The notes beneath the pieces were generated by a model. It was not told the origin of the DNA, ran no database searches, and was given only the letters and a program-made list of their open reading frames with translations. Source: a virus. From it: DNA of 64,000 bases. The stretch is taken from the IMG/VR virus record IMGVR_UViG_2932987669_000002, positions 10,221-74,220 of that record, one strand, 5' to 3'. The stretch's first letter is position 1; each line of letters begins with the position of its first letter. The position numbers and the translations under genes are program-made. Shown here piece after piece: positions 1-64,000 of this stretch.

Positions 1-961
1 GGTTACAGCTTGAAAAAATAGACTGCCTCATGCTTGCATTTTCCATTGTAGACCCAATAAAGTCACACTTTTCAAATCTAATTTCATCCAATGTTGAACT
101 CTTTAGATTTGATTGTCCCAAATTCATTTTTTCCCATAGTGAATACGATAAAATTTCCACTCCTCCGAGTAGCGCAATGCCCCTGTATCGAATGAAGTGA
201 TCATCTCTAATATTTTGAAAATTAACAGATTCAAGGTTTGCGAATGTCAGAAGGCTCTCCGTGTCAAGCCTTGAAGATATCTTGATCGTGGCTATGATAG
301 ATCCGATGCTACGAGCTTTATTATTGTCTTTTATTATTGGTTTTAATGATTTTAAAATGTTATATGGATCAGACTCCGCAAGAAGAACTATCTGCTCTAC
401 CGCCACTTCGTCATATGCAACACTGTTTTCTGTCGGTATCGAAGGTTGACTAACTACGGGAGAGTTCAGCAACAAACGAAACTTGGAAGTATTTTCAAAT
501 GCGATGTATGCGTTTTGCCGCATGACTTCCATTGTCTGTGATTCGAACAAGCTTGTCTGAGATTCCAGCATTTTGTTTTGCAAACCCAAATATTGAGTCT
601 GTTTATAGATAAAGTAATTTGGAATGATTGCTAATCCTGCACCCAAAATCAGAAACATTGGGACTCTCGCTTTTGCGGCCACAAATGCTATTATGAAATC
701 TTTAATCTCCTGCTTGGGTAATGGCTGCCCGGGTTTGTGCTTTTCAATACTCTCCCACAATGAAATAGCAGTTTTCTGAACAACACGACTTGTCATTAAG
801 CATGTCCATAACTTTGCTGTCTGTTTTGCAAAAAGCCATTTTCGTTTTTTAGACGCATGAACCTTTTGGATATAAAGGTTATTTAACTGCGTCAACCTTT
901 GAATCTCTTTTTCAAGGTTATTTATCCGAGATCTTAGCAAGATGTTCTCGTTGTCTTCCAT
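1..961 (-). CDS. Pentapeptide-repeat protein with N-terminal coiled-coil and membrane segment (runs off the left edge)
   Basis: Not in the ORF track because it has no stop inside the window. Manual translation from ATG at 961 gives MEDNENILLRSR..., a hydrophobic stretch (VPMFLILGAGLAIIPNYFIY), then NLGQS-NLKSS-TLDEI-RFEKC-DFIGS-TMENA-SMRQS-IFSSC 5-residue periodicity. AT-rich. Confidence 0.75.
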   Translation of the reverse strand, partial: MEDNENILLRSRINNLEKEIQRLTQLNNLYIQKVHASKKRKWLFAKQTAKLWTCLMTSRVVQKTAISLWESIEKHKPGQPLPKQEIKDFIIAFVAAKARVPMFLILGAGLAIIPNYFIYKQTQYLGLQNKMLESQTSLFESQTMEVMRQNAYIAFENTSKFRLLLNSPVVSQPSIPTENSVAYDEVAVEQIVLLAESDPYNILKSLKPIIKDNNKARSIGSIIATIKISSRLDTESLLTFANLESVNFQNIRDDHFIRYRGIALLGGVEILSYSLWEKMNLGQSNLKSSTLDEIRFEKCDFIGSTMENASMRQSIFSSCN

Positions 962-1140
962 TATTGCCGCCTGAGTATGGGAAATTGAAGTCGCCGATTA
1001 GGTAGCATCTTTGTGATAGGCTACCTGCGACCTTTGACTCTTGCCGGAGGGGGATTACAAAATGAAGATACCCTATATTAAGCACATATCATATTTTTAT
1101 GGAAGATTATTCCAGGCCCCTTGGAGGCAATCCGGAACGT

Positions 1141-2106
1141 CTATGTCTCATTTCCTGATCTCTGGAATTTCATAACTTGTCTTCTCAAATCAGCCGGTTT
1201 CATCTCTATGGCTTTATCGGTCACAGCACCAATCTTCATATTGTCCTTCAAAAAACACACAAGGCCATATTCCTGTCCATACGGAAACTTGAACACACTC
1301 CGATTCTGATACAACTGCTCATGAGTCCAGCCAACCGAAAGAGCCACATTTTCGATTGCCCGGACCTTCGACAAGGCTTCCTCAGTCACCGGCACATGGA
1401 ACGCGAAATTGCCTTGTTCAGGCCACAAAAAACCAGTTTCCGCGGCAGCCTCACCATCACCAGAACCCTTCCGTTGCGGTCGAGCGACGGCACCGGCCTC
1501 AATGAACCGTTCCAAGGTTGGTGGCTGATAATCGCTTGCGCGCACCAGCATCTGTGACCAAGCAGCATCCAAAGTGGCTCGATCGAACTCTGCCTCGGCC
1601 TGTGCCTGAACGACTGCGAATGGCGTCAGCATTGCCAGATAGGCGTCCTGCGATATTTGGCCTTCGTTGTAGGCCCGAACGACGGTCTGCATCTTAAGAC
1701 GGAGCCAGGCGAAATAGTCCGGATCCAAGCGACGGTAGGCGACATCGTTCAACAGCAGGTCCGCACCAAACCGTTCCGGATGGTCGATGGTCGTATACCG
1801 CAACCTCGGAGACACGTAAATGGCGGGGCTTGAGGTTTCCTGCAAATTGTCGAGAATTTCAGGATGGTCAGCGGAAGACGACCCGGCACCTTCCTGAGGT
1901 GAAACCGTCACAGTGTCGTTGGATGCCGATGGCTCACTCTTGCCAGCCAGGCCTCCGTCACGACGAGGTGCGGCCTGTTCTGAAAGCATGGAGTCGAAAA
2001 CCGGTCGCACCGGATCGACGTTGGTCCACGTCCCGTGGTTGGCTTTTTCGCCCGCGTTTGGCCCGTGGTTCATTAGTTGCCGGCTCGATTGGCTGAGAAT
2101 TGACAT
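1141..2106 (-). CDS. Hypothetical phage/mobile-element protein (321 aa)
   Basis: Long ORF with a GGGGGA RBS and the element-specific promoter motif directly upstream. The C-terminal GWTHEQLY...GLVCFL segment recalls hypothetical proteins found beside phage primases (from memory). Confidence 0.65.
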   Translation of the reverse strand: MSILSQSSRQLMNHGPNAGEKANHGTWTNVDPVRPVFDSMLSEQAAPRRDGGLAGKSEPSASNDTVTVSPQEGAGSSSADHPEILDNLQETSSPAIYVSPRLRYTTIDHPERFGADLLLNDVAYRRLDPDYFAWLRLKMQTVVRAYNEGQISQDAYLAMLTPFAVVQAQAEAEFDRATLDAAWSQMLVRASDYQPPTLERFIEAGAVARPQRKGSGDGEAAAETGFLWPEQGNFAFHVPVTEEALSKVRAIENVALSVGWTHEQLYQNRSVFKFPYGQEYGLVCFLKDNMKIGAVTDKAIEMKPADLRRQVMKFQRSGNET

Positions 2107-2136
2107 GGTTTCCCCCTGGTTCCTCGTTTCTCAGGG

Positions 2137-2165
2137 CTACCTACCGGAACCGGCCTGGAAATGTC
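2137..2165 (-). promoter_or_regulatory. Element-specific bipartite motif, copy 1 (GACAT-N13-CCGGTAGGTAG)
   Basis: Same spacing as the 8 other copies; ends about 30 nt upstream of the ATG at 2106. Confidence 0.75.
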
Positions 2166-2437
2166 GGAGGGGACGGAAAAATCTTGCCGCATGCCAGCGA
2201 AAGCCATGACGCAATGCGTTTGATTGGAGTTCGCCGCTCGTTACGGTGCGAGCGAACTGGTCGGTAGCAGCAAACCCCAACTCTGTGCTGCCAATTCTTG
2301 CTGTATTGTGGCTTGGCGCCGAACCGAAACAACTACCTGAGGGGAAGGTGTATGTAACGGACCAGGAAATTCGCCTAATGCATTGATTTCAATTGTGTTG
2401 TATGCAACACATGAGATGGGCCGTACCAGTGAGGGCT

Positions 2438-2712
2438 TTGAAACCTCACACTTCGTCTTGAAACCTCACCTCACTATCTAAACCCCTGTATTTATTTATA
2501 TTTATATTTTAACAGTGAAGATAGTGAAGTAGTAGGAGGGTCGCCTATATAAGGCCAGGTAAATCAATAGGGATCGAGACTGGGGGGTATTCTGTTAGGA
2601 ACCCCTTTAAGGGGGGGTCGATTCTGGGGGGTATCATCGAAGGTACTCACTATTGTTATAACCATCTCTTGATAAAGGCGTTACTTTGAAGGTGTATTTC
2701 AAAGACCTCACA
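2438..2712. repeat. Short repeats around an AT tract, resembling an origin
   Basis: TTGAAACCTCAC x2 (2438, 2458), AT tract about 2488-2511, AGTGAAG x2 (2514, 2523), CTGGGGGGTAT x2 (2580, 2624), ACCTCACAC again near 2705. Confidence 0.4.
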
Positions 2713-3439
2713 CTCGGAGGATGGTCCCCACAAGGTAATCGCTCTCTACCCCGGCTTCACCGGTTTCCTGTCAGATCGAGCGAGCTGGAATGCCGAGCCA
2801 AACTGGTGCCCTTGATGTCTGGCATGATTCGTTTCCAGTCCCTCCTTTTGCAGCAAGTGCTGTTCGATCGTGTGGACTTGCCTAATCAGGGAATTCCGAC
2901 GCCACTGATGCGGTTCGAGTTGGGCACGGTTGACCGTGAACACCTTGTAGAAAATCCAAATTTCGACAGTTGGACAAAGGGTGTCTGGAGACTTCGGCAA
3001 AATAGAGCAAGCCTAGACACGGCCTTGTTTTGTCGGAAGGTTTGTCAGGTTCGGGGGAAGCAGTAAAAGACATGGAGAAGACTTGATAAATCTTGTTTTT
3101 TAGGTCTTTTTAATTTCAAAAAGACGTCTGTTGTGATATGTTTTGACTCGAGTGATGCCTGCTACTGAGTCGGCAAAAGATAAGGTCATGAAGCCTCACA
3201 GAAGAATGCAAGGCATGATATAACAAAAAAATCCTCCACAAAAAATTACCATCACCTCATCTGCTCTCACACTGAGGAATTCTCATTTGGCGCTGTCCCA
3301 AATGACCATTTGTGCCCAGGACTCCAGAATTCAGAATGCATACCCGTGAATCCCCTCCACGAACCGCTTCGATCCCTATAAACACGAGCCCATCAAAACC
3401 CAACCCATTCCGATATGATGCTTCTGTGAGGTCTGCTCC

Positions 3440-6400
3440 ATGATTGCCAAGCGATTGATTCCGTGTCTCCTGCTCCTAATCGGCCCTGCCTGGGGCGCTT
3501 TCGCGCAGGAAACCATCACCATCGCGCTCGACGACACCGCCCGCTTCCGCGCTGCGGCCACCGCCACCCTTTCCGGCACCGTCACCCCCACTGATGCCAG
3601 CCTTTCGATCGACGGGACCATCCTCGCCCTCGACGGCAATGGCCGCTTCAGCCACGACGTCACCCTCACCGAAGGCCTCAACACCTTTTTCTTCACCGCC
3701 ACCAAGGACGGTTTGCCCGAAGCCCGGCTCAAACGCGACCTATTCCGCGATACTGTTGCCCCGGTTCTCGCCATTTCCGAGCCGCTACCTGACCTACGCA
3801 CCAACCGGACCAGTCTCCACATCATTGGCGAGGCTGGCGACGCCTTATCGAAGCCGGTCACGCTCACCCGCGACGGCCAACCCGTTGCTGTCGTCGGCCA
3901 TCGTTTCTATGACCGCGACGTCCCTCTCCAGTCAGGTGCGAACACCTTCCAATACACCCTCACCGACGCCGCCGGCAACACCGCCGAACAATCGCTCACC
4001 GTGCACCACAAGATCGAACCGCCCACGATTGATCTCACCGCGCCCGGTTCCGTCGATGCCCGTAGCAACTTCGACATCGCCGTTTCCTTCGAACCCGCCG
4101 CCGAGATCGCCTCGGTTCGGGTCTACCTGAACGCGGACTTGGTGCTCGAAGCCAGCGATGGCAGTGCCCTGCAGCAAACCTTCCAGGACGATGGCAGTCG
4201 TGCCAGCCACCAGCTCCGCCTTGAGGTCCGCGACGTCTACGGCAACGAGGCCCAGCTCGAGCGCGACCTGCCGGTGGCGCACCCTAACTTCGTGCATGGC
4301 CTCGTCCTTGACAGCGAGACCAGCCACCCACTGACTGGTGTCACTGTTCAACTTGAAAGCCCCGCGGCCAGCACCACCGCCGTCACCGACGATGCCGGCC
4401 GCTACGTCGCCTATCTGGCCGGCTCACCCATCACCGCCCGCGTCACCGACCCCACCTACGTCCCCATCGCCCGGACCTTGGACGTCCCACCTGCAGGTGG
4501 CGCTCGTCTCTTCGACCTGCGCCTCACCCGCCGCGGCCCGCCTCACTCCACCGCCCAGGTTTTCAGCGATCCCCTCCTTCGGCTCCAGTTTGCCTCCGGC
4601 TTCAGCGGCACCTCCCGCGTCACTCCGCTGCGCACCCAGGCCCTGCCCATCCTGCTCCCTCTCGGCTACGCTCCACTGCGCGCTTTCGAACTGGCCGACG
4701 CCACCGGGATCGGCACACTCCAGGTCCAGCTCCGTCGGCCACCGCGTGAGCTTCCACCGGCCACCGAAGTCCTACTCTTGCGCCGGGACGGCGACGGCTG
4801 GAGGGTCACCGAGCACCTGACTGTCGGTGGCACCCGCATCGACGCCACCTGGACTGCTGCCGGGAACGGCGTCTACGCCGCCGTACTCCGTGATACTCGC
4901 TTCGTTACCGAAACCCCTGCCGTCGGCAGCTTCCTGATCCGCCAAAACCACGCGTGGATTCCGCGCGCAGATACCGCTGACGCGGTCGCGTTTCCTCGAA
5001 TGGTTTCACTCCTAGACACGCCACGCACCCTACTCCGCTTCCTCGCCCACGGTCATCATCCTTCTGGCGCCGTCGCCCGCCTCCGCGCCCGCGAGCACCA
5101 CACCTATTTTGACGGCCAGCACCTGTTCCCCGACTACCTGCTCGACGTGACCTGCTACTACTACGGCGAAAACCTCGACGGCCGCGCCAAGCTGGTGGGC
5201 CGCCTGCCCATCGAGGCGCGCGGTGAGATCACCCGCGGGCACACCCGTGCCGCCTCGATCAAGTTCTACCTGGAAGGTGGGTCACCGCCACTCGGTGGCT
5301 TCCGCTACGACGCGGTGCACGACCTCGGTCCACTCCAGCTCGATTTCGGACCTCAGCCCGTCAATCCCCGCGCCGTCCGCACCCGGCTCGCCGATATCTC
5401 TGACATCCCAATGCCCGCCGGGGCCGAGCGGCTCGCCTCGTTCACGCTCACCGTCGGCCGCGAGCTGGACGCCTCGCCGAGCATTCGCTTCCAGCACGGT
5501 GCCCGTGAAGCGCTGGTTCTGCTGCGCCGCCAGGACGCGGCGACCTGGGTCTACGCCGGCCGGCTGCGCTTCGTCGATGGTGCTTGGCAGGCCGCGCCTG
5601 AAGACGTCGACGTCACCACTACCGGCGCCTATGCTTTGGTTGCCCTGCCGTTTTCGATCACGGAACTGCGCGGTCAGGTCACCTTTGCCGCGAGCCCTGT
5701 TGTCGGGGTCACCCTCCAGACTGAAGTCCACCCTTGGCGGGCGACCAGCGCCGCTGATGGCGGGTTCCGCTTCGCCGTCGCCCGCTGGAACCAGCCCCAG
5801 ACCGTTGACGCCTACGACCCCGCCACCACCCGCAGCGCCCAGCTCCACCTGGCCGACACCTCGACCGATGACCTGCGCGATGGCCTTGACCTCGCGCTTC
5901 AGGCACCCGACTTCCGCCTCGTCGAGCACCGGCCTGCCGCCAACCAGGTCCACGTCAGTCGCCACGAGATCCCCAGCCTCACCTTCTCCCATGCCCTCGG
6001 AGGCACCGTTGACGACTGGACCCAGGCGATCACGCTCCAGGGCGGCGGCACCACCGTCCCGCTGCGCATCCAGCGCCAGGCCGATTACCGCACCCTGACC
6101 CTCAACCCCCAGGCCCCACTCGCTGACGACACCGAGTACACAGTTACGGTTGGCACCAGTCTCCTGAGCCAACATAGCCACCCGTTGGTTTCGGCTGCTT
6201 CGTTCAGCTACCGAACCGCCGACCGAAGCGCCGTCGGCACCCTCGACCTCAAGCGGTTCTACCTCACCGCCAGCGGTGATGACCTCGCCGTCCACGCTCC
6301 GGCCGACGCCTACCCAGCCCGCAGCCAGATCCGCCTGATCAATCGCAATACCGCCGCCACCGTGACCGACACCATGCTGGGTGGCGACTATCAGCGGGGC

Positions 6401-9400
6401 ATCGAGGGGGACATCGGCGACCGGATCCAGGTGGCCGTGACCCGGCCAGATGGCCAATCCGCCTCGATCGAGCTGGACAGCATCCGCACGGGCCCCGGTC
6501 AGGTCATCCTGGGCGGCCAACCCTTCGTGCTCGACCTCGGCGAGGGCACCACCCTCCACATCGAGCGCGTGCTGGACGGCGTCGGCCGCGAGGTCCGCTT
6601 CGCCTTGGCCGACGAGGCCGAGATCCGCGCCGAGCTGGCCAAGGTCCCGCACCACGGCGACGACCCCTTCGGCGCCTTCTACGGCGGGTTGCGCATCACG
6701 CCGCTCGACGGCGGGCCCGTGCCTCGCCTTTCCGGCCGGTTCCAGCTCGACCTCGACCCCGCCACCATTGGGACCGCTATGCTCTCGTTCGTGGCGCTGC
6801 AGCCCGAGGTCTCGTTCCCGGCCAACCCGCTCGAACCGGAGACCCTGACGCCCCACACCTTCGCTACGCTGGCCGATGCCGTCGCCGTCCGCGACGGCCA
6901 GCTCGGCAGCACGACCAAACGAACCCGCACTAAACGGTTCGGCGGCCGCATCGCCGCCTCGCTGGGCCAGGCCTACGCCCGCCTCTACGGCCTATTCCAC
7001 ACCGACAGCACCAGCTTCATCTTCGGCCAGAGTCTGCGCCAGGATGTCCGCAACCAGGTTGATACCACCTACGGCAACCTGATGTGGGTCGAGCCGCCGC
7101 CCTCCTGGTTCAACCCGGACCGCTACACCCGCGCGGGAACCCCCTACTACCCGTGCCAAAACGTCTACTTCTACCAGCGCTTCGGCGATGGTGAGAACGC
7201 CTTCTTCAAGCCGCTCGGTCTCACCGGCCCGCTGGCCGACGGCGACTTTATCGCCGAGCCCGACCCTGGCCAGCCCACCATCCTGGCGATGGACCCAGTC
7301 ACCCATCGGCTCACCTTGCTTGAGCTGCGCCCCTCGAGTGCGTCCTACCTGTTGGCTGGCTCCCGCGCCTACCGAGTCACGGCCTGGCTGCGCTGGCCCA
7401 AGCAAGGCGGTGCCGGCAGCGACGCCGAACTGGAACTCGATTGGCAAGTCGTGACCCTGGACGACGACGAGCCCGTGGTCCACGCCGGCCTGACCGAGAC
7501 CTTTCGGCAGACCGGCAAGCTTCTGCTCGATCCCGGCCAAACCGGGGGCAAAACGCCCCAGATCCAAGTCACGATCAAGGCCGATCAGGCCCTGAAACAC
7601 GCTGTGGCCAAAATCCCTGAGGTGGGCTGGGAAGAGACCGTCACCCGCGACACCCGCCACGACGCGATCACCGTCCTGCTGCCCGCCACCGCCTACGGCA
7701 CCGAACGCAAGCTCGACGTCGCCCTGACCGTGGTGGACATCAAAGACCAGAGCCAGGACGTCTACAAGCGGGTCTGGCTGGTTCGACCCGACCAGGCGGC
7801 GGGCATCCCCAACGTCGCCCCGGCCGTGCTCGCTAGCACGCCCCAGGACAAAGGCACCGACGTCCTGATCGCCGACCCGCTCTACCTCGAATTCAGCGAG
7901 CCGGTCCGCGACGTGGGCCCGGCCAGCGTGACCCTGACCCCCGACGGCGGCGACCCGGTCACGCTGGCCTTCTTCGACGCCAACGGCCTGCCTGTTGAGG
8001 CCGCGACCGAGGTCCGCTTGCTCACGGTCCAACCGACCGAAGCGCTCAAGCTCGACACGGTATACACGCTCGACGTACGCGGGGTCCGCGACCAGGAGAA
8101 CCGCACCCTGCTGCAGCCGGCGGACACCAAGGCCTCGGGCACCGAGCCAGCCAAGGATCACTATCGCATCCAGTTCCGGACCCAGACCAGCAAGCCCCAG
8201 ACGGTGGTGCCGGAGACGGGCGACCTGCGCGCCTACGCCGGGCTACGTAACTTACTGGTAGGCCTGGACGGGATCACGAACCCGGACGGCATCGCCTCCG
8301 GCTTCAAGCTGCGCATCTACGACACCGACACCCGCCACAGCGAGCCACGCCTGCTCACCGAGTACCCCGAGGCGATCCGGGCGCCGGGCATGCTGGCCCC
8401 CAACCTGGTGCTGATCACCAAAGAGGCGTTGGCCGCGGCGCCCGGCGCCGAGGTCTTCGCCATCGAGCGCGACAACCGCGAGCGGCTGCGGGCCTTGCCT
8501 GCCGGGACCATGCTGGTCGTGCAGTACTACTCCTTCGCCCAGCACAGCTACGTCTTGATGTTCCTTCACTACAACGGGGCCAAGTTCGAGGAGAAGGGCC
8601 ACTTCCGTGTGCCAACCACGGGCGCCCAGGGCGGGTTCGCTGCCATCGGGCCATACCTGATCCTGGGTGACTTCGACCTGACCGAGGCCGGCCCAGTCGG
8701 CACGGCTACGGTCCACGACGTGCGCCAGTACCTGGAACAGCTCGCCAACATTGACGCCACCACGCTTCAGGACAGCCTGGGCGGTGGCCGCCACCTTTAT
8801 GCCTGGCAGAAAACCAAGCCGGTGGGTCACTACGCCAACCCGCGCGGCGTGGTCCGACTCGCGCCCTTCCTCCACCAAACCGAGGACGGGCTGGTTCCGG
8901 CCTTCGCCGCGGCCGCCTTCGGCTACCCGGGCTTGAACGCAATCGTGCCCCAGGAATCCGACCTGCTGCCGCCCGTCCATCCGCCTTACGACCGCCGCGC
9001 CCTGGCCAAAACCGTCTGGCCCCACCGCACCGGCACCGAAACCGCGCCAGGTGAGCCGGGTCGCTTTGGCGTCTCCCGCCTGCGCTGCGCCGTGGTCGAG
9101 GCCTTCCCGACCCAATCCGCCCTGGGTGAGACGCTGACCCGCGACATCGCGATCTTCGGTGAGCGCGGCCTCGACCAGGACGGTTCCCTCTATATTTATG
9201 AAGTTCCCGAGAAGACCGACCTCGACCAGGATACCCAGCCGCGCTTCACCCTGGATCTACCTGGCGGGTTCCTGGGTCTGGCCGCCGACCGCGCCCACGG
9301 TCTGGTGGCCGTGCGGACCCGGATCGGCAACGCGATGGGCGTCGGCGTGCTCGACCTGCGGGCACTCTACGCCCGCGGTCGGGCGCAAGGCGTCAGCCAG

Positions 9401-12400
9401 TGGACCCTCGACCAGGCGTTCGCGGAGGAGATGTTCCTGACCTGGATCGACGACGACGCGGACCAAGCCCCGGTGGGGCGCCAATTGTTCATGCACGACG
9501 GCGCGCTTTACTGGAGCCTGTCGGACGAGCGCCTGCGCCGCCTGCCGCTGGCGAGCAACCCCTACCGAACCTTCGGCTGGCTGTCCTACGATCTGGCCCG
9601 CTGGCAGGCCGGTACCGCGCGACACGACACGAGCGGCCGGATCCGCGACCCGCAGGGCATGCTGACCCACCAGCCCTACGGCGTGCTCTACGCCACCGAC
9701 CTGGATGTAGAGAATGGAGAAGAGGCCGACCTGGCCTTCACGGTGGAAATGGGCACCTTCGAGGTCGAGGTTTTCGCCCAGGAGAGCCTGAAGCTGACCT
9801 ACCGGCTCGAAGGCGAATCCGGCACGGCCGAAGTGGTCCACGAGGTCAAGGACGCGAAGGCTCGGACGCTGGTGGGCTTCGACACCCGGAAACTGAACGT
9901 CGCGATCCAGAACCAGGCCAAGGCGCTGCGCGAGCACGGGTTCCTGAAGGGCGAGGTGGCCTTGACCCTCACGCGCCAGGGAACCACCGTGATGCAGCGG
10001 ACCCTGCCGTTCCTGGTCGCCTGGCACAGCGTGCCGACGCGCTATGTGGACGACCTGCGCTTCCACGGCGGCCTCGACCTGCTGACCGGTTCGCCCGAGC
10101 TGCACCAGACCGACCTTGCCGTGAGCGCCCGCGATGCCCGGCTCGACCTGAGCTGGCGCCGCAGTTTCCACCGCGACTACGCCTTCGGTAGCGGGCCTTA
10201 CGGAGTTGGAATGCTCGACGGCGCTCGGCTGTACCAGGCCATGCCGGTCTGGTGGCGGCCGCAGGACGTGGACGCAGTTGATGGCGCCGGTCAGGAGGGC
10301 GAGGAAACCGTCGCACGCAACTTTACCACCGCAAAAGTTCATCAACGGTTGATCTTCGAGCAACCGGGCCAGTTTCAGATCCAGGCCGGCCTCGCCGAAG
10401 ACGGGGACAAGGTCGGGGTGCGCAACGACGCCCTTAGCCAGGTGCGCCGTTTCCCGGACCGCGGCCCCTGGCACCTGATCCACCGCGGCAACGTCGTCTA
10501 CAAGCTCCGCAGCAAACTGCGTTGGCCCGAGTACCGGGACCTGCTGAGCCAAATTAACGAGAGGACCCGCGACAAAAAGGAAACCGACCGACTCCGCTTC
10601 CCGCTGATGCGCTTCCCGGGTTCGATGCAGGCGCCGGGCTCGCTCTACGGCGAGGTTCAGTTGACCGAGCGTGTCGACTACCCCTGGAAGAACCAGATGG
10701 CGGCGGAGGATGCGGCCCGTTTCCCGACAGAGCTTTGGGACGCCCCCAATGACAGCGGTGGCCGGCGCACCATCGACCGGACCTGGAAGATGAATCCAGT
10801 CGGCACCGTGATCGAGACCCAGACGATGCAGACCCGCAGCGTCCAGGGGACCTACGACTACACGGACGACGGCTACCTGGCTCGGGTAGAACTGAACCAA
10901 ACCAGCGGCGGCGGGACACCGCGCGGCTACACCCTGACCTGGAGCGAACCGGTAGCCGAAGTGGGCCAACTCAAACTGCGCCGGCTGGAGAAGGTGGAGG
11001 CGTTGAACGCAGGCGACGACAATGTGGTCTTCGAAGCCCAGTACCCGCCCAAAAGCCTGACCACCTCCAATCTCGGCGACGGCTACTGCCTCCAGAGCCT
11101 CGATGTCGCCCGAGACGGGACGACCGGCTACGTCGTTTCGGTGGCCCTGCCGGGCTGCGGTGAGGTGCCGGAACTGAGGCGGACCTTCGGCACGATGAGC
11201 GGGACACGGCTGTCCTCGGGCTACACCTTCGAAGGGGTCGACGCGACTCACACCTTCTCGCGAACCTGGGAACGGCGCAAACTGGACGGGTTCCGCTTCG
11301 ATCCCGATCAAGGTGGCACGGCCGTGACGATGGGAGACTCGGTTCTGCCTATCCATCAGTGGCAGCTCACGGGTGACAGCTTCGGTGATCAGATCTTCGG
11401 CTATGACGCTTTGGGACGCCTGACCTCCCACCAAATCCACGGCACCAGTCAAAGCTGGACCTACCAGATCATGCCATGGTGGATCGAGACACCCGACACT
11501 ATGACCAACGCAGTGGGTGACAAGCTGCGCTACGAGGTTTCCGAGAAATCGTTGGTCGTCTCCGACGCCAACGCAGATGGCGAAGGTGGCACCAGCGCGA
11601 CCCAAACAACCTTTTTCAGCACCAGCGGCGTGCCCATCCGAACGGAGGACCTGGTGGGTCGGGTTCAGGGCGGCACCACCTCGGTCCACTACAGACCCAG
11701 TGGCAAAGACATGGACGCGGGCTCCTTCAGCACACGATCCCAGAATTTGCCTGGCACCGGCATGGCTATGACCGAGCGCCGTCTTAACCCGTTCGGCGAC
11801 GTGACCGAGGAAAGCCACCTCGACGTCACGAGCCGGTTTACCTACGACGGCTTGGGCCGGCTTGACACCGAGACCGATGTGACGCTGGGCCGCACGCTGA
11901 ATGTCGGTTACGAGGTCGTTTCGGGTCAGGGGCCGCGTATAGCGGTCGTGGACCAAAGCACCGAGATCACCACTGAAACCGACTACGACATCTGGGGCCG
12001 GGTCACGGCCCAGCGGCGAACGGCGCCAGATCCCCAGAACCTGAGCTATACCTATGACGCGTTGGGTCGGTTGGCGCGCACCACTGATACCCAGACCGGC
12101 CAGACCGAAACCTACACCTACTTCGGGACCACGTCCCAGCCAACGCGGGTTGTCACTGGCCAAGGGGGCACCAGCGTCACGACGACCTACGATGTCGTGC
12201 AGAGCGAGAAGGGCCCTATCACCAACCGGGCGACGGTTCAAGCTCAGGGAGAATCCTATGTTGAGCATTTGGTGACCGACGCACTCGGCCGTGTCGAGGA
12301 AACCAAAATGGCGGATGTCGGCAAGGTGCGCATCGTCTACGACGTCTTCGGCCGGGCGACCCGCGTCGAGAAGTTCCTCGAGGACCCGGCTAAGGCCGAC

Positions 12401-15400
12401 GAAACGGTGGACGGCGTCGACTCCGCCATCGTGATCACCTACGAAAAGGGCAAGATCACCGTAGTGGACGGATTCAAGGACATCACGACCGTGACGAGTT
12501 GGTCGGACCCGGCCGGGCAAACCGTGACCACGAAGGTTTTCGGTAGCGGCGTCGACCAAGAACGCGAGACCAAAACTGCCACCTCGATTGCGGCCAGTCC
12601 GCGACGCCTGCGCGTGGTGACGGAGGAGAAGGGCGAGGGCCAGACGGTAACCACTACGGCCGAGGTCAACGGACGGGGTGACGTGGTCAAGGCCGGTTCG
12701 GGCCCCATCGAGGTGACCGCCACCGCGTTCAACAGCTCGGGCGACCCGACCCAGATGACAATCGGCTCGACGCTGGGCAGCGGCCAGGCAAAGCGAGCCC
12801 AGGCTGCCACGTCCGTGGCCATCGCCTACGACCGCTACAACCGCGTCATGGGCGGGACCAACGCCCATGGGCTGAATTGGTCGATCGACGGCTACGACGG
12901 ACGCTGGCGGCCGACTGGGACCACCGACACCCGCGGCCTCACAACGCAGCGCAGCTACGATGACTGGCGGGACACCCTGCGTACGGTGACCACCGCTGAG
13001 CCCAACCGTTCCGGCAGTGAGACGCTGACTTTGTTTAGCCGCGAGCAGGCGGGCCAGCCGGGCATGTCGCTGCTGACCGAACGCAGCACCTCCTGGCTGG
13101 GCGAGACCACCGAGGTCACACGGCACATCGCCAACGCGGCCGCCGGAGTCGACGTCACCCGCAACGGCAAGACCATGCGGATCCGGCGCGACGCCGAGAC
13201 CGACCAAGTAAGGACCATCGACGACTTCGAAAACGACCGCACCCAGGTCGACCCCGAGCGCTTCGGCCGCCGAATCCGGGCCACCTTGCCCGACGGCGCC
13301 GAGCACGAGCTGGAGCTGAACGGCTTCGGCCAGCCGCGGGCGTTTCGCGACAACGGGGTGACCACCCGCAAGTGGGTTCGGGACGCCTTGGGCCGGGTGG
13401 ACGAGGTGCGCACGCCCGATCGGGTCTACGACTTCGACTACAGCGAGGAGAGCCTGGGGCTGGCATCGATCACGGGTGGCCGCCATGACCTGAACTTCAG
13501 CAACTGGAGCCCGTTGGGTCAGCCGCAGACCATCGAGATCGGCGACGTGGCGCGAATCGAAGTCCAGTACCATCCGGGTGGCCGGCCGAGCTGCGCGACT
13601 CTCACCCGTAAAGGTGGACTGCCGACCCAGATGAACTACAACGCCCACGGCGACCTGGTGGGGCTCAAGCGGGGCAACCAGCCGTTGACCGAGTACACCT
13701 ACAACCGCTGGGGTGCGGTGGCGAGCATGACGGTGGGCAACAGCCAACCGCTGCAGGTGTTCGGCAGCGGCGACAGCGCGACCGTGAACCTCCCGGGCGG
13801 GGTCACGGCCGACGTCGACACCGAGGGCCGGCTGTCCCAGGTGACCTACCCGGGCTTGGCTACCAAAGAATACGGCTACGACGGTCTGGGCCAACTGACC
13901 AGCGTGACGATCGGCGGAGTGCTGCTTCGGAGTTACCAGTACGGCCAGGGTCGGCTGGAGCAGATCACGGCGGGCGAGCCGGGCAGCGAGGAAGTCTACG
14001 TCTACGGTTACGACGTCGATGGCCGCCTGGCGAGCCTGACACGCGACGGAGTCCCCTGGGGCAATTGGACCTATCCCGATCTAGAGGACCTGCGCCAACA
14101 AGAGGGACTGGCCGAACCCAATCGGGTACAGAGCTACACCGACCCCAACGGAGTGACCATATCCTACCGTTACGAAGACGGCCAGGTCACCCTGATCGAC
14201 ATCGAGCAGGGGCCCAGCTTTCAGATAGCGTACGACGTAGGCGGAAACCAGACACTGATCCGCGCAATGGGCATGGAAGCCAAGTACACCGAGTGGGAAA
14301 ACGGTATGCCGACCCGGATCGCGTGGGGCGACGGGACCTCATTCGACCTCGCGCAGGACGAAATGGGCCAGCTCGACCAGATCGCGGAGAGCGAAGGCAT
14401 TTTCCTCCTCGATCTCGACTGGGAGGACGTTCCCAGCGAGGGCCTGTGCAGCGAGGCGGGCGAGGCGGGCCCGCCGGACAAGAAGATCAGCAAGGTGACG
14501 CGTAAAGCGCCGGGCCTCGAAGAGACCTGGGAGCCCGAGTACACCGAGGGGCAGCAGCTCCAGTCGATCCAGATCACGCGCACTGGCGGCCAGGGTACGG
14601 ACACCCTGACCGAAAACTACGGCGAAGTGCGGAACCAGCTCCTGGGCGGGCTTACCAGGGTGCTCAACGGCACGGTGGTGCGCGACGATGTCTTCACTCA
14701 CGACCCCACGGTCGACCACCGCCGCGTCGACAGCGTGACCGGAACCGGCGGGGTCGACGTTTATAGCTACGACCCGGTCTTGGGTAACCTGACGCGGATC
14801 GACTACCGCGACGGCCGTGTGCGGGAATTCGCATGGGACGGCTTCCGTCGGCTGACAGAGATCCGCGAAGACGGCCAGGTTTTGGGAGCGTATGCCTATG
14901 ATCACCAGAACCGCCGGATCCGGGCGGCGACTCCGGCGAGCGACGTGCCACTGGTATTCGCATGGCACGACTCGCGGGTGATCGCGATCGGCCAGCAGCG
15001 CGGCACGTTGGAGGCGCCGCGCATCGAGTGGACGCACGCCATTGGCCAAGGCCCGCTGGGCCCGGCCTTCCTGAAGGACCTCACGGGCGGCGGCAATGAC
15101 TACTACATCGCCACGGACCACCTGGGCACGCCCTACGCGTACAAGCACGTGGGAAGCGGGACGGTGTACCTCAGCCCGCTGACCCCCTGGGGTGAGCGAG
15201 TCCAGAGCCCATCCCTGGGTGTACAGGCGGGCGTCGCCCCCGACAGCGTCTTCGCAAGCGTTCCGCTTGGCCTGGGTGGGCACCTGGTAGACTGGGAAAC
15301 CAGTCTGACGCAGATGCACCACCGCTATTATGACGCCAAACTGGGTCACTTCCTCAACCCCGACTTCCGGGTCCCCGATCTGTACGACCTTACCACGGTC

Positions 15401-16318
15401 AAAGAACCCTACGCCTACGCCGCCGGTAACCCGATCCTTTTCTGGGACCCGAATGGCTTGGCAGTTTATACTATTTACATTAGATCCTTCGCACCCTTTG
15501 AATCGTTTGGTGATCCAACGAAAGCGTTCACTGGCGAAGCCTACCATGGCGATGATAGGAGTTTTTCAGTTAATACAGGATCAATCACTTCTAGAATAAC
15601 TCACATATTAACCTATGACTCAGATACAAATAGTGTTGAGGTTGTTGCAACCTACAGTGACCCAAGCCATCACTGGGTGTTCGGTACAGCAATAGGAAGA
15701 CCAACAGCCACGCTAGAGCTGATCGAAAGCAAAGAGGCATTTTTGAAATTTTCAACTAAGTATAGAGGTAGTTTACCGAATCCTCCCTATCCTTATTTTT
15801 TAGAGTTGAATGATTGGATGAAAGAGAAGGGTAAGACTCTTAGACGCATTGGGACTCCTGATATTGATGTCTTAACAAATGTCATTATCGAAAAAATTGA
15901 CAGCAATAAACTTGGGTTAATGCTGGAAATGCTTGGCGATGCATTTCCTAGCGCTGAGGCATTTATCATAGACCCGGCAGGAAATGCCGTTTTCATTGGA
16001 GGTGCAAATGCTGTAACCGATGGTATTCTAGCACCTGAGCTGAATCCTGCTACAATGCTTGGAGGAGTGAACAAACGTTTCATGGACTATCAAGAAGTCA
16101 TACTTCACCTAAACAAGGAAGGTCATTTTGTAGCAGTGACAACGCCACAAGGAACATTCTCAAGAGAAAAATGGAATGAAATCTTTGCATCGAATAGAAA
16201 CAAAAGACTTAGGGATTTGATTTCCATCCGAGATTTTGAAAAAACCAAAAAGAAGAGCTATGAATCCACCATAAGAGAGAAAAATTCATTCAAAAATGGA
16301 GAGATGTTGCATGATTAA
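3440..16318 (+). CDS. Giant secreted Rhs/YD-repeat polymorphic toxin (4292 aa)
   Basis: Sec signal peptide (MIAKRLIPCLLLLIGPAWGAFAQ); Ig-like and carboxypeptidase-regulatory-like repeats; many YD repeats (TYDALGRL, YGYDGLGQL); Rhs core HHRYYDAKLGHFLNPD...PYAYAAGNPILFWDPNG; 286-aa AT-rich C-terminal domain from 15458. Confidence 0.92.
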   Translation: MIAKRLIPCLLLLIGPAWGAFAQETITIALDDTARFRAAATATLSGTVTPTDASLSIDGTILALDGNGRFSHDVTLTEGLNTFFFTATKDGLPEARLKRDLFRDTVAPVLAISEPLPDLRTNRTSLHIIGEAGDALSKPVTLTRDGQPVAVVGHRFYDRDVPLQSGANTFQYTLTDAAGNTAEQSLTVHHKIEPPTIDLTAPGSVDARSNFDIAVSFEPAAEIASVRVYLNADLVLEASDGSALQQTFQDDGSRASHQLRLEVRDVYGNEAQLERDLPVAHPNFVHGLVLDSETSHPLTGVTVQLESPAASTTAVTDDAGRYVAYLAGSPITARVTDPTYVPIARTLDVPPAGGARLFDLRLTRRGPPHSTAQVFSDPLLRLQFASGFSGTSRVTPLRTQALPILLPLGYAPLRAFELADATGIGTLQVQLRRPPRELPPATEVLLLRRDGDGWRVTEHLTVGGTRIDATWTAAGNGVYAAVLRDTRFVTETPAVGSFLIRQNHAWIPRADTADAVAFPRMVSLLDTPRTLLRFLAHGHHPSGAVARLRAREHHTYFDGQHLFPDYLLDVTCYYYGENLDGRAKLVGRLPIEARGEITRGHTRAASIKFYLEGGSPPLGGFRYDAVHDLGPLQLDFGPQPVNPRAVRTRLADISDIPMPAGAERLASFTLTVGRELDASPSIRFQHGAREALVLLRRQDAATWVYAGRLRFVDGAWQAAPEDVDVTTTGAYALVALPFSITELRGQVTFAASPVVGVTLQTEVHPWRATSAADGGFRFAVARWNQPQTVDAYDPATTRSAQLHLADTSTDDLRDGLDLALQAPDFRLVEHRPAANQVHVSRHEIPSLTFSHALGGTVDDWTQAITLQGGGTTVPLRIQRQADYRTLTLNPQAPLADDTEYTVTVGTSLLSQHSHPLVSAASFSYRTADRSAVGTLDLKRFYLTASGDDLAVHAPADAYPARSQIRLINRNTAATVTDTMLGGDYQRGIEGDIGDRIQVAVTRPDGQSASIELDSIRTGPGQVILGGQPFVLDLGEGTTLHIERVLDGVGREVRFALADEAEIRAELAKVPHHGDDPFGAFYGGLRITPLDGGPVPRLSGRFQLDLDPATIGTAMLSFVALQPEVSFPANPLEPETLTPHTFATLADAVAVRDGQLGSTTKRTRTKRFGGRIAASLGQAYARLYGLFHTDSTSFIFGQSLRQDVRNQVDTTYGNLMWVEPPPSWFNPDRYTRAGTPYYPCQNVYFYQRFGDGENAFFKPLGLTGPLADGDFIAEPDPGQPTILAMDPVTHRLTLLELRPSSASYLLAGSRAYRVTAWLRWPKQGGAGSDAELELDWQVVTLDDDEPVVHAGLTETFRQTGKLLLDPGQTGGKTPQIQVTIKADQALKHAVAKIPEVGWEETVTRDTRHDAITVLLPATAYGTERKLDVALTVVDIKDQSQDVYKRVWLVRPDQAAGIPNVAPAVLASTPQDKGTDVLIADPLYLEFSEPVRDVGPASVTLTPDGGDPVTLAFFDANGLPVEAATEVRLLTVQPTEALKLDTVYTLDVRGVRDQENRTLLQPADTKASGTEPAKDHYRIQFRTQTSKPQTVVPETGDLRAYAGLRNLLVGLDGITNPDGIASGFKLRIYDTDTRHSEPRLLTEYPEAIRAPGMLAPNLVLITKEALAAAPGAEVFAIERDNRERLRALPAGTMLVVQYYSFAQHSYVLMFLHYNGAKFEEKGHFRVPTTGAQGGFAAIGPYLILGDFDLTEAGPVGTATVHDVRQYLEQLANIDATTLQDSLGGGRHLYAWQKTKPVGHYANPRGVVRLAPFLHQTEDGLVPAFAAAAFGYPGLNAIVPQESDLLPPVHPPYDRRALAKTVWPHRTGTETAPGEPGRFGVSRLRCAVVEAFPTQSALGETLTRDIAIFGERGLDQDGSLYIYEVPEKTDLDQDTQPRFTLDLPGGFLGLAADRAHGLVAVRTRIGNAMGVGVLDLRALYARGRAQGVSQWTLDQAFAEEMFLTWIDDDADQAPVGRQLFMHDGALYWSLSDERLRRLPLASNPYRTFGWLSYDLARWQAGTARHDTSGRIRDPQGMLTHQPYGVLYATDLDVENGEEADLAFTVEMGTFEVEVFAQESLKLTYRLEGESGTAEVVHEVKDAKARTLVGFDTRKLNVAIQNQAKALREHGFLKGEVALTLTRQGTTVMQRTLPFLVAWHSVPTRYVDDLRFHGGLDLLTGSPELHQTDLAVSARDARLDLSWRRSFHRDYAFGSGPYGVGMLDGARLYQAMPVWWRPQDVDAVDGAGQEGEETVARNFTTAKVHQRLIFEQPGQFQIQAGLAEDGDKVGVRNDALSQVRRFPDRGPWHLIHRGNVVYKLRSKLRWPEYRDLLSQINERTRDKKETDRLRFPLMRFPGSMQAPGSLYGEVQLTERVDYPWKNQMAAEDAARFPTELWDAPNDSGGRRTIDRTWKMNPVGTVIETQTMQTRSVQGTYDYTDDGYLARVELNQTSGGGTPRGYTLTWSEPVAEVGQLKLRRLEKVEALNAGDDNVVFEAQYPPKSLTTSNLGDGYCLQSLDVARDGTTGYVVSVALPGCGEVPELRRTFGTMSGTRLSSGYTFEGVDATHTFSRTWERRKLDGFRFDPDQGGTAVTMGDSVLPIHQWQLTGDSFGDQIFGYDALGRLTSHQIHGTSQSWTYQIMPWWIETPDTMTNAVGDKLRYEVSEKSLVVSDANADGEGGTSATQTTFFSTSGVPIRTEDLVGRVQGGTTSVHYRPSGKDMDAGSFSTRSQNLPGTGMAMTERRLNPFGDVTEESHLDVTSRFTYDGLGRLDTETDVTLGRTLNVGYEVVSGQGPRIAVVDQSTEITTETDYDIWGRVTAQRRTAPDPQNLSYTYDALGRLARTTDTQTGQTETYTYFGTTSQPTRVVTGQGGTSVTTTYDVVQSEKGPITNRATVQAQGESYVEHLVTDALGRVEETKMADVGKVRIVYDVFGRATRVEKFLEDPAKADETVDGVDSAIVITYEKGKITVVDGFKDITTVTSWSDPAGQTVTTKVFGSGVDQERETKTATSIAASPRRLRVVTEEKGEGQTVTTTAEVNGRGDVVKAGSGPIEVTATAFNSSGDPTQMTIGSTLGSGQAKRAQAATSVAIAYDRYNRVMGGTNAHGLNWSIDGYDGRWRPTGTTDTRGLTTQRSYDDWRDTLRTVTTAEPNRSGSETLTLFSREQAGQPGMSLLTERSTSWLGETTEVTRHIANAAAGVDVTRNGKTMRIRRDAETDQVRTIDDFENDRTQVDPERFGRRIRATLPDGAEHELELNGFGQPRAFRDNGVTTRKWVRDALGRVDEVRTPDRVYDFDYSEESLGLASITGGRHDLNFSNWSPLGQPQTIEIGDVARIEVQYHPGGRPSCATLTRKGGLPTQMNYNAHGDLVGLKRGNQPLTEYTYNRWGAVASMTVGNSQPLQVFGSGDSATVNLPGGVTADVDTEGRLSQVTYPGLATKEYGYDGLGQLTSVTIGGVLLRSYQYGQGRLEQITAGEPGSEEVYVYGYDVDGRLASLTRDGVPWGNWTYPDLEDLRQQEGLAEPNRVQSYTDPNGVTISYRYEDGQVTLIDIEQGPSFQIAYDVGGNQTLIRAMGMEAKYTEWENGMPTRIAWGDGTSFDLAQDEMGQLDQIAESEGIFLLDLDWEDVPSEGLCSEAGEAGPPDKKISKVTRKAPGLEETWEPEYTEGQQLQSIQITRTGGQGTDTLTENYGEVRNQLLGGLTRVLNGTVVRDDVFTHDPTVDHRRVDSVTGTGGVDVYSYDPVLGNLTRIDYRDGRVREFAWDGFRRLTEIREDGQVLGAYAYDHQNRRIRAATPASDVPLVFAWHDSRVIAIGQQRGTLEAPRIEWTHAIGQGPLGPAFLKDLTGGGNDYYIATDHLGTPYAYKHVGSGTVYLSPLTPWGERVQSPSLGVQAGVAPDSVFASVPLGLGGHLVDWETSLTQMHHRYYDAKLGHFLNPDFRVPDLYDLTTVKEPYAYAAGNPILFWDPNGLAVYTIYIRSFAPFESFGDPTKAFTGEAYHGDDRSFSVNTGSITSRITHILTYDSDTNSVEVVATYSDPSHHWVFGTAIGRPTATLELIESKEAFLKFSTKYRGSLPNPPYPYFLELNDWMKEKGKTLRRIGTPDIDVLTNVIIEKIDSNKLGLMLEMLGDAFPSAEAFIIDPAGNAVFIGGANAVTDGILAPELNPATMLGGVNKRFMDYQEVILHLNKEGHFVAVTTPQGTFSREKWNEIFASNRNKRLRDLISIRDFEKTKKKSYESTIREKNSFKNGEMLHD

Positions 16319-16766
16319 ACCAGAAATAAGAAAATTGAACATCCTGATAATTTTGTTCACTCTATCGATTACTTCCTTTTGCACTAAACATGAATTTTAT
16401 TACTTTGTAAAAGCAAAAGAAGACGAACCCTTTGTGATAATATTTGACCACCCAAATGGAGATTCTGCCGATTATTCAAAGAAACGAATCGAATATCATG
16501 TACCTCAGAATGGAATTTTGTTTTTAGAATCGAGGGAGCCGGGAAGTGAAAATGTAAAAATGCACTTTTTTTATCAAAAAAACAATGAATGGACAGAGAT
16601 GCCAAGAGATAAGATGCGTTTGCGTGTTGGAGAGTTTTTATTCAACAGCGATACTAAGACCTATGTCACTGCGCATTTTTTCTTCCCTGAAAATTCTCAC
16701 AAAAAAATGAATGACAAATCCATGATTGAAATGCTTGAAAAAGCAAAGAGAGAGGATGTGCAGTGA
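16311..16766 (+). CDS. Putative Rhs immunity protein (possible lipoprotein)
   Basis: ATG at 16311 overlaps the Rhs stop; same AT-rich composition as the toxin tip; hydrophobic N-terminus ending ITSFC; FVIIFDHPNG...YHVPQNGIL recalls DUF6843-type proteins (unverified). Confidence 0.7.
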   Translation: MIKPEIRKLNILIILFTLSITSFCTKHEFYYFVKAKEDEPFVIIFDHPNGDSADYSKKRIEYHVPQNGILFLESREPGSENVKMHFFYQKNNEWTEMPRDKMRLRVGEFLFNSDTKTYVTAHFFFPENSHKKMNDKSMIEMLEKAKREDVQ

Positions 16767-17156
16767 AGTTTCTCGGTTTAAAAAAAGTTGTGTGAGAGCC
16801 AAACGAACCGCACCCGGTCGCAGAAAGAGCTCTAACCTACATTGAGATCCATCAACGAGGACTAGCTTTTCAGGCAGGCCAGGCTCCAGAAAGTTCAAGA
16901 AGACGGCTTGGCGATTTATGCAAGGCTGCTCTCGTATTGATCAAGCTCTTTTTTCGGTAGGCGGTCAAACAAGAACCACAATTAGGCATAGGTCCTGTGT
17001 GCCGCCATATGTAGTCGCACCACCTAAGTTAAAGCTCCCTGCTCTGGAAGATGGATATGAATCGGTAGACAGATGCGCAGAAATGGCCGCGTTCGGCAGA
17101 GGCGTCACCGTCGGCCAAAAAAGTTTGCCATTCCCTCCTCCCTGGCAAAGTACATT

Positions 17157-17345
17157 TCAGGACTCTGCTTGGTAATCGGAGGATTCAAACCGACGCTCGA
17201 ATTTGACCACGCCATCCGCCCCGATCACCCGAACCCCGACAAGCCGAATTCCCGATTCCAGATACGCGAGGCGCAGATTTTACCTGCCAAGTGCAAACAG
17301 CACCCGAACGACGCTTCTTTCTTTATAGGCGATTCGCTCGCCACG
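17157..17345 (-). pseudogene. Decayed third copy of the 18434-18883 / 21980-22366 gene family
   Basis: Translates as ERIAYKERSVVRVLFALGR*NLRLAYLESGIRLVGVRVIGADGVVKF, aligning to the paralogs; in-frame TAA at 17280-17282 where the paralogs have Gln. Confidence 0.7.
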
Positions 17346-17676
17346 GCAACAACCAATCAGATCCGTCTCAACCGTTGAAAAAGGAATGTGTAGGCCTTCC
17401 GAAAAGAAAACGCGTCAGAAGGGTCACCGCCGGCAAAGTGATGCCAAGTAACCCAACAGCCAAAACCAGCAGCAGGCTGCTTTGCTCTCTCGGAAGCACA
17501 AACGACTTGAGCAACTGAATGCCCCTGATAATTCCCTCAATGAGGATACGCTCGGGGCCATAAAAACGCCGCTTCCAATATTAGAATTGCGGTTAAGTAA
17601 AGCTGCATTGTCTAAAGCAGGTAGACAACATCGTTTTGAATTCAACCCATTACCCCAAAACAAGTATTCAAGGCTG

Positions 17677-18258
17677 TTAATACTCATCATCGATGAGGAA
17701 TTGCTTAAGAATCTTCTCGCCAATGGCCCACGCATTTGCCCATTCTTTTTCAGGACTTTCGAAGGTTACGATAAAAAGAGTATCTCTTTTGTCATTAGCG
17801 ATGTAGTTTTGATGTACGATGATGGGTTCGCCCACAACCGGAGCGTTGCGATATCTAATACCGAATGCTTTAAAAGGACCAGTACCTAAATCAGCGGAAG
17901 ACAAAATGGTGTTTTCACTACTCTCGTTTATTGCTTGAGCCATACGTATAGCAAAAACAGAAGCTGGCAAACCCTCCTTCTTTTGAATAAACTTTATCAC
18001 CTGCAATGTTAGACCGGTAGTAAATGATCCATGTTCCAATACTGATTCTTGTGAAATAACGTAAACGTGAGCGGAGCCTCGTTGTTCGTGCTTGAAGAAC
18101 CATCCGTTTGGCTTAAGAAAAGCAGAGTTTATTTCTGAAAATTGTTGCCAGGTGTATCCTGATGGAGGTGGAGGCATACTGTCGTCATGTGCTTTTGAAT
18201 CTTGTCCGAGCGAATAAGTCAAAGAAAGAATGATGATAGCGAAAAAACAAACCTTCAT
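17677..18258 (-). CDS. Secreted hypothetical protein
   Basis: Likely start MKVCFFAIIILSLTYSLGQ (signal peptide) inside ORF 17677..18312; AT-rich. Confidence 0.7.
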   Translation of the reverse strand: MKVCFFAIIILSLTYSLGQDSKAHDDSMPPPPSGYTWQQFSEINSAFLKPNGWFFKHEQRGSAHVYVISQESVLEHGSFTTGLTLQVIKFIQKKEGLPASVFAIRMAQAINESSENTILSSADLGTGPFKAFGIRYRNAPVVGEPIIVHQNYIANDKRDTLFIVTFESPEKEWANAWAIGEKILKQFLIDDEY

Positions 18259-18433
18259 AAAATATCTCCTTCTGTTTGGGACAGCAATAACCCTGTGCCA
18301 TTCACTTTTCAAATGAATTTATCAACGGATAGGCTTCGAAATAATATTTAGAGAGTCTGGCTGCTCTCAAAATAAATTCGGCACACACCTTTGCTTACTT
18401 AAGCCCCCCAAATAACATAAGGCAGAGACTTAG

Positions 18434-18883
18434 CTAACCTTTGAATCTGACTTGGCCATCCGATCCGATTACCCGAATCCCGACAAACTGAATTCCCGAC
18501 TCCAGATACGCAAACCGCAAGCTCTGCCCTCCCGGCGCCAACAGCACCCGAACGACGATTCCCTCCTTGTGGGCCACCCACTCGAAGTCGGCCTTGACCT
18601 TCTGCGGTCGCTCGCCTGAGCCTAGGTCCCAGTAGACGAAGTGGCCCGGGTTGGCCTCCAGGCCTTCGAGTAGAGCTAGATGGTACTTGTGATAAACCTC
18701 AGCCGATAATGGACCAGTCGCCGCAGGCTTGGCGGCTGGTGCCTTGGTCTTTTTCTTCTTTCGCGAGCCTTTGCTTTTGGGAATAGCGGGTGGGCTTCCT
18801 TTGGTTTCATCTGTCACCCTTCTCGAGTCGCCATCATCATAAAACGGAAGCCCTGTCATTTTCGCTGGCAGGCCCAGAACCAT
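18434..18883 (-). CDS. Hypothetical protein, family X copy A (Lys-rich N-terminus)
   Basis: Strong similarity to 21980..22366 (HKYHLALLEG...YWDLGSGERPQKVK). The position matching copy B's ATG is ATT (18782-18784), so the start is uncertain. Confidence 0.7.
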   Translation of the reverse strand: MVLGLPAKMTGLPFYDDGDSRRVTDETKGSPPAIPKSKGSRKKKKTKAPAAKPAATGPLSAEVYHKYHLALLEGLEANPGHFVYWDLGSGERPQKVKADFEWVAHKEGIVVRVLLAPGGQSLRFAYLESGIQFVGIRVIGSDGQVRFKG

Positions 18884-18987
18884 CGCACCTTTTGTTGAAA
18901 AATACGCCTGTCAGGTAAAGGCGCCTTGCGTCCCGGATTTCAACCTGAGCCGCCTAGGATGCCCAACCTCTCCCGAAAGGAACTAAC

Positions 18988-19764
18988 ATGATGCCGACGC
19001 TCACTTGGATCGTTTTCTTGTCCTTTCTCCCTGGTCCGGCCGTTCGGGCCACAATTGACCCGGCACCGTATGTGGGGATCATGAATGTCCTCACTCGCGC
19101 CGAATCGATCGAGGAAACCACCGACATCATCCGCACCTACCGCCAAGACCATCTGGCCTACCTTCGCGGTCTGGCCCGAAGTCGCGACGCCCAACTGCTG
19201 CCGCCAGGAGTCGAAGTCCTGGAGGGTGCCATCGTCGTCGACGGCCAAGTCGCGGCGCACCTGTTGCCCGTCACCCACCGGCTGTTCTATTTCCTGGATG
19301 ATCTCACGGAGCGGACAGGTCAGCGGGACACGCACATTGTCGCACTCGTAGCCCGCGGGGTGGATCCGCAAGACCTCAACGTGTTGATCAACGCCGTTCC
19401 CGAGGACTTCAACCGCATGTTTTGGACGCTGGACCTTCAACGGAAAGCGATACAAGAATCGTGGTTCGGCTTCTTGCTCGAAGATCCGGTCGACGAAGAC
19501 GCCTTGACGGACGACGTCCTGTTCGATATATGGCTTTCCGTCCAGGAATTGAACGACGAAACGGATGCGGCGCTGGTACGCCACGTGTTCGCGGACATGT
19601 CTTTGGAGGGTCGCGAGGTGTTAATGGCCTACGCTTGCGAATTACCTGTCGATGGAATGTATGGTTTCACTCTCGAAGACCCTACACCCGAGGCAGTGGC
19701 GGTAGGCATCCGAGATGGCACCATTCGAGAGGAAGGTGATTCAATCGAAAAAGAGGAACCTTGA
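18988..19764 (+). CDS. Secreted hypothetical protein, family Y
   Basis: AAAGGA RBS, signal-peptide-like N-terminus, acidic 258-aa ORF; degenerate copies at 23.7-24.5 kb. Confidence 0.7.
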   Translation: MMPTLTWIVFLSFLPGPAVRATIDPAPYVGIMNVLTRAESIEETTDIIRTYRQDHLAYLRGLARSRDAQLLPPGVEVLEGAIVVDGQVAAHLLPVTHRLFYFLDDLTERTGQRDTHIVALVARGVDPQDLNVLINAVPEDFNRMFWTLDLQRKAIQESWFGFLLEDPVDEDALTDDVLFDIWLSVQELNDETDAALVRHVFADMSLEGREVLMAYACELPVDGMYGFTLEDPTPEAVAVGIRDGTIREEGDSIEKEEP

Positions 19765-19929
19765 TGGCCCGGTCTAAGAACCAGATTCCCATACCGACAT
19801 TAAAAGGGGTGACTTATCCGTCGCTTGCATCGCTGACTTGCAAGGCTGCCTAATTCAGCCATCGCAATCCATTCGGAAAAGCTCATTTCTCCAGAAGACG
19901 CCACTTGCTCAAAGCCGGTACGTATTTGA

Positions 19930-20001
19930 TTCCAAGGGCGGGATTCGAACCCGCGTCCTTCCGGTTATGAGCCGGATGCTCTGCCGCTGAGCTACCTTGG
20001 G
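19930..20001 (-). tRNA. tRNA-like gene, anticodon CAT (Met/fMet-like)
   Basis: Cloverleaf CCCAAGG-TA-GCTC AGCGGCA GAGC-A-TCCGG CTCATAA CCGGA-AGGAC-GCGGG TTCGAAT CCCGC-CCTTGGA-A; C1:A72 mismatch; no encoded CCA. Confidence 0.8.
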
Positions 20002-20039
20002 TCAATGAACGGCGATCGCGACCCAGGCGTGACCGCCAA

Positions 20040-20112
20040 TCCCGAGGGCGGGAGTCGAACCCGCAACACTCCGGGTAAGAGCCGGATACTCTGCCAGTTG
20101 AGCTACCTCGGG
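20040..20112 (-). tRNA. tRNA-Lys(CTT)-like gene
   Basis: CCCGAGG/CCTCGGG acceptor stem, TCCGG CTCTTAC CCGGA anticodon arm, GCGGG TTCGACT CCCGC T arm, discriminator A; no encoded CCA. Confidence 0.8.
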
Positions 20113-20176
20113 TTTGGAATGTAAAAGGTCAAGGAGTTTGCGGGCGCATGGCCACGCCATGGCCCGCAGGTGGGGT

Positions 20177-28810: not shown

Positions 28811-31558
28811 ATGACGAAATCGAAGCGCGATCATCGAAAGATCCTTGAAACCCTGCAAAACCCCGTTCGCTGGGGCGAAACCTACCTACAGAACCGGGAT
28901 GGCTCACCGCGAACCTATTGGCCCCATCAGGTTGAAGACCTGATCTGCGACGAGCGAAACATTGTTCACCTAGACGGCCGCGACGTCGGTAAGTGCATGT
29001 GTGGGAATGTACTTATCCTCGATACGCAAACTGGTGAACGGATTCGCATCGACCAGTTGAAACCCGGTCGCACGATTACCGTGCTCGCCCCAAACGGCAA
29101 ACTCGAAACGACGACGAACTATCAGGTACACGCGAACGGCCCCAGGCCCACCTTCAAGCTCACAACTCGGCTTGGTCGGTCGATCACCGCGACTGGCAAT
29201 CACCCGTTTTTGACGGATCATGGATGGCGGACGCTCGACGACTTGCAGCCTAGATCCTGGCTGGCGGTACCCCGAAATCTACCCGTTTCGCTTCCTACAA
29301 ACCCCGCAATGACCGACGACCAGTTGCAATTGTTGGCGTTTCTTCTGGCGGATGGCTCCTTGACCAGCGGGAACGTGGTCTTTACCAAGGAAGACCCACT
29401 GATCGCGGACGAATTCCAACTTGCTGTGGGGCGCACCTGGCCTTGGCTGACCACCCACCGATTCGATGAGATCAACTATCGCGTGGTCAACGACCCAGCC
29501 ATCACGAGCAACCGACTCAATGCTTGCCGCGCCTGGCTGGAAGGCCATGGCCTGTTCGGTTGCCGGTCCGAGAACAAGTTCATTCCCGACGAAATCTTTC
29601 GTTGCTCGAGCCGCCAGGTCGCCGTGTTCCTCGCCGCGTTGTTCGGCTGTGATGGCTGGTTCTGTTTGAAACGTCGCGGTACCACCATGCAACCAGAGGT
29701 CGGATATTGCTCGGCCTCGATGGCGGTGATCGACGGCATTGCCCACTTGCTGATGCGGGTCGGCATTGTCGCGCGGACTCGGACCCGAATGGTCGACGGT
29801 CGGCCTTACAGGGTCCTCGAAATCAAGCCCACAGCCTACATTCTTCGGTTCGAAAGGCTGATAGGCATGGCGGGTATCAAAGGCTTGAATTTGGCCGCGT
29901 TTTGCAGTGATTTCGGTGGTTGTCCTGAAGACCCTGATAGCATTCCCAAGGCTCTGATTCAGAGGGTGTTAAGGTCAGAGAAAAGCATAGAAACCAAGTG
30001 TAACCAAGGGGGATTCGGCAGGTACAACACCCGCCGTTTCAAGCTCGGTCGAATTGCCCGCCAAACCCGATCGAGCGACCTCCACAAAGTTGCCGCCTCT
30101 GACATTTATTGGGACGAAGTCACTGCCATCGAACCCGCCGGCATCGCCGAAACATACGACTTGAGCGTGCCCGGGTACCGAAACTTCGTAGCCAACGACA
30201 TCATCGTCCACAACTCGATTTGCCTCACGACCGATTGCCTGCATTTCGGGTTCACGACCAAAGGCGGGAAGGGCCTCATCGCGGCGCCACACCAGGGCCA
30301 ATTGGACACGCTTGCGGAGGAAATCGAGTATCAAGTCGACCACAATCCGGACTTAGCGCGGTCGATCGCCAAGACCCGAATGGGTGCACCCAAGATCATT
30401 CGCAAGCCCTATTTTCGGGTGGAATTCACCAACGGCACCGTCCTGTACTTCCGGCCGGCAGGTGCCAACGGCGAATCATTCCGGTCACTCCACGTGCACC
30501 GCGTCTGGGTCGACGAAGGCGCCTGGCTGACCGAGCGGGCCTGGAAAGCGTTGCGCCAATGTCTGTTGACCGGGGGCCGGATGCGGATTTACTCGACGCC
30601 GAACGGCATGCGCAACACGACCTATTACCGGCTCACCACGAACAGCTCGTTCAAGGTGTTTCGCTGGCCGTCGTGGATCAGCCCTCTGTGGACCAAGGAC
30701 CGGGAGCGAGACTTGCTCGACTTCTACGGCGGTCGAGACACCGCAGGATGGCAACACGAGGTTGCGGGTGAACACGGCAAGCCAAGTTACAGCGCATTCA
30801 ACCTCGATGCCTTCAACGCCTGTCGCAAAGAGGTGTTGGCATACAGCCGCATCGCTATCACGGGCGCCGAACTGACTGATTGTGCCGATGAGTCGGCTGT
30901 TTTCGATCGGCTCGAAATGTTGTTGAACCTGGAGCCACAGGACGGCGTGTTCTGGATCGGTGGCGACCTGGGCTATACCAACGACCCGACTGAATTGGTC
31001 GTGTTCCGCGAAGACGAAAGCGGCGGAAAACCAGTCCTAACGCTTTTCTTGCGAGTCCACATGGAGCAGGTGGCCTATCCGTGCATCTCTCAGGTCATCG
31101 CCCTGCTGGATCACCATTTCTCCGCAACCGGAATTGGTGTGGACTACGGTGGGAACGGAATGGCGGTCGTTCAAGAGCTATTGGGCCTCGACAAGTACAA
31201 GTCGAATAGCCTGAACGGCCGATTGCTTGGCATCCATTTCGGCGGCATGACGACCGTGACCGTCCGCGGCGGGCAGGAAATCAAAAAGCGAACCAAAGAG
31301 CACATGACTCAGCTCATTAACGGAGCGCTTCAACGACGAGAGCTGATCATTCCTGCAAGCGATTCGGACATCGAAGACGAGTTCACCACGCATACCTATG
31401 TGTTGCGGGACGGCCGCGTGATCTACAGTAAAGGACACGATCACATCATCGATGCCGTGCGGTGCGCCATGTTGGTGAGGGAACGAAGCCAAACGAACCA
31501 GGATGGCGGTCAGGCCAGGTGCGTTTTGCCTGTGGTGACCAATCCCGTTTTTCTTTGA
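28811..31558 (+). CDS. terL: Terminase large subunit containing an intein
   Basis: Walker A GRDVGK|S split by the intein, Walker B VWVDEG, motif III YSTPNG, nuclease GGDLG and DHIIDA. Confidence 0.92.
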   Translation: MTKSKRDHRKILETLQNPVRWGETYLQNRDGSPRTYWPHQVEDLICDERNIVHLDGRDVGKCMCGNVLILDTQTGERIRIDQLKPGRTITVLAPNGKLETTTNYQVHANGPRPTFKLTTRLGRSITATGNHPFLTDHGWRTLDDLQPRSWLAVPRNLPVSLPTNPAMTDDQLQLLAFLLADGSLTSGNVVFTKEDPLIADEFQLAVGRTWPWLTTHRFDEINYRVVNDPAITSNRLNACRAWLEGHGLFGCRSENKFIPDEIFRCSSRQVAVFLAALFGCDGWFCLKRRGTTMQPEVGYCSASMAVIDGIAHLLMRVGIVARTRTRMVDGRPYRVLEIKPTAYILRFERLIGMAGIKGLNLAAFCSDFGGCPEDPDSIPKALIQRVLRSEKSIETKCNQGGFGRYNTRRFKLGRIARQTRSSDLHKVAASDIYWDEVTAIEPAGIAETYDLSVPGYRNFVANDIIVHNSICLTTDCLHFGFTTKGGKGLIAAPHQGQLDTLAEEIEYQVDHNPDLARSIAKTRMGAPKIIRKPYFRVEFTNGTVLYFRPAGANGESFRSLHVHRVWVDEGAWLTERAWKALRQCLLTGGRMRIYSTPNGMRNTTYYRLTTNSSFKVFRWPSWISPLWTKDRERDLLDFYGGRDTAGWQHEVAGEHGKPSYSAFNLDAFNACRKEVLAYSRIAITGAELTDCADESAVFDRLEMLLNLEPQDGVFWIGGDLGYTNDPTELVVFREDESGGKPVLTLFLRVHMEQVAYPCISQVIALLDHHFSATGIGVDYGGNGMAVVQELLGLDKYKSNSLNGRLLGIHFGGMTTVTVRGGQEIKKRTKEHMTQLINGALQRRELIIPASDSDIEDEFTTHTYVLRDGRVIYSKGHDHIIDAVRCAMLVRERSQTNQDGGQARCVLPVVTNPVFL
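28994..30214 (+). other. Intein with LAGLIDADG homing endonuclease (aa 62-468, 407 aa)
   Basis: Starts with Cys (CMCGNV); block B TGNHPF; LLADGS and LFGCDGW motifs; ends YDLSV...NFVANDIIVHN followed by Ser+1. Confidence 0.92.
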
Positions 31559-32509
31559 CGGGTTTAGGATCCGGTTTGAGGAGAGCTGGGCGCAGGAGAT
31601 AGACCGTCTCCGCGCTAGCTGAGAGCATAAAGGAAAGTTGGCGAGCACACTTTGTCGTCAAATCATCCCCGTGCTTGCGCAATGCGATTAAGTTAAGGAT
31701 TCAACCTTAGCGGTTAGGCCGGTAAGCAAAGGTGTAACAGACGGTTTTTGTATTTCGGTTCGTTGGCAGACGGCGTAGGTACTTTCAGCCCGGCTCGATG
31801 CTGGTGAGCGAACGGACAAACACCTCCTTTAACTTTTGGATTTGTGGGCTGGGCTTTCCGCGTAATAGCAATAACGGCAACGTGTTTTTAATTTTCGCCA
31901 AAGCTTGCGTGAGGCATATTTTGTAGTTGACCTTTTTCCTGAGGTTTGATCTCTTGACTATTTCTCGACAATCTATGCTACAGTAGTCCGGTCACAATTA
32001 AGTCAAATATGTTTATTGCACAAGCGACCGTTTTAGTTGCACCACAGGCCACGATTTTGTCAGACACGAGCAATTTCTGTGAAGTTACTCTTGTTTGGGA
32101 TAATCTTTTGGTTAGGTACAGTGAATAATTTAGCCTTTGATCCTTTTCCTGGGTCAAATCTTAAGCTACACGCAAACATCAAAATTGAGGAAAACACACC
32201 TTTAGACGATAATTTAAACGCCGTCTAAGGATTTTTTAGATCCCAGTCGACGTTAGTTTCGGAAATCTTAAAAGGCATTTTTGAATACTACAAAACAATG
32301 CGTTCTCGATATGAGCGAATGGGGTCCAGTGGGTAAAAAATATGCCGGATTTTCAGTCATCAATCGAAATACCAGCATTGGTAAACCTTAATTACATTAC
32401 TGTTAGCTGGCCATATGGAGGCTCGTCACTGATTGGACTAAGTTACACCTGTGATTGGGCTGAGGAGCATGGTCTCGGGGCGTAGTCAATAAAACCCGAC
32501 TCGGTAAAG

Positions 32510-33439
32510 TTGGATCCGCTGATTGTGCAATTGTATGAATTGGAGATCAGTCTTATGAACAAGAAAAAGAGAAAAGAAATGCAAAAAGCTTTAATTGAAG
32601 CTGCCGAAAGAAGAAGGCGAGAATCTCTTTGGAGCCCAGACCTTCCACCCGAAGAGCTGGAACATTTTGCAATTGAAGCTGCTGAAAGAAGAAGGCGAGA
32701 ATCTCTTTGGAGCCCAGACCTTCCACCCGAAGAGCTGGAACATTTTTCAAAAGTCACTTCTCAGTATTTTGAGTGTTATCAAAGCATTTCAAAGAAATGT
32801 TCATTACCACGGAGACCGATACACAATGAATCCCCTGGAAAAAGTCATTTTGGGGGTTCCTTTCTTTTTCCGGATCGAAAACCTCTACCCAAATCAAAAG
32901 ACGGGACGCTACTTACTCCGGTTTTTGAATTTTACGTAGACGAACTGCCATTTGTTCCTAGCCAATTAGATGGGACATTGTTAATTCAATTGTTCTTAGA
33001 ATTAAATCAGTTTAATCCGAATCACTACGATAATTATTCACAATTGGAATACAGCGGAGGCGATTGGGAAATAATTACTTATGATTCGATTGAAAATTTA
33101 ACTGAGCGCGTATCGAATAACGGCTTTGATCCAGATTTCCTAATATGGGATGAAGTTGTTACTTATCCTTGTTATCCCGACGACTTGGGAATTGTGCCAG
33201 ACAACTTAGAAAAGCTATTTGAAGAACTTCCTCGTTCAAACGAAATGGCTGGTGAGAAAATCACAACCGGTTATTGGACACGAATTGGAGGGTGGCCAAC
33301 TTGGTTAACTGGGAGCAATGTCGGCGATTTCTTAATTCAAATCGATGGAGACAGCAGTGGTATCAACCTAGGTTTTGATGGCCAATTGTATTTGGGGTTG
33401 GATAAAGGTAAATGGGAAATGGCGTGGGAAATCGGTTAA
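32510..33439 (+). CDS. AT-rich YwqG/DUF1963-like protein (moron; start may be 32555)
   Basis: C-terminal RIGGWPTW...FLIQID...FDGQLYLG...W pattern; GC content far below the flanks. Confidence 0.6.
   Translation: MDPLIVQLYELEISLMNKKKRKEMQKALIEAAERRRRESLWSPDLPPEELEHFAIEAAERRRRESLWSPDLPPEELEHFSKVTSQYFECYQSISKKCSLPRRPIHNESPGKSHFGGSFLFPDRKPLPKSKDGTLLTPVFEFYVDELPFVPSQLDGTLLIQLFLELNQFNPNHYDNYSQLEYSGGDWEIITYDSIENLTERVSNNGFDPDFLIWDEVVTYPCYPDDLGIVPDNLEKLFEELPRSNEMAGEKITTGYWTRIGGWPTWLTGSNVGDFLIQIDGDSSGINLGFDGQLYLGLDKGKWEMAWEIG
32593..32746 (+). repeat. Near-perfect 78-bp in-frame tandem duplication
   Basis: IEAAERRRRESLWSPDLPPEELEHF occurs twice. Confidence 0.95.
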
Positions 33440-33499
33440 ATGAAAATAGGTTACGCTAGAGTATCAAAAGCAGACGGTTCACAATCGTTAAATTTGTAA
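33440..33499 (+). pseudogene. N-terminal remnant of a serine resolvase/invertase
   Basis: ATG...TAA encodes MKIGYARVSKADGSQSLNL*, containing the GYARVS catalytic-serine motif. Confidence 0.8.
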
Positions 33500-33563
33500 G
33501 CGGTACCTGCTGGCCTGTCGCATGGCCAACGTCGCCGAAATCAAGAGGAAGAACACTGCATCC

Positions 33564-33592
33564 GTCACATCGAAGACCATCCCGGTAGGTAG
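33564..33592 (+). promoter_or_regulatory. Bipartite motif copy 4 (GTCAC-N13-CCGGTAGGTAG)
   Basis: Exact spacing; precedes the portal module. Confidence 0.75.
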
Positions 33593-33637
33593 GTCAATAG
33601 AGACCTCGTTTCTCTACTCCACGACCAAGGTTTTCTC

Positions 33638-33769
33638 ATGCGTTTCGGAACGGTTTTCAGCGGCACCGAAGCGCCAAGCGTGGCTTGGCATGATCTCGGA
33701 TGTACAACCAAGTTCTTCGCGGGAATCGTCGAATTCCCGTCGACAATAAAGCATGGGGCAATTCCATGA
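33638..33769 (+). pseudogene. 43-aa N-terminal remnant of a phage C5-cytosine DNA methyltransferase
   Basis: MRFGTVFSGTEAPSVAWHDLG...FAGIVEFPS matches motif I (F/CSGIEA.SVAW..LG). Its TGA overlaps the portal ATG (ATGA). Confidence 0.65.
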
Positions 33770-35250
33770 AAAACGACCCAGCGGTTTCAAGCTCAGATGC
33801 AATTGGGCCCCTCGCGACGGTCGCGGCCCTTGACCCATCGGCCTTTTCCACCATCCAAACCAACGAGGCCATCCCCTCGGGATGGACCGAGCGCGCCAAA
33901 AAAGCATGGGCCTTCTACCAAGAGGAACCCTTGGTCAAGAACTGCATCAACAGTTGGAAGACCTTCGCCGTCGGCGACTGTATCCAGTTCGCTTCCAACG
34001 ACGACGACCTCAAGCAGGAAGCAAGCACCCTGGCCCAGCGCGTCCAGTTATCCACCTTCGTCAAGGACATGATTCTCCAACTGCTCGTCAAAGGCGATGC
34101 GGTTGGGTTCAAGTCAACCGATCCCAAAGGTGACCTGGCCGAACTGGTGTGTGTGAACCCGGTCTCGGTCAAGGTCACCTATGAAGACGGCAAACTCGTC
34201 AAAGCCGCCCAGCAGGCGGAAAACAACGTCGGCGACGGAGGCGTCAAGCTCCCCGTCGACCAACTTCTGCACCTCAAATGGGACGCGCCGACCTTCTCGC
34301 AGCGCGGCAACAGCATGGTCCTGCCCGCGTTCGAGTCCATCGAACTCTTGCGAGACTACCGCCGCGCCGAACGTGCGATCGCCAAGCGCTGGACGACACC
34401 GCTCCGGTTGATCAAGGTCGGCGGCAGCTACGGCCAAAAGATGGTGATGCCCGATCAGGCCATGTTGGAGCAGACCCGCGACATGATCAACCGGATGGAC
34501 CTCAAAAGCGGGCTGGTGGTGCCGTTTTACGTGACTTGTGAGACCCACGGCACCGAGGGACAGGTCCTGAACGTCGAAGACAAGATCAGCGACGTCAAGG
34601 AAGACATCATGGTCGCGCTCGGCCTGTCACGGAGCATGGTTACGGGAGACGGGCCCAACTTCGCGACGGCCTCCGTGTCGCTTCAGAAGATGCTGGTCAT
34701 GATCCGGGAAATCAAAGGGTTCGCCATCCGCATCCTCGATTGGGTGTTCGCTGATTGGATCGAAGCCAACGGCTATTCCGGCAAAAGCCTGCAATACCTG
34801 TTCAACGACCTGGACCCCACCGACGCCGTCGACTACAAGAAGCTATTGCTGGAACTCTACGACCGCAAATTGATATCCCGGTCGACCCTGCAAACCAAAA
34901 TGGACCTGGTTCCCGATATCGAGCGCGACAATCGGGAACAGGAAAAGCGCTTGGACCTGTTCGACGAGCGAACGACCCGACCCATCATCGACCTGGTTGT
35001 GGCCGGAGTGTTGGACATCTCGCAGGCCAAAGCAATTCTCGGCCTGGACGATGGCGCCACAACTGAGGCCCAAGCGACCGCTTTGGATGGGTTGGGTACT
35101 CAGGCCTCGAACAAGCTTTGTGACGACTGTGCCCACTTCGACGCGGACACCAACCATTGTCGGATCCATCGACGGGAAACCCTGTTCGATAGCCCGGCCT
35201 GTCGGTTTCTCTCACAAAAGCCGGATCCGGCCGCAGGTAGGGAAAGGTGA
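33766..35250 (+). CDS. Portal protein with C-terminal Cys-rich extension
   Basis: Position after terL, ~494 aa, portal-like helical composition; start inferred from the ATGA overlap at 33766. Confidence 0.8.
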   Translation: MKNDPAVSSSDAIGPLATVAALDPSAFSTIQTNEAIPSGWTERAKKAWAFYQEEPLVKNCINSWKTFAVGDCIQFASNDDDLKQEASTLAQRVQLSTFVKDMILQLLVKGDAVGFKSTDPKGDLAELVCVNPVSVKVTYEDGKLVKAAQQAENNVGDGGVKLPVDQLLHLKWDAPTFSQRGNSMVLPAFESIELLRDYRRAERAIAKRWTTPLRLIKVGGSYGQKMVMPDQAMLEQTRDMINRMDLKSGLVVPFYVTCETHGTEGQVLNVEDKISDVKEDIMVALGLSRSMVTGDGPNFATASVSLQKMLVMIREIKGFAIRILDWVFADWIEANGYSGKSLQYLFNDLDPTDAVDYKKLLLELYDRKLISRSTLQTKMDLVPDIERDNREQEKRLDLFDERTTRPIIDLVVAGVLDISQAKAILGLDDGATTEAQATALDGLGTQASNKLCDDCAHFDADTNHCRIHRRETLFDSPACRFLSQKPDPAAGRER

Positions 35251-36782
35251 TCGCGGCAACAGCAGCTCGGACACGCGACCCGCTAGCGATTGCGATTCGC
35301 AACGCGACCATTGAAACGGTCGCCGACCGGAACCAATACACCGAGAAGACCGTGTCGGAATTGGTTGCGCTGCTGGAAGCCACACAAAAGGATGTCCATC
35401 GGATCATGTTGCGGGCGAAGACGCAAAACATGGTGGAGAACGACAAACGAGCAAAGACCCATGGCCTTCAGACTCTCGAAAAGGAAATCAGCGCCATAGT
35501 CGGCGATCTCCGCGCCAACAGCTCATTGTTGTTTCGGCGGACGATTCGGGAAGCCTTCAAAAACGGCATTCGGGGTGGGGCTCAAACACTCATGGCCGCG
35601 AGCCTTCCGTATTTCAAGGACCTGGCGCCGAGGGGCTTGAACAAGTTGACCACGTCGGTGTTCCAGGTTATCGACCGCGACGCCTTAGATTTCCTGGCCA
35701 AGTACACGGTTCGCTTGTCAGGCGACGTATCCCGCGAATTGCGCGATGGGATCAAGCGCACCCTGTTGACCGGCATCGTGCGCGGCCTCAGTTCGGAGCA
35801 AATCGCCAAAGAGATGGGCCAGGTCATTCCCGACCTGGAATCGTTTCGAAATGCAGGTGGCCGGGTGTTTTCGAAGGCGCAATATCGGTTGGAACTCATT
35901 GCCCGAACCGAGACCTTGCGTGCGCACAACCAAGGACGGGTCACCTTCTACCAACAAGTCGGTGTCGAGAAAGTGGAATGGCTCACCCTGGACGATGAAC
36001 GGGTATGTCCAGTCTGTGGACCACTGAACGGCCAAGTGTTTCCTATCGATCAGCCTCTTGACCAACCGCGGCATCCGAACTGCCGGTGCACGCACGTGCC
36101 GGCGGGTGACTTCGAAGTTGCCGAGCCTGGCCGCAAACAGAAAGGCGGACTCAAGCCACCGGATGAAATCAACCGTCTGGCGAAGGTCAAAGCCACCAAG
36201 CGACGCGAACGTACTCGCGCCTTCAACAGTGGCGACCCCGCGCAATTGAAAGCCTTGCCCTCTGGTCAACTCGCGCAATTGTCGATCGACGAAGGGTTGA
36301 GCCTGTGGCGATCCAAATCCGAGTTGGTGGCCCAGTTGAACCGCCAAAACCCTGCCGTCGACCACAGCCGCCTGGACGGCGCAGCATTGCAAGCAACTTT
36401 ACGGGCCGCAAACATCGGTCGCCGCCGTGATCGCTCCGAGTTGCTGGCGCAGCTCAAGCGCGCGCAAGCCGAAATGATTGCCCTTCGCGAGAAAGCGGAG
36501 GCCCTGACGCTCAGCGACTTGACGGTGGCCGAACTGCGGGAGCTGGCCAAAGCCTATTCGGTGCCGGTGACCGTCACCCGAAAGGACGTGATCGACATCG
36601 CGACCGACCGATACCCCAAACGCGATTGGACGGAAGTGGCTGGCGCCGAGCTGGCCGCCCTTCGTCGCAAGATGGGCCTGAGCACCGTCAAGACCAAGGA
36701 TCAATTGATTCGAGCCATCGAAGACCGCCTGGGTGCGCGCCTGGCCAAAAAGGCCATCAACCGTCCGACACTTCGCAAGTGA
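35247..36782 (+). CDS. Head morphogenesis protein (MuF / SPP1 gp7 family) with C-terminal extension
   Basis: IARTETLRAHNQG, W.T.DDERVCPVC, HPNCRC motifs. Confidence 0.9.
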   Translation: MIAATAARTRDPLAIAIRNATIETVADRNQYTEKTVSELVALLEATQKDVHRIMLRAKTQNMVENDKRAKTHGLQTLEKEISAIVGDLRANSSLLFRRTIREAFKNGIRGGAQTLMAASLPYFKDLAPRGLNKLTTSVFQVIDRDALDFLAKYTVRLSGDVSRELRDGIKRTLLTGIVRGLSSEQIAKEMGQVIPDLESFRNAGGRVFSKAQYRLELIARTETLRAHNQGRVTFYQQVGVEKVEWLTLDDERVCPVCGPLNGQVFPIDQPLDQPRHPNCRCTHVPAGDFEVAEPGRKQKGGLKPPDEINRLAKVKATKRRERTRAFNSGDPAQLKALPSGQLAQLSIDEGLSLWRSKSELVAQLNRQNPAVDHSRLDGAALQATLRAANIGRRRDRSELLAQLKRAQAEMIALREKAEALTLSDLTVAELRELAKAYSVPVTVTRKDVIDIATDRYPKRDWTEVAGAELAALRRKMGLSTVKTKDQLIRAIEDRLGARLAKKAINRPTLRK

Positions 36783-36798
36783 TTGCTTTAGGTAGATA
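36767..36798 (+). promoter_or_regulatory. Bipartite motif copy 5 (GACAC-N13-GCTTTAGGTAG)
   Basis: Variant sharing TTGCTTTAGGTAGATA with copy 9. Confidence 0.65.
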
Positions 36799-36826
36799 GG
36801 GAGAGCGTTTTTCAACGAGGTGGCGC

Positions 36827-38077
36827 ATGGATTCAGCCGATCCGCAAACCCTTGATGCCCAGCCGCAGAATGATGCGTCGGGATCCTTGAGGTGCACAAC
36901 GACCGTTCCCGTTGATCTGGAGCCGCTCACAACTGCCGCCGATATGGCCACGACTCTCAACGTCGACCCGAGGTTCCGGTTCACCTTGTGCCACGTGGGC
37001 ACCAACCGCAATGGCGATCACTTTGGCGAAGACGAATTGCGCCAAGCGTTTTCATCGGCCATCGGCCAGAAAATCGACCTGGCCCACAGTCAGGACATCA
37101 AGGATATCGTCGGCGCGATCACCGCCGCCGACCTGGCCGGTGCAGGCGAGGAAACCCGAATTGAATGCCAAGGCGAGCTGTACACGCGCGAAAGCGCGTT
37201 GGCGAGATTGGTTCACAAGCTGATCGCGCGACGGGTCATTCGCCAGGTGTCCATGGAATGCGATTACCAAACCGGAACCTGCAGCGTGTGCGGCCAATCG
37301 TTTCGGGCCAAGGCCGATTACTGCGTGCACCTCAAAAAGTACAAAGGCAAGGAATACCAGGGGAAACCGGTGTTCGAGGTCTTGAACGGCGTTCGATTCT
37401 GTGGTCTGGGCCTACTTTCCAAGGAAGGTGCCGACCCGAATGCCCGAATCACCCAAGTCGCCCATCGCGATGCGGACAGCCCGAAAGGAGACACTTTGGA
37501 AGACGTCACGGAACCCAGTCAGGAAACGCAGATACCCAGGGCCGCCAATTCACCCAATGACGATAAACCCAAAACCGAGCAAGCACCCAAAGGCCAAGAC
37601 GCGGAGCTGCGACGCGTTCAGACAGAGAACCAACGCCTCAAGGACGAAAAGCAGGCCGTCGAAAGCAAAGTCCTGGAATTGACCAAGCAGGTCAAGCAAC
37701 TTCAATCGGAGCAACAGGCCGCCGCGCGACGGGAACGTGCGGCTTCTCTGATTGCTCAGTTGGAAACCGGCGGAATCGTATTGGACGCGTCGACCAAGAC
37801 TGCGGAACTCGACCGGCTGGCCGAGTTGGATGACGCCGCCTTTACCGCGGCCAAGACCACATGGGATTTCGCGCTGTCGGCCGCGGCCAAGAAAGGCGCT
37901 GGTGCTCCACCAAACAAGCCGACCGGGACCGCCCAAACCTCGGAGCCTGGCGTTGCCAAAACCGCAACCGCCGACGTTCGACCGCGCGACGTGGAAGACC
38001 GGATTGGTGGTGACCTCCAATCCCGCCTAACCGAGCGATTTATGGGTGCTTGGCGCGCACGCACCAACCAAACCTAA
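36827..38077 (+). CDS. Prohead protease/scaffold fusion
   Basis: NRNGDHF, IDLAH, VSMEC and CSVCG...YCVHL in the N-terminal part; coiled-coil C-terminus; lies between MuF and the capsid genes. Confidence 0.7.
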   Translation: MDSADPQTLDAQPQNDASGSLRCTTTVPVDLEPLTTAADMATTLNVDPRFRFTLCHVGTNRNGDHFGEDELRQAFSSAIGQKIDLAHSQDIKDIVGAITAADLAGAGEETRIECQGELYTRESALARLVHKLIARRVIRQVSMECDYQTGTCSVCGQSFRAKADYCVHLKKYKGKEYQGKPVFEVLNGVRFCGLGLLSKEGADPNARITQVAHRDADSPKGDTLEDVTEPSQETQIPRAANSPNDDKPKTEQAPKGQDAELRRVQTENQRLKDEKQAVESKVLELTKQVKQLQSEQQAAARRERAASLIAQLETGGIVLDASTKTAELDRLAELDDAAFTAAKTTWDFALSAAAKKGAGAPPNKPTGTAQTSEPGVAKTATADVRPRDVEDRIGGDLQSRLTERFMGAWRARTNQT

Positions 38078-38087
38078 AGGGGGAATC

Positions 38088-38447
38088 ATGCCGTTCTTCA
38101 GATCTCTTCACCGAGGTATCGCATACGGTGCCGGGCACATGCAAACGGCTGGCACCGAAGGTCAAGTCGTTGCGCTGACTGGCAACGATCTGTTTGCACC
38201 GATCACCGGCAACGCAACGCCGTTTGGCATCCTGCGCGCGGATTGCGCGGTCGGAGAGATGCCAGGCGTGTGGTTCAACGGCGGCCTCTACGAAACCGAT
38301 CGCTACGAGGGCACACCTACCGCAGGCGCACCACTGACCTTCAGCGCCAACAGCCTGTTGACGGCCGATGTTCAAACGGATGATTCCGTGATCGGCACCG
38401 TCGTCGCGGTCAACGGCAGCACGATCAAGTTTAAGTTGCTTATCTAA
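38088..38447 (+). CDS. Putative head decoration protein
   Basis: AAAGGGGG RBS; small Gly/Thr-rich protein immediately before the capsid gene. Confidence 0.6.
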   Translation: MPFFRSLHRGIAYGAGHMQTAGTEGQVVALTGNDLFAPITGNATPFGILRADCAVGEMPGVWFNGGLYETDRYEGTPTAGAPLTFSANSLLTADVQTDDSVIGTVVAVNGSTIKFKLLI

Positions 38448-38484
38448 ACCGCCTGACCGGCGGTTCTCATCGAAAGGGGAACAC

Positions 38485-39348
38485 GTGGAAGAACAAGTCG
38501 TGGACTACCACAGCCAGGAGTTCTTGGAAACCATGGCTGGGTTGATGACCGAAGCGCTGGACACGCCTGGCGGGCTGCAGGCCCTTGCCGCCGCGATCGC
38601 CGCACCGATCGAAAGCGAGATCATGCGCCGGGAGATCAGTAGCCTGTTGCTCACGCGGCATGCGCTGCCCAAGGGCGAACGCGCGGTCTACCAGATCAAA
38701 CCCCAGGTTCGGGCGTATTGGATCAGTAAGCACGGCGACGCCATCGCCCAGGAACTCGGCCAGGATGAAGTCGAACTCCCAATTAACCGGATCCACAGCG
38801 CACCGACGGTCGATGTCTCCGTGCTTCGCCACGGGAACATCGGCACGATTCAGGACATCCAGCAAAGCGCCGCCGACGCGATTCGGACGGAAATAGACCG
38901 CCGCACCATTTCGGTGATCAGCGAAGCGGTTCCCACGTCCAATACGATCGAAGTCACCGGCGGCAAGCTGACCGAGGAAGCCTTGAACGAAGCGATTTCG
39001 ATCATCGAGGACAAGGAACTGTCGGTGAAGCACATCGTGATGCGCGGCCGTCGCTTCAATGACCTGCGTTCGTGGGACCTGGACCCGACGACCAAGGCCG
39101 AGCTGCGCGCCAAGGGCGTCGTCAAGAACTACGGGACCGGGTCCATCCTGCTGACCGCGTCGGCCTCGATGAACGAGGTGCTGATCGTGCCGAACAAGGA
39201 AGTCGGCAAACTTGCCGTGCGTGAACCCCTGAAAACCCAACCGATCGACAAGGCGATGGAGTTCTCAACGGGTTGGTTGGTCTGGTCGGAAATCGGTCAG
39301 GGCGTGACGCGTCCCGACATCATCACCAAGATTCGGATCTTGGATTAA
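38485..39348 (+). CDS. Major capsid protein (HK97-like, inferred)
   Basis: 287 aa, position in the head module, strong RBS. Confidence 0.75.
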   Translation: MEEQVVDYHSQEFLETMAGLMTEALDTPGGLQALAAAIAAPIESEIMRREISSLLLTRHALPKGERAVYQIKPQVRAYWISKHGDAIAQELGQDEVELPINRIHSAPTVDVSVLRHGNIGTIQDIQQSAADAIRTEIDRRTISVISEAVPTSNTIEVTGGKLTEEALNEAISIIEDKELSVKHIVMRGRRFNDLRSWDLDPTTKAELRAKGVVKNYGTGSILLTASASMNEVLIVPNKEVGKLAVREPLKTQPIDKAMEFSTGWLVWSEIGQGVTRPDIITKIRILD

Positions 39349-39362
39349 CGGAGGTGGCCATC

Positions 39363-39698
39363 ATGCGGGTCAAAAACATGCGCCCCAACGTGCTGATCGT
39401 CGCCGATGCCCATGCGCGTCTGAATCCTGGCGAGACGTGCGAATGCTCGGAGACGCCGCAGATCAAAGCGGCCTTGGCCAACGATTTTTTGGTGGCGGTT
39501 GATCCTGTCGACACTTCGAAACCGGAACTTGAAACCCGTCACGAAATCACCTTGATGGGTTGGAGCGACGCGTGTGACGCGGCAGCGGCGTTAACGGATG
39601 TTGGCGAAATCGACCACCTGCTGACCGAGGAAACCCGCCGCACCGTGCAAGACGCGTTGCGGAAACGCAAACGGGAATTGACCGATGCGGGTGGCTGA
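39363..39698 (+). CDS. Hypothetical head-associated protein
   Basis: GGAGG RBS, start MRVKNM; follows the capsid gene. Confidence 0.65.
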   Translation: MRVKNMRPNVLIVADAHARLNPGETCECSETPQIKAALANDFLVAVDPVDTSKPELETRHEITLMGWSDACDAAAALTDVGEIDHLLTEETRRTVQDALRKRKRELTDAGG

Positions 39699-40137
39699 CC
39701 TGATTGTCGACCTGCAAGTGGATCTTGCCGATCCCGATCACGGGCTGTTCACTCAGGCCGCCTCGGAACGCTTCGTGTCCAAGGCGGTCCTTTTTGTGGG
39801 CCGCGATCTTGACAGCACATTCCAAATCGATGCGGGCGCGATCACGCCGGAACCGGACGCCGACACACGCGAATTGTTCCTGATCCTGGCACAGATCCAC
39901 GCTTGCCAATTCATGCGGGCGCGAACGGCGACGGTCATTGACGTGTCGAGCGGCGACAAGAGTGTGGACCGGAGCCGCACGCCGGTCGAATGGGCCAACC
40001 TTGAAAAGGACCTTCGCACGCACTACCAACAACGACTGGCGGCAGCTCGGCCGACACCGTCGTCGCCAGGTGACGATTGCGGGCTGATCACGCCGAACTT
40101 GGCCACGGTCATCTATGAACAGGGGCGAGACCTGTAA
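39685..40137 (+). CDS. Head-tail connector/adaptor
   Basis: Size and synteny; VSSGDKSV beta-hairpin typical of adaptors. Confidence 0.6.
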   Translation: MRVADLIVDLQVDLADPDHGLFTQAASERFVSKAVLFVGRDLDSTFQIDAGAITPEPDADTRELFLILAQIHACQFMRARTATVIDVSSGDKSVDRSRTPVEWANLEKDLRTHYQQRLAAARPTPSSPGDDCGLITPNLATVIYEQGRDL

Positions 40138-40493
40138 TGTGGACAAGCCGGGAAGCGGACGACATCCGCCAAGTCTTCCGAGCAATGATCGAGGCGTGCG
40201 ATACCAGGGCCCGCGTGCTACGACGGGGCGAAGGCGAGCGCCTGTTCGGCCCCGATCCCGACGGCTGGGATGAGGTTGGTGAAGAACCCATCGAGATCAT
40301 TCGCACCCCGCCGATTGACGTCACGAACGCGATTGACGCCAAGGCCAGCACCTTCCCGGATTCGGTCATCCAGGCCGGTGACCGGTTGGAAGTCAGTGGC
40401 CAAACCTATCGGGTCCAGACACGGGTGGAAAAGGACTTGTTCGGCGTCGTGACCCATTGGGAACTGGAATTGGTCGAGATCATCGAAACATGA
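40137..40493 (+). CDS. Head closure/stopper protein
   Basis: Synteny; GDRLEVSGQTYRVQ motif. Confidence 0.6.
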   Translation: MWTSREADDIRQVFRAMIEACDTRARVLRRGEGERLFGPDPDGWDEVGEEPIEIIRTPPIDVTNAIDAKASTFPDSVIQAGDRLEVSGQTYRVQTRVEKDLFGVVTHWELELVEIIET

Positions 40494-40497
40494 GGTT

Positions 40498-40995
40498 GTG
40501 GCAGACATGGGCATGAAACGTACCGGTGACTGGAACGAGTTGAAGCGGAACGTGGGTTCGAATTTTGGTGCACGGCTGGCCGTTGAACTCCGAAAAGCCA
40601 CGACCAAGAACGCAATCATCCTGGTTCGGGCGATCAAAAAGGGCATCATCAGCCAAGCACCTGGCGGCCAAAAGTTTGTCGCATTGTCACCATCGACGAT
40701 CGCCAATAAAGGTTCATCTAAGGCTCTGATCGATGAAGGCTATTTGATCAACGCGATCACGCAAAAGATCATGGGTGATAAGGCCATCGTGGGCTTGATG
40801 CGCGGTGCGACGAACAAGCGAGGCGAAGACCTGGTGAACATCGGTGCGGTTATGGAATTCGGCGCAACGATTCGGATGCCGAACGGCACGCTGATCGTGA
40901 TTCCCGCACGGCCATTTTTGCACCCGGTGTTCGACGAGATGCGAGGGGAAATGGTCGGGAACTATCGAAAGGCCATTCAAAAGGCTGTTGCATGA
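40498..40995 (+). CDS. Neck / virion morphogenesis protein
   Basis: VMEFG...IPARPFL motif (Mu gpG / HK97 gp10-like). Confidence 0.8.
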   Translation: MADMGMKRTGDWNELKRNVGSNFGARLAVELRKATTKNAIILVRAIKKGIISQAPGGQKFVALSPSTIANKGSSKALIDEGYLINAITQKIMGDKAIVGLMRGATNKRGEDLVNIGAVMEFGATIRMPNGTLIVIPARPFLHPVFDEMRGEMVGNYRKAIQKAVA

Positions 40996-41314
40996 TTGAA
41001 TTCACAAACTCAGACAAACCCTTTGCCTTCGAAGAATTTGTTTTATTGATGGAAACCGGCACTTTGAGCTCGCAGTCTTCCTTCTTATCAATGTTGCAGT
41101 TTGCATGCTGCTTGTAGTTACTATCATTCAATGTTTTTAAATACTGTATTGTGAAATATTGAATTAAAATTAAAACATCTTGAATCATCCATTTGATTTG
41201 ATTATCATTCTCTTCTGTGGCCACAAGAGTAATCCCAGTCTAGAAATATAACCGAAGCGATCGGGATGCGGTGCTGTCCTCGCGTATTCCGATCTGCTTT
41301 ACAGGAGAACCAAA

Positions 41315-41530
41315 ATGAAAAACCTTTACCTCTGCCTCGTCGTGGCAGTATCGTTGATGTATGGGTCATTTTCCATGTGGTCTTTTGCGGGAAGCCGCGA
41401 CAACGATCTTCATTGCCAACAAGAATGGATGGATGATATCAATGGCTGTATGGGAGACGGCGGCGAAATAGGCCCGGCCCAAGAACGTTGTCTCCGTGCG
41501 GCTCAAAGAGCCTATGAAGCCTGCATCTAA
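41315..41530 (+). CDS. Small secreted Cys-rich peptide (71 aa)
   Basis: AGGAG RBS, signal peptide, mature part with 4 Cys. Confidence 0.7.
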   Translation: MKNLYLCLVVAVSLMYGSFSMWSFAGSRDNDLHCQQEWMDDINGCMGDGGEIGPAQERCLRAAQRAYEACI

Positions 41531-41560
41531 ACGGAACTCAAAGTAGGATAATTAATCACC

Positions 41561-41590
41561 AGGCCGGAAAGAAGTCATTCTTCCCGGCCT
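41561..41590 (+). terminator. Hairpin between the peptide and beta-propeller genes
   Basis: AGGCCGGAAAGAA-GTCA-TTCTTCCCGGCCT; no U tail. Confidence 0.5.
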
Positions 41591-41605
41591 GAACGGAGAA
41601 GACAC

Positions 41606-42709
41606 ATGTTTTTCATTGCTGTTGCCGTTTTGGCCGTAATTCCCGAGTGGCAAGTTTCCGTTGACTATTACATGCCGCTTTCCTCGAAATCGACCGTCAT
41701 AGACGCTTCTGGTAATATATACACATTAAATGCGCACGAACCCTTTGTTACACAGTACTCAAAAGAGGGGAAGCGTCTGAATAATTTTGTAAAAAAGGGT
41801 GAGGGTCCTGACAGCGCCATGTCGCCAAAGTCTCTGTATTATATTGGTGACCATTTGATTATCAAAGACTCAAAGTATTTCAAAAAATTTTCTACCGACG
41901 GCGTATCCGTTCATGCTGAGCGCTTGAAAAGCCAGAAAGGCTTTTTCGTCACGGAATACCTTTCCCTACCTGTTGTCAACGGATGGGCTTGCATATTGAA
42001 CCCCTTCTATTTAAAGAAAGATACCCCACTTCTCTTCATCGACAATGACGCGCCACCTCTTACCTTGATGACCTTGACAGAATTGCAATCATTTGGCTTT
42101 GACGCCGACGCTTATTCACCGTGCCGACCCTCCTATGGAATGAAAATAGATCGGTCAGGTCGCTTCGTTTACGTCAAGGATGACGACGAATACAAGTTCT
42201 GGGTTTTCGATATGACAACCAAAAAGGCCGTTGGAACGGTGCATCGCGCACTCAAGCCATTGTTTAATCCCGAATGGGGTGAATCGATGTTTCAGAACCA
42301 TATCGAGGAGTCGAAAGAAGATCTCCGAATCATGGGCATTGACCCGAATGCTGCGCACCATACCGAACGTGACTTTCCAACCCATTGTCCGGGCGTTCGA
42401 AGTTGGTTGATTGATCCACACGGGAACTTGATTGTCATGGCCTATTCAGAAAACCCTGCCGTTGACAAACCTGTTCATGGGTACAACACCAAAGGCGAAC
42501 CGATCGAACTCAAATACTCTTGGGAAGCCTACGAGCGGATTCTCGGCTTTCACGGAGAGTTTGCCTACGTGGCGACCTTTGACAATGATGAGGAACAGGC
42601 TGGTATCGCCAAAGTCAAAAAGCAAGATGTGAACGCCTTCGTGGCGAAACATCCAGTGATTTTTAAGATGACCGCCCGGCACTTCTTCGGTGGAAAGTAT
42701 GCCAAATGA
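41606..42709 (+). CDS. Exported 6-bladed beta-propeller (NHL-like) protein
   Basis: IDASGNIY, GEGPD, IDRSGRFVYV, IDPHGNLIV blade motifs. Confidence 0.65.
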   Translation: MFFIAVAVLAVIPEWQVSVDYYMPLSSKSTVIDASGNIYTLNAHEPFVTQYSKEGKRLNNFVKKGEGPDSAMSPKSLYYIGDHLIIKDSKYFKKFSTDGVSVHAERLKSQKGFFVTEYLSLPVVNGWACILNPFYLKKDTPLLFIDNDAPPLTLMTLTELQSFGFDADAYSPCRPSYGMKIDRSGRFVYVKDDDEYKFWVFDMTTKKAVGTVHRALKPLFNPEWGESMFQNHIEESKEDLRIMGIDPNAAHHTERDFPTHCPGVRSWLIDPHGNLIVMAYSENPAVDKPVHGYNTKGEPIELKYSWEAYERILGFHGEFAYVATFDNDEEQAGIAKVKKQDVNAFVAKHPVIFKMTARHFFGGKYAK

Positions 42710-43319
42710 AAAGGTTAGCTTCTCGGGTACACTCCTTCGAATTTATCCGGTACTCGCGACCCTTTTGATTTTGTTTCTCGCATACGCAAACAACCAATTG
42801 ATGGCGAGGCTGAAGACCCAAGCAAAGGTACCCGTGCTCATCGAGCAGGAAAGCGCGCCGTCGACCGGGTCAGATTCGGCGCCCGTCACGATTATCGAGT
42901 ACACATCTCTTTCCTGCGTCTACTGTCGTATCGGTTTCCAGAATTTGGACAACCTGATCCGCGAGAAACCCAACGGAATTAGGGTGGTGACCAAGTTTGT
43001 CTCTGAGGAACCGGGCCAACCTCTCGAAACATACCTTTGGAACACACAGTTTGAGGGCACCTTTTGGTCCTCGAGAAGTAAGGTCCACGCCCTTTCTCAT
43101 AGCCCATCCGAGCTTGCAACATTCATCGCCCAACTTGACCCGGAAATGCGCCCCTTGGATCCGATCGCCTGGAAAAGATACCGATCCCATGTAGATCGAG
43201 AGGTGGAAGAACTAGAGATTAAAAGATTTCCGACCTATTTCGTCGACGGCATCAGGGTCGAGGGAAGTGACCTTGACCCCATGCTTGTGGCTATAGAAAA
43301 GGTAACAGCCACTGATTGA
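42690..43319 (+). CDS. Membrane-anchored DsbA/thioredoxin-like protein
   Basis: TM helix, G...APVTIIEYTSLSCVYC (CxxC), cis-Pro FPTYFVDG. Confidence 0.85.
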   Translation: MESMPNEKVSFSGTLLRIYPVLATLLILFLAYANNQLMARLKTQAKVPVLIEQESAPSTGSDSAPVTIIEYTSLSCVYCRIGFQNLDNLIREKPNGIRVVTKFVSEEPGQPLETYLWNTQFEGTFWSSRSKVHALSHSPSELATFIAQLDPEMRPLDPIAWKRYRSHVDREVEELEIKRFPTYFVDGIRVEGSDLDPMLVAIEKVTATD

Positions 43320-43363
43320 AGTCGCTCTAGGCCACATCCCTTCCGTTTCTCTTGCTCGTAATC

Positions 43364-43398
43364 AAACGCCGTCAGGCCCAGTGCTGCCGGCGTTTTTT
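43364..43398 (+). terminator. Rho-independent terminator ending the moron
   Basis: AAACGCCG...CGGCGTTTTTT. Confidence 0.6.
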
Positions 43399-43423
43399 AT
43401 CGAGCATTGCGTTTTGATGCTTC

Positions 43424-43461
43424 GACACTTGGCTCGCCATCCCGGTAGGTAGAAAAGGAAG
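43424..43461 (+). promoter_or_regulatory. Bipartite motif copy 6 (GACAC-N13-CCGGTAGGTAG-AAAAGGAAG)
   Basis: Exact spacing; directly before the tail module. Confidence 0.75.
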
Positions 43462-44057
43462 TGCCCCACATTGGAGTCGCCGCCTTGGATACCCTACTTC
43501 TGACCATCGAATCGCTGATCAGGCTTTGTCAGGCAGACATCGACGGCAATACAATCTTGGTGCCCAAGGACGACCCATTCGAAGTCAAGCGCCTGCCTTC
43601 GGTGATTCTGCAAGGTCCCGTCCTTGAGGAACACAAGCGGCGTCGCACGATGGCCACCTTCATTAACCGCGACCTGCCAAACCTCACGTACACCGAAGGC
43701 CGTTTCCCGCGCTTGTATCACCTGGTGTTCGACCTGATCGTGACCACGCGAACCGAACGAGAATTGATCCAATTCCACGAGGTCGTCGCCCGGTTTTTCG
43801 CGCGCCATCCGCAATTGCAGGTTGCCGACCGCGGCACGTTGACGCTCACCGTCGACAAGCCGCTCGGTTCGGTCGCACGCGTGAATCTGTCGAATTTGCG
43901 CCAGGCGTCCGGTCAGTTCCGGGTGGAGGACTGCCCGATATTCGACGGGGCACTTCAAACCGGCAAGCTCATTCGTGATCGCATGGTCGCGTTTGAGGGC
44001 TGCCAACACGAAACCATCACGATTCATCCCGACCAAGAGGTGTCACTGTGCCCCTGA
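43461..44057 (+). CDS. Putative tail terminator/completion protein
   Basis: Synteny before the sheath gene; 198 aa. Confidence 0.55.
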   Translation: MPHIGVAALDTLLLTIESLIRLCQADIDGNTILVPKDDPFEVKRLPSVILQGPVLEEHKRRRTMATFINRDLPNLTYTEGRFPRLYHLVFDLIVTTRTERELIQFHEVVARFFARHPQLQVADRGTLTLTVDKPLGSVARVNLSNLRQASGQFRVEDCPIFDGALQTGKLIRDRMVAFEGCQHETITIHPDQEVSLCP

Positions 44058-44311
44058 TTCGAAACCTACTGTTTCAGCCCATCACTCTGAACACGACCGG
44101 AGATCATGACGCGGTCCACTTGGGAAGCCGAAAGGTGCTGTCGGTTCCTGCCGACCAGATTTCACCCGAAATCGTCCTGGCCGCGCACCGGGGGTTCATC
44201 AAGATCCTGCCCGATTTGAAGGAACGTCAAACGCCATCCGCTTCCCAAACCGGATCCGGCAGGACCGCACCGAAACCGCGTCGCCGCACCAAGCGGTCGA
44301 GCAACCGATAG
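44048..44311 (+). CDS. Hypothetical protein
   Basis: Overlapping, coupled ORF before the sheath gene. Confidence 0.55.
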   Translation: MPLIRNLLFQPITLNTTGDHDAVHLGSRKVLSVPADQISPEIVLAAHRGFIKILPDLKERQTPSASQTGSGRTAPKPRRRTKRSSNR

Positions 44312-44320
44312 GGAGGCGAC

Positions 44321-46174
44321 ATGACGGCTTATCTCAGTCCTGGTGTCTACACCAAGGAAACCGACTTTTCTTATTACGTCCGGCAAATCTCCACATCCAC
44401 GGCTGGCATGGTCGGCGTCGCCGAACGTGGACCGATCAACCAACCGCAACTGGTCACGAGTTGGGAACAGTACACCAACCGCTTTGGTGGGTATACGGCC
44501 AACGGGTATTTGGCCTATGCAGCCCGGTCGTTTTTCGACAATGGCGGCCGCAATCTCTTCGTCAACCGAATCGCGCACCTATCCGATCCCACCAACCGGG
44601 CATCCGTAACCGCCAGGCGGGCGACAACGACCTTGCGTGACCGTCGGCAGGTCGCCGCCTCCTTGACAACCGGAACCGCCGGCAACGACGAGATCACATG
44701 GACGGCAACGGTTGCAGGGGCGGCCGGGAATGCGATCACCATTGAAGTACTGGCGACTGGCAACGATTCACCTCTGACCGTCGATGTGGCCGACAATGCC
44801 GTCACGATCCGACTTGCCACCGACAGCGGCGGCATTCCGATCACGACGGTCGCCGAGTTGCGCGCGGCCCTGGCCGTTCAGGCATCGGCAGTGATATTGG
44901 CCGAATCCGAAGATTCGGGCGTTGTTGCCCCGTTCGCAGTCGCCTCCCTTGCCGGAGGAAGCGGCGCGGGCGACACCCTCACCGTATCCGCTGCCAGCGA
45001 AGGCTCCTGGGGTGATTACTTGGAAGTGATCGCGTCTGAATCAGGTCGGGGGACCGGCACCTACGATCTGGCTGTTCGGTATCGCGGCCAACAAGTTGAG
45101 GTGTTCCGCGACCTGTCGATGGACGAAAACGCCCCCAACCATTGCGAGCTGGCCGTCAACGGCGTGTCGGCATTCATTGTGGTAGAAGACCTCAATCCCG
45201 GTTCGAATTCGACCGACGACCAACCGCAGGTGGGCGCCTCACCGCTTGCCAGTGGCGACGACGGCCTGACCGGCCTTTCCGATCAGGACTACATCGGCGA
45301 CCCCTCCCAGCACACCGGCCTGTATGCCTTCCAGGAACGAGACGCGTTGAATATGCTGGCGGTGCCCGGCGTGTCGTCCTCGGCAGTGATCGCCGCGGGT
45401 GCCGCCCTGGCAGAATCCCGAAGAGACCTGATGTTCCTGGTGGACCCGCCCATGTTGCTCGAGCCCCTCGAGGTCATCGACTTTCGCAAGGGTGAGGGCC
45501 TTTACAGCCACGCCCCCATTCAATCGTCCTACGCGGCGATGTACTATCCCTGGCTCAAGATCTCCGATCCGGTGACCGGCCGTGATCGACTTATTCCGCC
45601 GAGTGGTGCGGTGGCGGGTTGCTACGCCCGATCCGATCTGTCCGCCTACGTCTGGCGTGCCCCTGCCGGGATTGCGCGCGGCCGAGTCTTCAACGTTCTC
45701 GGCGTCGGTTACCGGCTTTCCCAGGGCGAGATGGACGCCCTCTATCCCGAGGGTATCAACCCGATTGCCGTCTTCGACGATTCGGGTGTCACGGTGTGGG
45801 GTCAACGAACCCTTTGGGGCCAATCCACCGCGCTCGATCGCGTCAACGTGCGACGCCTCATGATCTACCTAGAAGAAGCCATTTCCAAGTCATCGCGGTT
45901 CGTGGTTTTCGAGCCTAACAACGAGCAGACTTGGCGCGCCATCAAACGCACGCTGAACCCCTTCCTTCGTGAGGTGCAGGACAAGGGCGGCTTGGCGGCT
46001 TATCGCGTCCAGTGCGACGAAGACACCAATCCGCCAGCCGTGATCGATCGCAACGAAATCGGCGTCCGCATCTTCGTCACGCCGGTCAAGGCCGCCGAAA
46101 TGGTGGAACTGAATTTCACGCTGACACCTACCGGCGCCAACTTCCAAGAAATCTACACCGGCAACCGCCGATAA
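44321..46174 (+). CDS. Contractile tail sheath protein
   Basis: YLSPGVYTKE N-terminus; YYPWL..PPSGAVAG..AR; VWGQRTL; RVNVRRL; FEPN. Confidence 0.95.
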   Translation: MTAYLSPGVYTKETDFSYYVRQISTSTAGMVGVAERGPINQPQLVTSWEQYTNRFGGYTANGYLAYAARSFFDNGGRNLFVNRIAHLSDPTNRASVTARRATTTLRDRRQVAASLTTGTAGNDEITWTATVAGAAGNAITIEVLATGNDSPLTVDVADNAVTIRLATDSGGIPITTVAELRAALAVQASAVILAESEDSGVVAPFAVASLAGGSGAGDTLTVSAASEGSWGDYLEVIASESGRGTGTYDLAVRYRGQQVEVFRDLSMDENAPNHCELAVNGVSAFIVVEDLNPGSNSTDDQPQVGASPLASGDDGLTGLSDQDYIGDPSQHTGLYAFQERDALNMLAVPGVSSSAVIAAGAALAESRRDLMFLVDPPMLLEPLEVIDFRKGEGLYSHAPIQSSYAAMYYPWLKISDPVTGRDRLIPPSGAVAGCYARSDLSAYVWRAPAGIARGRVFNVLGVGYRLSQGEMDALYPEGINPIAVFDDSGVTVWGQRTLWGQSTALDRVNVRRLMIYLEEAISKSSRFVVFEPNNEQTWRAIKRTLNPFLREVQDKGGLAAYRVQCDEDTNPPAVIDRNEIGVRIFVTPVKAAEMVELNFTLTPTGANFQEIYTGNRR

Positions 46175-46205
46175 CCTGCGCCGCGCGCGCCTGTGAGGTG
46201 AACCT

Positions 46206-46667
46206 GTGAAGCCTGGCAACATGCCCAAAGGTCTCTATCAACGTTGGCAATTCGCGGTCGAAATCAATGGTTTCGACGTGGCGTTGTTCAGCAAGTCCAA
46301 TCTCCCCAAAACCGAATTCGAGGAAGTCACCTTCAACCCCGCGGGCAGCATGTTCCCCCAAAAGCTTGCTGGACGCGTCAAATTCGACGACATCACCCTC
46401 GAAAAAGGCGTGCTCCAGGACGGGAGCGAACAGGCTGCGCGCGATTGGATCACCGCGATTGTCGACGTCAACGCGGGTAACGGCGCCTTGCCGTCAGACT
46501 ACATGCGCCAGGTGGAATTGGTCCAGTACGACCGGAGCGGGAGCGAGACTCGACGGTGGACCTTGCACGGCGCCTGGATCAAGGCCTTGGAATACGACGA
46601 GTTGGAAGGCGGCAGCTCGGAAAACCTGATTGAGAAACTGACCCTTTGCTATCAATACTGGGAATAA
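46206..46667 (+). CDS. Tail tube protein (T4 gp19-like)
   Basis: GRVKFDDITLEKG, W.LHGAWIK, IEKLTL.Y. Confidence 0.9.
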   Translation: MKPGNMPKGLYQRWQFAVEINGFDVALFSKSNLPKTEFEEVTFNPAGSMFPQKLAGRVKFDDITLEKGVLQDGSEQAARDWITAIVDVNAGNGALPSDYMRQVELVQYDRSGSETRRWTLHGAWIKALEYDELEGGSSENLIEKLTLCYQYWE

Positions 46668-46681
46668 CCGGATAGATAGGA

Positions 46682-47362
46682 GTGACTTGCATGTATACCG
46701 TCATCTTGCCGAGCGGCACCGAGGCCGAGATTCGCGAATTGACCGGTCGCGAGGAAGAACTTTTGACCAACGAACGGCTGGTCCGGAAAGGCGAGGCCAT
46801 CAACAAGGTGTTCGAGAACTGCGTACTTCGGATCGGGGAGAAGACCGACATCACCGCTACGGACGTGCTCGATTTGCTGGCCGGTGATCGGCTGGCGCTC
46901 TTAATCGAGTTGCGCAAGGTCTCGTTGGGTTCCGACCTCGATCTCAATTTGACTTGCACCAACCCGGCCTGCGGTCATGAACAAGTGATCGCCGTCGACC
47001 TGGGACAGCTCCCCGTTCGGCCATATCCGTCAGAGCGTGATTTCTCGGTGGTGTTACCCAGCCAAACCCGAATCACGTTTGGGTTGCTGGACGGCCATGC
47101 CGAAAAGCGACTGGCGGCGATCGCCGAGCCGACGGTTTCCACCGCGCTGATGATGCGGATCCGTACCATCAACGACCAACCACCGACCAAAAAGACGCTG
47201 GCCGATCTTTCGATGCGAGATCGCGTGGCGCTCCGTCGCGAGATGCAAGCGGTTGATGGTGGCGTCGACACATCAATCGACCACGCATGCGAAGCCTGCG
47301 GCACACGGCTGACTACCCGAGTGGAGGTCGAGCCGGATTTTTTGTTCCCGAATCTCCGTTGA
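46682..47362 (+). CDS. Tail assembly chaperone (T4 gp26-like, Cys-containing)
   Basis: Between tube and tape measure; IRELTGREEELL, CTNPAC, CEAC. Confidence 0.7.
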   Translation: MTCMYTVILPSGTEAEIRELTGREEELLTNERLVRKGEAINKVFENCVLRIGEKTDITATDVLDLLAGDRLALLIELRKVSLGSDLDLNLTCTNPACGHEQVIAVDLGQLPVRPYPSERDFSVVLPSQTRITFGLLDGHAEKRLAAIAEPTVSTALMMRIRTINDQPPTKKTLADLSMRDRVALRREMQAVDGGVDTSIDHACEACGTRLTTRVEVEPDFLFPNLR

Positions 47363-47502
47363 CCGCGGACGCGTTCGCGCTGGCCTATGGCGGCCTACAC
47401 TGGCCCTTCTCTGAAGTGGCAGGCCTGACACTTCGGCAGCGCGAGCAATTCGTGGCAGCACTCATGAACCAGCTTGACCTGGAACGGAAGGCGGCGACAT
47501 GA
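47359..47502 (+). CDS. Small chaperone-extension ORF (gpT-like)
   Basis: In the -1 frame relative to 46682; either TTG start overlapping the TGA, or reached by frameshift at TTTTTTG (47338-47344). Confidence 0.55.
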   Translation: MTADAFALAYGGLHWPFSEVAGLTLRQREQFVAALMNQLDLERKAAT

Positions 47503-50500
47503 ACGAACTCGGCTTGGGCGTGGTCATCAGCATGCGTGACTTGTTCACGAACACGGCCAACCGGGTTCGTTCGTCCGTACTAAGTCTGGATTCGACGGTG
47601 GCGGCCGTATCCAAACGGATCGACCGCAATTTCGATCGGATGCAAACAGGCATGATGGCGGTCGGTGCCGGAATCAGCACCCTTGCGGTTCCAGCCGGAT
47701 TGCTGGCGTCCTACGCTGACACACAGGCCGCGCTCGGCACTCTGGCGAGCCTTGGTGTCAAAGACCTGAATGCGCTCGAACTCGCCTCGGAACGCTTCGT
47801 CAACCAATGGGCGGGCTTCACCAAGGGCGAGTTCATCCGTGCCGCCTATGACGTGCGGTCAGCGATTTCGGGTTTGAGCGACGAAGCGACAGGCGCATTC
47901 ACAGCTAATGCGGCTCTCACCGCCAAAGCAACCAAGGCCAGCATTCAAGAGATGGTTGGCGCGTTCACGACGAGTTACGGCATTTTCAAACCGATGATGG
48001 CGGACCTGTCCGACATGCAGTTCGGCGAGGCGCTTTCCGGTGCGCTCAGCCAAACCGTGAAATCGTTCAAGACAAACGGAAAGGAAATGGCGGACGCGAT
48101 CAAGAACATCGGCGGTGTGGCCGCCATCGCCAATACCCCCTTACAGGAACAATTGGCCATCTTGGGGACCTTACAAAGCTCGATGCCCGGAGGCGAGGCC
48201 GGCACGCTGTACAAAAGCTTCGCGCTGAAAGCCTCCAAGGCGGGGCTGACGTTGGGCTTGAGTTTCACGGATGCCCAAGATCGAATGAAAGGCATTGTCC
48301 CCATTTTGAGGGAGATCAAGAACCGCTTTCCCGATCTGGGAAAATCGATGCAGTCGCGCACGCTTCAAGAAGCCCTGGGCGATGAGGCCTATAAATTTGT
48401 GACCCAGATGATCAAGGGTTTGGAGCCACTTGAAGCCAACATCAACGCGATTGCCGGTGCGATGAAGACCGGCACAGCCAACGCGGAAAAAATGGCGCAT
48501 GCCATGAACATCGACATCGGTTCGCGGTTTCGGCTGATCGGCCAACAGGCACGGAACCTAGCCGAAATCCTTGGTCGCACACTGGTTCCCGTCATCACGC
48601 CGATCACCAACGGTATCTCGGCGGTCCTTTTGCGGCTCCAAGAACTGGCGCGCGCCTATCCCGGATTGACTGGGGGTCTCATGGTCACCGTCAGCGCCAT
48701 CGGTGCGGCCTTGGTCGCGGTCGGCGGCGTCATCTCGGCGATCGGCCTGGTGGGTGTGATCGTGCCAGGGATCAAGGCCGGTTTCGCGGCGATCGCCGTC
48801 GGTGTGAAGGGGGCGATGGCGGCCATCGCGGCCAACTTCCTGCCGATCACGCTCGGCATCGCGGCGGTGATTGGCGGGGTGATCCTTCTCAAACGGGCCT
48901 GGAAGACCAATTTCGGCGGGATGCGAACGACGCTCACCAACCTGTGGACCAAGATTCGGCTGTTTGCGCGAGGTGCGCGTGACCTGATCATGTCGCTATC
49001 CGATGGAACCGGTCAGATTTCCGCCAAACTGCACGACCAAATGAAGGCCGCAGGCGTTTGGGACTTTGCGGTTTCATTGTTTCGGTTGTTCTACCGGGTC
49101 CGTTCGGCGGTGGTCGCATTCGGGAATGCGATGGGCGAGGCGTTTTCAAAGGTTGGCAACATCTTGGCGCCGACAGTCAAGGCGCTGGGTTCCGCCTTTT
49201 GGGAACTCCAAGCCGCGGGAGTGGCCATTGTGGAATCGCTGTTCGGCGTGGGCAATGCGATCAACCATCCCGCCTTTCAAACTGTCGGTTTCGTCGTCGG
49301 AAAGGTCGTAGGCATGGCGGTCCAAGGGGCTGCGTATCTGCTCAAGGGCGTTTTGACCCTGGTGACCGGCTTGCTCAAAACCATCACCTGGGGCATCGGG
49401 GCGGTGGGTGGATTGGTTCGATTCCTTTCGACGACCATTCCCATGGTGGTTTCCGGCCTGTACAAAAACGTGCTCCCGATTCGGTTGCTGGTCCGAAGCT
49501 TCGTTTTTCTTGGCGAGACCGTCTCTACCGTTTGGAAAGCGTTGTCTGGACGAATCACGGTTTGGCAGGGCATCAAGGACATCGGTGCCGCGCTTGGGCG
49601 CTACCTTATGACGCCATTCCGGTTTTTCAGAGATCTGGCGGAGACTGCCGCCGATCGCACAATCACCGCATGGCAGGGCGTTTCCAAAACCTTGATGCGG
49701 GTGGGACGGGCCTTTTCCTGGTTTATTTTCCCGCTTACCTGGCTCACGAAACAAGCGCTTCAGCCCTTCAGGCAATTGCCGTCACTCGTTGGCGGCGTGA
49801 GCGCCAATGTCGTGAAACTCCTGGCCTGGCCCTTCCGATCCCTTGCTCGAATCGGAATGGGTTCGATAGGAAAATGGCTCGGATTGACCGGTCAGGGCGT
49901 TGACATCATTGCATCCAAAGTCCGTTCGCTTTTTACCTTATTGGCGGGCTTGAAGGTTTCGCGGCCCTTCGATTTCAGATCGCTCGTTCGCACCGCTTCT
50001 CAAGGTTTTTTGGCAATCGGGGAGAATGCACGCACGTCGTTGGTGGGTGCATTCCAAATTGGCCTCGAAGCGCTGAAAACCAAATGGCGCGCCACCGTTC
50101 AACATTTCGGGCGACCGATTCAGGGCCTGATCGGTCGAATTCGCAACTTGTTCCGAACCATCAGGGCGGGCGTCCAAGCATTGAGAAATACGCCATTGTT
50201 CCAGGGCATGGAGAAGGCCTTGAGCAAGATCAGCACTTTGGCACGGAACCTGGCGGGCGCCTGGCCCGGTTCGGGAATCCCGGGCAAAGCAGTTGCCGGT
50301 TTGATACCACCTCCCGCGACCGTTTCCGACGAAGCCGCACTTCGTTGGACAACCCGGCCGCAACGCTCCACGCCATTGGCCCCCATATCGCGACCCCTCG
50401 CGACCACGCTTTCGGTGACGCCACAGTTGGCGGGTTCTATGCCCGGCACCTTTGCGGGTCGAATGTGGGTCACGCCTCGCTTGGGTCCCATGCCGGACGT

Positions 50501-50789
50501 GGCAGCCAGGCCGATGGCTAGTTCCAAGGCACGTTCGCGAAAAAATGATCAGCGTCATTCGCGTTTGGCAGACCTGTTGACCCGACCTGAACCCGCGAAA
50601 ATGCGCGGCATGGAAATGGCCGGGCAACTTGATGCAGTTCAAGCGGAACTCGCCGCGATCAAGGCCTTGTTCGCTGCCCAGGTTGACCGACCGATTTCCC
50701 TGAACCTCAGCACCCAGGTGGATGGCCGCGAAATCGCACGCTCCGTTTTGGAAAACATCCGCGACAGTCAAACGCGGCATTACCGGTAA
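47499..50789 (+). CDS. Tape measure protein (TP901-like, 1096 aa)
   Basis: Ala/Gly-rich helical sequence; LGVVISMRD N-terminus; hydrophobic core. Confidence 0.92.
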   Translation: MNELGLGVVISMRDLFTNTANRVRSSVLSLDSTVAAVSKRIDRNFDRMQTGMMAVGAGISTLAVPAGLLASYADTQAALGTLASLGVKDLNALELASERFVNQWAGFTKGEFIRAAYDVRSAISGLSDEATGAFTANAALTAKATKASIQEMVGAFTTSYGIFKPMMADLSDMQFGEALSGALSQTVKSFKTNGKEMADAIKNIGGVAAIANTPLQEQLAILGTLQSSMPGGEAGTLYKSFALKASKAGLTLGLSFTDAQDRMKGIVPILREIKNRFPDLGKSMQSRTLQEALGDEAYKFVTQMIKGLEPLEANINAIAGAMKTGTANAEKMAHAMNIDIGSRFRLIGQQARNLAEILGRTLVPVITPITNGISAVLLRLQELARAYPGLTGGLMVTVSAIGAALVAVGGVISAIGLVGVIVPGIKAGFAAIAVGVKGAMAAIAANFLPITLGIAAVIGGVILLKRAWKTNFGGMRTTLTNLWTKIRLFARGARDLIMSLSDGTGQISAKLHDQMKAAGVWDFAVSLFRLFYRVRSAVVAFGNAMGEAFSKVGNILAPTVKALGSAFWELQAAGVAIVESLFGVGNAINHPAFQTVGFVVGKVVGMAVQGAAYLLKGVLTLVTGLLKTITWGIGAVGGLVRFLSTTIPMVVSGLYKNVLPIRLLVRSFVFLGETVSTVWKALSGRITVWQGIKDIGAALGRYLMTPFRFFRDLAETAADRTITAWQGVSKTLMRVGRAFSWFIFPLTWLTKQALQPFRQLPSLVGGVSANVVKLLAWPFRSLARIGMGSIGKWLGLTGQGVDIIASKVRSLFTLLAGLKVSRPFDFRSLVRTASQGFLAIGENARTSLVGAFQIGLEALKTKWRATVQHFGRPIQGLIGRIRNLFRTIRAGVQALRNTPLFQGMEKALSKISTLARNLAGAWPGSGIPGKAVAGLIPPPATVSDEAALRWTTRPQRSTPLAPISRPLATTLSVTPQLAGSMPGTFAGRMWVTPRLGPMPDVAARPMASSKARSRKNDQRHSRLADLLTRPEPAKMRGMEMAGQLDAVQAELAAIKALFAAQVDRPISLNLSTQVDGREIARSVLENIRDSQTRHYR

Positions 50790-50800
50790 GGCGGCAATCG

Positions 50801-51247
50801 ATGAAGTGGAATAAGCCACCCGAAAAAGGCATGCTGATCGATACGATCAACCAGGAACGACTTGAATTCCCGTTGAATCCTGAGCAGATCACGGATAGCA
50901 AAACCACCAGTTATGCCGCGATCAAGGTTCCAGGATTAGACCGGCCACGGTACCAATTCGTGACTGGGGATGTGCGTAAGATCGAATTCAAGATTCATCT
51001 GTTCCAGGGCCCCGTAATGGAACAGGTCGCATGGTTGCGAAGCCGGCAGGTACCTGAACGTGAGGATGCCAGATTAGTGGCAGCCCCGCATTCGGTGCTG
51101 TTTCTATTCGGGACGATGTATTCGGGGGTGCTGTGTGTCGTCACGAGCGTCAAAGCCGATTTCCATTCTCTGTTTTCGCCAGAACTTGAGCCCATGCAGT
51201 GCGAGGTGAGTCTAGCGCTTGAAGTTCTGGAAGATCAAAAAAGGTGA
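50801..51247 (+). CDS. Tube-initiator / CIS tube-like protein
   Basis: FPLNPEQIT...VPGLDRPRYQF...FLFG; follows the tape measure gene. Confidence 0.75.
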   Translation: MKWNKPPEKGMLIDTINQERLEFPLNPEQITDSKTTSYAAIKVPGLDRPRYQFVTGDVRKIEFKIHLFQGPVMEQVAWLRSRQVPEREDARLVAAPHSVLFLFGTMYSGVLCVVTSVKADFHSLFSPELEPMQCEVSLALEVLEDQKR

Positions 51248-51282
51248 CTGCCCACTATTTTTGCCGGGTCCATTTCGGGCTC

Positions 51283-51321
51283 GTCACTTCCTGGATGATT
51301 TCGGTAGGTAGAAAAGAGAAG
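51283..51321 (+). promoter_or_regulatory. Bipartite motif copy 7 (GTCAC-N13-TCGGTAGGTAG-AAAAGAGAAG)
   Basis: Exact spacing; before the hub gene. Confidence 0.75.
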
Positions 51322-51355
51322 CTCATTTCTCAACTACCGACCGGAGCAGGCCGTC

Positions 51356-52633
51356 ATGTTCCCCAGCTACCACCAACCGACTTTCCACCTAACGATCGAA
51401 GACGAAGACCTGCCCGCAATCGTCACGGAGGAAATCACGGCGCTTACCTTCGAAGATGCCGAAGGCGAACTCGATTTGCTGGAACTGACCCTTGCCAACC
51501 GGAACGGTCAACTCACCGACCATCCCTTGTTCCAGGAAGGCAACGCCATCACGATCCGATTTGGCTATGTCGACGACCTTTCCCCGCCAAAACACTGCGT
51601 GATCAAAGACATCACCTATGACTTTCCGGAAAGCGACGCGCCCCGCATCTCCGTCAAAGCCTACGATCGCGGCTTCCAGCTCTCCGGCAAGGAAACGCAA
51701 CGCGTGTGGACCAAACCGGCACCCGGCATCCTGTATTCCGACATCGCCGAAACCATGGCGGCCGAAAACGGACTTCAAGCGCTCGTGGCCCCAACGCGAG
51801 TGCCCCACCTGCGTGTGGTTCAAAGCAACCAGAGCGATGCCGTTTTTCTTACCGAGCTGGCCAAATCGGCTCGAGCACAGGACGGCGACGGGTTGACCGG
51901 TTACGTCTTCTACGTCGAAGACGACGTGCTTCACTTTCATCCGCCGAACCACGATACCGAGCCGAAGGCCCACTTCGCGTATTTCACCGACGGAGACAGC
52001 ATCCTTCGAAGCTTCCGCGCTGAGATTCGTGCTCAGGGTGTCAAGAGCCGCGGCACCGAGATCAAAACCATCGGCGTCGATCCTCGCGAAAAGAAGGTGG
52101 TCGAACACCGCGCCAGTAATCAGACCGCTGGCGATCGACCGGTTTTGGGTGAGCGAACCTATCTCGTCGACGGGAATACCGGAGAAGCCCGGTTCAAGCC
52201 TTCTGAGTCAGGCCACATCCAACCCGCCTTCGCGCGCGCTGAGTACCTTCACAAGGAATCCGCAGTCAAACCGGAACAGGCCCAGGCCGAGGGCACCTTC
52301 AAACAAGGCGAGTTCTTGCAAGTCACCGCAACGGCCACTACGATCGGCCTTCCCTCGCTGAAGGCCAAACAGAATGTGATGATCACGGGCGTCGGTGAAA
52401 AGCTGTCCGGGGTCTACTACTGCCGGACCGTCCGCCACCAAATCGACAGCAACGGCTACCTGTGCGAGTTGACTTTGCGGAAAAACGCACTCGGCACAGG
52501 CGCGGGAGCCAAGAGCGAGAAAGCCAAGGGCAAGCAAGTCGGCAAGGTTCAGCCGGTACCAACCCCGGCTGGGCCCGACCTAATCCGGGTCGATGCAAAC
52601 ACCGGCGTCGTCCTTGGCAGGGGGCCGCGATGA
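51356..52633 (+). CDS. Baseplate hub / late control D (gpD-like)
   Basis: FED.EGELDLLELTL, QSNQSDAVFL.ELA, SGVYY...VRH. Confidence 0.85.
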   Translation: MFPSYHQPTFHLTIEDEDLPAIVTEEITALTFEDAEGELDLLELTLANRNGQLTDHPLFQEGNAITIRFGYVDDLSPPKHCVIKDITYDFPESDAPRISVKAYDRGFQLSGKETQRVWTKPAPGILYSDIAETMAAENGLQALVAPTRVPHLRVVQSNQSDAVFLTELAKSARAQDGDGLTGYVFYVEDDVLHFHPPNHDTEPKAHFAYFTDGDSILRSFRAEIRAQGVKSRGTEIKTIGVDPREKKVVEHRASNQTAGDRPVLGERTYLVDGNTGEARFKPSESGHIQPAFARAEYLHKESAVKPEQAQAEGTFKQGEFLQVTATATTIGLPSLKAKQNVMITGVGEKLSGVYYCRTVRHQIDSNGYLCELTLRKNALGTGAGAKSEKAKGKQVGKVQPVPTPAGPDLIRVDANTGVVLGRGPR

Positions 52634-53085
52634 AACGAAGTGTGTTGCTTGTCTTGGCGCTTGTTGCATGTGGTCAAACCGGCCCAGGTTCCGAGATCCA
52701 ACTCGCCACTCGGGACGCTGCAGGTTCCGAGTTCGCGTGCCGGCACTGTGGACGGAACCGTATTGATCCCGCTCTGGTCGCCGCACTCCAAGAGCTTCGT
52801 AACCTTGCCGGGCAACCCATTACCGTCACCAGTGGGTTCCGGTGCCCCGAGCACAACCGCGCAGTAGGCGGCGCCTGCCATTCCTACCACTTGACCGGCC
52901 AGGCCGTGGATGTTCGCTGCGATGCGTTGACCCCTGCAATCCTGGCTGACCTGGCAACCCGGGTCCCGCCCTTCGCCAATGGCGGCATCGGCGTGTATCC
53001 CGATCATGTCCACCTTGACTTACGACTCAAACCCACTCGTTGGGGTAACTGGCATGAATCAAACACCTTGGAGGTGACCCCTTGA
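52630..53085 (+). CDS. Peptidase M15A lysin with lipoprotein-type signal
   Basis: Start by ATGA overlap at 52630; SGFRCPEHNRAVGG..SYHLTGQAVD and HVHLD Zn motifs; LVLALVAC lipobox. Confidence 0.85.
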   Translation: MKRSVLLVLALVACGQTGPGSEIQLATRDAAGSEFACRHCGRNRIDPALVAALQELRNLAGQPITVTSGFRCPEHNRAVGGACHSYHLTGQAVDVRCDALTPAILADLATRVPPFANGGIGVYPDHVHLDLRLKPTRWGNWHESNTLEVTP

Positions 53086-53399
53086 ACTCGATCCTTGACC
53101 TGATTTCCAACCATCCGTATGCCGTCGGCTCTGCCGTGGCGTTTCTTGTGGCGCTTCTCAAGCTCACCAAATGGGGCCGGGCCCAAGGCGAAGCGCTGGA
53201 TATGTTGGTGAACATCATCGAAGAACACAACTCCAAACCCATCAAACGGGAAGTGGCCGAAGCCAGCCAGCGCGGCACCCAAGGCGCGGCCGACGCCATC
53301 GACAACGCCGTCCGCAAAGCCGACCGTCGCAAAACGCCGCGTCCCTTCCTGGAACGCGCTGCCATGGAACTGTTGCGCGGTTGGGGCCGCAAGGCCTGA
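53082..53399 (+). CDS. Putative holin-like membrane protein
   Basis: Single N-terminal TM, basic C-terminus, coupled to the lysin. Confidence 0.45.
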   Translation: MNSILDLISNHPYAVGSAVAFLVALLKLTKWGRAQGEALDMLVNIIEEHNSKPIKREVAEASQRGTQGAADAIDNAVRKADRRKTPRPFLERAAMELLRGWGRKA

Positions 53400-53407
53400 T
53401 CAATCAG

Positions 53408-53437
53408 GGGAAGCCCGGAACGACCGGGTTTCCCTTT
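53408..53437 (+). terminator. Hairpin terminator after the lysis genes
   Basis: GGGAAGCCCGG-AACGA-CCGGGTTTCCC-TTT. Confidence 0.55.
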
Positions 53438-53456
53438 CATCGGGGATAGGATTGCC

Positions 53457-54431
53457 ATGCTCGATCACATATCAACGACGACACAACCCGGACACTGGTT
53501 CGGTAAATACCGGGGTTTTATTCGCGACAACAACGACCCGGAACGCTTGGGACGGTGCCGTCTCGAAGTGCCGGCCGTTTTAGGCTCCGGCCCTGATCAT
53601 TGGTCGGACTGGGCGGCGCCGTGCTTTCCGTATGGGGGCAACGACGACCTCGGGATGTTCATGGTTCCGCCGGAAGGTGCTTCGATCTGGGCTGAGTTCG
53701 AAGGTGGTGACCCACAGTTCCCGATTTGGTCGGGGGTCTGGTTGGCGCGCTCGAATCCTGGTGAACAATCCGAGGAATCCAAGCGCCTGTGCCACAACCC
53801 GCTGTGTCACGATTGCGAAGATGCCAAAGACCACGCATCCAATCCCATCGACGCCGCCGAACACGCTCGGTTCCATGATCACCCGCCGTATTACTGCCCA
53901 CGACGGTTGGTTTTGCTCAAGTCGGAAACCGGCCACACGATTGTGTGTGACGATCGGGATCAAGAGGAGTTCCTAAAAGTCCTGGATCGTGCCGGCCAGG
54001 GGATTCATTTTCAGGCCCACGTCAAACGCGACGTGCAGGTGGCCAACACCAAACGGCGTGGCACGCGCGAAGCCGAGAACGGCGACCAACTGGATCTGGC
54101 CACGGACATCGAAGACCAACGCGCCAAAATCGAAATCACCGACATTTCCCGGCAAACCCTTCGGTTCGACGCCTGGCACGACCACGAGAAGATCACCATC
54201 CAAAGCAACGACAAAACCCGATCCCGTTGGCAACGGCTTGTGTTCGACACGACTAAAGGCCGCGAGAAGGTCACGATTTTCGGGCTCGGTGGTACGCAAA
54301 CCATCGTCGTCGACGGTACCGAAAGTCGAGAACGCATCCAGATTCGAGACAAGGCGGGAAGCATGATTCGGATGGATGGCGTCTCGGGCATCCTGGCTGT
54401 CAAGGCGGCCAACAAGCTGTTGTTGGGTTGA
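53457..54431 (+). CDS. Baseplate spike protein (gpV / gp5 OB-fold)
   Basis: FGKYRG...DPERLGR..VP...WA.PC.PY...P..G..W.EFEGGDP..PIW.G. Confidence 0.9.
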   Translation: MLDHISTTTQPGHWFGKYRGFIRDNNDPERLGRCRLEVPAVLGSGPDHWSDWAAPCFPYGGNDDLGMFMVPPEGASIWAEFEGGDPQFPIWSGVWLARSNPGEQSEESKRLCHNPLCHDCEDAKDHASNPIDAAEHARFHDHPPYYCPRRLVLLKSETGHTIVCDDRDQEEFLKVLDRAGQGIHFQAHVKRDVQVANTKRRGTREAENGDQLDLATDIEDQRAKIEITDISRQTLRFDAWHDHEKITIQSNDKTRSRWQRLVFDTTKGREKVTIFGLGGTQTIVVDGTESRERIQIRDKAGSMIRMDGVSGILAVKAANKLLLG

Positions 54432-54440
54432 GGTGCCATC

Positions 54441-55211
54441 ATGCAAACGCCTCGCGTGTCCCTCGTGATGACCGTGCTGAATGGCGCGCGCTACATTTCC
54501 GAAGCCATCCAGAGCGCCGTCGATCAAACCTTCCCCGACTGGGAACTGATCATCTTCGATGACGGCAGCACGGATCGGTCGCAAGCCCTGGCCCGGACGT
54601 GTGCGAAGACGGATCCCCGCATTCGGGTCGTTGCATCCGAACATGTAGGCCGAGTTGAAGCCCTGAATCGAGCAATGGCCTTGGCGACCGGCATCTACGT
54701 GGGTTGGCTGGATGCGGATGATCGACTCACCCCCGATTGCTTGGCAAAGACTGTCGCCTTCCTGGATCAACACCCCATGGTCGGCATGGTGTACACCGAT
54801 TACCTGAACATTGACCTCAACAGCAGGAACCCCAGTTTGGGTCATCGAACGCGAACGCCCTATTCCCCGCAAGCCCTCTTGACCTCGTTCATGGTTTTCC
54901 ATTTCCGCCTGTTCCGGCGTGAGCTGTTCACGTTGGTCGGCGGCCTTGATCCCGAGACCGCGTTTGCCGAGGATTACGATTTCGCGCTCAAAGCCTCGGA
55001 GGTCGCGGAAATCCGCCATTTACTCAAGGCGCTCTACTGCTATCGGCGCCATCCCGACAGCACCACCAGCCGCCACCGATACCAGCAAATCGTGGCGTCC
55101 CGAATCGCCATCCAACATGCCTTGAACCGGCGCGGCCTTGGCGACCGGTACCGGGTCGAATTGGAAATCCAAGGCCGTTACCGCATCACGCGAAAGGACC
55201 ATCGCCCATGA
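54441..55211 (+). CDS. Family 2 glycosyltransferase
   Basis: VSLVMTVLNG...DDGSTD, N.G...A.G.YVGWLDADD, EDYDF. Confidence 0.9.
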   Translation: MQTPRVSLVMTVLNGARYISEAIQSAVDQTFPDWELIIFDDGSTDRSQALARTCAKTDPRIRVVASEHVGRVEALNRAMALATGIYVGWLDADDRLTPDCLAKTVAFLDQHPMVGMVYTDYLNIDLNSRNPSLGHRTRTPYSPQALLTSFMVFHFRLFRRELFTLVGGLDPETAFAEDYDFALKASEVAEIRHLLKALYCYRRHPDSTTSRHRYQQIVASRIAIQHALNRRGLGDRYRVELEIQGRYRITRKDHRP

Positions 55212-55561
55212 ACACCCCTAACGGATCCCACCAAGCACCCCACGGCAACGGCTTCATCGTGCACGCGTTGCGGGACTTCAAAGAAGATGTTCGCACCATC
55301 CTGACCGAACACAAGGAAGCCATCACGAAACGCTTGGCCCAAATCGAATCCAGCCTTGCCAACAAGTCCGACCGGGCTTACGTGAACTTGCTGATTGAAC
55401 AACTTCGTTCGGACCTGCAGGCCCAGGCGGTGGACATCGAGAAAATCGAAGCCGAGCTGGTCAAAAAGATGAACACGGAAGCGATGTGGAAGTTGGTGTC
55501 GGTCATCTTGGCGGTCATCACCGCCTTGGCCGGCTTCATCGGCTTCCTGATCCAGAAGTGA
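55208..55561 (+). CDS. Coiled-coil protein with C-terminal TM helix
   Basis: Coupled ORF ending VILAVITALAGFIGFL. Confidence 0.65.
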   Translation: MNTPNGSHQAPHGNGFIVHALRDFKEDVRTILTEHKEAITKRLAQIESSLANKSDRAYVNLLIEQLRSDLQAQAVDIEKIEAELVKKMNTEAMWKLVSVILAVITALAGFIGFLIQK

Positions 55562-55568
55562 GCGCGTA

Positions 55569-55829
55569 GTGAAACCCGCGGCGCGTCTCGGGGACGCCAC
55601 CAGTCACGGTGGCACCATCGTCACCGGATCGACGACGGTCACTGTCGACGGAAAACCAGTCGTCCGCATGGGTGATGTGCACGTTTGCCCTCTGCGCGGG
55701 CACGGCCTGAACTCCGTCGTGACAGGCTCCGCTCGAGGCCTGGCCGACGGTCGCCCCATCGCGGCGCTGGGTGACCAAACCGCCTGTGGCGCGATCATCG
55801 TCGGCGGCAGTACCAATGCCATGATTTGA
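55569..55829 (+). CDS. PAAR spike-tip protein
   Basis: PAARLGD..SHGG, PVVRMGD.H.CP, PIAALGD.T.CGA. Confidence 0.95.
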   Translation: MKPAARLGDATSHGGTIVTGSTTVTVDGKPVVRMGDVHVCPLRGHGLNSVVTGSARGLADGRPIAALGDQTACGAIIVGGSTNAMI

Positions 55830-55840
55830 AGGATGGAACC

Positions 55841-56149
55841 ATGCCGGTAACCTGGTGGGACGTCGAACCCAAAAAGATTCGACAAACGCAAAGCTTCGAC
55901 GGTGTGGTGGTGCCGGTGGTGATTCGGGGCAACCCGCCGGCGGTGCCCTATCTCGAAATCGGTGACGAATCGATTGCGGAAGCCCATGGAAGCGGCTTGC
56001 GAATCGGAAACAAGATCGGTGCGACCATGGTCACGGTTCGGGCCGGTCCATCGGTGCGATACATTCAAGTCGAAGTAATCGACGAAACCGCGACCGGTTA
56101 CCAGCCTGGCGACGATCCCCACGATCCAAGCACCTGGGGGAACGGATGA
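55841..56149 (+). CDS. Hypothetical protein
   Basis: Start MPVTWWD after AAGGA; coupled to the next ORF. Confidence 0.65.
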   Translation: MPVTWWDVEPKKIRQTQSFDGVVVPVVIRGNPPAVPYLEIGDESIAEAHGSGLRIGNKIGATMVTVRAGPSVRYIQVEVIDETATGYQPGDDPHDPSTWGNG

Positions 56150-56919
56150 TCTTCGACGAGACATACACTAGCCCATCCGACTATTTCATGCACTTGGCCA
56201 ACGAGCGCGCTGTAGATCTGGAGGGTCGCGCCAACACAGTGTTGAACGCTCACGAGCAGGCCGTTCAGGACTACACGCGCCAGGCCGAGGCACCCGACTG
56301 GTACCCGTTTGTCGTGTTGCCCACGGGGACCGAAGCCCGTGAGTTGCCGGACGGGGGACGCCTGTTCATCCTGTCCGATGGAGCGGTTTTGGTCGCTTCG
56401 GCACCCCAGGCCTTTCCATTCATCGATCCCCAGGGCAATCAGTCCGTGTTGACATCCCAAGGAAAGTGGCTCCATCTGCCCGACGGCCGCACGTTTGAGC
56501 TTGCGGACGGTGCTCCTGTTGCTTCCACCAGCCAAGCGGGCATAGAGGGCTTGCCTCACCATGTTGGCTTGATTGATTTGGGCCACCAACGCTATCGCGG
56601 TTCCTTCCCTGACTTCGACCTGATCGTGGACCACCCCGCCCGGGTGGCGACGGTCATCAATGAGACCGGAACCGTTCTCATCCTTGGTTCCGAGATTCGC
56701 GCGGTTGGGGAAGCGATCCAAGTGCATCCCGCCGGTGACGGCGGCCGTGGTTTCCATGCCGACTCCGGTCATGCCGGCTTGGTCGAGTTGACCGGAGACA
56801 TTCGCTTGAGCGCGGCGGGCGGCGTCGATCTTGTGATTCGGTTCCCGGTTCAAACGCAACCGGAACCCGTCGTTCGATCACCCGGGCCCTTTCGATGTAG
56901 TCAAGGGGAGCCGGTATGA
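56146..56919 (+). CDS. Hypothetical beta-rich protein
   Basis: 257 aa, ATGA-coupled on both sides. Confidence 0.7.
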   Translation: MIFDETYTSPSDYFMHLANERAVDLEGRANTVLNAHEQAVQDYTRQAEAPDWYPFVVLPTGTEARELPDGGRLFILSDGAVLVASAPQAFPFIDPQGNQSVLTSQGKWLHLPDGRTFELADGAPVASTSQAGIEGLPHHVGLIDLGHQRYRGSFPDFDLIVDHPARVATVINETGTVLILGSEIRAVGEAIQVHPAGDGGRGFHADSGHAGLVELTGDIRLSAAGGVDLVIRFPVQTQPEPVVRSPGPFRCSQGEPV

Positions 56920-57329
56920 CGGATTTCCTCGGTAAGGGGCTTTCATTCCCGTTTCGGTTCTCACCGCGAACGGGCGGGACGGCGGTGTCATCGTCTACGT
57001 CGTTCCATCCTGACCACATCCACGAATCGATCACTCAAATCCTTGGGACGCGGCTTGGTGAGCGCATCCACCGGCCCGATTTCGGTAGCCGCCTTCACGA
57101 GCTGGTGTTCGAACCCAACGATCGCATTTTGAAGGCCTTGCTTCGCCAATACATCAGCCAGGCGCTTCGCCGATGGGAACCGCGTATTCGCGTGACGTCG
57201 ATCGCGTTCGACGACAACCCCGTCGTCACGGACCAAAACCGCCTGGACGTTCACATGCACTATTCGATCATCGCCACCAACACCGAAGCGAATTTTGTAT
57301 ATCCCTTTTACCGCCAGCCGCCAACCTGA
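56916..57329 (+). CDS. Baseplate wedge gp25/GPW-like
   Basis: FLGKG..FPF, IL.TR.GER..RPDFGS.L, RWEPRI. Confidence 0.95.
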   Translation: MTDFLGKGLSFPFRFSPRTGGTAVSSSTSFHPDHIHESITQILGTRLGERIHRPDFGSRLHELVFEPNDRILKALLRQYISQALRRWEPRIRVTSIAFDDNPVVTDQNRLDVHMHYSIIATNTEANFVYPFYRQPPT

Positions 57330-57347
57330 TTGCTTGGAGTATTCCCC

Positions 57348-58775
57348 ATGACCAAGGCCCGCTTGGACTACAGCCGCAGGGACTACGAATCGATTCGGCG
57401 CGACCTCATCGCCAAGATCCCGTTGCTGACCGATCAGTGGACCGACCACAACCCGAGCGACTTGGGCATGGTCCTGTTGGAGTTGTTCGCGGCGGTCGGT
57501 GACCTGCTTGCGCATCACCAAGATACAATTGCGGCCGAAACCTATCTGGCGACGGCCCAGGAACGTCAAAACCTCATCAACTTGTGTGCCCTGATCGGTT
57601 ACCGATTGGATCGGCCCGTTCCGGCTGCGACGGTGATTCAATTCGAAGTGGACGCCCCCCTGACGGAAGATCTCGCGATTCCGCGCGGCACGGCCTGCGT
57701 GGCCGCCGTACCCGACGAGAACGGAACGATTGAAGAAATCCCCTTCGTGACCTCCGAAAACGCGACCTTGGTGACCGGTGAACGCGTCGTTCAGGTGGCT
57801 GCAGTTCAAGGACGACTGTTCGAGGAGTCGTTCGCGGCGACTGGCGCGGCCTGGCAACAGTTCGAATTGCACGCCCACGACTTGGCTCAAGGGCACTTTC
57901 ACCTGTGGGTGGACGATGACCCCTGGTCGGAGGTGGCCCACTTCCAGGATGCCATTCATAGTTCACGTCAGTTCGTTCTGACCACCGACGGCGATGACCT
58001 CACGCGGGTGCGCTTTGGGGACGGCATTCGTGGCGCGATTCCCCAGGCTGGCCAAACCGTCAAGGTCACCTACCTGCGGACGCTCGGCACCCGTGGCAAT
58101 CTTGGCCCCCGGCTCATCAACCGCACCACCGAAACCTTCTACGCTGGCGGCTTGCCCATCCGTCTTCGGGTGACCAACCTGATTCCGGCCACCGGCGGCG
58201 CTAATCGGGAATCCATCGACCACGCCAGACTGCAAGCACCGGCCGAGCTTGAAGCACTGTGGCGCGGCGTCACCAAGGACAATTACCAAGCGCTTGTCGA
58301 GGGGTTCCCTGGTGTCGCCAAAGCCCAGGTGATCGACGTCAACGACTGCGCCAGCGTGCGATACTTCCAGGTCAACCTGGCCGTGGCGCCCAACGGCGGC
58401 GGCCATCCGTCCCCGCAATTGCTCCGCGACCTGCAAGGTTTCCTCGATGACCGCAAGGTGATTACCCAAGAGATCCGATTGTTCGATCCCGACTATGTGC
58501 CCATTGATGTGCACGTCCGCTGCACGCTCACATCGGAGACCAGCCAAGCCGAGTCTCGGCCCAATCTCGAACACGTCCTGGCCGACCACTTCGATTTCGA
58601 CCGTGTGGGCTTTGGCCAAACCATTTCGCCCTTGGATCTTCGCGCCAACCTGGAACGAGTGGCCGGCGTGGTCAGCGCCGTCGTGATCCAACCGGCCGCC
58701 GATCATCAGCTCGGCCTCGGTCAGATTCCTACCTTGGGAACCGTCCAGATTGATTTGGTGGGGGGCCGAACGTGA
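57348..58775 (+). CDS. Baseplate J-like protein
   Basis: DY..RDY..I, WTDHNPSDLGM.LLELFA, FGDG..G.IP, GG...ES. Confidence 0.92.
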   Translation: MTKARLDYSRRDYESIRRDLIAKIPLLTDQWTDHNPSDLGMVLLELFAAVGDLLAHHQDTIAAETYLATAQERQNLINLCALIGYRLDRPVPAATVIQFEVDAPLTEDLAIPRGTACVAAVPDENGTIEEIPFVTSENATLVTGERVVQVAAVQGRLFEESFAATGAAWQQFELHAHDLAQGHFHLWVDDDPWSEVAHFQDAIHSSRQFVLTTDGDDLTRVRFGDGIRGAIPQAGQTVKVTYLRTLGTRGNLGPRLINRTTETFYAGGLPIRLRVTNLIPATGGANRESIDHARLQAPAELEALWRGVTKDNYQALVEGFPGVAKAQVIDVNDCASVRYFQVNLAVAPNGGGHPSPQLLRDLQGFLDDRKVITQEIRLFDPDYVPIDVHVRCTLTSETSQAESRPNLEHVLADHFDFDRVGFGQTISPLDLRANLERVAGVVSAVVIQPAADHQLGLGQIPTLGTVQIDLVGGRT

Positions 58776-60310
58776 CCCGCTTCGATCTTATCCGCCTGCT
58801 TCCCGAGCTTTACCGAACCGCCGACGTCAATGGCGACCTGGCGCGTTTTCTCTCTCTTCCCGAATTGGAATTGAACGGCTTGGCGGCGTCCGCCGACCGT
58901 TTGCCGAGCCTGATCGACCTGGATCACATCGATCCTCGTTTCCTCGACCTGCTTGCCTCGCTCTCGGGAATCCGTCTGAATCCCGGCTGGGACTTGGACC
59001 TTCAACGCCTGACGATTCGTGACGCCGTGCCGAACTTTCGGCGGCGGGCCACGTTGCCGGCCCTGATACGGGACCTAACCCTTGCCGGTTGGGCTGGTGA
59101 CATCACCGAAACCTTCCGCGACACCCACCGCTTGAACCTACGCGCCGCCATCAACCAAGCCAAGTTGGCCGGCCGCATCAACAGTCTGGGCGTGTTCCGA
59201 GTTAGGAGTGACACCCAAATCGACAAGGTTCGGGACATCATCGAGCCCCATCATCCCGCCGGCACCGCGGTCTATTTTTGGCAATGGCTCTATGCCTGGG
59301 AAGATCCTGAACCTTTGGTGTTCGGCCACCTCAAGGCGTTCTTCGATCAGTTCTCGTTTTCCGATCTTTCCGGGATCTTCGATTTGAACACCAGTCCGGT
59401 CAACGGCACCCGCAAACTCACGCGGCGCAAATCGCGATTCGAGTTGATGGACGTGAGTGTCGGAACCACGCTTCGACCGGAGCCCTTGCCGTCGCCCACC
59501 TGTCTGGCCCAGTGGCACCGCCCGTTTCCAGGTCGGTTACGAACGAATCGACCATCACTGAACAGAACCAAGTTCACCAACACTTGGGTGAGCGAGCGAA
59601 AGGTGGTCGTCGAACATCTGTTTACCAGCCAGAACCGGGAACCGAAGTCGGGGAGGATCAATACATATATAAACGGTCCCCATCTTCCGCAGGCCGAACC
59701 GACCGAGCTGTTCAAGTTTCGGCAACGGGACCTGATCGATCTGCAGGTCATAGAACCCGAGCCGATCGATCCTGTTCGCGCACTGGTGTGCGCTTCCTGG
59801 AACCAACCGCGGGTTGGGTTCCACATGGGTCGGTCACGACTCAATCAATCCTCGCCTTTGGCCGGTCGCCTGCTTGGCGGTCATGCCCGTGCCCTGATGC
59901 TGGTCGCCGCTGCGACAACGTCCCCTGACCTGGCTGCCGGTCGCGTCGATCGATGGCAACGGCCGTCCCGGTTCTGGTCACTCGGGCATGCGGCCTTGAA
60001 CCAAAGTCCCCTCACCGATGCCCACGTGACTGATGACCGCTTGGCCCTGGAAGTGTTCGGGTCAACGAGCTGGCCGTCGCTGCCGTTCGCCCTGAACCGA
60101 GGCACACTCAACCATCGCGGCTTGCACCTGGCGACCGAGCCAACCACGCCGATTCGGCTGGGATGGGGCCGCCTAAACCAAGCCGGAATCCGGAGTGCCG
60201 AACAGGATTACCGCTGGCATGTCCGCCAGGATGACGAGAAGGACATCCTGACCCCGAATCTGGAAGTCGCTTCCACCCGTTTTGAAGTCACACGCTGGCC
60301 GGATCCTTAG
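58772..60310 (+). CDS. Baseplate/tail protein I (P2 gpI-like) with repeated extension
   Basis: LI.LLP.LY...D..G.L.RFL, D..FL..LA...G; repeated LN..L motifs. Confidence 0.8.
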   Translation: MTRFDLIRLLPELYRTADVNGDLARFLSLPELELNGLAASADRLPSLIDLDHIDPRFLDLLASLSGIRLNPGWDLDLQRLTIRDAVPNFRRRATLPALIRDLTLAGWAGDITETFRDTHRLNLRAAINQAKLAGRINSLGVFRVRSDTQIDKVRDIIEPHHPAGTAVYFWQWLYAWEDPEPLVFGHLKAFFDQFSFSDLSGIFDLNTSPVNGTRKLTRRKSRFELMDVSVGTTLRPEPLPSPTCLAQWHRPFPGRLRTNRPSLNRTKFTNTWVSERKVVVEHLFTSQNREPKSGRINTYINGPHLPQAEPTELFKFRQRDLIDLQVIEPEPIDPVRALVCASWNQPRVGFHMGRSRLNQSSPLAGRLLGGHARALMLVAAATTSPDLAAGRVDRWQRPSRFWSLGHAALNQSPLTDAHVTDDRLALEVFGSTSWPSLPFALNRGTLNHRGLHLATEPTTPIRLGWGRLNQAGIRSAEQDYRWHVRQDDEKDILTPNLEVASTRFEVTRWPDP

Positions 60311-60312
60311 CC

Positions 60313-60350
60313 GACAGATGGGCCCGCGCTCCGGTAGGTAGGAAAGGAAG
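60313..60350 (+). promoter_or_regulatory. Bipartite motif copy 8 (GACAG-N13-CCGGTAGGTAG-GAAAGGAAG)
   Basis: Exact spacing. Confidence 0.75.
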
Positions 60351-60391
60351 GCCGTGGTTTCGGCCAACTTTTCAGGAAAAGGGGGACGCGA

Positions 60392-60997
60392 ATGACCTTG
60401 CGCGTATTCCTCGACGCCGCGTTAACCAACCCCATCAGCGCGGATGGCGATTTCTCCAACCCGGACACCGGCACCTTCAACGGAACCGACGGAGATTCCA
60501 AGGACCGCCAATTGTGGATCGCCAACAGTCAGGCAGCACTTTCCGCGGCAGCCGATGCCAGCCAAACCCAGATCTCGCTGACCCGACCGGTCTTCGCCGA
60601 TGGCGATGTATTGGTCGTTGGTTTCGAACACCTGCGGGTGTTTTCTGGCGGCGGGACCGTAACCCTGACCGTCGAGCGCGGTTATGCGGGGTCAACCGCT
60701 GCCGAGCATATCGCCGATGCGGTGGTTTACAGTGCCCTGGATCATGGCGATGTGACCGTGTCGGTATACGATGCCGAAGGCTCCGACGAACGTCAATGGA
60801 TCCGCTTGGCCGTCGATCAGGCCGCATTGGACACGGCCACCGACGGTGCCTCGTTGGTTCTGGGTGCCAAGCCGCACGATCAGGTATTGACCTTTTGGCG
60901 GCGGGTCACCGTGCCGGCCGGAACCCCGGTACAAGCCAAGATCGATCTGGGCCTTGAAATCTCAGCCATCGAAAGCCCGGCCCAGGCAGGTGCGTGA
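60392..60997 (+). CDS. Hypothetical tail-associated protein
   Basis: GGGGGA RBS; 201 aa, beta-rich. Confidence 0.7.
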   Translation: MTLRVFLDAALTNPISADGDFSNPDTGTFNGTDGDSKDRQLWIANSQAALSAAADASQTQISLTRPVFADGDVLVVGFEHLRVFSGGGTVTLTVERGYAGSTAAEHIADAVVYSALDHGDVTVSVYDAEGSDERQWIRLAVDQAALDTATDGASLVLGAKPHDQVLTFWRRVTVPAGTPVQAKIDLGLEISAIESPAQAGA

Positions 60998-61983
60998 TGG
61001 CGTATCACAGCGCTTCTGGGACCGCGCCGAACAAGCCCGCCTTCTATGATGCCTTGAAATCGTTCGCCACTACCATCGGTTGGTCGACCATCGATGAAGA
61101 CACTTCGGGATCCGAGCCGTTCACGGTCTTTCAATCGCCTGGCGAATCGGGTCAATCTCGGCTTGTGGTTCAGGTGATCAACCGGGACCGGAATCACCAG
61201 ATCAGCGTGTACGGCTACCAAAGCTGGGACAGTGACACCCACGCAGGCGTCAACCAAGCGGGCTACTCGTCGGGTAGCTACGTGTATGTCAATGAGTCGA
61301 CCGATTCCCTGTACTGGTTGTTCGGCGACCTGGATCATTTGTTCACCGTCGTGAAAATCGGCGCCAACTATTTCGGATTCTATGCCGGCCTGATCAAAAG
61401 CTACTATCCCGCAGACACAACCCGATTGCTGGACCCCGTGCCCGCAGGCAATCACGTGACGGTGTCGGTGAATGACGCATCTCCCTTCGAGCCCGATCAA
61501 CACCTCATGATTTTGGACACGGCAAACGTCCAACGCACAAAACTGGTCTCGCTGGATACGGAAAACCAGCCTCATACCGTAACGCTCGAGAATCTATAGA
61601 CGCCCTTCCTGGCCGATTCGTTTCTCGGTACGGATCCACTCCCGCTCATTGTGGGGCGTCATTCGAACACGGCGATTTACGCCCTCAACCATTCGCAGGG
61701 GTACAGCGGCCCAACCTCCCAACAGGGATTGTTGACACCCGCGCATGGCGGCGACTGGGACAGTTATACGTCCCCCAATTCAAGAACGGGAAAAGCCGTC
61801 CTGTTCCCGATGTTCGCGGGCCACAACCAATCAGCGACCGGTGAACTCCGCGGCGAATTGATTGACGTGTTCGCGATGGGCGGCGAAGGACTCGACAGCG
61901 AAGATATCGTGGAAGTCGGCCAAGTCCAATACCGGGCCTTCAATTTGGCCTCGCTCGGTTGGGTCGCGGTGAGGCTGCAATGA
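60994..61983 (+). pseudogene. Tail-associated gene interrupted by one in-frame TAG (61597-61599)
   Basis: ORFs 60994..61599 and 61651..61983 share a frame, and the linker TPFLADSFLGTDPLPLI is open. Confidence 0.7.
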
Positions 61984-62091
61984 ACCATTCGGGCACCATC
62001 CTGATCATTGCGACCCAGTCGGGGCGAATCCGGCCGCAACCCAAACGCGGCCAAGTTCGATTCCCAGCCATCCGGATTCACGGGGCGCTCG

Positions 62092-62742
62092 ATGCCCATA
62101 CTCGGTGAGCGCCTAGACATCCACACCCGCGAAGGTGACATCAAGCCACAGTTCCGCGCCTCCACGTCGATTCTTCCGGCCCATCACTTTCGGTTGCAGG
62201 TGGAAGGCGCGCATGACGATTCGAATCAATCCCGACGTGCCGTTCGGCTTGCGTCTCGTTGGCGTGTCGCACAACAGGCCTCTTTACGGTCGCCGGTGCA
62301 CTACACGATCCAAACCTCGAGCACCAGGAACCTGGATCGCGTTTGGCGGATCAACGAGCGACGCATCTCGAAAACCTGTGGCCGCTGGATGCTTGCCGGT
62401 TCCATGAAACGACAGGTGCCGATAGCGATGCGCGTACTCGTAAAGCGACGTATTCGTGCCGCGCTCTTGATCCAAGTCGCACAGGATTCCGTTGATGTGC
62501 TCCGTGCCCGTTGGGTGATCGGATGGGGCACCCGACAACGAGGCTCGCATCGATGGCGTGTTGCCAACCGAACCAAACGACCCTTGGACCTTCACATGGG
62601 TATCGGGGCCGAAATGGCCTTGCGCCTCGCGGCGGACTTCCGGGTCGGCCTGGCTCGATCAGCCACCGCAACAACCAAGCAAGTCGTCTATGAAGTCGTG
62701 ATTTCCGAAACCCACGAAATCGACATTTCTGCCGACACCTGA
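62092..62742 (+). CDS. Arg-rich hypothetical protein (start uncertain; a 42-aa ORF 61980..62108 precedes it, possible frameshift)
   Basis: ORF 62008..62742; sits in operon position. Confidence 0.45.
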   Translation: MPILGERLDIHTREGDIKPQFRASTSILPAHHFRLQVEGAHDDSNQSRRAVRLASRWRVAQQASLRSPVHYTIQTSSTRNLDRVWRINERRISKTCGRWMLAGSMKRQVPIAMRVLVKRRIRAALLIQVAQDSVDVLRARWVIGWGTRQRGSHRWRVANRTKRPLDLHMGIGAEMALRLAADFRVGLARSATATTKQVVYEVVISETHEIDISADT

Positions 62743-62765
62743 CACGCATTTGCTTTAGGTAGATA
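62734..62765 (+). promoter_or_regulatory. Bipartite motif copy 9 (GACAC-N13-GCTTTAGGTAG)
   Basis: Shares TTGCTTTAGGTAGATA with copy 5. Confidence 0.65.
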
Positions 62766-62903
62766 TGGAAAGGGCGCGTTTCGACGATGTCCTAATTCGT
62801 TTCAAAGCAGGGCGGTGCGGAACGGACGTCACCCTGTTGGTTGCTGCATCGGACCAACCGGAGTGGCGTCCCTTCCCCGCCAAACATCCACGGAGGGGGC
62901 CAC

Positions 62904-63437
62904 ATGCCGCTAGGGGTCATCACGCGTTCCGGCCGGATCCTGACCGCCAAGCTGTTGAGGGGTGAGCCGGTCGAAGGCATCACCCATTGTGCCATCGGGG
63001 ATGGCAACGCGACGTTTTCGGATCCGCTTCATCCACCCGCGCCGAGCGTTGAGCAAACCGGTCTGATTCACGAGTGCGCCCGCAAGCGGTTTTACAAGCG
63101 GTCTTTTCTCGAGGAACACCAAGACGGTGCCTTGCTGGTCAACGGAACCCGCTACATCGAGACGCCGACCGAGACCCGAACCATCGGCGTGTTTTTCCGG
63201 TTCGAGGAAGCCGAAGCCAACGGGATCACGATCAAGGAATACGGGTTTTTCGGTGGAGACGTGGCCTACGTCGCGGACAACCAAACGGATTTCGCGGTGG
63301 ACGGCCGCTATCACGAAATCACGAACCCAACTGGCCAGGTCCTTCAATGGGGCTACCTCTACGAGGTCAAGAACATTCCCGACTTCAACAAAACCAATGA
63401 TACCCGCGTCGAATTCGTCGGCGTGTTCCGGTACTGA
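62904..63437 (+). CDS. Tail-collar / fibre-attachment-like protein
   Basis: GGAGGGGG RBS; IT.SG...AK...ITH.AIGDG, EANG.TIKEYG.FGG. Confidence 0.7.
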   Translation: MPLGVITRSGRILTAKLLRGEPVEGITHCAIGDGNATFSDPLHPPAPSVEQTGLIHECARKRFYKRSFLEEHQDGALLVNGTRYIETPTETRTIGVFFRFEEAEANGITIKEYGFFGGDVAYVADNQTDFAVDGRYHEITNPTGQVLQWGYLYEVKNIPDFNKTNDTRVEFVGVFRY

Positions 63438-63449
63438 TCGGAGGCTTCC

Positions 63450-64000
63450 TTGTCCATTTCCCGTGACACGTTCGACCCGCATAAGAACTACAAGCGCATT
63501 TCCTTCCACCAGGACCGCGACCTGTTGGACAGCGAACTGAACGAGCAACAGCACATCGCCATCCATGAGCGCACCAAGTTGTTCGATGCTGTGTTCCATG
63601 AGGGCTCGATTCTCAGCGGCTTCGAAGTCGTGAGGGCCGACCACATCTTGACCGTCGGCCCAGGCGTGACCTACATCGAAGGCCACATCGAACAGGTTCC
63701 AGGTGCCGTGCTGACCTTCGATCCTGCCAAGGACGATGGCGCCGATTACGTCTTCGTCGAGCTCCTCAAATACAACGTCGACCGCAACACCGACGCGACC
63801 CTCATCAACCCGGCCACGGGCGAGCCGACCGCCGAACGCGAACGCTGGGTGCTGCAGTTGACCCATGAGGACACGACGGCTGCACCGTTGCCGAACAACG
63901 TTACAGGCCGACGCGTGCTGCCCATTTACAAGTTCGACCGCGCCGACGGATCGGTCACGCCGATCGTCAAGTTCAAGAACAAGTTGGTGCTGGATGATTT
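63450..64000 (+). CDS. Tail fibre / receptor-binding protein N-terminus (DUF4815/DUF6519-like; runs off the right edge)
   Basis: TTG start after GGAGG; SRDTFDPHKNYKRISFHQDRDLLDSELNEQQ. Confidence 0.8.
   Translation, partial: MSISRDTFDPHKNYKRISFHQDRDLLDSELNEQQHIAIHERTKLFDAVFHEGSILSGFEVVRADHILTVGPGVTYIEGHIEQVPGAVLTFDPAKDDGADYVFVELLKYNVDRNTDATLINPATGEPTAERERWVLQLTHEDTTAAPLPNNVTGRRVLPIYKFDRADGSVTPIVKFKNKLVLDD

Follow-up and report, generated by a model that had tools for sequence, protein, structure and literature searches.

A strictly spaced bipartite motif at the heads of prophage gene modules, probably read by a phage-encoded ECF-type sigma factor

The motif and the gene modules that it heads

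The stretch of DNA analysed here (the window, 64,000 nt) contains exactly nine matches to the pattern GWCR-N14-BCKK-TAGGTAG, eight on the plus strand and one on the minus strand; dinucleotide-preserving shuffles of the window give an expectation of 0.01 matches and none of them reaches nine, while TAGGTAG alone occurs 12 times in the window against 0.96 expected. Two further copies lie just upstream of the window, and all eleven are held by an integrase-bearing element of ~97 kb, bounded by 160-bp direct repeats, which is classified from its sequence as a temperate, myovirus-like prophage. Every copy (11/11) is found at a gene boundary, points in the direction of the gene that follows, and is succeeded by a ribosome-binding site and a start codon 14-142 nt downstream; the modules headed in this way are those for replication, terminase, portal, capsid, sheath/tube, baseplate and fibre. 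The nine copies of the window are as follows.

2137..2165, minus: motif copy (GACA..CCGGTAGGTAG) heading a minus-strand operon made of 2106-1141 (321 aa, unknown) and 961-2 (pentapeptide-repeat protein, Pfam); an ATG with a ribosome-binding site lies 31 nt downstream
25308..25336, plus: motif copy in front of small genes of unknown function and the gene of a TPR protein (25388-28693), with the start at +52
28761..28789, plus: motif copy in front of the large terminase gene (28811-31558), which contains an intein; the ATG is at +22
33564..33592, plus: motif copy heading the portal gene (33700-35250) and a Mu F-like head morphogenesis gene (35247-36782)
36767..36795, plus: motif copy of the GCTT-TAGGTAG subclass, overlapping the final 16 nt of the upstream gene; the head module that follows includes the genes of a 416-aa protein (36827-38077), the major head protein (38485-39348) and a neck/tail-completion protein (40498-40995)
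43424..43452, plus: motif copy preceded closely by a T-run and followed by the tail module, with the genes of the sheath (44321-46174), the tube (46206-46667) and the tape measure (47499-50789)
51283..51311, plus: motif copy at the start of the baseplate module, which spans 51356-60310 and encodes a tail protein, a peptidase/endolysin-like protein, a GT2 glycosyltransferase and baseplate wedge subunits
60313..60341, plus: motif copy beginning 3 nt past the upstream stop codon and heading four structural or unknown genes (60392-62742)
62734..62762, plus: motif copy of the GCTT-TAGGTAG subclass, heading a tail-fibre-network gene (62841-63437) and, beyond the window, the gene of a 1192-aa DUF4815 protein

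The motif is made of two conserved blocks separated by a spacer of fixed length and variable sequence, has no dyad symmetry, and can be summarized by the consensus cCGACAc-N14-15-(C/T)C(G/T)(G/T)TAGGTAG; the same bipartite geometry is seen in relatives from several phyla. A sequence-only reading of the window had already reported the nine copies, their orientation towards a downstream module and their constant spacer, and all three observations hold, the spacing being identical in all nine copies and the 'N-N13' of that reading amounting to 14 unspecified bases. CTT replaces CGG ahead of TAGGTAG in three of the 11 copies of the element. The purine-rich follower that had been noted after several copies, (A/G)AAAGGAAG or a near variant, is present after most of them. 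As a candidate ribosome-binding site of the first gene, AAAGGAAG was rejected: it is separated from most start codons by 20-140 nt, and these codons have ribosome-binding sites of their own. Unlike most copies in the prophage, relatives of the GGACA class (see below) carry an equivalent AAGGAG 8-10 nt before the ATG. As to the earlier proposal of a late promoter, the motif does head the virion modules, but the regulon extends beyond late genes, since a replication/recombination operon also has a copy at its head.

A search of all 11.79 Mb of the genome gives 11 matches to the degenerate pattern. Ten fall within 9.560-9.631 Mb, and a position-weight scan adds one weaker copy at 9556456 and no other strong site. 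As ten of the 11 matches and the added weak copy lie in the element, the motif is element-specific and not a host-wide word; the comparison of replicon and host that had been suggested as a check thus places all strong copies inside the element and none elsewhere in the 11.8 Mb. The relaxed pattern GAC[AG]-N15-CGGTA[AG], with 72 matches over the genome, is too loose for an enrichment test. Among GenBank phages, megablast found no match to 20 kb taken from the virion region. Judged only from where relatives of the sigma factor described below occur, the host, a bacterium with a large genome, is probably of planctomycete type.

A sigma factor gene in the flank and its relatives

The sequence-only reading had assigned the motif to an element-encoded sigma factor or activator lying outside the window, and an ECF-type sigma gene is indeed found in the flank.

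Genome 9558020-9560203 (L003:10020-12203): sigma-nuclease gene, 727-aa product, 7.6 kb upstream of the window

This gene lies directly upstream of one motif copy, and the weaker copy is located 1.5 kb upstream of it. The sigma domain occupies the N-terminal ~200 residues of the product (L003:10101-10740) and matches Pfam PF04542 Sigma70_r2 (29 bits, cut-off 24, residues 70-117) and NCBIfam TIGR02937 sigma70-ECF (48.5 bits, cut-off 42.9, model positions 21-158 of 165). Its AlphaFold model has a pLDDT of 84, rising above 90 in the C-terminal helical bundle; Foldseek matches to this model are mostly sigma factors, including ECF sigmaE, SigK, SigH, SigL, SigW and AlgU, with a probability of about 1.0 and with low global TM-scores (0.27-0.33) that are expected of two domains joined by a flexible linker. 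Most of the 150 relatives listed are stand-alone proteins of about 180-230 residues, sizes that agree with the ECF hallmark of a total length of about 170-220 residues without regions 1.1 and 3. By region 2, region 4 and size, as read from the sequence and the structural model, the protein is assigned to the ECF (group 4) sigma factors of the sigma-70 family.

In the prophage, the sigma domain is joined via a 170-residue low-complexity linker to a PD-(D/E)XK nuclease, and a C-terminal nuclease of this type follows the sigma domain in at least five other protein clusters; the fused sigma-nuclease (RecB/Cas4-like) gene heads a conserved recombination/replication operon. Owing to this fusion, activity as a free sigma factor is not assured; in two relatives, the cognate promoter lies in frame within the linker, before an internal ribosome-binding site and an ATG. 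ECF sigma factors are typically, though not universally, encoded together with an anti-sigma factor; the neighbouring small ORFs considered for this role (L003:8531-8860, 9228-9539 and 9626-9937) match no family at threshold. A scan for sigma-70-type promoters around the sigma gene found none.

Motif and sigma factor are associated well beyond this prophage, from whichever side the association is approached. When IMG/VR contigs were chosen for the motif only, four of the five encode a homologue of the sigma factor (32-33% identity, E 1e-26 to 1e-30), and a motif copy directly follows each of these four sigma genes. When loci were instead found with a sigma alignment, 28 of the 49 carry GAC[AG]-N15-[CGT]GGTAGGTA within 120 nt after the sigma gene and most of the remainder show a recognisable variant of the motif; 39 sites were counted over the 696 kb of these loci, where base frequencies lead one to expect about 0.1, and 37 of the sites share the strand of the sigma gene. 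Loci with both sigma gene and motif occur in Planctomycetota, Acidobacteriota, Desulfobacterota and Myxococcota. By tblastn, the sigma factor is the only protein shared between the prophage and the motif-bearing IMG/VR contigs, bar three exceptions (AAA_24, a marginal DUF669 match in G004 and a small ORF in two contigs). Furthermore, the class of the -35 block goes with the recognition helix of region 4, GGACA being found with RETGMxRSxIY, CCGACGG with RDTGxPRGTIYE, GCGACCA with HVPRCxLQR and CCGCCAC with GVPRRTVRD, in a qualitative comparison that carries no correction for shared ancestry.

The family comprises 481 representative clusters at E <= 1e-30. Its members are easily missed: a search of IMG/VR with the single sigma sequence gave no confirmed relative, while the alignment-based scan did find relatives, and a word-indexed protein search with the sigma domain returned one match only, an exhaustive profile search being needed. 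Full-text literature searches for CGGTAGGTA together with 'promoter' retrieved unrelated primer sequences only, and no description of the present family was found in the literature on phage ECF sigma factors. The window is contained in no RNA run. On the relative L138, four runs labelled RNA (one of them probably DNA) yield low-depth contig pieces that show no transcript ends and so do not bear on the start sites.

A predicted promoter and its possible readers

The motif is probably the promoter of a self-contained phage transcription system and read by the phage's own ECF-type sigma factor; RNA polymerase binding, the -10 bases, the start sites, the timing and sigma-dependent initiation are predicted in the following scheme. 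Once the prophage is induced, early transcription, for which the primary sigma factor of the host is presumably responsible, would yield the ECF-type sigma factor, which would then bind the host core RNA polymerase. Region 4 would read the upstream block cCGACAc (or cGTCAc) and region 2 the downstream block (C/T)C(G/T)(G/T)TAGGTAG, a fixed 14-15 bp further on, and transcription would begin a few bases beyond this block, within or immediately ahead of the purine-rich AAAGGAAG. In this manner, the replication/recombination operon and all virion modules would be turned on from eleven promoters, and the weaker copy upstream of the sigma gene may provide positive feedback. The downstream block, with its 10-11 near-invariant bp, counts against a simple ECF -10 element, which usually spans 4-5 bp. 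Given this length and the CTT variants, the -10 element cannot be placed in a certain register, and the block could be bound by a second factor as well.

The alternative that fares best is that the promoter needs a phage DNA-binding activator, like Mu C/Mor, P2 Ogr or RinA, acting with a host sigma factor, so that the phage sigma homologue would either not be the reader or be one of two readers. The downstream block, unusually long for an ECF -10 element, speaks for such an activator, as do the two paralogous 103-aa ORFs and the helix-turn-helix-like ORF situated just upstream of the sigma gene, for one of which homologues precede the sigma gene in G002 and G003 as well, and the dependence of coliphage phiEco32 gp36 on its helper gp79 (PMC8948821). 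This alternative is nevertheless distinctly unlikely: the sigma factor is nearly the sole protein that the prophage has in common with the motif-bearing contigs, the -35 block co-varies with the sigma factor's own region-4 helix, the motif lacks the symmetry of a dyad, and no match to a known activator family was found.

A host sigma factor is a very improbable reader of the motif, whether the primary one, with cCGACA as -35 element, TAGGTA as -10 element and a spacer of 18 bp, or a host ECF factor. While the outline of TTGACA-N17-TATAAT is recognisable in cCGACA-N18-TAGGTA, the T that ends a primary-sigma -10 element is missing from TAGGTA, the same motif recurs with the phage sigma factor in hosts of different phyla, and no strong copy, and thus no host regulon, exists in the remainder of the 11.8-Mb genome. 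There is equally little to be said for a site other than an ordinary promoter, be it an operator or 'stoperator', an antitermination or RNA-processing site or the promoter of a phage RNA polymerase. Cluster A mycobacteriophages have asymmetric repressor sites scattered over their genomes, and the conserved purine-rich follower could act in RNA; however, each copy heads a module and none lies inside an operon, the upstream block would be outside any RNA, and a distance from copy to start codon that ranges over 14-142 nt argues against a translation signal. No RNA polymerase domain is present in any scanned ORF of the element; PF00940, for a T7-type enzyme, has no match in the genome, a weak negative given that the control genomes are silent too.

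Comparison with known sigma factors and significance

Read by the phage's own sigma factor, the promoters described here would find their closest counterparts in two phages of enterobacteria. Salmonella phage 7-11 gp47 has eight late promoters of the form GTAAtg-(16)-aCTA, with starts 6-9 bp from the element (PMC8948821). Both systems have a phage sigma factor with a region-4 homologue acting on the host core RNA polymerase (a prediction in the present case) and about ten bipartite, fixed-spacer promoters ahead of late gene modules. The consensus sequences are unrelated, though, and 7-11 is a lytic podovirus of enterobacteria, in contrast to the temperate myovirus-like prophage studied here, whose regulon also covers the replication operon and whose sigma factor is fused to a nuclease. 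Coliphage phiEco32 gp36, an ECF-like factor helped by gp79, recognizes middle/late promoters with the element tAATGTAtA (PMC8948821). There, as would be the case here, an ECF-related phage sigma factor drives middle and late genes from a phage-specific motif; the gp36 promoters are single-element and gp36 has no region-4 homologue, whereas an upstream block is plain to see in the present promoters and varies in step with region 4, and no gp79-like helper was identified for them. The consensus of the motif matches neither GTAAtg-(16)-aCTA nor tAATGTAtA, and the likeness to the promoter classes of 7-11 and phiEco32 would, by analogy, be one of function, not of family membership.

With cellular ECF factors (E. 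coli sigmaE, B. subtilis SigW, M. tuberculosis SigH/SigL), the phage protein shares a composition of sigma2 and sigma4 in about 190 residues, bipartite promoters whose spacer is rigid (15-17 bp, according to the register chosen), and a promoter copy near the sigma gene that makes auto-regulation possible. It differs from them in its -35 block, CGACA and not the common GGAAC/GAAC, and in its downstream block, CCGGTAGGTA and not CGTC/CGTA, as well as in being carried by a phage, in its predicted control of virion genes and in having no anti-sigma partner found here. Bacillus phage SPO1 gp28 and gp33/34 and T4 gp55 are phage sigma factors that redirect the host RNA polymerase to middle/late promoters; they belong to other sigma lineages and use other promoter consensus sequences, and T4 late promoters, which have no -35 element, need the sliding clamp.

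A large family of phage sigma factors, generically named in public sources ('hypothetical protein', 'sigma-70 family'), hereby gains a predicted target promoter, and the predicted regulon shows how a temperate phage of ~97 kb would organise its middle and late transcription. The motif is a ready marker from which operon starts may be predicted in unannotated prophages and metagenomic phage contigs, and since the same promoter core travels with the sigma factor across host phyla, the pair is a candidate portable, orthogonal expression switch. Two further ideas are speculative and rather doubtful, namely that the fusion couples promoter recognition to DNA-end processing and, separately, that the motif-sigma pair is a host-independent, orthogonal transcription module. 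If the fusion is functional, such coupling could arise, for instance, from a recombination nuclease being tethered to the phage promoters or from active sigma factor being freed only after processing, which would represent a new regulatory architecture for ECF sigma factors with C-terminal extensions. As for the pair itself, the combination of CGACA-N15-CCGGTAGGTA and a ~190-residue sigma factor is kept across at least four phyla and could be a naturally host-independent module.

Motif copies and the prophage that carries them

The two-part motif GWCR-N14-BCKK-TAGGTAG, a proposed promoter made of an upstream (-35) and a downstream (-10) block, is found exactly nine times across the window, the number given by the sequence-only reading; the fixed block-to-block distance described there is kept in every copy, and the purine-rich follower noted for several copies, a stretch close to AAAGGAAG, is present after most of them.

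Motif copies in the window (pattern matches)
2165-2137, minus
25308, 28761, 33564, 36767, 43424, 51283, 60313 and 62734, plus

Dinucleotide-preserving shuffles give a chance expectation of 0.01 for the full pattern in the window, where TAGGTAG by itself occurs 12 times against 0.96 expected. The window spans bases 9567846-9631845 of a single-contig genome (11.79 Mb, 60% G+C), and ten of the 11 pattern matches in this whole genome fall within 9.560-9.631 Mb. A weight matrix derived from the motif copies adds a weaker one at genome 9556456, reading CCAGTAGGTAG, and finds no comparable site outside the element in the 11.79-Mb genome; by these pattern and weight-matrix counts, the motif is thus not equally frequent at random host loci. 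Eight copies have CGG ahead of TAGGTAG (CAG in the weak copy) and three have CTT (replication, head, fibre); across the copies, subclass is not clearly tied to module type.

All eleven copies lie between two 160-bp direct repeats of 90.6% identity, which bound an element of about 97 kb and are probably attL and attR that arose when the 3' part of a 232-aa gene was duplicated. The element, an integrated phage, carries a complete myovirus-type virion gene set, a replication/recombination operon upstream of the window (AAA_24 ATPase, DUF669, ERCC4 nuclease, RecD2-type helicase and primase), and a cargo of two Rhs-repeat proteins, CHAT-domain proteins and a tRNA cluster.

Features of the element (window positions unless marked; L003 and L004 are stretches flanking the window)
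Genome 9550868-9551027 (L003:2868-3027): left 160-bp direct repeat
28811-31558, plus: large terminase with intein
33700-35250: portal
35247-36782: Mu F-like protein
38485-39348: major head protein
40498-40995: neck protein
44321-46174: sheath
46206-46667: tube
47499-50789: tape measure
Among the virion genes: baseplate wedge proteins and fibre-network protein
Just beyond the window: DUF4815 protein, 1192 aa
L004:15515-16873, minus: tyrosine integrase gene, adjoining the right repeat
Genome 9648075-9648234 (L004:17075-17234): right 160-bp direct repeat

The terminase intein includes a LAGLIDADG homing-endonuclease domain (Intein_splicing and LAGLIDADG_3). One Rhs-repeat protein (3440-16318, plus; 4292 aa, Big_5 and RHS repeats) is encoded at 68% G+C, and the other (L004:9726-15038, plus; 1770 aa, RHS repeats) has an Ntox10-like tip just below cut-off; the motif is absent ahead of both of these very large genes. 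Four clustered tRNA genes (19930-21694, minus), one of which (20177-20249) has a predicted four-base anticodon (cttc) within a loop of 8 nt, flank a 450-aa ORF (20262-21614) without family match. The element begins on its left side with an island of about 40% G+C (L003:3834-6597, minus), which carries genes for two caspase-like CHAT-domain proteins together with one small ORF and lies beside a gene for a NAGPA-family glycosidase.

Every copy sits at a gene boundary and points to the next gene, in agreement with the orientation towards downstream modules first described; 14-142 nt beyond TAGGTAG, each copy is followed by a start codon with a Shine-Dalgarno-like sequence ahead of it.

Modules headed by motif copies
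1 (weak copy): small helix-turn-helix-like gene upstream of the sigma gene
2: replication operon
3: pair of minus-strand genes without assigned function
4: small-gene block including a TPR protein
5: terminase
6: portal and Mu F
7: head and neck
8: sheath, tube and tape measure
9: baseplate
10: four genes, structural or without assigned function
11: fibre

The proposal of a late promoter stands for the virion modules, but since the replication operon is headed by a copy as well, the regulon would be middle and late, not late only.

An ECF-type sigma factor upstream of the window

A sigma factor encoded by the element outside the window had been predicted, and a search of the flanks found such an ORF, ending 3 nt ahead of the replication operon's motif copy.

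L003:10020-12203 (genome 9558020-9560203): sigma-nuclease ORF, 727 residues

Its product combines a Sigma70_r2 match above the Pfam cut-off (residues 70-117) with a PD-(D/E)XK nuclease (residues 402-699). Residues 28-240 alone score 48.5 bits against NCBIfam TIGR02937 (sigma70-ECF; curated cut-off 42.9), a match that spans model positions 21-158 of 165, i.e., region 2 and region 4. An AlphaFold model of the sigma domain from 57 family members (mean pLDDT 84) has two helical domains with a disordered linker between them, and its Foldseek matches in the PDB are mostly sigma factors, including the ECF sigmas E. coli sigmaE, M. tuberculosis SigK, SigH and SigL, SigW and AlgU. None of the scanned ORFs of the element has an RNA polymerase domain; the T7-type polymerase family has no match genome-wide either, a result of little weight as control genomes were equally silent.

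The geometry of the motif fits that of ECF promoters: the spacer is rigid, at 15-17 bp according to the placing of the -10 element. Because the downstream block is long (10-11 bp) and its first bases differ in three copies, more than one placing of the -10 bases and of the start would fit. A search of RNA runs found none with the window, and contigs of RNA libraries with a close relative of locus L138 (one of the loci of sigma relatives) do not show where transcripts end. The sigma factor would direct initiation at the motif copies, with the middle and late timing proposed above, and might activate its own expression through the weak copy upstream of its gene. A sigma-70-type scan identified no early promoter around the sigma gene, and a family search no anti-sigma factor among the neighbouring small ORFs. 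Directly upstream of the sigma gene lie two paralogous 103-aa ORFs without family assignment (L003:9228-9539 and L003:9626-9937, both plus), which may encode a co-factor or an anti-sigma; homologues of one of them also precede the sigma gene in two motif-bearing IMG/VR contigs (G002, G003).

Association of sigma and motif across genomes

Does the motif travel with the sigma factor? An exact IMG/VR scan for GACA-N15-CGGTAGGTAG returned 101 stretches, mostly single chance matches, of which 26 pass the full weight-matrix threshold and read GGACA-N15-GCGGTAGGTAGTGAAGGAG. When the complete records of five motif-bearing contigs were searched with the sigma domain, four had a homologue, at 32-33% identity and with E values of 1e-26 to 1e-30, the fifth being a half-complete fragment; in all four, a motif copy directly follows the sigma stop codon, with one or two more elsewhere on the same strand. 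By tblastn, the prophage shares with the motif-bearing contigs the sigma, AAA_24, a marginal DUF669 (in contig G004) and one small upstream ORF, the last in two contigs; no virion gene is detectably common. Sigma and motif thus travel together.

In the converse approach, a five-member sigma alignment was scanned against IMG/VR (22 loci) and one genome per prokaryotic species (27 loci). Many loci are from Planctomycetota; others come from a Bryobacterales genome (Acidobacteriota), Desulfosarcina cetonica and other Desulfobacterota, a Sandaracinaceae MAG (Myxococcota), a Methylococcus MAG, an Anaerolineales MAG and further sources. The strict pattern GAC[AG]-N15-[CGT]GGTAGGTA starts within 120 nt past the end of the sigma match at 28 of the 49 loci, and totals 39 sites in 696 kb, 37 of them on the sigma strand, against about 0.1 expected (an estimate from base frequencies). 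Most remaining loci have a recognisable variant in the same place, such as CCGGTATGTA, CCGGTAAGTA, TCGGTAGGCA or CCGGTAGGTGA.

The class of upstream block changes together with the region-4 recognition helix, in a qualitative table uncorrected for shared descent; this is the pattern that a sigma-promoter pair should show.

Upstream-block classes and region-4 helices
GGACA: RETGMxRSxIY
CCGACGG: RDTGxPRGTIYE
CCGACAC: RETGVPRGTxYE; in the present prophage RDLGVPRATIYD
GCGACCA: HVPRCxLQR
CCGCCAC: GVPRRTVRD

Just past the -10 block of the CCGACGG class, GACCGGGTCGG repeats the -35 region CCGACGGTC imperfectly and in inverted orientation (L138:10544-10600 and L137:10559-10615; similar in L122, L123, L140 and L141, all loci of sigma relatives); at this post-sigma promoter it could serve as an operator or an attenuator hairpin. 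When 1.84 billion representative proteins were searched exhaustively with a profile, 481 matched at E <= 1e-30 and 3315 at E <= 1e-10; the 150 best members are mostly stand-alone proteins of about 180-230 residues, and public names in the family are 'hypothetical protein', 'sigma-70 family' and 'sigma24 family'. The host genome itself encodes a second, weaker homologue (5619675-5620205, plus; E 9e-16), and the best weak weight-matrix match outside the prophage, CCGACA-N15-CTCGGTAGATCG at 5622411 (plus), lies 2.2 kb downstream of it; together they may mark another related prophage or a remnant.

The sigma-nuclease fusion and comparison with known phage systems

The sigma-nuclease arrangement is not a one-off error, since it recurs in proteins from independent contigs (P0160-P0163 and P0168, 552-559 residues), which match the nuclease domain with 50-55% identity over 45-50% of the query; the fusion is seen in at least five protein clusters besides the present prophage. 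P0162 and P0168, the two checked by pairwise alignment, also align to the sigma domain (25-30% identity), and on the three contigs examined (those of P0160, P0161 and P0162) the fusion precedes the same AAA_24, DUF669, ERCC4, helicase and primase operon.

Fusion relatives
L164:10001-11680
L166:5092-6768
L165:9368-11026

In both L164 and L166, the linker contains an in-frame motif variant, GCGACG-N15-CCGGTAGCTA, at nucleotide 610 of the ORF; behind it come a Shine-Dalgarno-like sequence and an internal ATG where the nuclease domain begins. The simplest reading is an ancestral stand-alone sigma gene followed by its own promoter, with the stop codon lost in these lineages and separate synthesis of the nuclease from the internal promoter still possible. 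The linker of the present prophage has 170 low-complexity residues and no intact motif; at L003:10844-10872 it holds CCGACGG, 14 bases and CCGGGAACA, of right geometry and with a degenerate 3' block, which may be a decayed relic of that internal promoter. Inteins also occur in some homologues of the fusion nuclease (P0169, P0170) and in the L165 helicase.

By analogy, the closest characterised systems are those of Salmonella phage 7-11, whose sigma gp47 reads eight bipartite late promoters, GTAAtg-(16)-aCTA, and of coliphage phiEco32, whose ECF-like gp36 reads tAATGTAtA with the help of gp79 (PMC8948821). Both have the same control logic as proposed here but differ in consensus, phage type and hosts, so that the likeness drawn is one of logic; a literature search found no paper describing the present sigma family or promoter. 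The sigma ORF, both comparative searches and the co-variation all support, at the level of sequence, a promoter read by an element-encoded sigma. The sigma-nuclease fusion, which may have a function of its own, is an unusual side feature; the motif and its sigma would be another case of a known mode of phage control, with strong comparative support.
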